Below are positions 1-64,000 of a stretch of 64,000 bases of DNA, in pieces. Source of the DNA: an uncultured Gemmatimonadales bacterium (GTDB taxonomy: Bacteria; Gemmatimonadota; Gemmatimonadetes; Gemmatimonadales; Gemmatimonadaceae); NCBI GenBank assembly GCA_963851265.1, contig CAWKNZ010000002.1, positions 832,001-896,000 on the forward strand, written 5' to 3'. Every line of letters starts with the position of its first letter. The first letter of the stretch is position 1. The notes under the pieces were generated by a model that saw only the letters and a list, made by a program, of their open reading frames with translations, did no database searches and was not told where the DNA came from. The position numbers and the translations under genes were made by a program.

Positions 1-77
1 CCGTGTGGTTTGAGGTCCGGCCATCGATGTCGGCCCCGGCGGAGATTCGAGCTTCGTTCTTCCCGGAGTTGCCGCCC

Positions 78-1088
78 ATGACCGCTTCCGAACCGCAGTC
101 GATGTCTGCCACGCCGGGCCCAGCCGTCCACGACGCGGCGCGCCTGGCCGAGTTCGAGGCGCGCATCGCGCGCGGCGAGAGCATCGAGCCGAAAGACTGG
201 ATGCCGGAGCGCTACCGGCGCCAGCTCGTGCGGATGATGGGGCAGCACGCGCATTCCGAGATCGTGGGAATGCTTCCCGAGGGCGCGTGGGTGACGCGCG
301 CGCCGTCGCTCCGCCGCAAGCTGTCGCTGCTCGCCAAGGTGCAGGACGAGGCCGGTCATGGCCTGTACATCTACTGCGGCGCGGAGACGTTAGGCGTCGA
401 CCGGCACGACCTCGTGCGCGAGCTGCTCGCGGGCACGGCCAAGTACTCGAGCATCTTCAACTACCCGACGCTCACGTGGGCGGACGTCGGGGTGATCGGG
501 TGGTTCGTCGACGGCGCGGCGATCGTGAACCAGACGGCGCTCGCGAAGCACTGCTCGTACGGACCGTACGCGCGCGCGATGATCCGCGTCTGCAAGGAAG
601 AGAACTTCCACAAGAAGCAGGGCTTCGAGAGCATCGCGACGCTCGCCGCGGGCACGCCGGAGCAGCACGCGATGGCGCAGGACGCGGTGAACCGGTGGTG
701 GTGGCCGTCGTTGATGATGTTCGGGCCGCCGGACGGCGATTCGCCGAATTCCGCGGAGCTCATGCGTTGGGGTGTGAAGAAGTACACGAATGACGAGCTG
801 CGGCAGCGCTTCGTGAACCTCACCGTTCCGCAGGCGCAGGCGGTTGGCCTCACGCTGCCGGACCCCGAGCTGCGCTACGACGACGCCTCGGGAGACTGGC
901 GCTTCGGCGCGATCGACTGGGACGAGTTCTGGGCGGTCGTGAAGGGGAACGGGCCGCTCAATCGCGAGCGCCTCGCGGTGCGAAACGCGGCACACGCCGA
1001 GGGCGAGTGGGTGCGCGAGGCCGCGACCGTGCACGCCGAGAAACGCGCGCGCCGGGCGCGCACTGGCGCGGCGGCGCGCGCGGCCTGA
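78..1088 (+). CDS. paaA: 1,2-phenylacetyl-CoA epoxidase, catalytic subunit A
   Basis: [42 protein letters not shown] di-iron motifs; ATG at 78 follows GGAG at 65-68. Confidence 0.96.
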
Positions 1089-1156
1089 CGGCGCGGACGG
1101 TGGAGGAGCGCACCGGCGCACCCGCGCCGTCGCCCGGCGACGCGCCCGCCGATTCG

Positions 1157-1486
1157 ATGTCGGCCGGGGCGGCGGACGCGCCGGCCGACGCGCTGTTCGC
1201 CCCCGACTCGCAGTGGGAGTTGTGGGAGGTGTTCACGCAGGAGTCGCAGGGCGCCCCCCACGAACACGCGGGGAGTGTGCGCGCGACCGACGCCGCGCAC
1301 GCGATCCAGAATGCGCGCGACGTCTACGGGCGTCGCGGACGCGTGCTGTCCATGTGGGTGGTACCGACGGCCGCGATCGCAGCCACCACGCCGGACGACG
1401 CCGAACCGTTCTTCGACCCTGCGGCCGACAAGCCGTACCGGCATCCCCATTTCTACAAGGTGCCGCGCGGGGTGCGGGGCCTGTGA
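1157..1486 (+). CDS. paaB: 1,2-phenylacetyl-CoA epoxidase subunit B
   Basis: [39 protein letters not shown]; start uncertain (GTG 1100 or ATG 1157). Confidence 0.92.
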
Positions 1487-2295
1487 CGGCGCCCGCCGCA
1501 GCGATTGGGGCCGCCGTCGAGACGCGGCCGCGGGTCGTCGAGTCGCTGCTCCGGCTCGGGGACGACCGCCTGGTCCTCGGCCACCGCCTGTCGGAGTGGT
1601 GCGGGCACGCTCCGATCCTCGAAGAGGACATCGCACTCGGCAACATCGCGCTCGACCTGCTCGGGCAGGCGCAGGGCGTCCTCAAGCTCGCCGGCGCGCT
1701 CGAAGGCCGTGGACGCGACGAGGATGCGCTGGCGTACTGGCGCAACGCGGACGAGTTCCGCAACGCGCAACTCGTCGAGCTGCCGCGCGGCGATTTCGCG
1801 CACACGATGGTGCGGCAGTTCCTCTTCGACGCCTTCGACGTGCTCGTGACCGAGCGCCTCACGGCGTCACCGAACGCCGACCTCGCGGGGATCATGGCCA
1901 AGGCGCACAAGGAAGCGCGCTACCACGTGCGTCACAGCGGCGACTGGGTCGTGCGGCTCGGCGACGGCACGGACGAGAGCCACCGTCGCGCGCAGCGGGC
2001 GCTCGACGCGCTCTGGCCGTACACGGCCGAGCTGTTCGCGAGCGATGCGGCCGACGCAGCGGCCGTGCACGCGGGCGTAGGCGTGGACGCGGGGGAGCTG
2101 CGCGGCGCGTGGTACGCGGCGGTCGCGGACGTTCTCGACGACGCGACGCTTGCCGCGCCGCCGGCGTTGACCCTGGCCGGGGGAGGTCCGCCTGCGCCGG
2201 GCCTCGGGCGCGTCGGGGAGCACACGGCGCATCTCGCCGACATGCTCGCCGAGATGCAGTCCGTCGCGCGCGCCCACCCCGGCGCGGGCTGGTAG
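1483..2295 (+). CDS. paaC: 1,2-phenylacetyl-CoA epoxidase subunit C
   Basis: LRLGDDRLVLGHRLSEWCGHAPILEEDIALGNIALDLLGQA, KEARYH, EMQSVARAHPGAGW; GTG overlaps the paaB TGA. Confidence 0.95.
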   Translation: MTAPAAAIGAAVETRPRVVESLLRLGDDRLVLGHRLSEWCGHAPILEEDIALGNIALDLLGQAQGVLKLAGALEGRGRDEDALAYWRNADEFRNAQLVELPRGDFAHTMVRQFLFDAFDVLVTERLTASPNADLAGIMAKAHKEARYHVRHSGDWVVRLGDGTDESHRRAQRALDALWPYTAELFASDAADAAAVHAGVGVDAGELRGAWYAAVADVLDDATLAAPPALTLAGGGPPAPGLGRVGEHTAHLADMLAEMQSVARAHPGAGW

Positions 2296-2312
2296 GCGCG
2301 GGCGCGTCGAGC

Positions 2313-2951
2313 GTGTCGCGACCCTCGCCCGCGGAGCTCGCCCGTCTGTTAGGCGACGGCTGGGACGTCCCGTCCCCGTCGCCTGACGCGGTTGCCGGCG
2401 TGCCGCCCGGCGTGGGCGGCCACGATCCCGTGGCGCGGCCGACCGAAGACGCGGTCTGGGCGGCGCTCGGCGGGGTGCCGGACCCGGAGGTGCCGGTCAT
2501 CTCGGTCGTCGAATTGGGGATCGTCCGCGGGGTGGCCGTCGCGGCGGACGATGCCGTCACGGTCACGATCACGCCGACGTACTCGGGGTGTCCGGCGATG
2601 CGCGAGATCGAGCGCGACGTGCGCGCGGCGCTCGTTCAACGCGGGTGGCGCGACGTGCGGATCGAGACGGTGTACGCGCCGGCGTGGACGACGGAGTGGA
2701 TGAGCGACGCGGCGCGCGAGAAGCTGCGCGCCTATGGGATCGCGCCGCCGCGTGCGGGCGGCGCGAGTCTCGTCACCTTGCGCCGCGCAACACGCGGGGC
2801 GCACCCGGCCGCGGAACTCTCGGCCGTCCCGTGTCCGCGGTGTGGTTCCGCCGACACGCGGCTCCAGAGCGCGTTCGGCTCGACCGCGTGCAAGGCGATG
2901 CACACGTGTGTCGCCTGCGGCGAGCCCTTCGAAGAGTTCAAACCGATCTGA
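2313..2951 (+). CDS. paaD: Phenylacetyl-CoA epoxidase maturation subunit D
   Basis: VPDPEVPVISVVELGIVR, ITPTYSGCPAM, WTTEWMS, CPRCGS..FGSTACKA..C..CGEPFEEFK; start uncertain (2313 or 2430). Confidence 0.93.
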   Translation: MSRPSPAELARLLGDGWDVPSPSPDAVAGVPPGVGGHDPVARPTEDAVWAALGGVPDPEVPVISVVELGIVRGVAVAADDAVTVTITPTYSGCPAMREIERDVRAALVQRGWRDVRIETVYAPAWTTEWMSDAAREKLRAYGIAPPRAGGASLVTLRRATRGAHPAAELSAVPCPRCGSADTRLQSAFGSTACKAMHTCVACGEPFEEFKPI

Positions 2952-2952
2952 C

Positions 2953-2984
2953 CGCGGCCCCGGTCAGGTACGACCGGGGCCGCG
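2953..2984. terminator. Hairpin between convergent genes, probable bidirectional terminator
   Basis: CGCGGCCCCGGTC-aggtac-GACCGGGGCCGCG, a perfect 13-bp stem just after the paaD stop; no U-tract. Confidence 0.55.
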
Positions 2985-2993
2985 CACGGGACG

Positions 2994-3398
2994 TCACCGG
3001 ACGAAGGTGGTGCTCTGCCGAAGCTGCTGCTCGATGTTGAACTGAACGACGCTTCCACGGCGAACGTTCAGCATCCCCGTCGAGGCCCGGCCGAAACCGC
3101 CGACGGGGACCGCGACGACGCGCAGGTCGTGGATGTCGAACTGCTGCGGGTCGATGACGAACGTCTGCAGGTCCGGCCCGCTCACGTCGCCGAGCCGGGT
3201 CGCTACGCCCTCGCTCACGAGGTACAGGTCGAGCGGTCCGACGTAGTTGCTCCGCACCTGCACCTGCACGACGTTGGAATCGACGTAGACGCGTGGCCCA
3301 CCGCCGGAGCCCCGTCTGCCGCCGGCACCGCCCGAGGCGCACGCGGCCAACACGGCGAAGGCAAACAGGGCGACACAACGGAAGACGGCGGCACGCAT
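2994..3398 (-). CDS. Hypothetical small lipoprotein
   Basis: MRAAVFRCVALFAFAVLAAC signal peptide and lipobox; AGGAG RBS upstream; beta-rich mature part. Confidence 0.75.
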   Translation of the reverse strand: MRAAVFRCVALFAFAVLAACASGGAGGRRGSGGGPRVYVDSNVVQVQVRSNYVGPLDLYLVSEGVATRLGDVSGPDLQTFVIDPQQFDIHDLRVVAVPVGGFGRASTGMLNVRRGSVVQFNIEQQLRQSTTFVR

Positions 3399-3581
3399 GG
3401 CTGATCTCCTGGGGGAATGGGAGCGTCCGCGTTTTGCAGGACGAAGGCCAGTGTCGCGCCACTCTTCGATCATTGGGCACCAAGTTTCGACGATGTGCCG
3501 CGTCCGCTGCCGGCCACGACGTCGCGGTCGGGACGCTGCGCCCTCAGTGCCTCGCGCGTCCTGTCACACCGTCAGGGCGCG

Positions 3582-5780
3582 TCACGTCGCGAGCAACGCC
3601 TCCGCCCGCGCGACGATGCCGCCTACCGATGGGAGCACCGCGTCGAGCAGGGTCGGGTGGTACGGCATCGGCACGTCCTCTACGCAGTAGCGCTCGACGG
3701 GCGCGTCGAGCCACCAGAACGCGTCGCGCGCGAGAACGGCGGCGATCTCGGCCCCGAAGCCCGCCGTGCGCGTGTCCTCGTGCACGACGAGGCAGCGGCC
3801 GGTGCGCTGAACCGACGCGAGTACCGCCTCGCGGTCCCACGGCGCCACGGTGCGCAAGTCGAGCAGGTCAACGGCGTCGTCGCCGTGGCGTGTGGCGAGT
3901 TCCTCGGCTGCTTCGACGCACCGGTGCGTCAGCGCGCCCCAGGTGACGACGGTGAGGCGCGAGCCTTCGCGCAGACGCGCCGCACGGCCGAACGGCAGGA
4001 CGTAGTCATCGCCCGGGTAGGGCGCGCTGCCGTCGCTCGTCATGAGCAATGCGCGGTGCTCGAAGAAGACGGTCGGGTTGGGCGAGCGCATCGCGGCCCG
4101 CAGGAGGCCGACGGCGTCGGCCGCGTTGGACGGGATCGCGACCTGCCAGCCGAGTGCGTGGGCGAACCGGACTTCGTCCGAGAGCGAGTGCCACGGGTCG
4201 CCGACGTCCTTCCCGAAGCCGCCGGGCATCCGGACGACGATGGGGGCGCAGAACTGGTTGGCCGTCCGCCAGCGTACGGTGCCGCAGTTGTTGAGCTGCT
4301 CGGTCGCCGGGTCGGCGTACTTGCGGAACTGGATTTCGGCGACGGGCACGAGGCCGCTGTACGCCATTCCGACGGCGCGCCCGATGATCCCCTCTTCCGA
4401 GAGCGAGGTGTCGAACACGCGTTCCGCGCCAAACCGCTTCTGCAGCCCCTCGGTCACGAGGTGGACGCCGCCCTTCACGCCGACGTCCTCACCGAACACG
4501 AGCAGCTTGGGATTCACCTCGAGTTCGTGCGCGAGCGTCCGGCGGACAGCCTCCGCAAAGCGCAGCGCACCCCCGGTCGGCGCGGCGACGTCGGTGCCGA
4601 CGAGTGAGGCCCGCTCCACCTCGCTCATCCCGCCAACCGCGACGGGATCGCCGGGGCCGGGCGGTTCGGCGACGACGAACCGCGTAACGCGCGCCGGATC
4701 ACTCACCGGACGCGCTCGTGCCGCCGCGAGCGCGTCGACGACGTCGTTCGCGACGTCCTGCTCGAGTCGTTCCCACTCGGCCCCGGTCATCCCGTTGGCG
4801 AGCGCGTGCGCGCGGAGCCGCGGCAGCGGATCGCGCGCCTCGTCCGCCGCGATTGCCTCCGCCGTGCGGTACCCCTTCTGGTTATCCGGCCCGGAGTGGC
4901 TCGACAGGCGCGGCACGGTGAGCCGCACGAGCGCCGGTCCGGCGCCGCGGCGGACGTGGGCGACGGCGTCGGATAGCCGCGCGGCCGCGTCGGCCGGGTC
5001 GGTGCCGTCGCCGTCGATGACGTGGAGCCCTGCGAACGAGGCCAGATTCGCGGCGATGTTGCCGCCCGGAGTCTGGAAGCTCGACGGCACGGAGATGCCG
5101 AGTCCGTTGTCTTCGACGTAGAAGAGCATCGGGAGCTTGAGCGTGGTCGCCATCGTGAGGGCCGACCAGAACCCGCTCGTGGCGACGCTCGCTTCGCCGC
5201 CGAGCGCGACGCCCATCGCGCCTTCCCAGCGGGCGTCGCGGAGTACGTCGCGGTGGTAGAGGATGCTCTGCGCCCAGCCGGCAATCGGCGTGTACTGCCC
5301 GCCGACGTCTCCGGCCATGGGCAGCACCTGCGGGCCGTCTGCGCGCGGAAGGTTGCACACGACGCCGATGTCGCGCCCGTCGCTGAACCCGCCCGAGCGC
5401 CCGAGCGGGCTGGCGAGCGCGTCCTCGACGGACAGCCCGAGAGAGAGGAGGAGCGGGCGCGAGCGGTAGTATGCACCCGCCGCGTCCCGGGGGTGGTCGA
5501 GCAGGGCGCCGAGGATGCATTGCGCGACGTCGTGTCCGCGTGCCGAGAACTGGTAGAGGACGACGTGCTCGCGCGGAACCGTGGCGCGGTTGCGGTTCGT
5601 CGCTTCCTCCGCCTCGTCGAGGGCGCGCGAGACGAGCGCATGCCGCGCGACACGGGGCCAGTCGATGGACGGGCGGGTCTGGATCGCGTCGCCCGCAGGC
5701 GGGCCGGCGGGCGCGGCGGGGCGTCCGCGTGCCGGACGTTCGGTGCGGGGGACGGGGCGGACGGTGTCGCGAACGGTCAT
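3582..5780 (-). CDS. Fused 2-oxoacid dehydrogenase E1 alpha+beta (ThDP-dependent, transketolase C-terminal domain)
   Basis: Alpha half: FSARGHD, YYRS, SHSGPDNQKGYR. Beta half: VFGEDVGVKGGV, RVFDTSLSEEGIIG, PVAEIQF, WHS, FFEH, DLRTVAPWD, VHED. Confidence 0.9.
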   Translation of the reverse strand: MTVRDTVRPVPRTERPARGRPAAPAGPPAGDAIQTRPSIDWPRVARHALVSRALDEAEEATNRNRATVPREHVVLYQFSARGHDVAQCILGALLDHPRDAAGAYYRSRPLLLSLGLSVEDALASPLGRSGGFSDGRDIGVVCNLPRADGPQVLPMAGDVGGQYTPIAGWAQSILYHRDVLRDARWEGAMGVALGGEASVATSGFWSALTMATTLKLPMLFYVEDNGLGISVPSSFQTPGGNIAANLASFAGLHVIDGDGTDPADAAARLSDAVAHVRRGAGPALVRLTVPRLSSHSGPDNQKGYRTAEAIAADEARDPLPRLRAHALANGMTGAEWERLEQDVANDVVDALAAARARPVSDPARVTRFVVAEPPGPGDPVAVGGMSEVERASLVGTDVAAPTGGALRFAEAVRRTLAHELEVNPKLLVFGEDVGVKGGVHLVTEGLQKRFGAERVFDTSLSEEGIIGRAVGMAYSGLVPVAEIQFRKYADPATEQLNNCGTVRWRTANQFCAPIVVRMPGGFGKDVGDPWHSLSDEVRFAHALGWQVAIPSNAADAVGLLRAAMRSPNPTVFFEHRALLMTSDGSAPYPGDDYVLPFGRAARLREGSRLTVVTWGALTHRCVEAAEELATRHGDDAVDLLDLRTVAPWDREAVLASVQRTGRCLVVHEDTRTAGFGAEIAAVLARDAFWWLDAPVERYCVEDVPMPYHPTLLDAVLPSVGGIVARAEALLAT

Positions 5781-5934
5781 GACTGGGTGCGTCTCGTGCT
5801 GGGCCGGTAACGTGCGGACGCCGTGGAGTGACGGGAAATTGCCTCCGCGCCGGGCGGCGTCGCGAGCGAAGGATAGCTTTGGGCCGCCGCGCCCGTCGGG
5901 CGCGCAGCCTGGGTTCCCTCGTACACCGCTCGCC

Positions 5935-6727
5935 ATGTCCGAACCGTCCATCGTGTCCGAAATCGCCGATGGCGTGCTGACGATCACGCTCAATCGGCCC
6001 GAGGTGCTCAACAGCTTCGATCGGGCGATGGCGCTGGGGCTGCAGGGAGCGCTCGGCCGGGCGGCGGCCGACGAGGCGGTGCGCGCGGTGCTGCTGACGG
6101 GTGCCGGCCGGGCCTTCTGCGCCGGGCAGGACCTCGCCGCCGTCTTGCCTGCGGACGGGGGCGAGCCGACCGACCTCGGTGCGATCGTGCGCGAGTGTTA
6201 CAACCCGATCGTACGGGCCATCGCGATGCTCGAGAAGCCAGTCGTCGCTGCGGTCAACGGCATCGCGGCGGGGGCGGGGGCGAATCTCGCGCTGGCGTGC
6301 GACTTCGTGGTCGCGTCGGAGGAGGCAAGCTTCGTTCAATCGTTCGTCCACGTCGGGTTGATCCCCGACTCGGGGGGGACGTGGATGCTGCCTCAACTGG
6401 TCGGGCGTGCGCGGGCCGCGCAGCTGGCGATGCTCGGTGAGAAGCTGCCGGCGCCGCGGGCGCTCGAATGGGGGATGATCTTCGCCGTGGCGCCCGCGGC
6501 CGAGGTGATCGGTGTCGGCGGGAGCGCTCGCGCGCCGACTGGCGGGGATGGCGACGCGCGGGATCGGGCTCACGAAGCGCGGGTTCCTGCGCGCCGCGTC
6601 GGGGACGCTGGACGAGCAGTTGGCCTACGAGGCGGGGTTGCAGGGCGAGGCCGGGCGCACGCGGGACTATGCGGAAGGGGTGCGGGCGTTTGTGGAGAAA
6701 CGGAAGGCGGGGTTCGTGGGCGCGTGA
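5935..6727 (+). pseudogene. paaG: PaaG-type enoyl-CoA isomerase (crotonase family) with a 1-nt frameshift near 6517; pseudogene or sequencing error
   Basis: ITLNRPEVLNSF, GRAFCAGQDL, AAVNGIAAGAGANLALACD, GLIPDSGGTW in one frame; the C-terminus (GALARRLAGM..LDEQLAYEA..RTRDYAEGVRAFVEKR) is in the 6512..6727 frame. Confidence 0.85.
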
Positions 6728-6886
6728 GCGGGCGCCGGGTTGGGGGCGTGCGTCGGCCGCGCCAGCGTTCCGATGTATGCGTGACCGCCCGCTCCGCTGC
6801 GCTGGGCGTCGCCGCCGTCGCCGTGACCGGTCCCGTGTGAGCGCGGTCGCTCGTAATGGTGCCTATCGATACTAACTCCTTCTATC

Positions 6887-8068
6887 GTGCATCCGCTTTC
6901 TCCTTCCACCCCCGTCGGCGTCCTCGGCGCCGGCGCGATGGGGACCGGCATCGCCCACGTCGCGCTCCGCGCGGGCCACCCGGTCGTCCTCGGAGACGCG
7001 CGGGCCGACGCCGCGGTCCGCGCGCGCGAGGTGCTCGCGTCCGCGCTGGCGCGCGACGTCGCGCGAGGACGTCTCACGGAGCCCGCGGTGGACGCCGCGC
7101 TCGCCGGCCTGACGACGGTGGACGGCGGGGCCGAGGCGTTCGCGCCGTGCGGGCTCGTCATCGAGGCCGTCGTGGAGGAGTTGGGCGTGAAGCGCGCGCT
7201 GTTCGCCGCGCTCGAGGCGCACGTCGCATCCGACGCGGTACTCGCGACCAACACGTCATCGCTCGCCATCGCCGCGATCGCCGGTGCGTGCCGCCGCCCC
7301 GAGCGCGTGCTCGGCGTGCACTTCTTCAATCCCGCGCCGGTGCTGCCGCTCGTCGAGATCGTGCCCGGGTTGGCCACGGACCCCGACGTCACGCGCCGGG
7401 TGCGTGCGCTCGTGGACGTGTGGGGAAAGACCACGGTGGTCGCGAGCGACACGCCGGGGTTCATCGTCAACCGCGTCGCGCGGCCGTTCTACGGTGAGTC
7501 GCTGCGCGTGCTCGACGAGCGGCTCGCGGACGCGGCGACGATCGATTGGGCGATGCGCGAGCGCGGCGAATTCCGGATGGGGCCGTTCGAACTCATGGAC
7601 TTCATCGGGCACGACGTGAACTTCGCCGTCACGCGCTCGGTGTACGAACAGACGTTCCACGACCCGCGGTACCGGCCGTCGCTCACGCAGCAGCGACTCG
7701 TCGAGGCGGGGCGCTTGGGGAAGAAGGCGGGGCGCGGGTTCTACGACCATGCGGACGGCGCGCCGCGGGCCGAGCCGGTGCGCGACGTCGCGTTAGGCGA
7801 CTCGGTGGTGCGGCGCGTGGTCGCGATGCTCGTGAACGAGGCGGCCGATGCGGTCCACTGGGGCGTGGCGTCAGCCGCTGACGTCGAACTCGCGATGACC
7901 GCCGGGGTGAACTATCCGCGCGGACTGCTGGCGTGGGGCGACGCGATCGGACCGGCGGCGGTCGCGGCGGAGATCGACGCGCTCCGCGAGCGTTACGGGG
8001 AGGACCGGTATCGCGTGTCGCCGCTCGTGCGCCGGGCCGCGCGCGAGGGCGGGCGGTTGGCGCCGTGA
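6887..8068 (+). CDS. paaH: 3-hydroxyacyl-CoA (3-hydroxyadipyl-CoA) dehydrogenase
   Basis: GVLGAGAMGTGIA Rossmann motif, ATNTSSL, HFFNPAP, DTPGFIVNR, MGPFELMD, duplicated C-terminal domain. Confidence 0.92.
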   Translation: MHPLSPSTPVGVLGAGAMGTGIAHVALRAGHPVVLGDARADAAVRAREVLASALARDVARGRLTEPAVDAALAGLTTVDGGAEAFAPCGLVIEAVVEELGVKRALFAALEAHVASDAVLATNTSSLAIAAIAGACRRPERVLGVHFFNPAPVLPLVEIVPGLATDPDVTRRVRALVDVWGKTTVVASDTPGFIVNRVARPFYGESLRVLDERLADAATIDWAMRERGEFRMGPFELMDFIGHDVNFAVTRSVYEQTFHDPRYRPSLTQQRLVEAGRLGKKAGRGFYDHADGAPRAEPVRDVALGDSVVRRVVAMLVNEAADAVHWGVASAADVELAMTAGVNYPRGLLAWGDAIGPAAVAAEIDALRERYGEDRYRVSPLVRRAAREGGRLAP

Positions 8069-8550
8069 GTGCGGCCGATTCGGCGCCCGACGCGATAGCG
8101 GACGCGCCCGAGGGCTCGTCAGAGGGCCCGATCGCGGTCGCGCGGCGGGTGCTGGCGGAAATGCTCGCCGCCGACGCGTTTACGCGCTGGCTCGGAGCGG
8201 AGGTCGTCGACGCGGGTCCGCGGCGGTGCGTGCTGCGCATGACCGTGCGCGCCGAGATGCTGAACGGGTTCGGCACGTGCCACGGCGGGGTCACGTTCGG
8301 GCTCGCCGACAGTGCGTTCGCGTTCGCGTGCAACTCGCACGGGACCGTCTGCGTCGCGCTCGACTGCACCGTGAGCTACCCGAACCCCGCGCGGGTGGGC
8401 GACGTGCTCAAGGCGACGGCCGAGGCTGAACTCGAACCGCGGCGGGTGGGGTTCTACCGCGTCACGGTAGCGAACGCGGCGGGCGACGTCGTCGCGCTGT
8501 TTCGCGGGACGGCGTTCGACACGCGGCGGGCGCGCCCGGGCACGTCGTGA
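8065..8550 (+). CDS. paaI: PaaI hot-dog thioesterase
   Basis: MLNGFGTCHGGVTFGLADSAFAFACNSHG; GTG overlaps the paaH TGA. Confidence 0.92.
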   Translation: MSAADSAPDAIADAPEGSSEGPIAVARRVLAEMLAADAFTRWLGAEVVDAGPRRCVLRMTVRAEMLNGFGTCHGGVTFGLADSAFAFACNSHGTVCVALDCTVSYPNPARVGDVLKATAEAELEPRRVGFYRVTVANAAGDVVALFRGTAFDTRRARPGTS

Positions 8551-8754
8551 CAGGGGCCGGGGTACAGGTGCGGGCGATCGGCTGCCGCGCGGCGCCAGGA
8601 AAGCGGTTCCCGTCGCCCGCGCACGCTGTAGGTCCAGCGTCGTCTTGCCCGCTTCCACGGTCCGGTAGGCGGAGGAGCGGCGCGGCGTCTTCGCGGTCAA
8701 CGAAGTGATTTCTCACCGCGCGCCGGCTCGACCGGCGCGCACTTGCGTCGAATT

Positions 8755-9969
8755 GTGACCACTCCTGCATACATCGTCGACGGCGTGCGGACGCCGATCG
8801 GCAGCCTCGGCGGCGGGCTGGCCGAACTGCGGCCGGACGACATGGCCGCGCACGTCGTGCGTGCGCTGATCGCCCGCCATCCAGCACTCGACCCCGCGCG
8901 CGTCGCCGACGTCGTGCTCGGCTGCGCCAACCAGGCGGGCGAGGACAACCGCAACGTCGCGCGCATGGCCGCGCTGCTGGCCGGGTTGCCGGAGAGCGTG
9001 CCGGGCGAGACCGTGAACCGCCTGTGTGCGTCCGGGATGGGTGCCGTCGCGCACGCCGCACGCGCGGTCATGACCGGCGACGGCGACGTCTACGTGGCCG
9101 GGGGCGTCGAGAGCATGACGCGCGCGCCCTTCGTGCTCTCGAAGGCCTCGAAGCCGTTCGGGCGCGACGTCGAGCTGTTCGACACCTCCTTGGGCTGGCG
9201 GTTCGTGAACCCGCGGATGCGCGACTGCTTCGGCGTCGACTCGATGGGGCAGACCGCAGAGAACGTCGCGGAACGGCTCGGGATCTCGCGCGACGACCAG
9301 GACCTGTTCGCGCTCCGCTCGCAGCAGAAGGCCGCCGCGGCGCGCGACCGTGGGCGTTCCGAGCGCGAGATCGTTCCGGTCGACGTGCCGGCGGGCAGGA
9401 AGGGGACCGTCCGGGTCGAGCGCGACGAGTTCCTGCGCCCCGACACGACACTCGACGCGCTCGCGAAGCTGCGGCCGGCGTTCCGGACCGACGGTCAGGG
9501 CACCGTGACGGCGGGGAACGCGTCGGGGCTGAACGACGGCGCGTGCGCGCTGCTCGTGACGTCGGAGGATGGCGCGCGCGTCGCGGGGACGGAACCGCTC
9601 GCGCGGATCGTCGCCTTCGGCGTCGCCGGCGTGGAGCCGCGGGTGATGGGGCTCGGGCCGGTGCCGGCGACGCGGCAGGCGCTCGCGAAGGCGGGGCTCA
9701 CGCTCGATCAGATGGACGTGCTCGAGCTCAACGAGGCGTTCGCCGCCCAGGTGCTCGGCTGCCTGCGCGAGCTCGGCGTCGCGGACGACGACCCGCGCGT
9801 GAACCCGAACGGCGGAGCGATCGCGTTAGGCCACCCGCTCGGGATGAGCGGCGCGCGTCTGCTGCTGACGGCGGCGCGCGAGCTCCACGCGTCCGGCGGG
9901 CGGTACGCGCTCTGCACGATGTGCGTGGGTGTGGGGCAGGGGATGGCGACGGTGCTGGAGCGGGTGTGA
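8755..9969 (+). CDS. paaJ: 3-oxoadipyl-CoA / 3-oxo-5,6-dehydrosuberyl-CoA thiolase (PaaJ/PcaF)
   Basis: [50 protein letters not shown]. Confidence 0.93.
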
Positions 9970-10637
9970 CCGGGCCGGGCACGCCGCCGGCGGAGTCGTC
10001 GCGCGCCCGACCGGGTGGCACGGGAGGTAACATCTTCGCCTTCGACGACTACGTCCCGGTGGTGCACGAGAGCGCGTACGTGCACCCGAACGCGACGGTG
10101 ACAGGCAACGTGACGATCGGCCGCGATGTCTACGTTGGGCCCGGCGCGGCGATCCGAGGCGATTGGGGCGGTGTGGTGATCGAGGACGGATGCAACGTGC
10201 AGGAGAACTGCACGGTGCACATGTTCCCGGGCGTGACCGTGGTGCTCGAAGCGGGCGCACACGTCGGGCACGGGGCCGTGATCCACGGCGCGCGCCTCGG
10301 CCGCAACTGCTTGATCGGGATGAACGCCGTCGTGATGGACCGGGCGACGGTGGGAGCGGGCTCGGTGGTGGGCGCGCTCTGTTTGGTGCCGGCGGACATG
10401 CAGATTCCGGAGCGGAAGGTCGTGGTGGGCAACCCCGCACGGATCGTGAAGGACGTGAGCGACGAGATGCTCGCGTGGAAGACGGAAGGGACGGCGCTGT
10501 ACCAGGCGCTGCCAGGGCGGCTTCACGCGACGCTGCGGCCCGTGGACCCGCTTCGCGAGGTGACCGCCGGGCAGGCGCAGGCGCGCGCGCGACAGACCGC
10601 GGCGTACCGGACCTGGGCGGAGACCCGAGAGGGTTAG
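9966..10637 (+). CDS. paaY: PaaY-like hexapeptide-repeat (gamma-carbonic anhydrase family) protein
   Basis: PVVHESAYVHP, GPGAAIRGDWG, GCNVQENCTVH, VGHGAVIHG, WKTEGTALYQAL. Confidence 0.88.
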   Translation: MTGPGTPPAESSRARPGGTGGNIFAFDDYVPVVHESAYVHPNATVTGNVTIGRDVYVGPGAAIRGDWGGVVIEDGCNVQENCTVHMFPGVTVVLEAGAHVGHGAVIHGARLGRNCLIGMNAVVMDRATVGAGSVVGALCLVPADMQIPERKVVVGNPARIVKDVSDEMLAWKTEGTALYQALPGRLHATLRPVDPLREVTAGQAQARARQTAAYRTWAETREG

Positions 10638-10664
10638 TGCGCTCGAAGCCTCGCGCTGCAGCGG

Positions 10665-10783
10665 TGTCGTCCCGAGCGGAGCGAGGGACCTACCTTCAGG
10701 CGTGGCGCGGGTTGCTGACCGTGACTCGGAGCGCGTGCCCCGTCACTTCGGACGGTAGGCGCCTCGCTCCGTTCGGGACGACA
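10665..10783. repeat. REP/MITE-like palindromic element with 30-bp imperfect terminal inverted repeats
   Basis: TGTCGTCCCGAGCGGAGCGAGGGACCTACC (10665-10694) pairs with GGTAGGCGCCTCGCTCCGTTCGGGACGACA (10754-10783) at 27/30. Confidence 0.75.
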
Positions 10784-10812
10784 GCCTGCCGTCACTTCGT
10801 TTTCCCACGCCC

Positions 10813-12990
10813 ATGACCATCCGCTTCGACAACTACGCCCTCGACCACTGGGTCGCGGGAACCGGCGACTTCGCCACGTTGACCAACGCCGTCACCGGCG
10901 AGGTGATCGGCGAGGCGTCCAGCCGCGGGCTGGATTTCGCCGCGATGGCCGAGCACGCGCGGCGCGTCGGCGGGCCGGCGCTCCGCCGGATGACGTTCCA
11001 CCAGCGAGCGCGCATGCTCAAGGCACTCGCGCTCGCCCTCACCGCGCGCAAGGAGGAGTTCTACCGCGTGTCCGCGTGGACCGGCGCCACGTCGACCGAC
11101 CACTGGATCGACGTCGACGGCGGGATCGGGACGCTGTTCGCGTACGCGAGTCGTGGCCGGCGCGACTTCCCCGACGAGCCGTTCTTCGTCGACGGACCGG
11201 TCGAGGCGCTGTCGAAGGGCGGCGGGTTCGTGGGTCGCCACGTGTGCGTGCCGCTCGAGGGCGTGGCGGTGCACATCAACGCGTTCAACTTCCCCGTGTG
11301 GGGGATGCTCGAGAAGCTTTCGTGCGCGCTGCTCGCGGGAGTGCCGGCGATCGTGAAGCCGGCCACGGTCACCTGCTATCTCACGCAGGTGGTGTTCCGC
11401 GCCATGATCGACACGGGGCTGCTGCCGGCGGGGAGCGTGCAGCTGATCTGCGGCTCGGCCGGCGATCTGCTCGACCACCTGCGCGAGCAGGACACCGTGG
11501 CGTTCACCGGGAGCGCGGCGACGGGTCTCATGCTCCGCCGCACGCCGGCGATCATGGAGCACAACGTCCGGTTCAACCAGGAGGCCGACTCGCTGAACTA
11601 TTCGATGCTCGGCCCCGACGCGGCGCCCGGCACGCCCGAGTTCGACCTGTTCGTGAAGGAGGTCGCGCGCGAGATGACCGTCAAGGCGGGGCAGAAGTGC
11701 ACCGCGATCCGACGGAGCTTCGTGCCGGCCGCGATGGTCGACGACGTGGTGCGTGCGTTGGGCAAGCGGCTCGCGGGCACGCGCGTCGGCGACCCGGCCG
11801 TGGACGGCGTGCGCATGGGGCCGCTCGCCGGCCGGTCGCAGGTCCGCGAGGTCGGGAAGGCGCTCGCCGCGCTCGCCGACGGTGCGGAACTGGTGTACGG
11901 CGGCCGCCCCGAGGCGGACTTCGAGGTGGTCGGGGCGAACCGCGACGCCGGCGCGTTCTTCCCCATCACGCTGCTCTACAACGACCGCCCGTTCGAGCGC
12001 ACGACGCCGCACGACGTCGAGGCGTTCGGCCCGGTGAACACCGTGATGCCCTACGCGTCGGTCGACGAGGGCGTCGCGCTCGCGAAGCGCGGCCGCGGCT
12101 CGCTCGTCGGCTCGCTGTTCACGGCCGACGACGGCGTGGCGCGCGAGGTCGCGTTAGGCACGGCCGCGTACCACGGGCGCCTGCTGCTCGCCAACCGGCA
12201 CTCCGGCAAGGAGAGCACCGGCCACGGCTCGCCGCTGCCGCAGCTCGTGCACGGCGGGCCCGGCCGCGCGGGCGGCGGCGAGGAGATGGGCGGCGTGCGC
12301 GGCGTGCTGCACTACATGCAGCGGACGGCGATTCAGGGTTCGCCGACCACGGTGGCCGCGGTGACGCGCGAGTGGACGAAGGGCGCCGCCGCGCACACCG
12401 ACCGCGTGCACCCGTTCCGCAAGCATTTCGAGGAGCTCGTCGTGGGCGAGGTGTGGACGACGCACCGGCGGACGATCACGGAGGCCGACGTGGTCAACTT
12501 CGCCGGGCTGTCGGGCGACTTCTTCTACGCCCACACCGACGAGATCGCCGCGCGCGATTCGTTCTTCGGGCGCCGCGTCGCCCACGGGTACTTCGTCATC
12601 TCGGCCGCGGCGGGGCTGTTCGTCGATCCGGCGCCGGGACCGGTGATCGCCAACTACGGCCTGGAAGGGCTCCGCTTCGTGAAGCCGGTCTACATCGGCG
12701 ACACGATCCGCGTCCGCCTCGCGTGCAAGAGCAAGACGGCGAAGGACGATCGCGAGGGGGAGGTGCCGCAGGGTGTCGTCGCCTGGGACGTGGAGGTCAC
12801 CAACCAGGACGACGAGCCGGTGGCCGTGTATACCGTCCTGACGCTCGTTAGACGGCTGCAGCGCCTCGGCGCGGGCGACGCGAACGGCGTCGCGGTGCGC
12901 GATCTCGCCGACGAGGCGCCGGACGCGCTCCGACCCGCCGAGGTGCTCGTCCGCGAGCAGCGCGGTGACGCGCCCGCGCGGATGAACTGA
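10813..12990 (+). CDS. paaZ: Bifunctional oxepin-CoA hydrolase / aldehyde dehydrogenase PaaZ
   Basis: HINAFNFPVWGMLEK, FTGSA, EADSLN, KAGQKCTAIRR, HGGPGRAGGGEE, then a MaoC domain (SGDFFYAHTD, RVAHGY). Confidence 0.96.
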   Translation: MTIRFDNYALDHWVAGTGDFATLTNAVTGEVIGEASSRGLDFAAMAEHARRVGGPALRRMTFHQRARMLKALALALTARKEEFYRVSAWTGATSTDHWIDVDGGIGTLFAYASRGRRDFPDEPFFVDGPVEALSKGGGFVGRHVCVPLEGVAVHINAFNFPVWGMLEKLSCALLAGVPAIVKPATVTCYLTQVVFRAMIDTGLLPAGSVQLICGSAGDLLDHLREQDTVAFTGSAATGLMLRRTPAIMEHNVRFNQEADSLNYSMLGPDAAPGTPEFDLFVKEVAREMTVKAGQKCTAIRRSFVPAAMVDDVVRALGKRLAGTRVGDPAVDGVRMGPLAGRSQVREVGKALAALADGAELVYGGRPEADFEVVGANRDAGAFFPITLLYNDRPFERTTPHDVEAFGPVNTVMPYASVDEGVALAKRGRGSLVGSLFTADDGVAREVALGTAAYHGRLLLANRHSGKESTGHGSPLPQLVHGGPGRAGGGEEMGGVRGVLHYMQRTAIQGSPTTVAAVTREWTKGAAAHTDRVHPFRKHFEELVVGEVWTTHRRTITEADVVNFAGLSGDFFYAHTDEIAARDSFFGRRVAHGYFVISAAAGLFVDPAPGPVIANYGLEGLRFVKPVYIGDTIRVRLACKSKTAKDDREGEVPQGVVAWDVEVTNQDDEPVAVYTVLTLVRRLQRLGAGDANGVAVRDLADEAPDALRPAEVLVREQRGDAPARMN

Positions 12991-13005
12991 TCCCGATGTA
13001 ACGCG

Positions 13006-13035
13006 TCGTTGCGGAGCGTCGACGCTCCGCAACGA
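13006..13035. terminator. Perfect 30-bp palindrome between convergent genes
   Basis: TCGTTGCGGAGCGTC|GACGCTCCGCAACGA between the paaZ and kinase stop codons. Confidence 0.6.
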
Positions 13036-13040
13036 TGGCA

Positions 13041-16312
<3,272 letters not shown>

Positions 16313-16366
16313 CCGCGTATAGGTTGCGCGAGTGGGACGGCGCGCCCGCCGGTCTGGCGCGCCCGA

Positions 16367-16439
16367 TGGGGCGTAGCTGAGCTGGCAAAGCGTCCGACTG
16401 TTAATCGGAAGATCGGTGGTTCGAATCCACCCGCCCCAG
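16367..16439 (+). tRNA. tRNA-Asn(GTT)
   Basis: Acceptor TGGGGCG/CGCCCCA, anticodon arm TCCGA-CTGTTAA-TCGGA, T arm GGTGG-TTCGAAT-CCACC; CCA not encoded. Confidence 0.93.
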
Positions 16440-16635
16440 TCATCGCAGGTCGACGGACGCGGCGCCGCCCCGAACGCGGCGTCGCCACGAGCGCGGCGCC
16501 GCCCGTCCCCACCTCGGCGCCCGGACCCGAGGGTCCAAGCGGTGTCGCGCGACGGCCGTGCGCCGCGGTTCGACGCGGACCGTTCCGCGCCGCGCTCCGG
16601 ACGACCCCACGCCCTACCCCGCGGAGCCCCACGCC

Positions 16636-17922
16636 ATGCCCATCTACCACACGTTAGGCCGCGTGCCGCAGAAGCGGCACAGCGCGATGCGCAAGCCCGA
16701 CGGCGGCATCTACTCGGAGCAGCTCGTCGGGCACGAGGGGTTCACCGGCACCTCGGCGCTGCTCTACCACGTGCACCCGCCCACGACGGTGAAGAGCGTG
16801 CGCAAGCTGCGCGACCTCGTGTGGGAGGCGTCGGACGACGACACGCTCAAGCACCGGCATTTCCGCACCGCCCAGCTGCGGAAGGGCGGCAGCCCGACGC
16901 TCGACCGGATCCCGATGCTCTTCAACGCCGACGTGGCGATGCTCTACGTCGAGCCCGACGTCCAGGACGCGCACTTCTACCGAAACGCGCAGGCGGACGA
17001 GGTCGTGTACGTGGCGAAGGGGTCGGGCGTGCTGGAGTCGCAGTTCGGCAACCTGCCCTACGCCGACGGCGACTACGTCGTGATCCACCGCGGCATCCTG
17101 CACCGCTGGCGCATGGACGCGGACGTGCCGCAGAAGTTCCTCGTGATGGAGAGCCGCGGGCACGTGCGCTGGCCCAAGCGCTACCGAAACGACTACGGCC
17201 AGCTCGTCGAGGGCGCGCCGTATTCGGAGCGCGACATCCGGCGTCCGGCGGAGCTCGTCACGCACGACGAGATGGGCGACTTCCCGATCCTCATCAAGCA
17301 GTACGACGCGCTCTCCGAGTATGTACTCGACCACCACCCGTTCGACGTGGTCGGGTGGGACGGGCATTTCTATCCGTGGATCTTCAACATCCGCGACTTC
17401 GAGCCGATCGTCGGCCGGGTGCACCAGCCGCCGCCGGTGCACCAGACGTTCCAGGGCGACGGCTTCGTGATCTGCTCGTTCTGCCCGCGGCCCTTCGACT
17501 TCGGCGAGAACGCGATCCCCGCGCCCTACAACCACAGCAACGTCGACTCGGACGAGGTGATCTTCTACGCGTCCGAGGAGTTCATGAGCCGGAAGGGGAT
17601 CGAATTCGGTTCGGTGACGCACCACCCCGACGGCATCCCGCACGGCCCGCACCCCGGTCGCTACGAGGCCAGCATCGGGCAGAAGTGGACCAACGAGTAC
17701 GCCGTCATGATGGACTCGTTCCGCCCGCTGAAGGTCGCGAAGGCCACGTTAGGCGCCGAGGACCCGGCGTACCACCGCAGCTGGATCGAGGCGCAGCACG
17801 CGCGCGTCGCGGCGACCGGCGGCGGCGCGAACGGGAACGGGCACGAAGCGGCCGACGTTGTCGCGGACGACGAGGCCAACCGCGCGCGGACCGGCGCGGC
17901 CTCGATGCCGCTCACCGACTGA
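16636..17922 (+). CDS. hmgA: Homogentisate 1,2-dioxygenase
   Basis: FYRNAQADE, HHPFDVVGWDG, HQPPPVHQTF, CSFCPRP, PYNHSNVDSDEVIFY, HP.GIPHGPHP. Confidence 0.92.
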   Translation: MPIYHTLGRVPQKRHSAMRKPDGGIYSEQLVGHEGFTGTSALLYHVHPPTTVKSVRKLRDLVWEASDDDTLKHRHFRTAQLRKGGSPTLDRIPMLFNADVAMLYVEPDVQDAHFYRNAQADEVVYVAKGSGVLESQFGNLPYADGDYVVIHRGILHRWRMDADVPQKFLVMESRGHVRWPKRYRNDYGQLVEGAPYSERDIRRPAELVTHDEMGDFPILIKQYDALSEYVLDHHPFDVVGWDGHFYPWIFNIRDFEPIVGRVHQPPPVHQTFQGDGFVICSFCPRPFDFGENAIPAPYNHSNVDSDEVIFYASEEFMSRKGIEFGSVTHHPDGIPHGPHPGRYEASIGQKWTNEYAVMMDSFRPLKVAKATLGAEDPAYHRSWIEAQHARVAATGGGANGNGHEAADVVADDEANRARTGAASMPLTD

Positions 17923-17964
17923 CGCCCCACGTCGTCCCGGCACGACCCCCACGACCTCGACCGA

Positions 17965-19179
17965 ATGCCACGCCCGGCCGACCGCTTCCGCACGCTCCCC
18001 ACGTACCCCATGGCGCACGTGCCGGTGCGGAAGCGCGAGCTGCTCGCCGCCGGGCGCGACGTGATCGACCTCGGCCCCGGCGACGCCGACCTCCCGCCGC
18101 CCCCGGCCGCGGTCGAAGCGCTCCGCGCCGCGCTCGAGAACCCCGGGATGCACCGCTACGGCTTCGGGCTCGGCCACGTCCCGTTCCGCGAGGCGATCGC
18201 GCGGTGGATGCAGCGCCGCTTCGGGCTCGTCTTCGACCCGGCCGCGGAGGTCTGCCCGCTCATCGGCTCGAAGGAGGGGATCGTCCACCTCTGCACCGCG
18301 TACCTTCAGCGCGGCGAAGTGGCCGTCGTGCCCGAGCCCGGCTACCTGGCCTACGTCGGCGGCACCCTGCTCAACGAGGCGGAGGTGTACCCGTACCAGA
18401 TCCGCCCGCGCACGCAGTACCTGGTCGAACTCGAGGAGCTGCCGCCCGACGTGCTCCGGCGCGCCAAGGTCGTCTTCCTGAACTACCCCAACAACCCGAC
18501 CGCGGCGGTCGCGCCGCGCGACTACCTCGAGCGCACCGTTAGGCTCTGCCGCGAGCGCGACGTGCTGCTCGTCTACGACAACGCGTACTCCGAGATCGCC
18601 TTCGACGGCTACGTGCCGCCGAGCATCTTCGAGATTCCCGGGGCACGCGAGGTGGCCGTCGAGTTCCATTCGCTCAGCAAGACCTACAACATGACCGGCT
18701 GGCGGCAGGGCTGGGCCGTCGGGAACGCGGAGGCCATCGGCGCGCTCGCGAAGGTGAAGTCGTTCATCGACACCGGGTCGTTCATGGCGATCCAGGCCGC
18801 GGGCGTCGCCGCGCTCGAGAGCTGGGCCGAGTTCGTCCCCAAGAACGTCGCGACCTTCCGCGAACGGCGCGACGCGGGGGTGGAGGCGTTCCGCGCGGCG
18901 GGCTTCGCGTGCGAGTCGCCGAAGGCGGCGATGTATCTCTGGCTCGAGGTGCCCGACGGTATTCCGAGCCGCGAGTTCACCGACCGCCTGATGGACGACG
19001 AGGCGGTGATCACGATCGCCGGCTCGAGCTTCGGTGCCGGCGGGGAGGGCTTCTTCCGCGTATCGCTCATCGTGCCCCCGGAGCGGCTCCGCGACGCGGC
19101 CGCGCGCGCCGCACGCGTGCTCGCGGCGATGCGCGCGGAACGCGCGGCGGGCGCCGGCGTCGCGGCGCTCGCCGCCTAA
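17965..19179 (+). CDS. Class I/II PLP-dependent aminotransferase (LL-DAP aminotransferase-like)
   Basis: [40 protein letters not shown] (PLP lysine), GEGFFRVSL. Confidence 0.9.
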
Positions 19180-19189
19180 CGCCCGGGCG

Positions 19190-20638
19190 ATGGCCGACGG
19201 GGGCGCCGGCGGGGACGCCGAGACGTGTGACGTCGTCGTGCTCGGGGCCGGGGCCGCCGGACTGGCCGCGGCGCGCGCACTCGCCGACGCGGGCCGGCGG
19301 GTCGTCGTTCTCGAGGCGCGCGACCGCATCGGCGGGCGCATCGACACGGCGCACGTGCCCGACGTCGGCGCGCCGATCGAACTCGGCGCCGAGTTCGTGC
19401 ACGGCGACCCGCCGGAGTTGTGGGAGATCGCCGAAGCGGCCGCGCTGCACGTGTGCGACGCCGAGGAAGCGCACGTCGCGCGCGACGGGGACCGCCTCGT
19501 GCAACGGGCAGACTTCGGCGGCGAGATGGGCGAGGTGCTCGCCGCGCTCACCGCCGAGGCGACGCGTGCCGGCGGACGCGACGTGAGCGTGGCGACGTTC
19601 CTCGCGTCGCACTTCGGCGGCGTCGAGCACGCCGACGCTCGCCGGATGGCGACGGCATACGTCGAGGGATTCCATGCCGCGGACGTCGCCGACGCCGGAA
19701 TCCAGCCGCTCGCTCGTGCCGAGGGCGAGGCGTCGGGGAACGACGCGGCGTACCGGATCGTCGACGGCTACGCGCGCGTGCCCGAGTGGCTGTACGACGG
19801 CCGCGCCACGCGTCCGGCGCTCGACGTGCGGCTCGGTCACGTGGTCGAGGAGGTGGCGTGGGGCGCCGCGGGCGTGCGGGTGCGCGCCTCCGTGCCGGGC
19901 GGCGCGCGCGAGGTGCGCGCGAGGTGCGCGGTGGTCACGCTGCCGCTCAGCGTGCTCGGCGCGTCGGTCGACGGCGCCGCGCGAACGTCCGACGCGCTCA
20001 CGGGTCATGCGCCAGTGTCGGGCGCGCCGCGGCGCGCCACGGGCGACGTGCGCTTCGACCCGCCGCTCGACGCCAAGCGCGGCGCCCTGGCCGGGCTCGC
20101 GATGGGACAGGTCGCGCGCATGGTGCTGCGTTTCCGGCGGCGATTCTGGGAAGACCCGAAGACCGTTCCCGCGCTCGCGCAGGATGAGGCGGGCGTGACG
20201 CTCGCCTTCATGCACACGCCCGAACTCGACGTCCCGGTGTGGTGGACGCTTCGTGCCCTTCGCGCGCCCGTGCTCGTCGCGTGGTCCGGCGCGAGCAAGG
20301 CCCGCGCACTCCTCGCGCTCGAGCCCGGCGCGCGACGGGAGTGTGTGCTCGGCGCGCTCGCGACCGCGCTCGGCGTCGCGCGCTCGACGATCGACGCCGA
20401 GTTCGTGGCCGCGTACGAGCACGACTGGTCGCGCGACCCGTTGGCGCGGGGCGCGTACAGCTACGCGCGGGTGGGCGGCCGCGACGCGTTCGCCGCGCTC
20501 GCGCGCCCGCTCGGCTCGCTCGTGTTCGCAGGCGAAGCGACCGCGGCCGACGGGAATTGGGGCACGGTTCACGGTGCGATCCACAGCGGCCGCCGGGCGG
20601 CGGACGAGGCCCTCGCCCTGCTCGCGCGGCCGGCGTAA
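19190..20638 (+). CDS. Flavin monoamine oxidase family protein
   Basis: [60 protein letters not shown]. Confidence 0.88.
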
Positions 20639-20647
20639 CGTTCGCGC

Positions 20648-22258
20648 ATGTGGTCTGATCGTGTTACCGCGCCCGCGGCGCGCTCCGTCGTGCGCCGCGC
20701 GGCCGCGCTCGCGGCTGTGGTTCTGCTCGCCGCGTGCGGCCGCACGCCGCCGCCCCCTGCCGAGGCGCCCCGCCCCGTGCTCGTCGCCGCGCCCGAGCCG
20801 CCCGCCGTCGCGCGCGAGTTCCGCGCGGCGTGGGTCGCCACGGTGGGCAACATCGACTGGCCATCCAAACCTGGGCTCAGCAGCGCGCAGCAGCGGGCCG
20901 AGATGGTCGCCCTGCTCGACCGCGCCGCGGGGCTGCACCTGAACGCGATCATCCTGCAGGTGCGCCCCGCGGCCGACGCGTTCTACGACTCGCCGCACGA
21001 GCCGTGGTCCGAGTACCTGACCGGGCAGATGGGGCGAGCGCCCGCGCCGTACTACGACCCGCTCGCGTTCGCGATCGCCGAGGCGCACAAGCGCGGGCTC
21101 GAGCTCCACGCGTGGTTCAACCCGTACCGGGCGCGGAACGACGCGCCGCGCGGCGCGGCCTCGGCTTCGCACGTCACGCTCGCGAAGCCCGAGATCGTGC
21201 GGAGCTATGCCGGCTTCCGCTGGATGGACCCCGGCGAGCCCGAGACGCGCGCGCAATCGCTGCGCGTCATCACCGACGTCGTGCGGCGCTACGACGTCGA
21301 CGGCGTGCACATCGACGACTATTTCTACCCGTACCCCGAGAACGACCCGGCCACCAAGCGGCCGGCGCCCTTCCCCGACTCGGTGAGCTACGCGCGGTAC
21401 GTGGCCGACGGCGGGACGCTCGCGCGCGACGACTGGCGTCGGGCCAACGTCGACGCGTTCGTGCACGCGATGTACGACTCGGTGCACGCGGCGAAGGCGT
21501 GGGTCAAGGTCGGCATCAGCCCGTTCGGCATCTACCGGCCGAAGGAGCCGGCGAACGCGTGCTGCTTCGACGCGTACGCCAAGCTCTACGCGGACTCGCG
21601 GCGGTGGTGGCGCGAGGGGTGGGCCGACTATTTCACCCCGCAGCTCTATTGGAAGATCGCGGCGCGTCAGCAGAGCTACCCCGAACTGCTGGCGTGGTGG
21701 GCCGCGGAGAATCGGCGCGGGCGCAATCTGTGGCCCGGCAACTACCTGTCGCGGGTGGGAACGCGCCCGAGCGACTGGCGCGTCGCCGAGATCGACTCGC
21801 AGATCGCGGTGACGCGCGCGCAGCGAGGCGCGGGCGGCAACGTCTGGTTCAGCATGCAGACGTTCATGCGCAACACCGCGGGCGTCGCCGACTCGCTGCG
21901 CGCGGGGCCGTACGCGGCGCCCGCGCTCGTGCCGGCGTCGCCGTGGCTGCCGGGGCGGGCGCCGACCGCGCCGGCGGTCGCGATCGCGCGGAGCGGGCGC
22001 CCCCACGTCACGCTCGAGCCCGGCGCAGGCGACCCGGAGCCGTGGCTCTGGGTCGTGCAGCTCCGCGAGGGAGACCGGTGGGACACGGTCGTGCTCCCCG
22101 GGAGCGCGCGCGAGTACGTGCCCGTGCGGAGCGCGTACGCGGGCGGCGACGCGCCCGGGCCCGACGAGGTGCGCGCGTACGGCGTCGACCGTACCGGGCG
22201 CGACGGCCCGGCGGGGCGCGCGGGTTCGGCGACGCGCGTCGCCGCGGGCGACCGTTAG
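20648..22258 (+). CDS. Glycoside hydrolase-like 10 (YddW/DigH family) lipoprotein
   Basis: Lipobox LLAAC; REFRAAWVATV.NIDWPS, LQVRP, ELHAWFNPYR, YDVDGVHIDDYFYPY, GISPFG, PQLYW. Confidence 0.9.
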   Translation: MWSDRVTAPAARSVVRRAAALAAVVLLAACGRTPPPPAEAPRPVLVAAPEPPAVAREFRAAWVATVGNIDWPSKPGLSSAQQRAEMVALLDRAAGLHLNAIILQVRPAADAFYDSPHEPWSEYLTGQMGRAPAPYYDPLAFAIAEAHKRGLELHAWFNPYRARNDAPRGAASASHVTLAKPEIVRSYAGFRWMDPGEPETRAQSLRVITDVVRRYDVDGVHIDDYFYPYPENDPATKRPAPFPDSVSYARYVADGGTLARDDWRRANVDAFVHAMYDSVHAAKAWVKVGISPFGIYRPKEPANACCFDAYAKLYADSRRWWREGWADYFTPQLYWKIAARQQSYPELLAWWAAENRRGRNLWPGNYLSRVGTRPSDWRVAEIDSQIAVTRAQRGAGGNVWFSMQTFMRNTAGVADSLRAGPYAAPALVPASPWLPGRAPTAPAVAIARSGRPHVTLEPGAGDPEPWLWVVQLREGDRWDTVVLPGSAREYVPVRSAYAGGDAPGPDEVRAYGVDRTGRDGPAGRAGSATRVAAGDR

Positions 22259-22267
22259 GCGAGAACC

Positions 22268-22669
22268 ATGGCGTCGTCCCGGCGTCCGCCGTTCTTCTAC
22301 CGCGAGACCGAGGGGGTCCGCGTCACCGTGCGCCCGTCGTACCTCCGCGAACAGTCCCGACCCGCGGCGGGGCAGTACGTGTTCGCCTACCACATCCGGA
22401 TCGAGAACGTCGGGCCAGTGGCGGCGCAACTCCTCGCGCGGCGGTGGACGATCACCGACTCGACGGGCGAGGTGACAGAGGTGGAGGGCGAGGGCGTCGT
22501 CGGCGAGCAGCCGGTCCTGCACCCCGGCCGCGTGCACGAGTACCGGAGTTTCTGCGTGCTGAAGTCCGAACGCGGGCACATGGAGGGGCGCTACCGGTTC
22601 GTGCGCGCGGACGGCGACCTGTTCGACGTCGACGTCCCGCGGTTCACGCTCGACGCCGCCATCGAGTGA
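22268..22669 (+). CDS. apaG: ApaG protein
   Basis: YVFAYHIRIEN, QLLARRWTITD, EVEGEGVVGEQPVL, GHMEGRY. Confidence 0.93.
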   Translation: MASSRRPPFFYRETEGVRVTVRPSYLREQSRPAAGQYVFAYHIRIENVGPVAAQLLARRWTITDSTGEVTEVEGEGVVGEQPVLHPGRVHEYRSFCVLKSERGHMEGRYRFVRADGDLFDVDVPRFTLDAAIE

Positions 22670-22690
22670 TCGCGTGGCGCCCTGTCGCGC

Positions 22691-22734
22691 GTAACGCGCC
22701 GTGTCACGCGCCTTGTCACGCGCCTTGTCACGCG
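22691..22734. repeat. 12-bp tandem repeat, about 3.7 copies (GTCACGCGCCTT)
   Basis: gtaacgcgccgt gtcacgcgcctt gtcacgcgcctt gtcacgcg. Confidence 0.8.
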
Positions 22735-23141
22735 TCGAGGGCGCGGATGGGGATGGTCGCCTCGAACGGGGCGTAGAGCGCGGCGAACGCGCGCGGCGGC
22801 AGCACGTCGCGGACGACGAGCGCGAGCAGCGCGGCGAGCGCCGCCTCGGCGACGGGGTGGAGCGCGTCGTCGTCGCGCCGGACGAGCTGGGCGAGCGGAC
22901 CGAGCACCGCGTCGCGCTCCGCGGTGCGGCCGGCGCGCTCGACGGCGCGGGCGAGGTCGCGGTCGGCCGCGACCGCCGCGACGGTTCCCGCGACGGCCGC
23001 ATAGGCGTCCGCCGCCGCGTCCCACTCGCCCGGGGCGAGGGCGGCGAATCGCTGCAGGAACCGGCGCACGGCGGCGGTCTGCGGGCCGTACGGGGCGGCG
23101 GACACGGGCGCGGGGCCCTCGGGCGTGCCGGGTGCGGTCAT
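22728..23141 (-). CDS. Hypothetical protein
   Basis: Ala-rich helical ORF with GC3-biased codons filling the gap between apaG and infA. Confidence 0.65.
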
Positions 23142-23253
23142 CCCCGTTATCTTATCGGGGTGTGACGATTGGGCGTGCGCGCCCCACGTCGCCCGTCACG
23201 CGCGAGCGCGCGGGGCGGCACACCCGTTCTCCCGACACCCCACGCCCCACCGT

Positions 23254-23475
23254 ATGGCAAAGCAAGACGCGATCGAGCTCGAAGGCACCGTGGCCGAAGT
23301 GCTGCCCAACGCCACCTTCCGGGTCGAGACCAAGGCCGGTCACCAGGTGCTCGCGACGCTCGCCGGCAACATGCGCCGGTTCCGCATCCGCGTCCTGCAG
23401 GGCGACCGCGTGACGCTCGAGGTCTCGCCGTACGACCTCACCCGCGGACGCATCACGTTCCGTCACAAGGTCTGA
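23254..23475 (+). CDS. infA: Translation initiation factor IF-1
   Basis: [57 protein letters not shown]. Confidence 0.96.
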
Positions 23476-23617
23476 CCGACCGCTCCCGGCGGTCCCGACG
23501 TCCATCGTGCCCGGCGGCCACACGGCTGCCGGGCACGATCCGTGTACGGAAGCCGCCTTCGGTCCGGCGCGCCGCACGCCTCGCCGCCGGCCGGCACACC
23601 ACACACGGGAGACAGTA

Positions 23618-23962
23618 ATGGCAGACACCACGATCACGAAGATCGATTCGCGCCACTCGCCGCACGGCGCGATGGGGCAGAAGTACCTCGCGACGGGCAA
23701 GCGCCTCGGCATGCGGCTCTGGGAGAACGAGGAGCCCTCGGAGCCGAAGCCCCCCGCGGCCCGCGCGTACGAGACGATCGGCTACGTGGTCTCGGGTCGC
23801 GCCGAGCTGCACTCCGAGGGGCAGGTCGTGATCCTGGAACCCGGAAACTCGTGGGTCGTGCCCGAGGGCGCGTCACACACGTACAAGATTCTCGAGCCGT
23901 TCACGGCCGTCGAGGTGACGGCGCCCCCCGCGCAGGCGCACGGCCGCGACGAGCCGGCCTAA
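23618..23962 (+). CDS. Cupin domain protein
   Basis: GMRLWENE..YETIGYVVSGRAEL..LEPGNSWVVPEGASHTY; GGAG RBS. Confidence 0.85.
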   Translation: MADTTITKIDSRHSPHGAMGQKYLATGKRLGMRLWENEEPSEPKPPAARAYETIGYVVSGRAELHSEGQVVILEPGNSWVVPEGASHTYKILEPFTAVEVTAPPAQAHGRDEPA

Positions 23963-24002
23963 CGGTCGGCCGGGCGCGGCCCGCTCGGGCGGCCGGCGTC
24001 GC

Positions 24003-24749
24003 TCAGCGCCGGATCAGGCGGCGGAGCCGCGCGGCGAGGCCGCCGGTCGCCCGTTCGCGGTCGCCACTCTGGGCGAGCGCTACGGCCGCATCGACCGCCG
24101 CGATGCGCGCGCCCGGGGCGGGCGCATCGTGCGTCGGCGCGTCGCCGGGGACGGCGGTGTCGGACGCTGGCGCGTGCTCCGCGGGTACGTCCGACGCCAT
24201 GGCGTCCTGGCCGGCTGCGTCGGTCGTGCCGGTGGTGTCGAGCCAGCGGAGGCCGCCCGCGAGTTGCTCGAGCGCCGGGTCCACGGACGTCGCCGCGGTG
24301 GGGTTCGCGGGGTGCTCGGGCGCGCCGAGTGCCGCGTCGAGGTCGGCGATCGCGGCGACGAGGTCGGCGGGGAGTTCGGGTAGGTCGCGAACCCCGGCGC
24401 GCACGCGGGCGAGCGCAGCGTGTGCGCCGTCGAGGTCGCCCGCCGCGACGCGCACGGTCGCGAGATCGCTCCACGCGCGAACCGCGACGATCGGTCCCGC
24501 GACGCCGGCGGCGACGAGCCCGTCCCGCATCCCGGCCGAGCGCTCGAACGCCGCGCTCGCTTCGGCCCACGCGCCTGCGACGGCGTGCGCGTGGCCGTCT
24601 CGGGTCGCCGCGAGGGCAGCCGCGACCTCGGCGGCCATGCCGTCACCCGGCTCGACCGTCGGTGCGAAGTCGAGGGCGAGGTCCGCCGTCGAGACCGCGT
24701 CGGCGGCGAGACCGTCGACGTCGGGGAGGAACAGGAGAGAGTCGATCAT
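24003..24749 (-). CDS. Hypothetical protein with a TPR-like helical segment
   Basis: GAWAEASAAFERS..AWSDLATVRVAAGDLDGAHAALAR resembles a TPR pair. Confidence 0.55.
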   Translation of the reverse strand: MIDSLLFLPDVDGLAADAVSTADLALDFAPTVEPGDGMAAEVAAALAATRDGHAHAVAGAWAEASAAFERSAGMRDGLVAAGVAGPIVAVRAWSDLATVRVAAGDLDGAHAALARVRAGVRDLPELPADLVAAIADLDAALGAPEHPANPTAATSVDPALEQLAGGLRWLDTTGTTDAAGQDAMASDVPAEHAPASDTAVPGDAPTHDAPAPGARIAAVDAAVALAQSGDRERATGGLAARLRRLIRR

Positions 24750-24980
24750 CGGGGTTGGCTCGTTGTGGGCAGGACGCCACACCTCGCCCGGACGTCACCC
24801 TCGATCGACACTCCCGATCGTGCGGTGCGGCCCCGCCGAGCGCGCGGTACGCCCCCGGGGCGGCGGGCGCAAGCGGTTGATGCCGCGGGCGCGCGTGCGC
24901 ATCGTACGCCCCCGCCCGCAGCCCGCGGCCGTGTTGCCCGGCGCTCCCGCCGGTGACACGCCCGGGCGATCCCGCCGTGC

Positions 24981-27350
<2,370 letters not shown>

Positions 27351-27367
27351 CGCGTCCGACGCGACGA

Positions 27368-27438
27368 TCGACCCCCGCGTTCGCGGGGGTGACTGCACGA
27401 CGTCCGTTCCCGGTCATCCCCGCGCACGCGGGGATCCA
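27368..27438. repeat. Inverted pair of REP-like hairpin units (GTC-tagged type)
   Basis: GTCATCCCCGCGCACGCGGGGATCCA (27413-27438, +) and GTCACCCCCGCGAACGCGGGGGTCGA (27368-27393, -), each a hairpin, between convergent genes. Confidence 0.8.
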
Positions 27439-27460
27439 CCCGTCCTCGGGCTGACTCGCG

Positions 27461-30039
27461 TTACGACTCGCGCAGCGCCGCGGCCGGCGTCCCGCGGTAC
27501 GCGTCGCGCCCCGTCAGCAGGCCGATCGCCACCGTCACCGCCGTGAGGATCGCCGCCACGCCTAACGCCGAGCCGTAGTCCGGCCGGAACGGCTGGTGAA
27601 AGATCCACCGCGCCAGCCCCCACGCCCCCGCGAACGACAGCAGCATCCCCGCGAGGGCGCCGAGGACGCCGAGCGTCGCGTATTCGGCGAGCAGGATGCG
27701 CGTGATCTGGCCGCGGGTCGCGCCGAGCGTCTTGAGGAGCACCGCGTCGCGGACGCGCTCGCGCCGCGTCGCGGCCACGGCACTGAACAGCACCGGTATG
27801 CCCATCGCGAGGCAGAACGCGCCGAGGAAGCGGATGGCGGTCCCGACGCGGTCGACGATGCGCCCGACGGTGCGCTGCACGAGCGACAGGTCGATGCTCG
27901 ACACGTTGGGGTAGCGCGCGACCACGTCGCGCTGCAGCCGCGCGATGGCGTCGTCGGTCGGCACGTTCGTCAGCAGTACGAACTGCTTGGGTGCGCCGCG
28001 GAGCGCGGCGGGCTGAAAGACGGCGAAGAAGTTGGGCTCGAACCGCGCCCAGCTCACGTCGCGCAGGCTCGTGAGGCGCGTGCGCACGGGCACGCCCGAC
28101 ACGTCCCAGGTCAGCGTGTCGCCGAGCTTCGCACCGAGGTCGCGCGCGAGGCTCGTCTCGAGGCTCACCTCGGGGACGGCCTCGTTCGTGCCGTCGCCCT
28201 GAAAGAAGCGTCCCGCCGTCACCCGCTCGGCGCTCCCGAGTGCGGTGCGGTAGGTCGACCGATACTCGCGGCGTAAGGTCCACGGCGCGCGCGCGCGGCG
28301 CCCGGTCCCGCTGTCGGCGAGGAGCTGCGCGGTCGTGCGCCCGTTGATGGCCGCCACGCGCATCGTGACGATCGGCGTCAGGCCGCCCGGCGTCGTGTAG
28401 CCGCGCGCGCGCACGATCGAGTCGAGCGCGGGCGCCTGGTCCTCCTGGACGTCGAAGAAGAGCACGTTGGCCCGCGCCGCCGCCGACCGCGCGTCGAGGT
28501 CACGCAGCAGGTTGGAGCGCACCAGGTACACGGTCGATACGAGGAACGCGCCGAAGCCCAGGGCGAGCGTCACGGCCCGCGTCTGGCTCCCCGGGCGGTA
28601 CAGATTCGCGACGCCCTGACGCACGACGTACGGCCACCCGGCGCGGATCACGCGACGCGCGATCCAGACCACGGCGGCGGCGCTGAGCCAGAGCACGACG
28701 AGCGCGCCGGCGATGGCGGCGGTGACGCCGACGCCGTTGCGTCGGCTGCCCGTGCGCGCGACCGCGAGGGCGAGCACGCTCGCGATGATCGCGACGTCGA
28801 CGAGCCGCGCGGCCCAGTCGATCGCGAAGCGGCCGCGATGCTTGGGGCGGAGCGCGGCCGAGTCCACGTCCCGCCGGATCGCTTGCAGCGGGCTCACGTT
28901 TCGGAGGGCGAGCAGGGGGCGGAGGGCGAAGACCATCGCCACCCAGACGCCGACCAGCAGCCCGGAGCCGATCGCGCGCCACTCCGGGCGCACGACGACG
29001 TCGACGGGGAGGAAGTCGGCGAGCGCGCGCGGCAGCCCGAACTGCAGGAGTAACCCGAGCAGGACGCCGGCCGCTGCGCCGGCGAAGCCCATGATCGCGG
29101 CCTGCGCCACGTAGACCGCGAGGATCTGTCCGCTCGACGCGCCGAGGCAGCGCAGGACGGCGACCGTGTCGAGCTTGCGCGCGACGAACGCGCCCACGCC
29201 GCTCGCCACGCCCACGCCGCCCAGCAACAGGGCGATCAGCCCGACGATCGACAGGAAGTCGCTGAGGCGGTCGACGGCCTCGGTCAAACCGCGCTCGGTG
29301 TCGATCACGGTGCGCGCGCGCACGCCCGCGCGGTCGAGCGTCGCGCGGTTGGCGCGCACCCACCCCGCGGGGTCGACGCGCGCGGGCAGCTTCACCACCG
29401 CCGAGTACTCTGCCCGGCTGCCGAAAACGAGCAGCTGCGTTTCGGCCAGGTAGCGGGCCGGGATGTAGACGCGCGGCCCGAGCACCGCCGAGATCCCCGC
29501 GTCGCCCGGGACGTTGACCAGCATCCCGTCGATCGCGAACCGCCCGAGGCCGAGCGTGAGCGTGTCGCCGACGCGCGCGTCGAGCGCGATGAGGAGAGAG
29601 CGGTCGACGAGCGCGTGCGGCGCGGAGCCTAACGCGGCCCAGCGCCCCGCGGGCTCGGTGGTCACCGTGCCGTAGTAGGGGTAGCCCGGCTCGACGGCAC
29701 GCACCTGGACGAGCCGGGTGTTGCCCGTGCGCGGCGCGACGGCCATCGACGCGAATTGCGTGTTGCGCGCGACCGGTGCGCCCGCGCGCGCGAGCGAGTC
29801 GAGCAGCGCCTGCGCCGGCTTCGTCCAGGGTCCGCGGGACGTCAGCTGCAGATCGCCGCCGACGAGCGAGCGCGACTGTTCGCGCACGGAGCGCCCGACG
29901 TTTCCGGCGAACGAGTCGATCGCGACGAGCGCGGCGACGCCGAGCGCGATGGACGACATGTAGAGGAGGAGGCGGCGGCGCGCGGTGCGGCTCTCGCGCC
30001 ACGCGAGGCGGAGCAGGCTCCGGCCGAAGAAGCGCGCCA

Positions 30040-30040
<1 letters not shown>
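27461..30040 (-). CDS. ABC transporter permease, YbbP-like (FtsX/MacB family)
   Basis: Two FtsX-like TM blocks (AVLRCLGAS, VLLKTLGATRGQ); adjacent to the YbbA-like ATPase and TesA. Confidence 0.9.
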
Positions 30041-30724
<684 letters not shown>

Positions 30725-30726
<2 letters not shown>

Positions 30727-31513
30727 GCGGGCAGCGGAGAAGGGCAGGGCGGAGAACGGGAGTGCGGTCGCGGCGATCGGCGCCGTGGGGGCCGCGATGG
30801 CCATCGCCGCGGCCGCGTGCGCGCGGACCCCGGCGGCTGATACCCCCGAGCGCGGCACTTCGCCCGAGACGTCGACCGCGACGGGCGCGTCGCTCCCGGC
30901 GGCACCGGCCGCCGCCGCGGGCGGCGCGGCGCGGGTCGGTGGTCGTCCGCGGGTCGTGTTCATTGGCACGAGTCTGACGGCCGGGCTCGGGCTCGATCCG
31001 GACAGCGCGTACCCGGCGGTGGTCGGCCGTCGAGCGGCGGCCGCCGGCACACCCGTCGACGTGGTGAACGCGGGTGTGAGCGGCGAGACGAGCGCGGGCG
31101 CGCTCCGGCGCGTGGACTGGGTCCTGCGCGAGCCGGCCGACGTCGTGGTGGTCGAGACGGGCGCGAACGACGGCCTCCGCGGGCAGAGCGTGGACTCGCT
31201 GCGCGCGAACCTCGACGCGATCCTCGCGCGCGTTAGGCATGATCAGCCGCGCGCGCGCGTCGCGCTCGTTCAGATGGAGGCGCCGCGGAACTTCGGCGCG
31301 AAGTATACGGCCGGCTTTCACGCCGCGTTCCCGACGGCGGCACGGACCGCGGGGGTGACTCTCTTTCCGTTCCTGCTCGACGGTGTGGCCGGGGTGCCGC
31401 GGCTCAACCAGGTCGACGGCGTGCACCCGACGGCGGAGGGGGCGCGGATCGTCGGCGAGCACGTGTGGCGGTCGCTGCAGCCGCTCCTCACGGCGCAGAC
31501 GGCGGCTCGCTAG
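30725..31513 (+). CDS. tesA: Arylesterase / acyl-CoA thioesterase I (SGNH hydrolase), probable lipoprotein
   Basis: FIGTSLTAG, NAGVSGETSAG, ETGANDGLRG, DGVHP; IAAAAC lipobox-like; start 30725 or 30797. Confidence 0.88.
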
Positions 31514-31562
31514 CAGGCCCGGAGAGGGCCGGCAGGGGGCCCGTAGCGGGGTGCGTCTCGGC

Positions 31563-31591
31563 TTGCCGGGGCCGCCGCCATCCGGCAATTT
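31563..31591 (+). promoter_or_regulatory. Putative sigma70 promoter of efp
   Basis: TTGCCG-17 nt-CAATTT about 100 nt upstream of efp. Confidence 0.4.
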
Positions 31592-31690
31592 GTGAGGCTG
31601 GACGCACTTCGGCCCAATTCCCTCGGGGCCGGCGCGTGCGGCGCGGGGAGCGCCGGCGTCGGTTTCACCGCTCTTTACCGCGAGTCATAC

Positions 31691-32257
31691 ATGGCAGTAC
31701 CGGCCACACAGATCCGCCGCGGCATGGTCATCGTCTTCGAAGGCGATCCCTGCCGCGTGATCGAGTTCCGCCACCACACCCCGGGCAACCTGCGGGCGAT
31801 GGTGCAGACCAAGATGAAGAATCTCAGGAGCGGTGCGAACTTCGAGCACCGGTTCCGCGCCGCCGACGCGATCGAGAAGGCGGACATGGAGACGCACGAG
31901 CTGGAGTTCCTGTACCAGGGTGGGGACACGTACCACTTCATGAACTCGGAGAACTACGACCAGCTCGAGCTCGACGCCGAGACGCTCGGCGACAACGCGC
32001 AGTGGATGCAGCCGGGGATGAAGATCCTGGCCGAGTACTACAACGGCCGGCCGATCGGGATCGACCTGCCGGCGTCGCTCACGTTCGAGATCGTCGACAC
32101 GGCGCCGGTAATGAAGACGGCGACCAAGACGGCGTCGAACAAGCCGGCGAAGCTCGAGAACGGCGTGACGATCAACGTTCCGGAGTTCGTGAGCACGGGC
32201 GAGCGGGTGCGGGTGAACCCGGCCACGGGCGAGTACCTGGACCGCGCGAAGGACTGA
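31691..32257 (+). CDS. efp: Translation elongation factor P (PGN-loop variant)
   Basis: HHTPGNLRAMVQTKMKNL, FLYQGGDTYHFMNSENYDQ, KPAKLENG..VPEFV..GE.V.VN..GEYLDR. Confidence 0.95.
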   Translation: MAVPATQIRRGMVIVFEGDPCRVIEFRHHTPGNLRAMVQTKMKNLRSGANFEHRFRAADAIEKADMETHELEFLYQGGDTYHFMNSENYDQLELDAETLGDNAQWMQPGMKILAEYYNGRPIGIDLPASLTFEIVDTAPVMKTATKTASNKPAKLENGVTINVPEFVSTGERVRVNPATGEYLDRAKD

Positions 32258-32281
32258 CCGCGGGCGCCGCGAGCGTTCCTC

Positions 32282-32310
32282 TTGAAGCGCTTCGCGGGAG
32301 CGACTAGCTT
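32282..32310 (+). promoter_or_regulatory. Putative sigma70 promoter of tRNA-His/Trp
   Basis: TTGAAG-17 nt-TAGCTT. Confidence 0.55.
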
Positions 32311-32359
32311 CAGCGGTCCGTTCGGACGCCCTCACGGGGCGCTCGGCGGGCCGTGCCAT

Positions 32360-32434
32360 GGTGACTATAGCTCAATCGGTTAGAGCACCGGACTGTGGCT
32401 CCGGGGGTTGCGGGTTCAAGTCCCGTTAGTCACC
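32360..32434 (+). tRNA. tRNA-His(GTG)
   Basis: G-1 plus GTGACTA/TAGTCAC, C discriminator, anticodon loop CTGTGGC. Confidence 0.95.
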
Positions 32435-32463
32435 CCTCCGTCTCGTGAGATACAGGTGGGTGT

Positions 32464-32536
32464 AGGTCCGTAGCTCAATTGGTAGAGCACCGGTCTCCAA
32501 AACCGGCGGTTGGGGGTTCGATTCCCTCCGGGCCTG
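32464..32536 (+). tRNA. tRNA-Trp(CCA)
   Basis: AGGTCCG/CGGGCCT, anticodon arm CCGGT-CTCCAAA-ACCGG. Confidence 0.95.
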
Positions 32537-32594
32537 TCGTTCGTCTGTCGAGTGCCGCTGCATGACGGCGGTAGCGTGATGCTCGGTGAGCTGT

Positions 32595-32623
32595 TTGCCA
32601 ATCGAAGTGCCCGCGCTTATGTT
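32595..32623 (+). promoter_or_regulatory. Putative sigma70 promoter of the tRNA-Glu to tRNA-Gly run
   Basis: TTGCCA-17 nt-TATGTT. Confidence 0.55.
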
Positions 32624-32666
32624 GGTCTGCTCGCCCGGACCGAGTTCTGGTTCATGGCGAGGACGC

Positions 32667-32739
<73 letters not shown>

Positions 32740-32797
32740 CTGTGCACCGCTGTCGTACGCGGCGGTACGCTGTTGTACCACGACTGGTCGTCATCGC

Positions 32798-32869
32798 GGC
32801 CCTATCGTCTATCGGTTAGGACGCTACCCTTTCAAGGTGGAGAGACGGGTTCGATTCCCGTTGGGGCTA
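32798..32869 (+). tRNA. tRNA-Glu(TTC)
   Basis: GGCCCTA/TGGGGCT, anticodon arm CTACC-CTTTCAA-GGTGG. Confidence 0.94.
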
Positions 32870-32937
32870 TCGACGCGGATTGCTGGCGTTGAGGGGTAGT
32901 GCGGCAGGTGTAGGACCGTCGCTCCGTGCGACGTTTG

Positions 32938-33012
32938 GGGGCCGTAGCTCAGTTTGGTTAGAGCACTCGACTGTCACTCGAGAGGTCGCGGGTTCGAGCC
33001 CCGTCGGCCCCG
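32938..33012 (+). tRNA. tRNA-Asp(GTC)
   Basis: GGGGCCG/CGGCCCC, anticodon arm CTCGA-CTGTCAC-TCGAG. Confidence 0.95.
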
Positions 33013-33056
33013 TTGGTGTTGTGTGGTGCGGACCTCGGAACAGCGAGGCGCTGCAA

Positions 33057-33138
33057 GCCCTGGTGGTGAAACTGGTAGACACGCCATCTTGAGGGGGTGG
33101 TGCCGAAAGGCGTCGCGGTTCGAATCCGCGCCAGGGCA
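33057..33138 (+). tRNA. tRNA-Leu(GAG)
   Basis: GCCCTGG/CCAGGGC, anticodon loop TTGAGGG, long variable arm GCCGAAAGGC. Confidence 0.95.
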
Positions 33139-33194
33139 TCCCGGAAGTTCTCGTAGTCGCTCGACAGTTCGGCCCTCAGTCGAGCTGCTTCGGC

Positions 33195-33266
33195 GCCACA
33201 GTAGCTCAGTGGTAGAGCACTCGATTCGTAATCGAGCGGTCGTCGGTTCAATCCCGACCTGTGGCT
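33195..33266 (+). tRNA. tRNA-Thr(CGT)
   Basis: GCCACAG/CTGTGGC, anticodon arm CTCGA-TTCGTAA-TCGAG. Confidence 0.95.
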
Positions 33267-33340
33267 CTTGCACCGGCGGGCACCCGATTCGCACGCGCCG
33301 GTCGGTGTATGCGGCTGGGCTCGTTGAATTGGTACGTCAT

Positions 33341-33413
33341 GCGGGAGTAGCTCAGTTGGTAGAGCGCCAGCTTCCCAAGCTGGATGTCGCGGGTTCGAAC
33401 CCCGTCTCCCGCT
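33341..33413 (+). tRNA. tRNA-Gly(CCC)
   Basis: GCGGGAG/CTCCCGC, anticodon arm CCAGC-TTCCCAA-GCTGG. Confidence 0.95.
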
Positions 33414-33436
33414 CTTCGATCACCACGCGGTACGCG

Positions 33437-33480
33437 CGAACGGCCCCGACCCTGCCCAGGGTCGGGGCCGTTCGGCGTTT
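33437..33480 (+). terminator. Terminator of the tRNA cluster
   Basis: CGAACGGCCCCGACCCTG-cc-CAGGGTCGGGGCCGTTCG perfect inverted repeat followed by GCGTTT. Confidence 0.7.
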
Positions 33481-33641
33481 CCGGGGTACGAACGCTGGGG
33501 GCGGGTCGCGGCGTTACACCGGCGCAGCATGAGTACGCCCGCGCTCCGTGGCTCGGGTCGGCGGAGCGCCGGCGGCATCACATCGCGACGACTCGCACCA
33601 CGTCAGATCGCACTCAGATCGCACCACGTCAGGAGGCACGC

Positions 33642-33860
33642 ATGCAGGGTACGTCCGAAACGCTCACCATGCGCATCGAGGGAATGAGCTGCGCCCACTG
33701 CGTTCGCGCCGTGCGCGACGCTCTGGCCGAGGTACCGGGCGCGACGGTCGAACGCGTCGAGGTCGGCGGCGCGACGGTCGCGTTCGATCCGGCCCGGACC
33801 TCGCCCGCGCAACTCGCGGACGCGGTCCGAGACGCGGGCTACGAACCGGCGGGCGTGTGA
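33642..33860 (+). CDS. Heavy-metal-associated domain protein (CopZ-like chaperone)
   Basis: IEGMSCAHCV metal-binding motif, C-terminal DAGYE; AGGAGG RBS. Confidence 0.9.
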   Translation: MQGTSETLTMRIEGMSCAHCVRAVRDALAEVPGATVERVEVGGATVAFDPARTSPAQLADAVRDAGYEPAGV

Positions 33861-34831
33861 CGCCGACGACGGCTGTTCCGAGCGATGCGTCGGCGGTGCA
33901 CGTCCCGACGGTCACCGCGCCGAGCGCGGAGGCCGTCCCGGCCGCGCACCGCCCCGAGCGTGCCGAGCACGGACGCGGGGAGCATGGGCCGACGATGGGC
34001 ACGTCTCCCGCCGCGTACCCGCCGCTCACGATCGAGGGGTGGTACGCGCACCACCAGCTCGTCACGCTCGACCGCGAACGGTTGCGGGCCATGCCTGCGA
34101 CGGAGCGAGCGCAGGCGGCGGCCGGTCTGGCGGACGCGCTCACCGCGCTCCGCGCGCCGGACGCGGGCGGCTGGACGGCGCCCGCATTGCTCGTCGGGTC
34201 GAGCGCGGACGCGATGATCGTGCACTTCCGCCCGACGCTCGACGCGCTGGGTGACGCGCAACGCGCGGTGCTGGACGCGCCGCTCGGCGACCTGCTGCGA
34301 CCGACCGTGACCTACCTCAGCGTGACCGAGGCGGGGATGTATCAGGTGGCCGGACAACTCGCCAAGGCGGCGCTCGCGCGCGGCGGTTCGGTCGGCGACG
34401 CGACGTACGAGGCGGAGGCCGCCGCGCGACTCGCGGTGGAGCGGGAGGAGGCGCGGAACCTCAAGCGGCTCTACCCGCCGCTCCCGTCCGACATGCCGTA
34501 CGTGTGCTTTTACCCGATGAGCAAGCGACGCGCGGTGGGGCAGAACTGGTACGAGCAGACGCTGGAAGAGCGGAACCGGCTGATGTGGGCGCATGGCAAG
34601 ACGGGCCGCCGGTACGCTGGGAAGGTGTTCCAGATCATCACCGGCTCGGTCGGGTTCGACGCCTGGGAGTGGGGCGTGACGCTGTTCGCGGCCGACCCGT
34701 TGGAGATCAAGCGGATCGTGACCGAGATGCGGTTCGACGAAGTGAGCGCTCGGTACGCGGAATTCGGCGCGTTCTACGTGGGGCGGACGATGGAGCCGCG
34801 CGAGTGGGTGCGCGCGCTGATCGGCGCGTGA
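33857..34831 (+). CDS. hemQ: Coproheme decarboxylase (HemQ/ChdC; chlorite dismutase-like family)
   Basis: EGWY..H, CFYPMSKRR, NWY, LMWAHGKTGRRYAG, QIITGSVGFDAWEWGVTLFA, EMRFDEVSARYAEFGAFYVG; start may be later (ATG near 33994). Confidence 0.85.
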   Translation: MTPTTAVPSDASAVHVPTVTAPSAEAVPAAHRPERAEHGRGEHGPTMGTSPAAYPPLTIEGWYAHHQLVTLDRERLRAMPATERAQAAAGLADALTALRAPDAGGWTAPALLVGSSADAMIVHFRPTLDALGDAQRAVLDAPLGDLLRPTVTYLSVTEAGMYQVAGQLAKAALARGGSVGDATYEAEAAARLAVEREEARNLKRLYPPLPSDMPYVCFYPMSKRRAVGQNWYEQTLEERNRLMWAHGKTGRRYAGKVFQIITGSVGFDAWEWGVTLFAADPLEIKRIVTEMRFDEVSARYAEFGAFYVGRTMEPREWVRALIGA

Positions 34832-34842
34832 CGCGCGGTTGG

Positions 34843-34871
34843 TTGTCGCGGCCCGGCTGAGGGGTTATACT
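34843..34871 (+). promoter_or_regulatory. Putative sigma70 promoter of tRNA-Pro
   Basis: TTGTCG-17 nt-TATACT. Confidence 0.6.
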
Positions 34872-34906
34872 GGCAGCTTCGGCGCGCCGGGTCGGTGACG
34901 GCGCGA

Positions 34907-34980
34907 CGGGACGTAGCGCAGCCCGGTAGCGCACCTGAATGGGGTTCAGGGGGTCGCGGGTTCAAATCCCGCCGTCCCGA
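34907..34980 (+). tRNA. tRNA-Pro(GGG)
   Basis: CGGGACG/CGTCCCG, anticodon arm CCTGA-ATGGGGT-TCAGG, T arm GCGGG-TTCAAAT-CCCGC. Confidence 0.95.
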
Positions 34981-34990
34981 TGAGGTAAGT

Positions 34991-35033
34991 AGCGGCCCGC
35001 CAGCGTATTCGCTCGGCGGGCCGCTGCGCGTTT
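34991..35033 (+). terminator. Hairpin terminator after tRNA-Pro
   Basis: AGCGGCCCGCC-AGCG-tatt-CGCT-c-GGCGGGCCGCT followed by GCGCGTTT. Confidence 0.6.
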
Positions 35034-35677
35034 CGCGCTGGTCTCTCGCGTGAAGCGCCGGTGACCACGCGCGACGCACTGGCACGCTCTTGCTGAGGTC
35101 GATAGGAACCTGGCACGGCGGGGCCTCGCGCGTTCGTCGCGCGTACTGCGCTCGCATCTGTGTGTCGCCGCGACGCGTTCGCGCGCGCTCCAGCGCCAGC
35201 GCACACGACACGCAGTCGAACCGTGCGGCCGTGCACTCGACCACCGCAGGCGTGGCCGCGGAGCCGCTCTCGCGCGACTCGGCGAGTGCGCGGCGAAGCG
35301 ATGCGCACGCGGATCGACCGGTAGCTCTCGCCGGCCAGCACCGGCCTCGCGTCGCTGACCGGAGATGAGCTCGCCGGCTCCGTCCTCGAGCCGCTTCCGG
35401 ACAGGAAAGGAGTAGAGTCAGGCGGCTTCGACGTCCGTGGTCGCGCGGCGCGGGCAGCCGTATTCCCGCCGCGTCAGGTGCCCGAGCGAACTGTGCGGCC
35501 GTTGCTCGTCGTGGTCAACGCGCCACGCGTCGAGCCCGGCACGCACGGCGGCCCGGCCCACCCGCCGCCGCGAATGGGCCGGCGTGGCCGCCGGCGCGCG
35601 TGGGCCGGGAGACAGTGCGCCGATGACGCACGCGGCTCATCTTCGCCGGATCTACACTCCTCCCTCACCTCACTCCC

Positions 35678-36163
35678 ATGTCGCGGTCTCGATGGCTTGA
35701 CTCGCGACGCTGCCCGCAGCGCGCGCTCGCGAGCCTCGCGGCGCTGGCGTTCGGCGTCGGCGCGTGCTCGACGTTCCCCACCCAAGGAGAGATCGAGAGC
35801 AGCCTGGATGCCCAACTCGCGTCGGTAACCGGGGATTGGACCGGGGCCGCCATTCCGGATCCGGCTCTCACGCTTCGCTTCCACCTCGCCGAGGCAGCCG
35901 ACGGCCAGGTCACAGGGACGGGAAGCATGCAGGAGCGCGGCGCCACGGCGCCCGCGCCCCTCAGCATCACCGGCAGTTATCGCCGGCCCGATCTCGCACT
36001 GGCGTTCGATGGAATGATCGTGGCAGGGCACGTCGTCCACGGTACGTTCCACGGGCGGTACACGACCGTCGGCGGCGTGGGAGACACCCTGGTGTTGACC
36101 GGCGTGAACGGGGACGCGTATACGCAGCGCGTCTCCGTTCTACTCCAAGAAACCGGGTCCTGA
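35678..36163 (+). CDS. Hypothetical lipoprotein
   Basis: Hydrophobic leader ending FGVGAC; beta-strand-rich mature part (VTGDWTG..GQVTGTG). Confidence 0.7.
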   Translation: MSRSRWLDSRRCPQRALASLAALAFGVGACSTFPTQGEIESSLDAQLASVTGDWTGAAIPDPALTLRFHLAEAADGQVTGTGSMQERGATAPAPLSITGSYRRPDLALAFDGMIVAGHVVHGTFHGRYTTVGGVGDTLVLTGVNGDAYTQRVSVLLQETGS

Positions 36164-36458
36164 CGTCGGGACGCGCCAGTGACGCGGCGAGCGTCGTCAC
36201 TCCCGGACTAACGGCCCCGGCGGCCTTGTCGGCCCCCGGGCCAGAAATCCGGCTACTTCGGCCGCGCGCGCGGTTAGGCGCGCCGCCGTAGTCCGTCGCG
36301 GCGGGCTGGTCTCGGGACGCGTGAACGTCACGCGCGCGGCGTCGGTCGGGGGCGGCATCCCATGTCGGGCATTGACGGTCCGGTCGGCGACGCGTACCGT
36401 GGGCGCGCTCGTGCCCGATCCTGCGCCGCTTTGCTTGTCATCGCCCGGAACGCCCGTG

Positions 36459-37070
36459 ATGCCTATCGGTGCTGCGCTTCGTCGCTCCTCTTCGTTGCCC
36501 GCTGTCGCGCGGCACCCGACCCGTGGCGCTCCGGGGGCGCGCCTCGTCAGGATGGGAGCGCTCGCAGTCGGCCTCGCCTGTGCACGCGCGTCGGCGGCTC
36601 AGGCAACGACACACGCGCCGCGCGCGCCCGCGGACACCGTTGCCCTTCTCGCGGAAGCGCGCGCGTTCATGGATGCGTACGGCCGCGACCTGCGCGCCGG
36701 AAACCGGGCCGCGCTCGGCGCCCGCTACGACACCTCGGGCGCCTATGTCGTGGGCATGGGGCACCGCGCCTTGCGCCGGTACGCCGACATCGCGGCGGGG
36801 TACGCGACCGTGCCCCCGCAGCGCATCACCTTCCGCGACCTAGCGTACGAGGCGCTCGGGCCGAGCGCGGTACTCGTGACGGGGCTGTTCGACGTCGCCG
36901 CCGACGACGGGGTGCGCGCGCCGCTCACGTTCGCGTACATCGGCGTGCTGCGGGGCGGCCCGGGTGGGCTCCGCATCCGGCTGGAGCACGAGTCGCCGGA
37001 CCCACGGGCCCTCGGGTGGCGGCCGCCGGACGCGTCCAAGCCCGCGCCGCACGACAGTACGCGGCCCTAG
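36459..37070 (+). CDS. Secreted NTF2/SnoaL-like (DUF4440-type) protein
   Basis: Signal peptide ending ASAAQA; FMDAYGRDLRAGNRAALGARY..LGPSAVLVTGLF..LRIRLEHES pattern; start uncertain. Confidence 0.6.
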   Translation: MPIGAALRRSSSLPAVARHPTRGAPGARLVRMGALAVGLACARASAAQATTHAPRAPADTVALLAEARAFMDAYGRDLRAGNRAALGARYDTSGAYVVGMGHRALRRYADIAAGYATVPPQRITFRDLAYEALGPSAVLVTGLFDVAADDGVRAPLTFAYIGVLRGGPGGLRIRLEHESPDPRALGWRPPDASKPAPHDSTRP

Positions 37071-37375
37071 CGGTCCGGTCGCGAGACGTCGTCGGCCGTG
37101 TCGCCTACCCGTGTTGCCTCGCGCATGATCGCCCGAACGAGCGAGGTCGCCCCGGGTCGGTCAGTCGGCGCGCCTTGCGGTCCGTGGTCACGGCGCCGTT
37201 CGCGGAGCCGCCGGCGTCGCGACTCGATTCGCTCTGGCGCGGTATCCTGCTGCTGCCATCGGTGCGCAGCATCCCGCCGGACGGAAAACGGGGCCAGGCC
37301 TCCGGACACGGCTGGCGAGCGCACGGGCGAAGTCGTAGTATCGGGGCGCTGTGCCGACCGAGTCACGCGGAACTG

Positions 37376-39922
<2,547 letters not shown>

Positions 39923-39975
39923 CGCCCCGACGTCCCGCCCCTCGACTGTCCCCCTCGTCCCCCCGCCGAAGTCCC

Positions 39976-41355
39976 ATGCCGCGTCGTCTCCCCTCGTATC
40001 TCCTGCTGCTCCCGGTCGTTCTCACCGCATGCGGCACGGCCGATACCGTTCCGCGTGCGGAGCCGACCGCCCCGCCGAGTGCTGCCCGCCAGAGCGCCGG
40101 CGCGCCCGACACCGACGCCGACCAGCGCATCCGAGCGCTGATCATCCAGATCTGGCCGACGGGTCTCGAGACGTCCGTGACCGCCCGGTGGACGACGATC
40201 ACGCGTGAGGTCGCCCGGTCGAGCGACGCCGCGCAGCAGGCGCTCGCGCGCCAGAACCTCACGGACCTCGTCTCGTGGATGCAACAGCATCAGTCGGCGA
40301 TCATCCCGCCGTCCGGCGACACGCGGGGGAGCGCGCTCACGCGGCTGGTGCTGTACATGTCCGCGTACGTCTACGGGCAGACGATCCCCGACGTGCCGCC
40401 GGGAACGGACGCCGCATTCGCCATCGTCAACCCTGGCCAGGATCCGCCGCCGATCGTCACCCCGACCGGCTACGCCGGCGTGGACCTGCCCGCCAACGCC
40501 GTCAACCAGGCGACCATAGTCGTGGTATCGCAACGGACCGCGACGTACGCCCTCTGCGCAGGACCGCTGCAGACCACGCTCTGCCAGCTGCCACGATATT
40601 ACACGTTCGACGAGTTCCCGCATGTGCGCCTGAACGCGCCGGCGGCGTTCGCGGTGTGCCATCTGCGCCCCGCGGGCCTGCCGTGGGACACCGACCCGGC
40701 GTTCGACGATGGGTTGCGGTTGGCACACACGCGCCCGGTGAACACGGCTGACTACACGCCAGGCGGAACCCAGGTCGACAGCGTCGAGCTCCTTCCGCTG
40801 GTCGAGGGGCTCTCATTCATCAACTGCGCGGCGCCCCCGACGACGACCGGCGCGCGCGGGCCGCTGCGGGCGGTTAGCGCGCTGCTCGCCGACGCGTGGT
40901 CGCTCGTCGCGCCGCGGACGGCGTGGGCCATCGACCTCGGCGGCGGTGGAGGGCTGTCGCTGTCCTTCAGTGATTTCGAAGTCGTCGACCCGCGCCGGAC
41001 GTACACGCTCTCGGAAGTCCGTCTGGACGCCTGCAACGCTGTCACGTTCGGATACTCCGTGAACGGTGTCGCCACGGATGTGGCACGAAAGGCGGCCGGC
41101 TGCGCCGCCCAGACCTTCCCGGGCGCCACCCTTCGGGTTCCGGCGACCGCCGACGTGCAGCTGTACCTCCGTGACGAAACGTGCGGGCGGACGTTCACGC
41201 AGGCCGGATCACACGGCGCCGTGACGGGGGCGAACCCGTACCGGATCGCCATCACGGACGCGGGCGGCGATTGCGAGTTCTCCCCGACGTCCTCGCGGCC
41301 GCCGGGCCAGGTGGGGAACCTGACCGTGACCGAGACGATCGGCGGACCTCCGTGA
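39976..41355 (+). CDS. Hypothetical lipoprotein with a possible ZU5-like domain
   Basis: Lipobox VVLTAC; IVTPTGYAGVDLPANAV..IVVVSQ..YTFDEFPHVRLNAPAAFAVC resembles the ZU5 pattern; Cys-rich C-terminal beta domain. Confidence 0.65.
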   Translation: MPRRLPSYLLLLPVVLTACGTADTVPRAEPTAPPSAARQSAGAPDTDADQRIRALIIQIWPTGLETSVTARWTTITREVARSSDAAQQALARQNLTDLVSWMQQHQSAIIPPSGDTRGSALTRLVLYMSAYVYGQTIPDVPPGTDAAFAIVNPGQDPPPIVTPTGYAGVDLPANAVNQATIVVVSQRTATYALCAGPLQTTLCQLPRYYTFDEFPHVRLNAPAAFAVCHLRPAGLPWDTDPAFDDGLRLAHTRPVNTADYTPGGTQVDSVELLPLVEGLSFINCAAPPTTTGARGPLRAVSALLADAWSLVAPRTAWAIDLGGGGGLSLSFSDFEVVDPRRTYTLSEVRLDACNAVTFGYSVNGVATDVARKAAGCAAQTFPGATLRVPATADVQLYLRDETCGRTFTQAGSHGAVTGANPYRIAITDAGGDCEFSPTSSRPPGQVGNLTVTETIGGPP

Positions 41356-41558
41356 TTCCGCTGGGCTCGGGCCACGTGTCCGAGCCCGACCGTTCGCCGC
41401 GCCTGGCGGGCGCGGTCACATGACCGCGCTTGACCACCGTGCCACCGGCCGGCCCCGGTCCTACGAGAGGGCGGCGCCGACCCACGCCCGCCGTCGCTGA
41501 CCGCCGCCGACCGGAAACGCTTCTCCGGACGGCGCTCGCTTCCGTCCACGTGAACCCG

Positions 41559-43073
41559 ATGCCCATCACGCTTTCGCCATCGCCGCTCGGTCGCACCTTC
41601 GCCGCGGTAGGCGGGGTCGTCCTTCTGGCCGCCGGTGCTTGCAGTCCGGACCGCGTCGCGTCGCCCTCGCCGGTCGCGGCGGTCCGCGCCGCCGCCAGCC
41701 GAGCCGTAGCGGGCGCGTCGGCGCCGATGGTCGTGAACGTCAGCGACGACACCACGGCGCAGAACGAGACGCCGCTCGCCGTGAATCCCCGGAACCCGGA
41801 CAACCTGCTGACCGGCGCGAACGACTGGAACTACAACGACGGCTGTGCGGTCAGCGCCAGCTTGGACGGCGGGAAGACCTGGACGCGCACGCTCCCGAAC
41901 GGCTTCCTCCCAGGCGTTACCCGGTACACGAACGACCCCGCCGTCGCCGGCACGGGCGCGTACGACTCCGGCGGTGACCCCGCCGTGGCATTCGGGCCCG
42001 ACGGCACGGCGTACTTCGCGTGCTTCGGATACCAGGCCGGCGCCCCGCACAACGTGGCCCTCCTCGTCAGCCGGTCGGTCGACGGCGGCCGCACGTGGCT
42101 CGCAGGTGGCAGCGCGCAGCCGCTGGCCCACGCGGCGGTGTGGCAGGGGCAGGGGATCTCGCGTGGGTCTACGGGGCAGTTCCCCGACCACGACGCGATC
42201 CACGTCGCGGGCGACGGCACGGTCTACGTGACCTGGGCGCAGTTCAACGGCCAGGGCACGCACTCGCCCGTGTACGTCGCGACCTCACGGGACGGCGGCC
42301 GTACCTTCTCGACCGCGCTCCAGGTCACGAGCGGCTCGGTGCGCAGCGACCAGGACCAGCGCATCGTCACCGACCCGCGGAGCGGCGTCGCGTATCTCAC
42401 GTTCGACAACTCGGTGCAGGGCGGAAAGGGCACGGCGATCTTCGTGAGCACGTCGGCCGACCGGGGGCGCAGTTGGAGCGCGCCCGTCCGGCTCGGCGCG
42501 TTTCAGAATCCGGTCTGCCTCTTTCCCCCCGGTTGCTTCAACATCAGTGGCGCGCCGTTTCGCGGCCCGGGCTCGTACCCAGTGCCCGCCGTCGACCCGA
42601 CCCGCAACCGGCTGTACGTGGCGTACACCGACATCGTCGGCGTGCCGGCGCGCGCGCAGATTCTGCTCACGTACGCGGACCTCGGGAACCTCGCGGTCTG
42701 GAGCACTCCGGCGGTCGTGGCGCCCGGGGCGGGGGACCGCATCAACGTCGAGATGAGCATCGAGCCGGGCTCCGGGCGCCTCGACGTCATGGCGAACGAC
42801 CGGAGCTGGAGCCACAACACCCTGTTCGACGTGACCTACCTCGGCAGCCGCGACGGCGGCGCGACCTGGGCGGCGCAGCGGGTCACGAGCGCGAGTTGGG
42901 ATCCGGCGCAGTACGGCGTGCCCGACGGATCGGCCGTGCGCCCGTTCATCGGCGACTACGACGGCATCGTATCGTTGCCGACGAGCGTGGGGATCGCGTG
43001 GACCGGGGCGGGACGGTCGACCGGCGCGCTCCCGACGAACCTCGAGATCTACTTCGGGCGCGTCACCCCTTGA
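41559..43073 (+). CDS. Sialidase-like BNR/Asp-box beta-propeller lipoprotein
   Basis: Lipobox LLAAGAC; Asp-boxes SLDGGKTW, SVDGGRTW, SRDGGRTF, SADRGRSW, SRDGGATW; FIGDY. Confidence 0.85.
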   Translation: MPITLSPSPLGRTFAAVGGVVLLAAGACSPDRVASPSPVAAVRAAASRAVAGASAPMVVNVSDDTTAQNETPLAVNPRNPDNLLTGANDWNYNDGCAVSASLDGGKTWTRTLPNGFLPGVTRYTNDPAVAGTGAYDSGGDPAVAFGPDGTAYFACFGYQAGAPHNVALLVSRSVDGGRTWLAGGSAQPLAHAAVWQGQGISRGSTGQFPDHDAIHVAGDGTVYVTWAQFNGQGTHSPVYVATSRDGGRTFSTALQVTSGSVRSDQDQRIVTDPRSGVAYLTFDNSVQGGKGTAIFVSTSADRGRSWSAPVRLGAFQNPVCLFPPGCFNISGAPFRGPGSYPVPAVDPTRNRLYVAYTDIVGVPARAQILLTYADLGNLAVWSTPAVVAPGAGDRINVEMSIEPGSGRLDVMANDRSWSHNTLFDVTYLGSRDGGATWAAQRVTSASWDPAQYGVPDGSAVRPFIGDYDGIVSLPTSVGIAWTGAGRSTGALPTNLEIYFGRVTP

Positions 43074-43094
43074 TGCCGCTGCGGCGGTAAGACT

Positions 43095-45185
43095 TCACCC
43101 GGCCGTCGCACCGGTGCCCAGCGCCCGAAGACTGGCCGCCAGCGCGTGGTCGAGGAATCGGCCGAAGAGGGCGAGCGCCGCCTCGACGTCCACTTCCGGG
43201 CCCCCGCTCACGCGGCGGCGAACCGCGGCGGCCAGCTCCTCGTGTAGAATCTCGAACTCGCGCCGCACCTCGGCGGCCGACCATCCGAGCCGCGCGCGCT
43301 GCGCCCCGTGCCGCTCGGCGATGAGGCGCTGGATCGCGGTCCCGTCGCGAAGGTCCGCCGATGGCGCGCCGCGTGCCGCCTCGATCGCCGAAAGGCACTG
43401 CGCCATGTCGGCGAGGAACGTCACCGTATGGTCCTCGAGTTGGGCGTCGTTCAACGCGTGCGCACTCGGCACGGCCGGATCACGCCGCAGTCGCTCTGCG
43501 TAGCCGGTGAGCACCCGCTCGACCTCGTCCAGCGCGGCGTCGCCGATCAAGCCGAGGCCGCGGGCGTACCGGCTCGGGCCACGCCGCTCGGTGGCGGGCA
43601 CCGGCGGGAGCGCGTCCGGGTCGGGCGCGGGGAGCCAGACGAAAAACGTCGATCCTTCACCCGGCGCGCTGCGCGCAGTCACATCGCCGCCCATCAGACG
43701 GGCGAGCTGGCGCGTGATCGCGAGCCCGAGTCCCGTGCCACCAACCGGATTGTTGCTCCGGCGCCCCACCTGCACGTACGGCTCGAAAGCCTCGGCGAGG
43801 TGCTCGGAGGCGATACCGATGCCGGTATCTTCGACGCGGAAGTAGGTCCACCCGTGCGGCGCCGCCCCGGGGCGGACCGCGGCGTCCGGGGTCGCGTTCC
43901 GCGCCCCGCCGCAGGTGAGCGTGACGCGCCCGCCGGGCGCCGTGAACTTGACCGCATTCGTGAGCAGGTTCACGAGCATCTGCTCGACCCGATCGGGGTC
44001 GCCCACGTACGCGTCCGCCGCGTCCAGTGGGCAGGCGTTGGTGACCCGGACCCCGCGCGCCTCGGCCTGTGGCTCGACGAGCGTGCCCGCGGCCGCCGCG
44101 GCCGTCGCGGCGCGCGCCGGGCGCGGACGAAGCTCGACCTGCCCGGCCTCGAGCTTGGCGAGGTCCAGAACCTGGTTCACGACGCCGAGGAGGTGCCGCC
44201 CGCTCAGCCGCACGCGCTCGAGGTACAGGCGCTGCTGCGACGTGAGCGGGCCCGGGATCCCGAGATCGAGGAGGTCGACGTAGCCGATGATCGCATTGAT
44301 CGGCGTACGGATGTCGTGGCTCGTCGCGGCGAGCGCCTGGCTCTTCGCTCGGTTGGCCGCCTCGGCGGTTGCCTTGGCCTCCGCGAGCGCCGCTTCTGCA
44401 CGTTTTCGCGACGTGACGTCGCGGAGGATCGTGGCCGCGCTCACAGGGCGCCCCGTTTCGTCGAGCACCGGGGAGACCGTGAGGGAGACTTCGATCCGGC
44501 GGCCGTCCCGGCGGAGCCGCACCGTGTCGTACGACGCGACGCGCTCGCCGCGCCCGACGCGCTCGAGAATGCCGCGCTCCTCCTCGTGGAGTTCGGGCGG
44601 GATGATCAGCGCAACGGGTCGGCCGACGGCCTCGGCCGCCGGGTAGCCGAGCAGGCGCTCGGCCGTGGCATTCCAGCTCAGGATGCGCTCGCCGTCCAGC
44701 GCCTTGGTCAGAATTGCGTCTTCCGACGACTCGACCACGGCCGCGAGGCGCGCCCGCTCGGCCTCGAGCGCTTTCCGCTCCGAGATGTCCTGCACGACGC
44801 CGATGAAGTAGGCCGGTCGGTGCTCCGCGTCACGTACGAGGGACACGGTCAGCGCCGCCCAGACGAGCGATCCGTCGGCCCGGACGTAGCGCTTGTCCAT
44901 GCGGTAGTGCTCGACCTCGCCGGCGAGCAGGCGCGCGACGTGCCGCTCGTCCTCGGCGAGGTCGGGCGGGTAGGTAACCGCCTGAAAGGTGAGCGCCGCG
45001 AGCGCGTCGGGCGGGTAGCCGAGGATCTCGGCCAGGCGGAGGTTGAAGCGAAGCCAGCGGCCGTCGAGCCCCACGTGCGCCATTCCGACCGGCGCGCGCT
45101 CGAACGTCGCCCGGAAGCGCGCCTCGCTGTCCGCGAGGGCGTGTAGCGTGGGCGAGCCGTGCGGCGGGTCCTGGCCCGCTCTCAC
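43095..45185 (-). CDS. PAS-PAS sensor histidine kinase with a C-terminal RsbRD-N-like domain
   Basis: Two PAS/PAC domains, SHDIRTPINAIIG H-box, NLLTNAVKFT, VEDTGIGI, GGTGLGL; tail HGAQRARLGWSAAEVRREFEIL; start uncertain. Confidence 0.85.
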   Translation of the reverse strand: MRAGQDPPHGSPTLHALADSEARFRATFERAPVGMAHVGLDGRWLRFNLRLAEILGYPPDALAALTFQAVTYPPDLAEDERHVARLLAGEVEHYRMDKRYVRADGSLVWAALTVSLVRDAEHRPAYFIGVVQDISERKALEAERARLAAVVESSEDAILTKALDGERILSWNATAERLLGYPAAEAVGRPVALIIPPELHEEERGILERVGRGERVASYDTVRLRRDGRRIEVSLTVSPVLDETGRPVSAATILRDVTSRKRAEAALAEAKATAEAANRAKSQALAATSHDIRTPINAIIGYVDLLDLGIPGPLTSQQRLYLERVRLSGRHLLGVVNQVLDLAKLEAGQVELRPRPARAATAAAAAGTLVEPQAEARGVRVTNACPLDAADAYVGDPDRVEQMLVNLLTNAVKFTAPGGRVTLTCGGARNATPDAAVRPGAAPHGWTYFRVEDTGIGIASEHLAEAFEPYVQVGRRSNNPVGGTGLGLAITRQLARLMGGDVTARSAPGEGSTFFVWLPAPDPDALPPVPATERRGPSRYARGLGLIGDAALDEVERVLTGYAERLRRDPAVPSAHALNDAQLEDHTVTFLADMAQCLSAIEAARGAPSADLRDGTAIQRLIAERHGAQRARLGWSAAEVRREFEILHEELAAAVRRRVSGGPEVDVEAALALFGRFLDHALAASLRALGTGATAG

Positions 45186-45657
45186 GCAGACACTCGCGAA
45201 ACGCCGTCGCGCGGCGGGGTGGGGCGCCCGGGTGCTCGCCCGTCCTGCGGCCGACGGAATACAGATACCGCGTCGATGGCTCGTATCACGAACACGCTCC
45301 CGATTCGATGAGCGGGGCCGGAAATGCAGACCGCTTGCCACCGCGCCGCAGTCCGGCGCCGCGCAGTCCGGTCGCGTGTGACGCGGATGCGTGCGGGCGC
45401 GAAGTGCCGTTGCCGTCGCCCCAGCCGTCTCGGTGACGCTCCGCTGCGCCGCCGCGTCTTGTGTCGGGTGCCGCCTCTGGTCGATACGTTCGACGGCGGG
45501 GTGCGCGGGTCCGGCGTGGCTTGGGTGTGGGCGGGTGGCGGGATGGGGCAACGCGGGTCGTTTGGGCCGCGCAGGTTGCCCCGCCGTGATCGGCGCCGTG
45601 CGGTGGGAGCGCACGGCGCCGACGTCATGGTCCCCCGCCATCCCACCACACTGTCGC

Positions 45658-48571
45658 ATGACGAGCCTCCCCGCCGAACCTGTCAGCTCCGTGACCACCA
45701 CGCGACCCGCGCTCGCCGGCCGCGTCGATGCGTGCCCCGATGCCCGCATCGTGGTCGATGCCGATGCCGTGTTGCGCTTCGCGAGCCCCGCAATGCTCCG
45801 AACGTTCGGCTACGAGCCCGAGGCGCTCGTCGGTACACGGGCGGACACGCTGGTCCACGCCGATGACTGGCCGGCGGCACTCGCGGCGATCACGCACGCC
45901 CGGCTGCAGCCGGGGACCACCCAGACCGCCGAGGTCCGCGTGCGCGACGCCGCGGGCGTACTGGCGACTCTGCGAGGCCGTCGGCCGTACGGGCGGCCCG
46001 GGCGTGTCGCTCTCCGGAGTCGTCGTCACGCTCCGCGACGTGACCGCGTGGCGCGAAGCGGAGTCGGCGCTCCGGACGAGCGAGGCACGCTTTCGCGCGC
46101 TCATCGAGCATGCCCAGGACGTGGTGGGAATCGTGGGCCTCGACGGCGTGGTGCAGTATGAGAGCCCCGCCGTCGAGCGGGTACTCGGCGTCACACCGGA
46201 GGCGCTCGTCGGTCGTGAGGTGACGGACCTCGTGCACCCCGACGACCTGCCGGCCGTGACGGCCGCGCTCGCGGCGCTGGCGCGAGCTCCGGGGAGCACG
46301 GTACCGGTCGCCTATCGGACCCGGCACGCGGACGGTTCGTGGCGCATGCTCGAGGGCGCGGCGTGGAACCTGGCGAACGACCCCGCCGTCGGCGGGGTGG
46401 TGGTCAACGTCCGCGACGTCACGGACCGTGCGGTTTCCGAGGCCGCGCTCCGTCGCAGCGAGGAGCGCTTCCGCGCGCTCAGTGCGTCGTCGCCGGTCGG
46501 CATCTTCGAGGCTGACCACGACGGCCACCTGACCTACGTGAACCCCCGGATGGAACAGATCTGGGGCGTGTCGGACGTCGAGCTGTTAGGCGACGGCTGG
46601 ACGGTGCGCGTGCACCCGGACGAGCGACCGACGGTGGTCGAGGGCTGGCGGGCCGCGCTGGCCGCGCATTCGGAGTACGAAGTCGGCTTCCGGGTCCTGC
46701 ACGCGAGCGGGGAGACCCGGTTCGTTCGGGGTCACGCCGCGCCACTCCGGGACGCCACCGGCGCCGTGGTCGGCGCGGTCGGTACGATGAAGGACCTGAC
46801 GCCTCGGTGCCGCGCCACGGAGGCGCTCGCGGAAAGTGAGGCGCGCCTCCGGCTCGCGCTGAGCGCCGGTCGCATGGCCGTCTGGGAGTTCGATCTCCAA
46901 ACCGAGGCGATGCGGCCGGATGTCGCGTGCGAAGACCCGAACCCGGCAACCGGCGAGGTTCCCGACGACTTGGGGATTCCCGCGACGTTCGCCGCGTTCC
47001 TGAACGGCATCCATCCGGACGACCGCGCGCGGATCGAGAGCGCTGGCGCGCACGCCCTGGCGACCGGGGCGGACATCGAGGAAGAGTTCCGGGTCGTGCT
47101 CCCCGACGGCGCCGTGCGGTGGCGTCACATTCGGGGGCGCGCGGTGGCGGGACCGGGCGGCGGGCCCGCGCGCCTGGTCGGCGTCGGCACCGACACGACG
47201 GACCGGAAGTCCCTCGAAGAGTCATTGGTACATCAGGCGCGCCACGACGCGCTGACCGGATTGGCCAACCGCACGCTCTTCCGGGAGCGCGTCCTGCGCG
47301 CGCTTGCGGACACGTCGGCGACCGGCGCACCGGTGCACGGCCGCGGAGGCGACCGGTTCCCGGCGGTGCTGCTCGTCGATCTCGACAACTTCAAAACGGT
47401 CAACGATTCGCTCGGGCACGCGGCCGGCGATCACCTGCTCACCGTGGCCACGGCGCGGCTGCTCGACGCCACCCGCGGCTCCGATACCGTGGCCCGGCTG
47501 GGCGGGGATGAGTTCGCGATCCTGCTCGACGGCGTGCGCGACCATTCCGAGGCGGCGGTGGTATCGGACCGCGTCGTCGCCGCGCTCACGGCCCCATTCG
47601 CGCTCGACGGCCGCGACGTCCGCGTCGGAGCCAGCGTGGGCATCGCGTTCGCGCGCGCGGGCGACGACCCCGAAGCGCTCCTCCGGAACGCCGACCTCGC
47701 GCTGTACCGCGCGAAGGCGGCGGGGAAGGGCCGCTCCGCAACGTTCGTCCCGGCGATGCACGCCGCAGCCGTCGAGCGCCTCGAACTCGAGGCCGAGCTG
47801 CGGTGCGCCGTCGCTAACGGCGACCTGACCGTACACTACCAACCCGTCGTATCGCTCGAGACGGGCGCGGTGACCGGTGCCGAGGCGCTGGTCCGGTGGC
47901 CGCATCCGGAGCGCGGGCTCGTCCCGCCGTCGACCTTCATCCCGATCGCCGAGTCGGCGGGGCTGATCGTGCCACTCGGCGGGTGGGTGCTCGAAGAGGC
48001 GTGCCGCGCGGCCGCGGGGTGGGCGACGGCGGGCATCGCCGGCGCGGATGCGTTGACCGTCGCGGTGAACGTCTCGGCGCTCCAGTTCCAACACCCGACC
48101 TTCGTTCGGGACGTGGAAGCCGCCGTCGTGGCCTCGGGGCTCCCACCATGCCGCCTGGTGCTGGAGGTGACCGAGAGCGTCGTGCTTTCCGACCTCGACG
48201 CGGCGATCTGCCGGCTGGAGGAGCTGCGCGCGCTCGGCGTCGGCCTCGCGCTCGACGATTTTGGGACCGGGTACTCCTCGCTCGCGTACCTCCAGCGGCT
48301 GCCGCTGGATGTGCTCAAGATCGACCGCGCGTTCATCGCCGAGCTGTGCGCGGACGGCAAGAGTGCAGCGCTCGCGCGCGCTGTCGTCACGTTCGCCGAC
48401 GCGCTGGAGCTGCGCACCGTGGCGGAGGGGGTCGAAACAGCGGCCCAGCACCTCGAGCTCGCGCGACTCGGCTGCGGCTTCGGGCAGGGCTACCTCTACT
48501 CCCGGCCGCTCGAGCCGGCGGCACTGGTCGAGTACATCCGGGCACACCATCCCCGCGTCCTCACCAAGTGA
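45658..48571 (+). pseudogene. PASx4-GGDEF-EAL c-di-GMP enzyme with a frameshift near 45958; pseudogene, internal restart or sequencing error
   Basis: First PAS starts in the 45391 frame (VVDADAVLRFASP..EVRVRDAAG) and continues in the 45728 frame (YWRLCEAVGR..RDVT); intact RLGGDEF, AEALVRW, DDFGTGYSSL. Confidence 0.82.
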
Positions 48572-48614
48572 ACGCGCGTTGGGTCGGCGATGCGCCGGCC
48601 CAACGCGCGTTCAC
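48568..48614. terminator. Long hairpin overlapping the GGDEF-EAL stop codon
   Basis: GTGAACGCGCGTTGGGTCGGCG-atg-CGCCGGCCCAACGCGCGTTCAC, a 22-bp stem with one G-U pair. Confidence 0.6.
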
Positions 48615-48871
48615 GGGAGCGGTCTGGAATAGGCTGTTCCGCCCCGGCTCGATCGAGGTAGCCCGGTGGCTCGGCACCGCTCAGTTCGACCGCGCCGGCC
48701 GCGAGTTCCGCCGCGCGCGCTCGCTCCGGAGAGCGGTCATGCCGCGCCCGGCGCGCAGGCACGCCTCATCACCGTCGCCTGCCTCCTGCGGCGCCCGACC
48801 GTCCGACGGTGCGGAGCGCCGCACGGTCGGACGGGGGTTGCTCGAAACGCGGAGTCGGTCAGCCGAACGTC

Positions 48872-50980
48872 CTAGGTTCGCAGCCGGCTCGGGCTCGGGG
48901 TGAAACGAGCACCGGCATCGGCGAGCACGCCGGTGCGACGGCGCGTCCGGCCCGGGACGGCGGCCGGTGCTGCGACCACCCGGCCCGCGGTCTCGGGCAG
49001 CGCCGTGATCGGCGCGACCGCGATCGCCGCGGCCGCGGTCTGGGCGTCCTCGATGATGAACTGGTCGACGAGGCGGCGGAGCGTCTCCGCCTCGCTCGAG
49101 AGCGCGGCACCGGCCGCGGCCGACTGTTCGGCGTTCGCGGCGGCCTGCTGTGTGACAGCGCTCACCTGCTCGACGGCGGCGCTGATCTGGGCGACACCGT
49201 CGGCCTGCTCACGCGCCCCGGCCGCGATCTCCGCGACCACCTGTGAAACCCGCTCCATCCGCCCATCGATTCCGCGCAGCGCCCCGAGCACGTCCGCGTT
49301 GAGCGCCACGCCGTCGCGCGCCCGGTCCGCCGCCGTGCCGACGAGCGCCGCGGTCCGCTGTGCAGCGTCCGCGCTTCGCCGCGCGAGGGCGCGGACCTCG
49401 TCCGCCACCACGGCGAAGCCGCGCCCCGAGTCGCCCGCGCGCGCCGCTTCGATCGCGGCGTTGAGCGCGAGCAGGTTCGTCTGGAACGCGATCTCGTCGA
49501 TGGTCTTGACGATCGCCGCCGACGCGTCGGTCGCCTCGCGGATACCGTCGACGGCGTGGGCGAGGGCGTCCACCGCGGCCACGCCGCGCACCGAGTCGGC
49601 CCGCGCCTCGTCGGTCAGGCGCTGCGCGGCGTCGGTCCGCAACGCGCTCTCCTTCGCCGTCGCGGCGAGTTCGTGCAGGCCCGACGCGATCTCCTCGACG
49701 CTCGCCGCCTGCTCCGACGCACCCGACGCCAGAAGTCCGCCGCTGCTCGCGACTTGCGCGCCCGCAGTGCTCACCCGCTCCGCGGAGGCCGCCACGCCGG
49801 TGAGTGCATGCTGGAGCGCCGCGCCCGCGGCGTTCACGGCTTCCGCGACGCGCGCGAACGCGCCGACGTACGCGCCGGTCATACGCGCCGTGACGTCCTG
49901 CGCGGCGACGCGCTCGAGAACGGCGGTCGTGTCGCCGAGCGGAGTCGCGACGGCCTGAAGCAGGGCGTTGGTCCCCCCGACGAGCGCGGCGTAGCTCCCC
50001 TCGAAGCGCTCGTCCGTGCCGCGCGCGTCGAGGTGCCCGTCACGGGCCGCGGCGACGAGCGCGTCGGTCTCGCGCAGCACGCCGGCCACCGCGTCCTGCG
50101 CCCTGGCGAACGCCGCGACGGTGGCTTGCGTCTGGGTGATGATGCCGTCCACCGCGTGCGCGAGCGCGGCGACCTCGTCGCGACCCGTGTCGTGGAGCTT
50201 CGGCGTTCGCGCGGCGAAGCGAACCGTCAGGTCGCCGCGTGCCATGGCCTCGCTCGCCTCGCCGAGGTGTGTGATGCAGGCGCGGCGGAGCTGCTCCGTG
50301 CGCTCCACCAACTGGGCGAGCGGCCGAGCGATGCTTCGCGTGCAGACGACGGCCGCGGCGATCGCGAGCAGGAGCGCGAGTGCCGTGAACGCGGCGACCG
50401 CGGCGACGCCGGACGTCGCCGTCGAGTCGGCAGCTGCGGCGGCGGTGGTCACGCGTGCGGTTACGGTCGCCCGAAATGCGTCAATCGCACTCTGGTAGGT
50501 CAGGAGCGTCGGGACGACGCGTTCGGCATAAAACGAAGCCGCGGCAACGTCGTGTCCGGCAGCGTGCAGCTTGAGAACGCTGTCGAACGCCGCCACGTGT
50601 GGTACGCGGGCCGCCGTGATGCGCGCGAGCGCCTGCCGGTCCGCGGGGGTGGTGGCCAGTGTGTCGAGCCGCGCGAGGGCCGCGTCGATCCGGGCGCGCG
50701 CCTCGCCGGCGCGGGTGCGGGCCGCGCCGACCTGGGCGGAATCGCGGATGACGAGGAGCGAGAGCTTGGTCCGCGCCGAGGCGTTCGTCGCGGCGGTCAG
50801 GTCGGCGAGCGCGACCGACGTCTTCCACGTGCGGCCGCTGAGCTCTCCTGTGAGGTTGCGCAAGGCCGCGAGCCGGCCGGCACTGATGCCCGCGACGGCG
50901 AGGAGAAGCGCGGCGACCAGGGCGAAGCCGCAGGCGAGGCGCGGCCCGATCGGGAGCGCCCGGAGCGAAGGGCGGGGCAT
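48872..50980 (-). CDS. Methyl-accepting chemotaxis protein
   Basis: TM, four-helix sensor, TM, HAMP(s), [40 protein letters not shown]. Confidence 0.93.
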
Positions 50981-52199
50981 GACGGGGGATTGAGAGGCGG
51001 GAGCGCCCACCCGTCACCGTGCAGGCGCCGGTCGATACGGGGCACCGCCACCGTGCGCACCCCGTCCGACCTCACCTCAGGACGAGCGTGGTCGTCCCGA
51101 GGTCAACGCGCCGGGCACGTCAGTCACGCACTCGGCCGGTCGCGCGCGGTTACGCGACGTCGCGGTCAGCGGGCGCCACGCGGTACGGCGCGCTGCCGTC
51201 CGACGCCGGGCGGCGCCACGGCGCCGGTATCGACGGCTCCGGGGCCTCCGCGATTCGGACGTCGGCGGCCGTGGGCTGCGGCGCGACGTCGCGCAACGCG
51301 GGAGCTACCAGAGCGGAACGGCGGAAGTGCTGTCGTTCGGTCCGTCGGTCCTGCAGACGGCCGGTGAGTGGTCGGCGCACGCTATAATCGAGATGCGAAT
51401 AAACTCGGCGCCACCCTGTGTGGCACCGGACCGAACGCGGCGGCGGGCGCCGCGTGCGAGACATACTCATGTTCACGGCGCGTGCCACCGGAGTGCGCGG
51501 CCGAAGGCTCCGCCCACCGAGCGACGGTCGCGACACGGTGTCGCGCGCGCGCTACGTACGCGATCGCATGCGAGCGCCGCGGAGTCGCGCGAACGCGGGT
51601 GATATCGTTGCATGATGTAGCAAAAGAGCCACGCCCGCGGTCGAGGTACGCGACCGCACGACGCGCGATGAGCCGCGCCCCGATCGCGCCCGGGACGGAC
51701 CCGCCCGCCGCGGATCCCGGCGGTAGGCTGGGCGCGCCGCACGCCGACCGTCCGAGCGCGGCACGCATGCATGAAGTCGCACCGCGCCCCGCGCCCCGCG
51801 CACGCCGTGCGTGGCGAGCGCGGATCCGACGCCGTCGTGCGTGAACTGCCCGTCCGAGATCGGAATGTTAGGCCCAATGATGACCGGCTCGACCGCAGGC
51901 GGTTCCAACAGCTCCGCCCGCGGCCGCTCGCACGCGTCGGACGGGAGCGTGCACGGCAGCCGGTTCGATTCGGCGTGGTGCGCCGAGCGCACGACGTGGT
52001 GCGTGCCGGCGTACCGCGCGTACGGTAGCGTACGCACCGCGGCGTTCGGCTCGACGTCGCACGATCGGTACGCAGTCTGCGATGCCGCCGCCCGTCCACG
52101 GACCTGCACGGCGGGTCCTGGCGCCGCGGCCGTGCGGTCGCCGCGCCAGGACGCGCGATCGTGTATTACCCAGCCTGCATCACCAGAGGAGAGCGGAGT

Positions 52200-52613
52200 A
52201 TGACGGAACTCGGGAAGGACGGCGCCACGCCGAACGCGATGGACAGGATCGGCGGCGACGGCACGGCGACGTTCCTCGGCTGTTTCAGCATCGCGCTCGG
52301 GCTCGCCGAGTTCCTCGCGCCGACCGCGATGGCCCGCGTGATCGGTGTGGCACGACCCGACGACCGCGTCGAGACGACGATGCGGACGATGGGGCTGCGC
52401 GAGATCGGCGCGGGCGTGGCGATCTTCAGCACCAACCGCTCGGCCGCGTCCGTCTGGTCGCGCGTTGCGGGCGACGCCCTCGACCTCGCGCTGCTCGGGC
52501 GCACGCTGGCGAACGCGGACAACGACCGCGGTCGGACGCTCTTCGCCACCGCGAACGTGCTCGCGATCGCGGCGCTCGACGTGCTGACGGCGCGGCGACT
52601 GTCGCGAGCGTAG
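52200..52613 (+). CDS. Hypothetical membrane protein resembling the N-terminal part of SRPBCC/cyclase-dehydrase proteins
   Basis: LGCFSIALGLAEFLAP..GLREIGAG..WSRVAGDALDLA; GGAG RBS. Confidence 0.75.
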   Translation: MTELGKDGATPNAMDRIGGDGTATFLGCFSIALGLAEFLAPTAMARVIGVARPDDRVETTMRTMGLREIGAGVAIFSTNRSAASVWSRVAGDALDLALLGRTLANADNDRGRTLFATANVLAIAALDVLTARRLSRA

Positions 52614-52642
52614 GCCGCGCACGAACTCGATCGGACGGGCGC

Positions 52643-53662
52643 TTGCGAGCCGTCGTCATCACGCGTCCCGGCGACCCCGACGTCCTCGCCGTCGAGGACC
52701 GCCCCGCGCCCGAGCCGGGCACCGGCGAAGTGCTCGTCCGCGTGCACGCCGCCGCACTCAACCGCGCCGATCTCATGCAGCGACGCGGGGCGTACCCGCC
52801 GCCGCCGGGCGCTCCCGCTGATGTGCCCGGCCTCGAGTACGCCGGCGAGATCACGGCGTCAGGTCCGGGCGTGTACGATCGGGCCGTCGGCGACCGGGTG
52901 TTCGGACTCGTGGGCGGCGGAGCCTATGCCGAATACGTGGTGGCGCACGAACGAACGGCCGTCGTAGTGCCGGACGCGCTCGACTGGATCGGTGCGGCGG
53001 CGACGCCGGAAGCCTTCATGACGGCGCACGACGCACTGGTGCAGGCCGACGCGCGTCCCGGTGACGTCGTGCTCGTGCACGCGGCCGCGAGCGGGGTCGG
53101 GCTCGCCGCCGTGCAACTCGCGCGCGCGTTCGGCATGACCGCGCTCGGTACCGCGCGCACCGTGGCCAAGCTGGATGCGGTGCGCGATCATGGCGCGTCC
53201 GCGACCCTCGCGGTGCCGCCCGACGCCGCGCGCGATGACGCCGCGCTCCGCACGCTACTCGGCGAGTTCGTCCGCGCGCATACCGGCGGGCGCGGCGCGG
53301 ACGTCGCGCTCGACCTCGTCGGCGGTCCGTACGTGAACGCGACCCTGCACGCGCTCGCGCCGCACGGGCGCCACGTGCTCATCGGCCTCGTGGCCGGACG
53401 CGAGGGGGTCGTCGACTTCGGGCGCGTGCTCTCCGCGCGGCTCACGCTCCGCGGCACGGTGATGCGCGCCCGCCCGATCGAGGAGCGCATCGCGACGGCG
53501 CGGCGCTTCGCACACGACGTCGTCCCGCTCCTCGCGCGCGGCGCCGTCCGTCCGAGCGTGGACCGCGTCTTCGATCTGGCTGACGTGGCCGCGGCACACC
53601 ACCACTTGGAGAGCGACGCGACGACGGGCAAGGTGGTGTTGCGCGTGAGCGCCGACGCCTGA
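52643..53662 (+). CDS. NAD(P)H-quinone oxidoreductase, PIG3 family
   Basis: LNRADLMQRRGAYPPPPGA..PGLE.AG, GGGAYAEY, HAAASGVG, GKVVL; TTG start. Confidence 0.92.
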   Translation: MRAVVITRPGDPDVLAVEDRPAPEPGTGEVLVRVHAAALNRADLMQRRGAYPPPPGAPADVPGLEYAGEITASGPGVYDRAVGDRVFGLVGGGAYAEYVVAHERTAVVVPDALDWIGAAATPEAFMTAHDALVQADARPGDVVLVHAAASGVGLAAVQLARAFGMTALGTARTVAKLDAVRDHGASATLAVPPDAARDDAALRTLLGEFVRAHTGGRGADVALDLVGGPYVNATLHALAPHGRHVLIGLVAGREGVVDFGRVLSARLTLRGTVMRARPIEERIATARRFAHDVVPLLARGAVRPSVDRVFDLADVAAAHHHLESDATTGKVVLRVSADA

Positions 53663-53669
53663 TGAACGC

Positions 53670-55517
53670 TCAGGACCCGCCCGGTCGCGGCGGCGGTGCC
53701 GCGACCGTCCCCTCGAGCGCGTCGACGGTCGCGGCGAGGTAGGCGAACGGGGCGTTCCAGTTGATCGCGATCTCGTTGGCGGCGTAGGCGCACGTGCTGT
53801 CGACGTACGAGAGCGCGGGGACGCGCGACGGGTAGCCGGGGCAGTGGTCCTGCTGCCCCGGGTTGGGGCCGCCGACGAGCAGCCCGGGGATCGGTTCGGC
53901 GATGCCGTCCGCCGCGGAGGGGCGGTGGTGCGGGAACCGCGGCGGGCGCACGCCGACGCCGGTCACGAACGAGTAGCCGGTCGCGTTCCGCCCGAGGATG
54001 TAGTCGAGATTCGCGACCGCCGCGTCGAGCAGCGCGCGGTCGCGCGTGAGGCGGTAGGCCTGGATCAGCAGCATGCCCTGGTTGGCCGCGACCGCGTTAC
54101 TCCCCCAGATGAAGTCCCGCGGGTCGTCGATCGCGACGCCGTACGCCGACGCGCCGGCGCGCGCGGCCAACGCGCGCGCCGGCGTGAGGACGCGCGCGGC
54201 CAGCGCCGCCGTGTCGAACGCCGCCGGCAGCTCGGCGCGGTGGTCCAACAGCGAGTAGACGCCTAACATCGCGACCGAGCCCCAGCTCGGCACGCCGGGC
54301 GTCGGCGCGGCGAGCGGCGCGGCGGCGACGAGGAAGCTGTCGGCGTGTGTCGCGACGTACAGCTCCGACGCCGCCCAGCGGACCTCGTCGCGCACGTCGC
54401 CGTCGCCATACGTCCCCGTGGTCACCCGCGGCGCGAACTGCGCGTTCATCCGGTCCTGGTCGTAGATCGCGTCCGGGTGGCGACGCGCCCACGTCCACGC
54501 CGCGAGCGCCTCGCGCACGAGCGAGTCGGCGAGGCCGGACGGGGCCGCGTGGTACCGCCGCAGCACGACGGCCGCGTGCGCCGCGGTCGCCGAAAAGTCG
54601 AGCGCCGCGGCGGTGCTCTTCTGCACGACGTAGCGCGGCGTGGTCGCCGCGGCGGGCATCACGAACGGGTCGAATACCGCGTTCGTCAGCTTGTGGTACA
54701 CGCCGCCGTCGGCCGGGTCCTGCATCGTGCGCATCCAGCCCAGGTTCCAGAGCGCCTCGTTCAGCACGTCGGGCAGACCGTTCCCGCTTTCCGGGATGTG
54801 CGTGTCGAGCGCGGCCGCGTACGCCGGGACGTGGTCGGCGAGCGCGAAGAGCGTGTAGGTGCTGATTCCGGAGTTGACGACGTACTTGTTGTAGTCGCCC
54901 GCGTCATACCAGCCGCGCGGCGACGAGACGTGCGCGCCGACGGCCCGCGTCGGCCCCGCGGCCGACGGGTGTACGAGCACGGCCGTGTCGGGGTGGCCAG
55001 CGGCGCGCGCCCAACGCCCCGCATAGCGCGCCGGCAGGTCGGTCGAGGCGCGCTGGTAGTAGAACGCCTTCACCGCGGCACGCGCGACCTCGCGCGCCGC
55101 GCCCGGCTGCACCACGAACGGCGCCGACGACCCCACGCCCGCGACCGTCAGCACGTAGCGCCCCGGCCGCACGAGCGCGCCGAACTCGGCGCGGCGCACG
55201 ACCTCTCCCGACGGGACCCACGCGCGCGGCGGCGTGAGCGTGCCCGCGAACGCGGTATCGCCCCGTGCCGCGTCGACGACCGCGAATCCCCGTGCCGCGT
55301 CACCGGCGACGACCACCGCGGTCTTCGGTTCGCGGACGTCGAATCCGACCTGATTGAGACGGATGCGAGGCGACGGCACGGCGCCGGGCGACGAGCCGCC
55401 GGCCGGAGCCGTGCCGGCAGGCTGCTGAGCATGCGCCCGACCGCCGAGCGCCGCGAGCGTGAGAACGATGCGAAGCGCGCGTGTCGCGCCCGGCGCAGGA
55501 ACGGCGTGGACACTCAT
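53670..55517 (-). CDS. Glycoside hydrolase family 9 with N-terminal Ig-like domain, secreted
   Basis: IRLNQVGF, FYYQR, GWYDAGDYNKY, YILGRNATGYSFVTG, PHHRPS, NEIAINWNA. Confidence 0.95.
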   Translation of the reverse strand: MSVHAVPAPGATRALRIVLTLAALGGRAHAQQPAGTAPAGGSSPGAVPSPRIRLNQVGFDVREPKTAVVVAGDAARGFAVVDAARGDTAFAGTLTPPRAWVPSGEVVRRAEFGALVRPGRYVLTVAGVGSSAPFVVQPGAAREVARAAVKAFYYQRASTDLPARYAGRWARAAGHPDTAVLVHPSAAGPTRAVGAHVSSPRGWYDAGDYNKYVVNSGISTYTLFALADHVPAYAAALDTHIPESGNGLPDVLNEALWNLGWMRTMQDPADGGVYHKLTNAVFDPFVMPAAATTPRYVVQKSTAAALDFSATAAHAAVVLRRYHAAPSGLADSLVREALAAWTWARRHPDAIYDQDRMNAQFAPRVTTGTYGDGDVRDEVRWAASELYVATHADSFLVAAAPLAAPTPGVPSWGSVAMLGVYSLLDHRAELPAAFDTAALAARVLTPARALAARAGASAYGVAIDDPRDFIWGSNAVAANQGMLLIQAYRLTRDRALLDAAVANLDYILGRNATGYSFVTGVGVRPPRFPHHRPSAADGIAEPIPGLLVGGPNPGQQDHCPGYPSRVPALSYVDSTCAYAANEIAINWNAPFAYLAATVDALEGTVAAPPPRPGGS

Positions 55518-55528
55518 GGTGGCCTAAC

Positions 55529-57733
55529 TCAGGGTCGGAGCCGTACGACGGTGACGGAGTAACCGGGAAGCAGGAGGGAGTCGGCGGCCACGCGTCGCGC
55601 AGTCGGGTAGCCGCGCCACACGGGCCGCCCGGCGCGGCCGCGGCCGCGCCACGCGTACTCGGCGGCCGACAGCTGCCACACGTCCCACCGGCCGAGGGCG
55701 GCCCGTGGGATGGCTGCCGCGATCCCGCCCGCCAGATCGGTGGCGTTGGGCACGTGCAGGTGCGGGCGCACGGTCGTGAGCGAGTCCTTGTTCACGAGCA
55801 GCACGGCCCACGTGCCTCCGGGCTGCCGCAGCGGGTACGCGCTCACGACGGCGTCGCCCGCCGAATCGCGCCAGTTGGTGTTGGCGCGGAACAGCGTGTG
55901 CGCGCCGCCGGCCGGGTCGGTCCACGCCTGCGTGAGCAGTCGCGTCGCCCAGTACGCGGCCGTGGTGTCGCGGACCACGGCGGCCCCGTCGCCCAGAAAC
56001 AGCGCGTTGTTGCCCCAGAGCGGGCACTCGGGTTCGCGCTGCAGCTCGGTCGGCTCGTAGCCGTACAGGTACGCCTCGTCCCCACCCGCGGTGAGGAATG
56101 CGCCCACGAAGTCCGCGACGAACAGCGCACCGGCGAGTTGCACTTCGGCGGGTGACGCGAACGCCGAATAGCCGAACTCGGTCGCGATCCAGGGCACGTC
56201 GTGCGCGAGTCCGCCGCGGGCGAACCGCTCGACCGTGCTGGTCAGCATCGCCGGTTGCTGGCGCAGGTACGGGCCCGTCGGCGCGCATACCGAATCGAAC
56301 GGGTACCACTCGAACGAGAAGAACCCGAAGTCGCGCGCCCGCCCGCGGGCGACCAGATACTCGCGCATCGCCGTGATCCACGGTCGCGAGGTGGGCTCGG
56401 CGGGCACGAGATGGAAGTCCACGAGCACGGTCTGCAGCGACGGACCGCCGGTGACGAGTGCCGGATCGGCCGCGTGCAGCGCGTCGGCGACCTGCACCGC
56501 CAGCGCGCCATAGTCTGCAGCGGGGGCGTCCTGCCCGTCCGGCTCCTCGCCGAGTTCGGCCCGGGCGGCGCGCAGGCCGCGGGCGCGCAGGTACCGCACG
56601 AGCGCGGCACCGTTTTCGGGCGTGTCGTAGAGTACCCCCACCGAGAGCATCGGCGGTCCCGCCGCGGCGAGTCCGCTCGTGAACGCCCGTTCCACGCTCG
56701 GCTGCGCGAGTTCGGGGTCGCGGTCGGTGGCGCGGTGCCACGGGTCGGTCGACGACGCCCACGTCGCGCTCTGCGCGTGCGACGGCGCGTGGCGCACGGC
56801 GTCGACGAAGTTTCCGCCAGCGCCGATCGTCCCCACGCCGATCTCGCGGATCGCGTAGCCGAGCGAGTCGCGCGGGTCGACGGCGTTGGCCGGCGCCGTG
56901 TGCGAGCTCTCGGTCATCGTGACGCGGATCCAGCGAGCCGGGCGCGCGCCGGGCTCCACGCGCGTCAGCGCGATGCCGCCGCGCCCGTCCGTCACGGCGC
57001 CGCCCGAGAACGCGCGCCAGTGGCCGACCGGAGACGGCCCCTCGAGCGATTCTGCGTTGTTGCCGTCCCAGTACTCGACCGTGTACCGCGCGGCCCACGG
57101 CGCGCCCCACGCGATGCGAACGGCGTTCACAGGGTGCGCGGCGCCGAGGTCGACCACCACACGCTGCGGGTGGAGCGCGTCTGGCTCGCCCGTGTAGCGC
57201 GCGCTCAGGTACGGGTTGCTCTTCCAGAACGTCGCGGCGTCGCCGTCGGTCAGGCGCGAGTAGCCGTCGTTGTCGCCCTGGTCGATGGTCGTGCCGCGGC
57301 GCGGCAACCGGTACCCGTAGCCGAGTGGCAACGGTGCGCCGTCGGGCGCCGGCCGGTCGTCGCCGAGCCAGTAGCCGCGCGAGTTGGCCGCGTCGCTCCA
57401 CCGCCCGCGATTCGTCCAATGCCAGGCCTCGATGCCGAGCTCGGTGCGCAGCCGGTAGGAAAGGCGCGGCAGCCCGGCCGATCGCATCGCGGCCACGTTG
57501 CGCGGGTCGAACGTGGCCCGGGCGTCCTCGGCCGGGCGCCCGTCGATTCCCGCACCGAACACGTCACGCGGCACGAAGCGGCGCACGGGGTGGACGGTGT
57601 CGATCGTGACCTGTACGTCGCGAACGTGGGCGGCGGGAGGTTGCGCGACTGCCGCACGGCTCGCGACCGCGGCGGCGAGCCCGGCGCGGAGCGCGCGGAC
57701 CGCGCGCGGCCATCGAATGGTCGAATCTGGCAT
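55529..57733 (-). CDS. Secreted glycoside hydrolase (clan GH-A-like) with an inserted discoidin/F5/8 type C domain
   Basis: Signal peptide; LSYRLRTELG; DGDAATFWKS..VVVDLGA..VRIAW..YTVEY..ARWIRV..YAIREI (discoidin); AELGEEPDGQ and WIATEFGYS. Confidence 0.7.
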   Translation of the reverse strand: MPDSTIRWPRAVRALRAGLAAAVASRAAVAQPPAAHVRDVQVTIDTVHPVRRFVPRDVFGAGIDGRPAEDARATFDPRNVAAMRSAGLPRLSYRLRTELGIEAWHWTNRGRWSDAANSRGYWLGDDRPAPDGAPLPLGYGYRLPRRGTTIDQGDNDGYSRLTDGDAATFWKSNPYLSARYTGEPDALHPQRVVVDLGAAHPVNAVRIAWGAPWAARYTVEYWDGNNAESLEGPSPVGHWRAFSGGAVTDGRGGIALTRVEPGARPARWIRVTMTESSHTAPANAVDPRDSLGYAIREIGVGTIGAGGNFVDAVRHAPSHAQSATWASSTDPWHRATDRDPELAQPSVERAFTSGLAAAGPPMLSVGVLYDTPENGAALVRYLRARGLRAARAELGEEPDGQDAPAADYGALAVQVADALHAADPALVTGGPSLQTVLVDFHLVPAEPTSRPWITAMREYLVARGRARDFGFFSFEWYPFDSVCAPTGPYLRQQPAMLTSTVERFARGGLAHDVPWIATEFGYSAFASPAEVQLAGALFVADFVGAFLTAGGDEAYLYGYEPTELQREPECPLWGNNALFLGDGAAVVRDTTAAYWATRLLTQAWTDPAGGAHTLFRANTNWRDSAGDAVVSAYPLRQPGGTWAVLLVNKDSLTTVRPHLHVPNATDLAGGIAAAIPRAALGRWDVWQLSAAEYAWRGRGRAGRPVWRGYPTARRVAADSLLLPGYSVTVVRLRP

Positions 57734-57938
57734 CTCGTCCGGCCATGTTGCGCGAGCACCCGAGCCGTCGCAAGGGGGCCCGTGGTGGCGCCTGGCGCGC
57801 CCGTCAACGACCGTCGTTCGGCGAGCGTACCCGTGCTGGCCGCGCGATCCTTCCGCGGCCGTTTCGTGTAGAGCTGTGCACACGTGACGCGCCTCCGCTT
57901 CATCGCCGGGGCGCCGGTTCGCACTCCCGCCTCTTCTC

Positions 57939-59999
57939 ATGCCCTCCACCCGTTCCGTTCGTCACGCCGCGTCGGCACTTGCCGCGGTCGCGCTGTCGGT
58001 CGCCGGCGCCGCCCTGGGCGCTCGCGCCGCCCGCGCCCAAGCGCCCGGTCACGCGCTCGGCGTCGACACGACCAACTTCGACCGCTCGGTCCGCCCGCAG
58101 GACGATTTCTTCCGGTTCGTCAACGGCGGCTGGCTCAAGCGCACCGAGATCCCGGCCGACCGTTCCAGCTGGGGCGCGTTCCTCGAGTTGCGGGAGCGGA
58201 GTGCCGTCGCGCTGCACGGCATCCTCGACAACGCGGCCCGCACGCCGGCCGCGCCCGGCACCAACGAGCGCAAGATCGGCGACTTCTACGCGAGTTACAT
58301 GGACTCGGCCCGCGTCGAATCGCTCGGCCTGACGCCGCTCCAGCCGGAGTTCCGCGCGATCGCGGCGGTCACCACGGCGGCGCAGCTGCCCGCCGCGTTC
58401 GCCCACTTCGCCCGACTCGGCGTGGCCGGTCCGGCCGGCGTCTTCGTCGGCCAGGACGCGCGTAAATCGGACGCCTACATCGTCTCGATCTCGCAGTCCG
58501 GCCTCGGCCTTCCCGACCGCGACTACTACCTGCGCGCCGACCCCAAGCTCGTCGCGGCGCGTACCGCGTACGGCGCGTACATCACGCGCCTCCTCACGCT
58601 CGCCAAGCAGCCCGACGCGGAGGGTGCGGCGGCGCGCATCGTCGCGCTCGAGACTGCGATCGCCGGCCGCCAGTGGGACCGCGCGCGCAACCGCGACCGC
58701 AACGCCACGTACAACCGGATGACGGTCGCGCAGCTCGCCGAACTCGTGCCGTCGTACGGCTGGCGTCAGTACTTCGCGGCCGCCGGGCTCGACGCGGCCA
58801 CCGAGGTCGTGGTCCGGCAGCCCGACTACCTCCGCGCGCTCGACCCGATCCTCTCGAGCACCCCCGCGTCGACGTGGCGCGAGTACCTCACCTTCAAGCT
58901 GCTCGACAGCTACGCCGACGAGCTGCCGGCCGCGTTCCAGCAGGCCCGCTTCGAGTTCCGCGGGCGCACGCTCAGCGGCCAGCAGGCGATGGGGCCGCGC
59001 TGGAAGCGCGCGGTGCAGGAGGTCGAGGGCGCGATGGGCGACGCCGTCGGGCAACTCTACGTGCGCCAGTACTTCGCGGCGACCGCGAAGGCGCGCATGG
59101 ACTCGCTCGTGCACAACCTGCGCGAGGCCTACCGGGTCGGCATCGACAGCCTGCCGTGGATGAGCCCCGCGACCAAGGCGGAGGCGCAGCAGAAGCTCGC
59201 GCACTTCACGGTCAAGATCGCCTACCCCGACCGGTGGCGCGAGTACGCCGCGCTCGAGGTCCGGCGCGACGACCTGTTAGGCAACGCGATGCGCGCGAAC
59301 GCGTTCGAGTACGCCGACAACACCGGCCACCTCGGCAAGCCGGTCGAGCGCTGGCGCTGGGGCATGACGCCGCAGACGGTCAACGCGTACTACAACTCGA
59401 CCAACAACGAGATCGTCTTCCCGGCCGCGATCCTCCAGCCGCCCTTCTTCAACGTCGACGCCGACGACGCGGTCAACTACGGCGCCATCGGCGCGGTGAT
59501 CGGCCACGAGATCGGTCACGGCTTCGACGACCAGGGGCGGAAGAGCGACGGCGCGGGCAACCTGCGCGACTGGTGGACCCCCGCCGACGCGCAGGCCTAC
59601 GAGGCCCGCACGGCGAAGCTCGCGGCCCAGTACGAGGCGATCACGCCGATCGACAGCATCCACATCAACGGCCGCCTCACGCTCGGCGAGAACATCGGCG
59701 ACGTCAGCGGCCTCGCGGCGGCGTACCGCGCCTACCACGTGTCGCTGCACGGCCGGCCGGCTCCCGTCATCGGCGGCTACACGGGCGACCAGCGCTTCTT
59801 CCTCGGCTTCGCGCAGATCTGGCGCACCAAGTTCCGCGACGACGCGCTCCGCCAGCAGCTGCTCACCGACCCGCACTCGCCTGGGCAGGTGCGCGCGCTG
59901 GTCCCGCTCGTCAACAACGACGCCTTCGAGACGGCGTTCAACGTGAAGCCCGGCGACAAGATGTACCGCGCGCCCGAGGACCGCGTGAAGATCTGGTAA
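57939..59999 (+). CDS. M13 family (neprilysin/PepO-like) metallopeptidase, secreted
   Basis: VRPQDDFFRFVNGGW, VNAYY, FPAAILQPPF, GHEIGHGFDDQG, GENIGD, DPHSP. Confidence 0.95.
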   Translation: MPSTRSVRHAASALAAVALSVAGAALGARAARAQAPGHALGVDTTNFDRSVRPQDDFFRFVNGGWLKRTEIPADRSSWGAFLELRERSAVALHGILDNAARTPAAPGTNERKIGDFYASYMDSARVESLGLTPLQPEFRAIAAVTTAAQLPAAFAHFARLGVAGPAGVFVGQDARKSDAYIVSISQSGLGLPDRDYYLRADPKLVAARTAYGAYITRLLTLAKQPDAEGAAARIVALETAIAGRQWDRARNRDRNATYNRMTVAQLAELVPSYGWRQYFAAAGLDAATEVVVRQPDYLRALDPILSSTPASTWREYLTFKLLDSYADELPAAFQQARFEFRGRTLSGQQAMGPRWKRAVQEVEGAMGDAVGQLYVRQYFAATAKARMDSLVHNLREAYRVGIDSLPWMSPATKAEAQQKLAHFTVKIAYPDRWREYAALEVRRDDLLGNAMRANAFEYADNTGHLGKPVERWRWGMTPQTVNAYYNSTNNEIVFPAAILQPPFFNVDADDAVNYGAIGAVIGHEIGHGFDDQGRKSDGAGNLRDWWTPADAQAYEARTAKLAAQYEAITPIDSIHINGRLTLGENIGDVSGLAAAYRAYHVSLHGRPAPVIGGYTGDQRFFLGFAQIWRTKFRDDALRQQLLTDPHSPGQVRALVPLVNNDAFETAFNVKPGDKMYRAPEDRVKIW

Positions 60000-60002
60000 G
60001 GC

Positions 60003-60039
60003 GAGGGCGGCGCGCCGGCTCACCCGGCGCGCCGCCCTC
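60003..60039. terminator. Hairpin between convergent M13 peptidase and dnaE2
   Basis: GAGGGCGGCGCGCCGG-ctcac-CCGGCGCGCCGCCCTC, a perfect 16-bp stem. Confidence 0.65.
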
Positions 60040-63000
60040 AACGAAAGTCGTGCGATCGGAACGTCAGCCCCGCGCCGTCGCCCGACGCCGCGTTGCCGCC
60101 GTTCGCGGCCACCACCGCCTCGAGTGGCTCCACCGCCCGGGCCACCACGTTCACGAGCGCCCCGTCCTTCTCCGCGCGTCCGTACACCACGGCGAACAGC
60201 GCCCGGTGCACCGCCTCGCGGCTCTTCTCGGCGAGCTGCTGGTTGACGATCACGTTCACCGTCCCGTGCTCGTCCTCCAGCAGCAGGAACACCGTGCCCT
60301 TCGCCGTCGACGGCTTCTGCCGCACGATCACGAGCCCCGCCACCACCACCTGCGTTCCCGTGCGGCACCGCGCCACCCCGGCGCTGTGCAGCGCCCCCAC
60401 CCGATCGCACCATGCGCGGTACCGCGCCATCGGGTGTCCGTCCACCGACAGCCCCACCGCGCGGTAGTCCGCCACCACCGCCGCGTGCTGGTCTAACGCG
60501 TCCGGCGCGTGCCCGTCGTCCGCGTCGCCCGCCCCGGCGTCGCGCGCCGGCGCCAGCGGCAGCGTGTCGCCCACCACGCGCAGCGCCGCCCACCCCGCCC
60601 GCCGCCGGTCGGGCTCCCACACCGCGAACGCGTGCGCCCGCGCCAGCGCCGTCGCCTCGGCCCGCACGAGCCCCGCCCGCCGCACCACGTCGGCCACCGA
60701 GCGGAACGGCCCCCCCGCGCGCGCCGCCGTCAGCCGCGCCAGCGCGCCGTCGCCGAGCCCGCGCACGTGCCGCCACCCCACGCGCAGGGCCGGCGCGTCG
60801 GGCGCGTCGTCGCGCTCCTCCACGGTGCACTCCGCCGCCCCGAACGCGAGGCACGGCAGCCGCACCTCCAGCCCGTGCCGCCGCGCGTCGTGCACGAGCG
60901 TGCTCACCGAGTAGAAGCCCATCGGCTGCGCGTTCAGCAGCCCCGCGTAGAACGCCGCCGGGTGGTGCCGCTTGAGCCAGCACGTCGCGTACGCGATGAG
61001 CGCGAAGCTCCACGCGTGGCTCTCCGGAAACCCGTAGTTGCCGAACGAGCGCAGGTCGTCGGTCAGCTGCACCGCGGCCGCCTCGGGGATGCCGTGCGCG
61101 ACCATCCGCGCGCGCAGCGTCTCGAGCGCGGCCACGAGCCGCGCGAGCTTCCGCTGGTTCCCCATCGTGCGCCGCAGCTCGTCGGCGTCGGCCGGCGCGT
61201 AGCCGGCGAGCGCGATCGACAGCGCCATCGCCTGCTCCTGGAAGATGGGCAGCCCCTGCGTCCGCCCCAGGATCGGCTCCAGCCGCTCGCGCAGCCCGTC
61301 CGCGTACGCGACCTGCGCGCGCCCGCGCCGCCGCTCCACGTACGGCCGCACGAACTTCGCGACGATCGGCCCCGGCCGGATGAGCGCCACCTGCACGACG
61401 AGGTCGTAGAGCTTCTCGGGCCGCGTGTGCACGAGCGACGAGATCTGCGCGCGGCTCTCCACCTGGAACGTGCCGAACGTGTCCCCCGCCGCGATCATCC
61501 GGTACGTCGCGGGGTCGTCCGGCGGCAGCCGGTACATCTGCGGGCGCTCGCCGCTCCGCGCCTCGATCACGTCGAACGCGCGCCGCACCATCGAGAGCGC
61601 GCCGAGTCCGAGGAAGTCGAACTTCGGCACGCCGAGCGCGTCGAGGTCGTCCTTGTCGTACTGCAGGATCGTGCGCCCCATCGTCGTCGGCTCGACCGGG
61701 GCGGTCGCACCCAGCGGGTCGGCGGAGAGGACGAATCCGCCCGGGTGCGTGGAGCGCATCCGCGGCACCCCCTCGAACGCGGCCACCGCCCGCAGCAGCG
61801 CGTCGCCGCGCGGCGTCGCCGGGTCGAACCCCGCCGCGCTCAGTCCGTACTCGGCCGCGAGCCCGCCGCGCAACGCCTCGACCCCGGCCTCGGGGTCGGT
61901 ATGGTGCAGCCGCTTGGAGAGCGCGAACGCCACCGCCGGCGCCACCCCGTACGCCCGGCAGACGTCCTGCACCGCCGTGGGCGCGCTGTACGTCTGCACG
62001 ATGCACGCGATCGCCCCGTGGGACCGCCCGTAGCGCGCGTACACGTAGTCGAGCAGCTCCTCGCGCCGGTCGTGCTCCACGTCCACGTCGATGTCCGGCG
62101 CCTCGGTCATCCCGTCCGCCCGCGCCGCCGACAGGAAGCGCTCGAACAGCAGCCCGTGCGCCACCGGGTCGACCGCCGTGATGCCGAGCACGTAAGCGAC
62201 CGCCGAGTTGGCCGCCGACCCGCGCCCCTGGCAGAGGATGCCCCGCGCCCGCGCCTCGCGCACCGCGTCCCACATGACGAGGAAGAACCCCGAGAAGCCT
62301 AACGTGCCGATCACCCGCAGCTCGTGGTCGAGCTGCTGCCGCTGCGCCTCCGAGAGTGTTGCGCCCCACCGCTCGTGCGCGCCGTCGAGCACGCGCGCGC
62401 GCAGGAACGCGTCGGCGTCGTCCGCCCCGCCGGGCAGCGGAAAGCGCGGCATCGGCGGCCGCGCCCACGGCAGCTGGAAGTCGCACGCGGCCGCGACCGC
62501 GGCCGTCGCCTCGACCCCCGCCTCCCGCCCCGCCCACCGCCCCGCCACGGCCTCCGGGCTCGGCAGCCCCCACAGCTCGTTGGGCAGCAGCAGCCCGCGC
62601 GCGGCCGCGTCGTCGAGCGTCGTCCCGTGCCGCAGCGCGACGAGCACGTCGAAGGCGCGCCGCCCGGCCTCGCCCACGTAGCGCGAGTCGTTCGCGACGA
62701 CCCACTGCACCCCCTCGCGCTCCGCGAGCGCGGCGAGCGCGCCGGCGAGCGTCTCCTCTCGTCGCCCCGCGTGGTGCAGCTGCACCTCGACCGCCAGATG
62801 CGCCCCACCTCCCGCGCCCGCGAACGCCTCGCGCCACTCGGCGAGCAGCCGTGCGGCCTCCGCCCGCCGCCCACGCCGCAACAGCGCCCCCAGGTGCCCG
62901 CGCGTGGGCCCGGTGAGCAGCGTGAGCCCCGCCGCCCGCTCCGCCACCTCGCGCCAGCGCACCTGCGGATGCCCGCGCGGCGGCGCCTTCGCGGCGCGCC

Positions 63001-63325
63001 CGGCGTCGTCCCGCGACCATTCCGCCAGCCGCCCCGCGCGCGCCCGGGTGACGAGCGCGGCCAGGTGCCGGTACCCCTCCGCCGTGCGTGCGAGCAGGGC
63101 CAGCGGCCGCCCGTCGACCATCAGCTCCACCCCGACCACCGGCCGGACCTCGTGCCGCCGGCAGGCGAGCGCGAATCGCACCGCGCCCCCGAGGTCGCTC
63201 GCGTCCGTGAGGCCGAGGCTCGTGTATCCCAGCTCGGCCGCGCGCGCGGCGAGCTGCTCGGGCGTCGCCGAACTCGTCCCGAACGAGAACGCGCTGTGCG
63301 CGCGCAACTCCACGAAGCGCTCCAC
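60038..63325 (-). CDS. dnaE2: Error-prone DNA polymerase III alpha (DnaE2/ImuC)
   Basis: Degenerate PHP (ELRAHSAFSF), QGRGSAANS, PDIDVD, HPGGFV, KFDFLGL, YGFPESH, LLNAQPMGFY, C-terminal SHDFR signature. Confidence 0.95.
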   Translation of the reverse strand: MERFVELRAHSAFSFGTSSATPEQLAARAAELGYTSLGLTDASDLGGAVRFALACRRHEVRPVVGVELMVDGRPLALLARTAEGYRHLAALVTRARAGRLAEWSRDDAGRAAKAPPRGHPQVRWREVAERAAGLTLLTGPTRGHLGALLRRGRRAEAARLLAEWREAFAGAGGGAHLAVEVQLHHAGRREETLAGALAALAEREGVQWVVANDSRYVGEAGRRAFDVLVALRHGTTLDDAAARGLLLPNELWGLPSPEAVAGRWAGREAGVEATAAVAAACDFQLPWARPPMPRFPLPGGADDADAFLRARVLDGAHERWGATLSEAQRQQLDHELRVIGTLGFSGFFLVMWDAVREARARGILCQGRGSAANSAVAYVLGITAVDPVAHGLLFERFLSAARADGMTEAPDIDVDVEHDRREELLDYVYARYGRSHGAIACIVQTYSAPTAVQDVCRAYGVAPAVAFALSKRLHHTDPEAGVEALRGGLAAEYGLSAAGFDPATPRGDALLRAVAAFEGVPRMRSTHPGGFVLSADPLGATAPVEPTTMGRTILQYDKDDLDALGVPKFDFLGLGALSMVRRAFDVIEARSGERPQMYRLPPDDPATYRMIAAGDTFGTFQVESRAQISSLVHTRPEKLYDLVVQVALIRPGPIVAKFVRPYVERRRGRAQVAYADGLRERLEPILGRTQGLPIFQEQAMALSIALAGYAPADADELRRTMGNQRKLARLVAALETLRARMVAHGIPEAAAVQLTDDLRSFGNYGFPESHAWSFALIAYATCWLKRHHPAAFYAGLLNAQPMGFYSVSTLVHDARRHGLEVRLPCLAFGAAECTVEERDDAPDAPALRVGWRHVRGLGDGALARLTAARAGGPFRSVADVVRRAGLVRAEATALARAHAFAVWEPDRRRAGWAALRVVGDTLPLAPARDAGAGDADDGHAPDALDQHAAVVADYRAVGLSVDGHPMARYRAWCDRVGALHSAGVARCRTGTQVVVAGLVIVRQKPSTAKGTVFLLLEDEHGTVNVIVNQQLAEKSREAVHRALFAVVYGRAEKDGALVNVVARAVEPLEAVVAANGGNAASGDGAGLTFRSHDFR

Positions 63326-63356
63326 CCGGGCGCTCGTCAGGCCGGGGGCGCCGCGC

Positions 63357-64000
63357 TCAATCCCACCATCCGTGCAGGAACCACGGAGCGTCGTCCGCCG
63401 GCGCCCCGAGGTCGCGGTAGAGCAGCACCAGCTCGCCGCCCCCGGTGAGACACTGCCAGTACTCGCGCGAGAGGGGCGCCCCGGTCTCCGCCCCCGCCGT
63501 CACCCGGTCGGGCCCGACTGCCGTGACCACCTCGACGAGCGGAATTCCGCGCGGTGCTCGCACCCCCTCGGCCAGCCGCTCGCGGTAGCGCACCGGGACC
63601 AGGTGCCCGCGCTCGGCGCGCGTCGTCACCGCGAGCGGACGCGGGCGCGGGAGCACGCGCAGGTTCATCGGCTCCTGCACGCCGGTGGACGCGTCGCCGG
63701 GCGCCTCGCCGGGCGCCTCGCCGGGCGCGTCGGGTGTCGCCGCGCGGACGAGGCCTAACGTCACGCCGCCGCGCCCGCCTGGCGCCGCCCGCCGCGCGTC
63801 GGCCCCGCCCGGATGTAGCGTGAGCCGCGGCGTCTCGGGGGACACGGCGGGGGAGACGGCACGCGGCCGCCCCTCGCACACGACCGGCGCGGCGCGCCCC
63901 GCCCGCAGCGCGGCCTCGACCGTCGTCGGCTCCCAGGCGAGGCGCCGCTCGGGCAGCGCGTGTGCGCCCGCTACCGGCCGCACGGGGCGCCCGGCGCCAT
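63357..64000 (-). CDS. imuB: ImuB (inactive Y-family polymerase), 3' end only; the gene runs off the window
   Basis: H.LPER, GPDRV, REYW, LLYRD, terminal WFLHGWWD directly upstream of dnaE2; frame open to the window edge. Confidence 0.8.
   Translation of the reverse strand, partial: GAGRPVRPVAGAHALPERRLAWEPTTVEAALRAGRAAPVVCEGRPRAVSPAVSPETPRLTLHPGGADARRAAPGGRGGVTLGLVRAATPDAPGEAPGEAPGDASTGVQEPMNLRVLPRPRPLAVTTRAERGHLVPVRYRERLAEGVRAPRGIPLVEVVTAVGPDRVTAGAETGAPLSREYWQCLTGGGELVLLYRDLGAPADDAPWFLHGWWD

What the first reader, a model, noticed from the sequence alone, without database searches (positions are those of the whole stretch)
389..63759. Dispersed over-represented non-palindromic motif (Y)GTTAGGC written into genes regardless of reading frame
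Seen: GTTAGGC on + at 389, 2348, 7792, 9825, 12153, 16653, 17748, 18538, 22254, 31232, 36273, 46585, 51867, 59276. On - (GCCTAAC) at 19174, 23957, 27560, 29627, 54261, 55522, 62297, 63753. That is 22 copies by eye, plus GTTAGAC variants at 12847(+) and 60491(-). 20 of 22 are preceded by C or T. They make up most TTAG/CTAA occurrences I saw outside tRNAs. 14 copies use the rare TTA (Leu)-GGC codon pair, 2 use rare GTT-AGG (Val-Arg), 3 supply a gene's stop codon (19177 TAA, 22256 TAG, 23960 TAA) and 3 are intergenic. Use of several frames and rare codons points to selection on the DNA word, not the protein. A rough zero-order estimate with GC judged by eye at about 74% gives about 5 expected; a TA-depleted model would give fewer. 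Inference: a lineage-specific chromosomal signal analogous to Chi, KOPS, DNA-uptake sequences or HIP1, or a methyltransferase or nucleoid-protein target. It also matches the integron core site GTTRRRY. I know of no described function for it.
Basis: partly seen in the sequence, partly recalled or inferred. Interest (0 to 1): 0.85.

Follow-up and report, generated by a model that had tools for sequence, protein, structure and literature searches.

The report
Genome-wide DNA word matching integron core
This soil bacterium and a scattered set of its relatives have written the short DNA word (C/T)GTTAGGC thousands of times into ordinary genes against their own codon habits, in the manner of the "self tags" that Neisseria and Haemophilus use to pick up their own DNA, and the word is spelled exactly like the recombination site of this lineage's integron gene cassettes.

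Summary
GTTAGGC occurs 22 times in the window (2.2 expected). It occurs 1762 times in the 4.6-Mb genome, 14x an order-3 Markov model and 18x a codon-preserving shuffle. It is a DNA-level word. Both orientations fill about 8-11% of the sites that can encode them. It also sits in stop codons and spacers, and it has forced amino-acid changes. Copies avoid each other below about 800 bp and are kept between congeners twice as often as other 7-mers. Word-poor relatives have no equivalent word. Word-rich genomes are patchy and confined to one order (12 of 301 genomes). The word equals the R boxes of the order's integron attC sites, including this genome's own 28-site array. Integrase presence does not track richness. 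RecC was not found, and Vsr was found only in poor genomes. Best reading: an uptake- or transfer-biased self tag like DUS/USS, with an unknown reader. This scan reported the same word before, in other windows of this genome and in another genome.

The parts
389..395 (+). word, xxG-TTA-GGC (Leu-Gly) in PaaA/PaaC-family gene
2348..2354 (+). word, intergenic (between paa genes), T at -1
7792..7798 (+). word, TTA-GGC in 3-hydroxyacyl-CoA dehydrogenase gene; shared with G004 and G012 at the orthologous site
9825..9831 (+). word, TTA-GGC in thiolase gene; shared with G002, CTG-GGC in G001
12153..12159 (+). word, TTA-GGC in aldehyde dehydrogenase/MaoC gene; shared with G001, G002, G012; TTG-GGC in G004
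16653..16659 (+). word, TTA-GGC near start of homogentisate dioxygenase-like gene; shared by all 5 genomes of the genus plus G012 and G018
17748..17754 (+). word, TTA-GGC in the same gene; kept in G001, G002, G004; TTG-GGC in G003
18538..18544 (+). word, GTT-AGG-C (Val-Arg, rare codons) in aminotransferase gene
19174..19180 (-). word on - strand; its TAA is the stop codon of the aminotransferase gene
22254..22260 (+). word; its TAG is the stop codon of the GHL10 glycosyl-hydrolase-like gene
23957..23963 (-). word on - strand; its TAA is the stop codon of a cupin gene
27560..27566 (-). word, TTA-GGC in MacB/FtsX-type permease gene (- strand gene)
29627..29633 (-). word, TTA-GGC in the same permease gene
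31232..31238 (+). word, GTT-AGG-C frame in a coding stretch my gene caller missed
36273..36279 (+). word, intergenic, G at -1 (one of two copies without C/T)
46585..46591 (+). word, TTA-GGC in PAS-GGDEF-EAL gene
51867..51873 (+). word, intergenic
54261..54267 (-). word, TTA-GGC in GH9 glycosyl hydrolase gene
55522..55528 (-). word, intergenic, A at -1
59276..59282 (+). word, TTA-GGC in M13 peptidase gene
62297..62303 (-). word, TTA-GGC in DNA polymerase III alpha-family gene
63753..63759 (-). word, TTA-GGC in a gene that runs off the window's end

Best explanation
(C/T)GTTAGGC, with G, A or C but rarely T after it, is a double-strand DNA word read by an as yet unknown protein. It is kept at about one copy per 2.6 kb by a sequence-biased DNA-exchange process. 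Most likely, word-bearing DNA is preferentially taken up (or otherwise transferred) and then recombined by homology. Word-carrying alleles therefore replace word-free ones, by molecular drive with or without selection for exchange within the lineage. This is how DUS of Neisseriaceae and USS of Pasteurellaceae are thought to spread. Shown here: the word's hyper-abundance, its independence of reading frame and strand, its cost in rare codons and amino-acid changes, its positional conservation with turnover, its short-range self-avoidance, its absence from an imported 45-kb tract and from cassette genes, and its patchy lineage distribution. Inferred: the uptake or transfer step and the existence of a specific reader.
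For: Abundance: 1762 copies against 126.5 expected (order-3 Markov); it is the top 7-mer, and CGTTAGGC is the top 8-mer at 1396 against 58.3. CDS copies number 1282 against 69.7 in the codon-preserving shuffle.
DNA level: TTA-GGC makes up 1001 of 12591 Leu-Gly pairs (8%), and on the other strand CCT-AAC makes up 199 of 1838 Pro-Asn pairs (10.8%). 119 of 421 TAA stops and 82 of 731 TAG stops lie in the word, and 295 copies are intergenic. The same flank preference holds in every class (-1 C 74-85%, T 7-16%; +1 T only 4-5%).
Protein cost: words were created with amino-acid replacements at orthologous sites, for example Pro-Arg or Asp-Asp to Pro-Asn, Ile-Gly or Cys-Gly to Leu-Gly.
Spacing: gaps under 200 bp make up 0.85% against 5.8%, and gaps under 400 bp 4.6% against 11.0% (sd 0.9), in 300 permutations among encodable sites. 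The two agree by 1600 bp. 40-kb window counts are otherwise Poisson-like.
Conservation: 17 of 26 G000 words are kept in congeners at about 80% nucleotide identity, against 27-33% for other 7-mers and 18 of 54 for the commonest Leu-Gly spelling. 34 of 56 are shared between G235 and G292.
Foreign DNA lacks it: a 45-kb core tract (gidA-parAB-mnmE) has 0 in-frame words against 14 expected. It is 74-82% identical to congeners where its flanks are 84-89%, and congeners do carry words there. Only 2 words lie inside cassette genes of the 31-kb integron array.
Lineage pattern: 10 of 31 relatives and 12 of 301 genomes of the phylum exceed twice the reversed-word control. All are in one order and none of 102 lie outside it. 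Copy number ranges from about 450 to 6360, and G012 shows a dialect (CGTTAGG followed by C or T). Poor relatives G006 and G029 have no other hyper-abundant word in 200 kb each.
Machinery is present: ComEC in 31 of 31, PilQ-like secretin in 30 of 31, DprA in 5 of 5, and type IV pilins.
Parallels in print: DUS spacing, conservation and absence from recent DNA (PMC2397512, abstract and passages); transformation feeding cassettes to integrons (PMC12614218, abstract and passages).
Against: No uptake or transformation has been shown. I found no report of natural transformation in this group: one search listing gave 6 incidental hits.
The competence-type genes are equally present in word-poor relatives, so they do not explain the difference. 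No gene was found that splits rich from poor genomes.
Inverted word pairs in terminators, typical of Neisseria DUS, are rare here.
One-off variants are not generally enriched, apart from GTTGGGC. In Haemophilus many one-off USS exist (recalled, not checked).
Intergenic enrichment is modest: 17% of copies lie in 13% of the genome.
Positional conservation was no better than the control in one region: 4 of 16 and 4 of 10 between G004 and G001.
A chance match to the attC box is very unlikely, yet the uptake reading does not predict that match by itself.
Confidence: 0.45

Rival explanations
1. The words are binding sites of an abundant chromosomal protein that acts in cis (nucleoid organisation, segregation, replication or repair). 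Ordinary selection keeps them at regular density.
For: Both orientations are used, counts are even and Poisson-like, and copies avoid each other at short range. All three large replicons of G299 carry the word. Positions are conserved about twice as well as background.
Against: Selection per site would be tiny, yet it overrides codon usage and protein sequence at 1300 to over 6000 sites. A 45-kb core tract around parAB is tolerated without any word. Close relatives manage without any such word. Copy number varies 14-fold between rich genera.
Confidence: 0.2
2. The words are half-sites for the integron integrase or another Xer-family tyrosine recombinase. They might serve as landing pads for cassettes, as raw material for new cassettes, or as decoys that titrate the integrase.
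For: The word is exactly the attC R box, including C at -1. In G021 and G019 every attC begins with the reverse complement of CGTTAGGC and ends with TGTTAGGC. G299 attC sites use it. The R' box is CGTTAGGC in all 8 seeds of G000's own array. Integrons are common in the order (18 of 31 genomes over cut-off). Hyper-abundance is confined to that order.
Against: Integrase does not track richness. It is over cut-off in 5 of 10 rich and 13 of 21 poor genomes, and present both in rich G235, G292, G299, G159 and in poor G288. The richest genome of those 31 relatives, G012, has only fragments, and G000's own gene looks split. 28 of 29 attC-like hits in G000 lie in the one array, so there is no sign of cassettes landing at words. 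The words are lone half-sites with no conserved partner within 8 bp.
Confidence: 0.12
3. The word is the product of a sequence-specific mutation or repair bias (very-short-patch-type repair, or a methylation-linked process) that converts near-cognate sites into the word.
For: The word is sharply defined. GTTGGGC, one transition away, is 2.5x enriched. It is also the commonest alternative state at orthologous sites.
Against: A context-driven bias cannot know about neighbours, yet copies avoid each other below about 800 bp. Most orthologous non-word states differ at two or more bases, and often change the protein. No single neighbour pool is large enough to yield 1762 copies. Vsr was found in 3 of 31 genomes, all poor, and in 0 of 10 rich.
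Confidence: 0.08
4. The word is a Chi-like recombination signal, or a polar translocase guide of the KOPS/AIMS type.
For: Its density resembles Chi in some genomes (recalled, not checked). In two gene-strand-biased regions of contig C2, the presumed leading orientation fills 9.2% of encodable sites (143 of 1551) against 6.6% (38 of 579) for the lagging one.
Against: Gene-strand bias is explained by encodability. RecC was found in 0 of 5 genomes; an AddA-like long protein was seen in G000, G288 and G006 but not in hyper-rich G012 and G235. Poor relatives have no alternative word, although any such universal machinery would need one. Replichores could not be defined because there is no replication-linked GC3 skew.
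Confidence: 0.07

Closest known systems
DNA uptake sequences: DUS of Neisseriaceae (read by the minor pilin ComP) and USS of Pasteurellaceae
   Same: A short, exact, non-palindromic word on both strands at about one per 0.6-3 kb. It is written into genes in several frames at a cost to codons and proteins. It is conserved yet turns over, and it is rare in recently acquired DNA. Spacing is more even than chance. It is lineage-specific with dialects. The DUS properties come from PMC2397512 (abstract and passages) and the listing of PMC3630211.
   Different: The phylum is different and uptake has not been shown. The word is 7-9 bp, against 10-12 bp (DUS) or 9 bp plus flanks (USS) (lengths recalled). 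Few copies sit as inverted pairs in terminators. Distribution is patchy even within a family, and within one genus (g42: 3896 and 4141 against 66). The word coincides with the integron attC R box, for which I know of no parallel in DUS or USS.
Integron core site GTTRRRY / attC R' and R'' boxes
   Same: The spelling is identical, including the preferred C or T before it. The lineage's own attC sites carry the word at both ends.
   Different: 98% of copies in G000 (all but 35 of 1762) lie outside the cassette array. They have no inverted partner, no L boxes and no hairpin, and most sit inside housekeeping genes. Integrase presence does not track richness.
Chi sites (RecBCD/AddAB) and KOPS/AIMS
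   Same: Over-represented short asymmetric chromosomal words.
   Different: There is no clear replication polarity, no RecC, no substitute word in relatives, and the enrichment is far stronger.
HIP1 of cyanobacteria
   Same: A hyper-abundant 8-mer written into genes.
   Different: HIP1 is a palindrome linked to a methylase (recalled). This word is asymmetric, and no modification data were available.

Membership tests
DNA uptake sequence (DUS/USS) | Short exact word hyper-abundant on both strands, about one per kb | tested here: met
   1762 copies, 14x order-3 Markov, 18x codon-preserving shuffle; 885 on the + strand and 877 on the - strand
DNA uptake sequence (DUS/USS) | DNA carrying the word is taken up or transforms preferentially | not testable with these tools
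   Needs uptake assays in a cultured word-rich strain
DNA uptake sequence (DUS/USS) | A specific receptor (ComP in Neisseria) | tested here: inconclusive
   Seven prepilin-like genes in G000. The two pilins tested and one pilus-cluster protein have homologues in rich and poor genomes alike
DNA uptake sequence (DUS/USS) | Transformation machinery encoded | tested here: met
   ComEC 31/31, PilQ-like secretin 30/31 (below curated cut-off), DprA 5/5, ComEA-like weak 5/5. These are also present in poor genomes
DNA uptake sequence (DUS/USS) | Rare in recently acquired DNA, conserved in the core genome, evenly spaced | tested here: met
   45-kb imported tract with 0 against 14 expected; 2 words in cassette genes; 17/26 kept against about 30% for controls; short gaps depleted
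Integron attC site | R''-L''...L'-R' imperfect inverted repeat that folds into a hairpin, in arrays near intI | tested here: not met
   True for 28 sites in one array. The other roughly 1727 words have no partner or conserved flank
Integron attC site | Core sequence GTTRRRY | tested here: met
   Exact match to local attC R boxes
Chi site | RecBCD or AddAB present, and the word oriented with replication | tested here: not met
   RecC 0/5; AddA-like protein not seen in G012 or G235; both orientations equally saturated; weak regional bias only
KOPS/AIMS | Strong strand skew that switches at origin and terminus | tested here: inconclusive
   Replichores could not be defined. Per-contig strand counts are near equal. 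Orientation follows gene strand
REP/MITE or other dispersed repeat | Conserved sequence beyond the core | tested here: not met
   No signal beyond -1 and +1. Counts of longer k-mers equal the maximal-order expectation
Very-short-patch repair product | Vsr endonuclease with a cognate methylase | tested here: not met
   Vsr found in 0 of 10 rich genomes and 3 of 21 poor

The most novel reading that the evidence does not exclude
The word is a DNA-uptake (or other transfer) tag whose specificity is the integron attC R box. One reader would then make these bacteria import both their own lineage's DNA and gene cassettes. That would mechanically couple transformation to integron cassette capture. It would be the first uptake-sequence system outside the Proteobacteria, and the first with a traceable origin for its sequence.
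Probability: 0.25. Interest if true: 0.9.

Novelty: new variant of a known kind. Interest (0 to 1): 0.8.

Why it matters
Only two bacterial families are known to tag their DNA for uptake, and where those tag sequences came from is an open question. Here a tag-like word of comparable or greater density occurs in an unrelated soil phylum. The word is identical to the recombination box of the lineage's gene cassettes. If the link is causal, it ties two major routes of bacterial gene flow together, and both become testable in a cultivable group. Practically, the word is a strong marker for binning these genomes and for spotting imported DNA in them.

Tried and rejected
- **Literature by raw word:** 4851 papers, all primers or unrelated. 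The word plus 'integron' gave 111 papers; the 15 listed were cassette or primer contexts. 'Gemmatimonad' with integron/attC gave 6 papers, and with 'DNA uptake sequence' none on this word. 'Gemmatimonas' with 'natural transformation' gave 6 incidental listings. I therefore found nothing in print on this word as a genome-wide signal; the held library lacks most subscription journals.
- **Replichores:** plain and third-position GC skew gave no replication signal, so polarity could be tested only in two gene-strand-biased regions.
- **Exclusion zone around parAB:** rejected, because relatives carry words there. A parS-like search with a recalled consensus found nothing near parB.
- **attC in G000:** the first two attempts failed. 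Ungapped complementarity gave 0 of 158 candidates, and an HMM of G021-type attC gave no hit. MFE per base does not discriminate in this GC-rich genome. Local seeds then worked.
- **Dense same-strand clusters in poor genomes:** first taken for mobile elements or contamination; they are cassette arrays.
- **Two-gene tree (HPPD plus hgmA, 18 genomes):** it conflicts with the family labels, so I do not use it for the number of origins.
- **Reader hunt:** two pilins, one pilus-cluster protein, ComEC, PilQ, DprA, ComEA-like, IntI, RecC, AddA and Vsr. None separates rich from poor genomes.
- **Rfam on the intI region:** no group II intron or other RNA. Pfam gave only a C-terminal integrase piece.
- **Sequencing runs:** only Logan contigs of soil metagenomes, with a best share of 0.23.
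- **mRNA- or translation-level signal:** rejected, because the antisense spelling is as saturated as the sense one and spacers and stop codons carry the word.

Full report
**Observation.** The window is G000:C2:832001-896000 of a 4,601,510-base, 12-contig assembly with about 73% G+C. GTTAGGC occurs at exactly the 22 places listed, 14 on + and 8 on -. 100 dinucleotide-preserving shuffles gave 2.21 +/- 1.42, with a largest value of 7. 20 of 22 copies follow C or T, both GTTAGAC variants are present, and 22 of the 33 TTAG/CTAA in the window belong to the word.

The window holds ordinary chromosomal genes: phenylacetate and homogentisate catabolism, thiolase, IF-1, EF-P, Tex, kinases, glycosyl hydrolases and a Pol III alpha-family gene. 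By my own crude gene calls, 13 copies read xxG-TTA-GGC, 2 read GTT-AGG-C, 3 supply a stop codon and 4 are intergenic.

**Genome-wide enrichment.** There are 1762 copies, one per 2.6 kb. Against an order-3 Markov model the word is the most over-represented 7-mer (126.5 expected, z 145), and CGTTAGGC is the most over-represented 8-mer (1396 against 58.3, z 175). 98% of TTAGGC follow G, and 95% of GTTAGG precede C. A shuffle that keeps every protein and every gene's codon counts gives 69.7 +/- 7.6 copies in coding sequence against 1282 observed. For the window's genes it gives 0.70 against 13.

**The word acts at the DNA level, not on mRNA or protein.** Copies in genes are mostly sense (993 as TTA-GGC). 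That is only because Leu-Gly is seven times commoner than Pro-Asn, the peptide the reverse complement encodes. TTA-GGC makes up 1001 of 12591 Leu-Gly pairs (8%), and CCT-AAC makes up 199 of 1838 Pro-Asn pairs (10.8%).
- 79% of all TTA codons precede GGC.
- 119 of 421 TAA stops and 82 of 731 TAG stops are supplied by the word.
- 295 copies are intergenic. They are densest between convergent genes: 66 in 59.6 kb, against 64 in 180 kb between divergent genes.
- Flank preferences are the same in sense, antisense, boundary and intergenic copies: -1 is C in 74-85% and T in 7-16%; +1 is G more often than A or C, and T in only 4-5%. There is nothing beyond those two positions.

The recognised site is therefore about nine base pairs, YGTTAGGCV, and it is not part of a longer repeat.

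**Evolutionary behaviour.** I made codon alignments of ten window genes with up to 17 relatives. Some positions are shared across the genus, and even with other rich genera; the site at 16653 is shared by all five congeners plus G012 and G018. Others turn over. The usual one-step neighbour is TTG-GGC, which explains why GTTGGGC alone among the one-off variants is enriched. Many words were made with amino-acid replacements: Pro-Arg, Pro-Glu or Asp-Asp to Pro-Asn, and Leu-Ala, Leu-Arg, Ile-Gly or Cys-Gly to Leu-Gly.

Conservation between species is above background in most comparisons:
- 17 of 26 aligned G000 words are kept in congeners at about 80% nucleotide identity. Other 7-mers are kept at 27-33%, and the commonest Leu-Gly spelling at 18 of 54. 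The three comparisons share the same nine words.
- In the reverse direction the figure is 17 of 36.
- In the parB region, G004 against G001 gives only 4 of 16 and 4 of 10, no better than the control.
- In another genus, G235 and G292 share 34 of 56. Their distant congener G288 has the word at 0 of 73 aligned positions, mostly showing the standard spelling instead.

**Spacing.** I compared in-frame words with 300 permutations among encodable sites of the same class.

| Gap to next word | Observed | Permuted |
|---|---|---|
| under 100 bp | 0.17% | 3.0% |
| under 200 bp | 0.85% | 5.8% |
| under 400 bp | 4.6% | 11.0% (sd 0.9) |
| under 800 bp | 15.3% | 20.2% |
| under 1600 bp | 34.9% | 35.2% |

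Counts in 40-kb windows are otherwise Poisson-like (z sd 1.0). A neighbour-blind mutational process cannot produce this self-avoidance. A process in which one word per fragment suffices can.

**One outlier.** C1:182876-227962 (45 kb) has no in-frame word where 14 are expected (P about 1e-6). It carries core genes: gidA, parA, parB and mnmE. I first suspected a functional exclusion zone, but G004, G001 and G012 carry words through the same region. Inside the tract, identity to congeners is 74-82%, against 84-89% at its flanks. At congeners' word positions G000 mostly has the standard spelling. The simplest reading is a large homologous import from a word-poor donor. That shows both that foreign DNA lacks the tag and that long-tract exchange happens.

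**Distribution.** I called a genome rich if its count exceeded twice that of the reversed-word control.
- Among 31 relatives, 10 are rich: all five of the genus, plus G008, G012 (6360 copies), G017, G018 and G030.
- Among 301 genomes of the phylum, 12 are rich: 10 in the window's family and 2 in one genus of a sister family. None of the 102 genomes outside the order is rich.
- One genus holds 3896, 4141 and 66 copies.
- G012 has only about 60% G+C in the 71 kb sampled, yet one word per 857 bp. It also shows a dialect, with CGTTAGG followed by C in 64 cases and T in 19.
- 200-kb samples of the poor genomes G006 and G029 show no hyper-abundant word at all (best z about 10, ratio 2-3). The same-sized G000 sample gives z 29-34.

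The word therefore belongs to a lineage-specific system. It is not a local spelling of some universal signal. The tallies include the unpublished genomes G011, G078, G117 and G198 as word-poor rows; no other claim rests on them. The family name Gemmatimonadaceae is taken from earlier scan notes and was not verified here.

**Integron link.** In word-poor genomes the 8-mer forms regular same-strand runs with a period of about 550 bp, next to integron integrase genes. Reading them shows classical attC sites: about 90 bases, beginning with the reverse complement of CGTTAGGC and ending with TGTTAGGC (76 sites were collected). The rich genome G299 has attC sites with the same boxes beside its integrase.

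G000 itself has an array. Of 29 attC-like hits, 28 lie in C10:186389-214570 and C6:379-2323, beside an integrase gene that looks split by about 2 kb. R' is CGTTAGGC in all eight seeds. Only 35 of the 1762 words lie in that array, and only 2 of those lie inside cassette genes. Earlier notes of this scan show that GTTAGGC cores occur in integrons of several phyla, so the attC use is the older one.

A chance coincidence of a hyper-abundant 7-mer with the local R box is of the order of 1 in 8000 by my own estimate, so I take the link as real.
- It is over cut-off in 5 of 10 rich and 13 of 21 poor genomes.
- It is intact in rich G235, G292, G299 and G159, and also in poor G288.
- It is only fragmentary in G012, the richest of the 31 relatives searched.
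- No attC lies outside the array in G000.

**Other candidate readers.**
- RecC was found in 0 of 5 genomes. An AddA-like long helicase-nuclease was seen in G000, G288 and G006 but not in hyper-rich G012 and G235.
- Vsr was found in 3 of 31 genomes, all poor.
- ComEC (31 of 31), a PilQ-like secretin (30 of 31, below the curated cut-off), DprA (5 of 5), a weak ComEA-like match (5 of 5) and seven prepilin-like genes are present, but in rich and poor genomes alike.
- Two pilins and one pilus-cluster protein likewise do not split the groups.
- Replication polarity could not be tested properly, because the genome shows no replication-linked GC3 skew. In two gene-strand-biased regions the presumed leading orientation fills 9.2% of encodable sites against 6.6%, a weak effect.

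**Interpretation.** The word shows hyper-abundance, strand symmetry, protein cost, conservation with turnover, self-spacing, absence from imported and mobile DNA, patchy lineage distribution, dialects and widely varying copy number. Together these match what is described for DUS and USS (PMC2397512, abstract and passages). They also match the molecular-drive model, in which any sequence bias in DNA transfer accumulates its preferred word.

I therefore rank the explanations as follows:

| Explanation | Confidence |
|---|---|
| Uptake- or transfer-biased self tag | 0.45 |
| Cis-acting chromosomal protein site | 0.20 |
| Recombinase half-sites | 0.12 |
| Repair or mutation bias | 0.08 |
| Chi/KOPS | 0.07 |

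That is plausible because transformation has been shown to deliver single-stranded cassettes to a chromosomal integron in Vibrio cholerae (PMC12614218, abstract and passages).

**Status.** The same word was already reported by this scan from other windows of this genome and from another genome of the family, with the same closest analogy.
- the permutation test of spacing;
- the equal saturation of both orientations;
- the imported word-free tract;
- the demonstration that local attC sites, including G000's own array, carry the exact 8-mer while the integrase does not track richness;
- the negative tests for RecC, AddA and Vsr;
- the absence of substitute words in poor relatives;
- the phylum-wide survey;

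Noticed in passing
L037-L039 (G000:C1:182876-227962): A 45-kb core tract (gidA, parA, parB, mnmE and neighbours) has no in-frame word. Its identity to congeners is lower (74-82%) than that of its flanks (84-89%). It looks like a large homologous import from a word-poor donor.
   Followed up: yes
G000:C10:186389-214570 and L016 (G000:C6:1-6044): A chromosomal integron is split over two contig ends. It has 28 attC-like sites, all on one strand. The integrase gene has its N-terminal 265 positions and C-terminal 54 positions about 2 kb apart, and it is convergent with the array rather than divergent.
   Followed up: partly
L009-L010 (G021:C95:1-24000): A cassette array of roughly 20 attC sites sits at the end of a 203-kb contig in a word-poor genome (L009 gave about 20 attC pairs per strand). 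Its attC sites are very homogeneous at 90-93 bases.
   Followed up: partly
L050-L052, L033 (G012): The genome richest in the word among the 31 relatives has only about 60% G+C in the 71 kb sampled. It uses a looser last letter (C or T). Only integrase fragments were found in it.
   Followed up: partly
window 30963-31724: A stretch with a strong coding score on the + strand was missed by my gene caller. It contains the word at 31232 in the GTT-AGG-C frame and lies just upstream of the EF-P gene.
   Followed up: no
whole genome G000: Third-position GC skew is dominated by a gene-strand effect (about -0.09). It shows no replication-linked switch on any contig. Contig C2 has long runs of co-oriented genes that flip near 1.35 Mb, close to a Xer-like recombinase gene (C2:1346667-1347503).
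   Followed up: no
L093 (G299:C2:860001-873000): A run of 12 same-strand words about 800-900 bp apart lies beside the integrase. It is probably a cassette array whose R'' boxes differ from the exact word.
   Followed up: no
window 60038-63322: A second Pol III alpha-family gene (1094 aa, with PHP, NTPase and finger domains) looks like an error-prone DnaE2-type polymerase. I did not check whether imuA/imuB-type neighbours are present.
   Followed up: no
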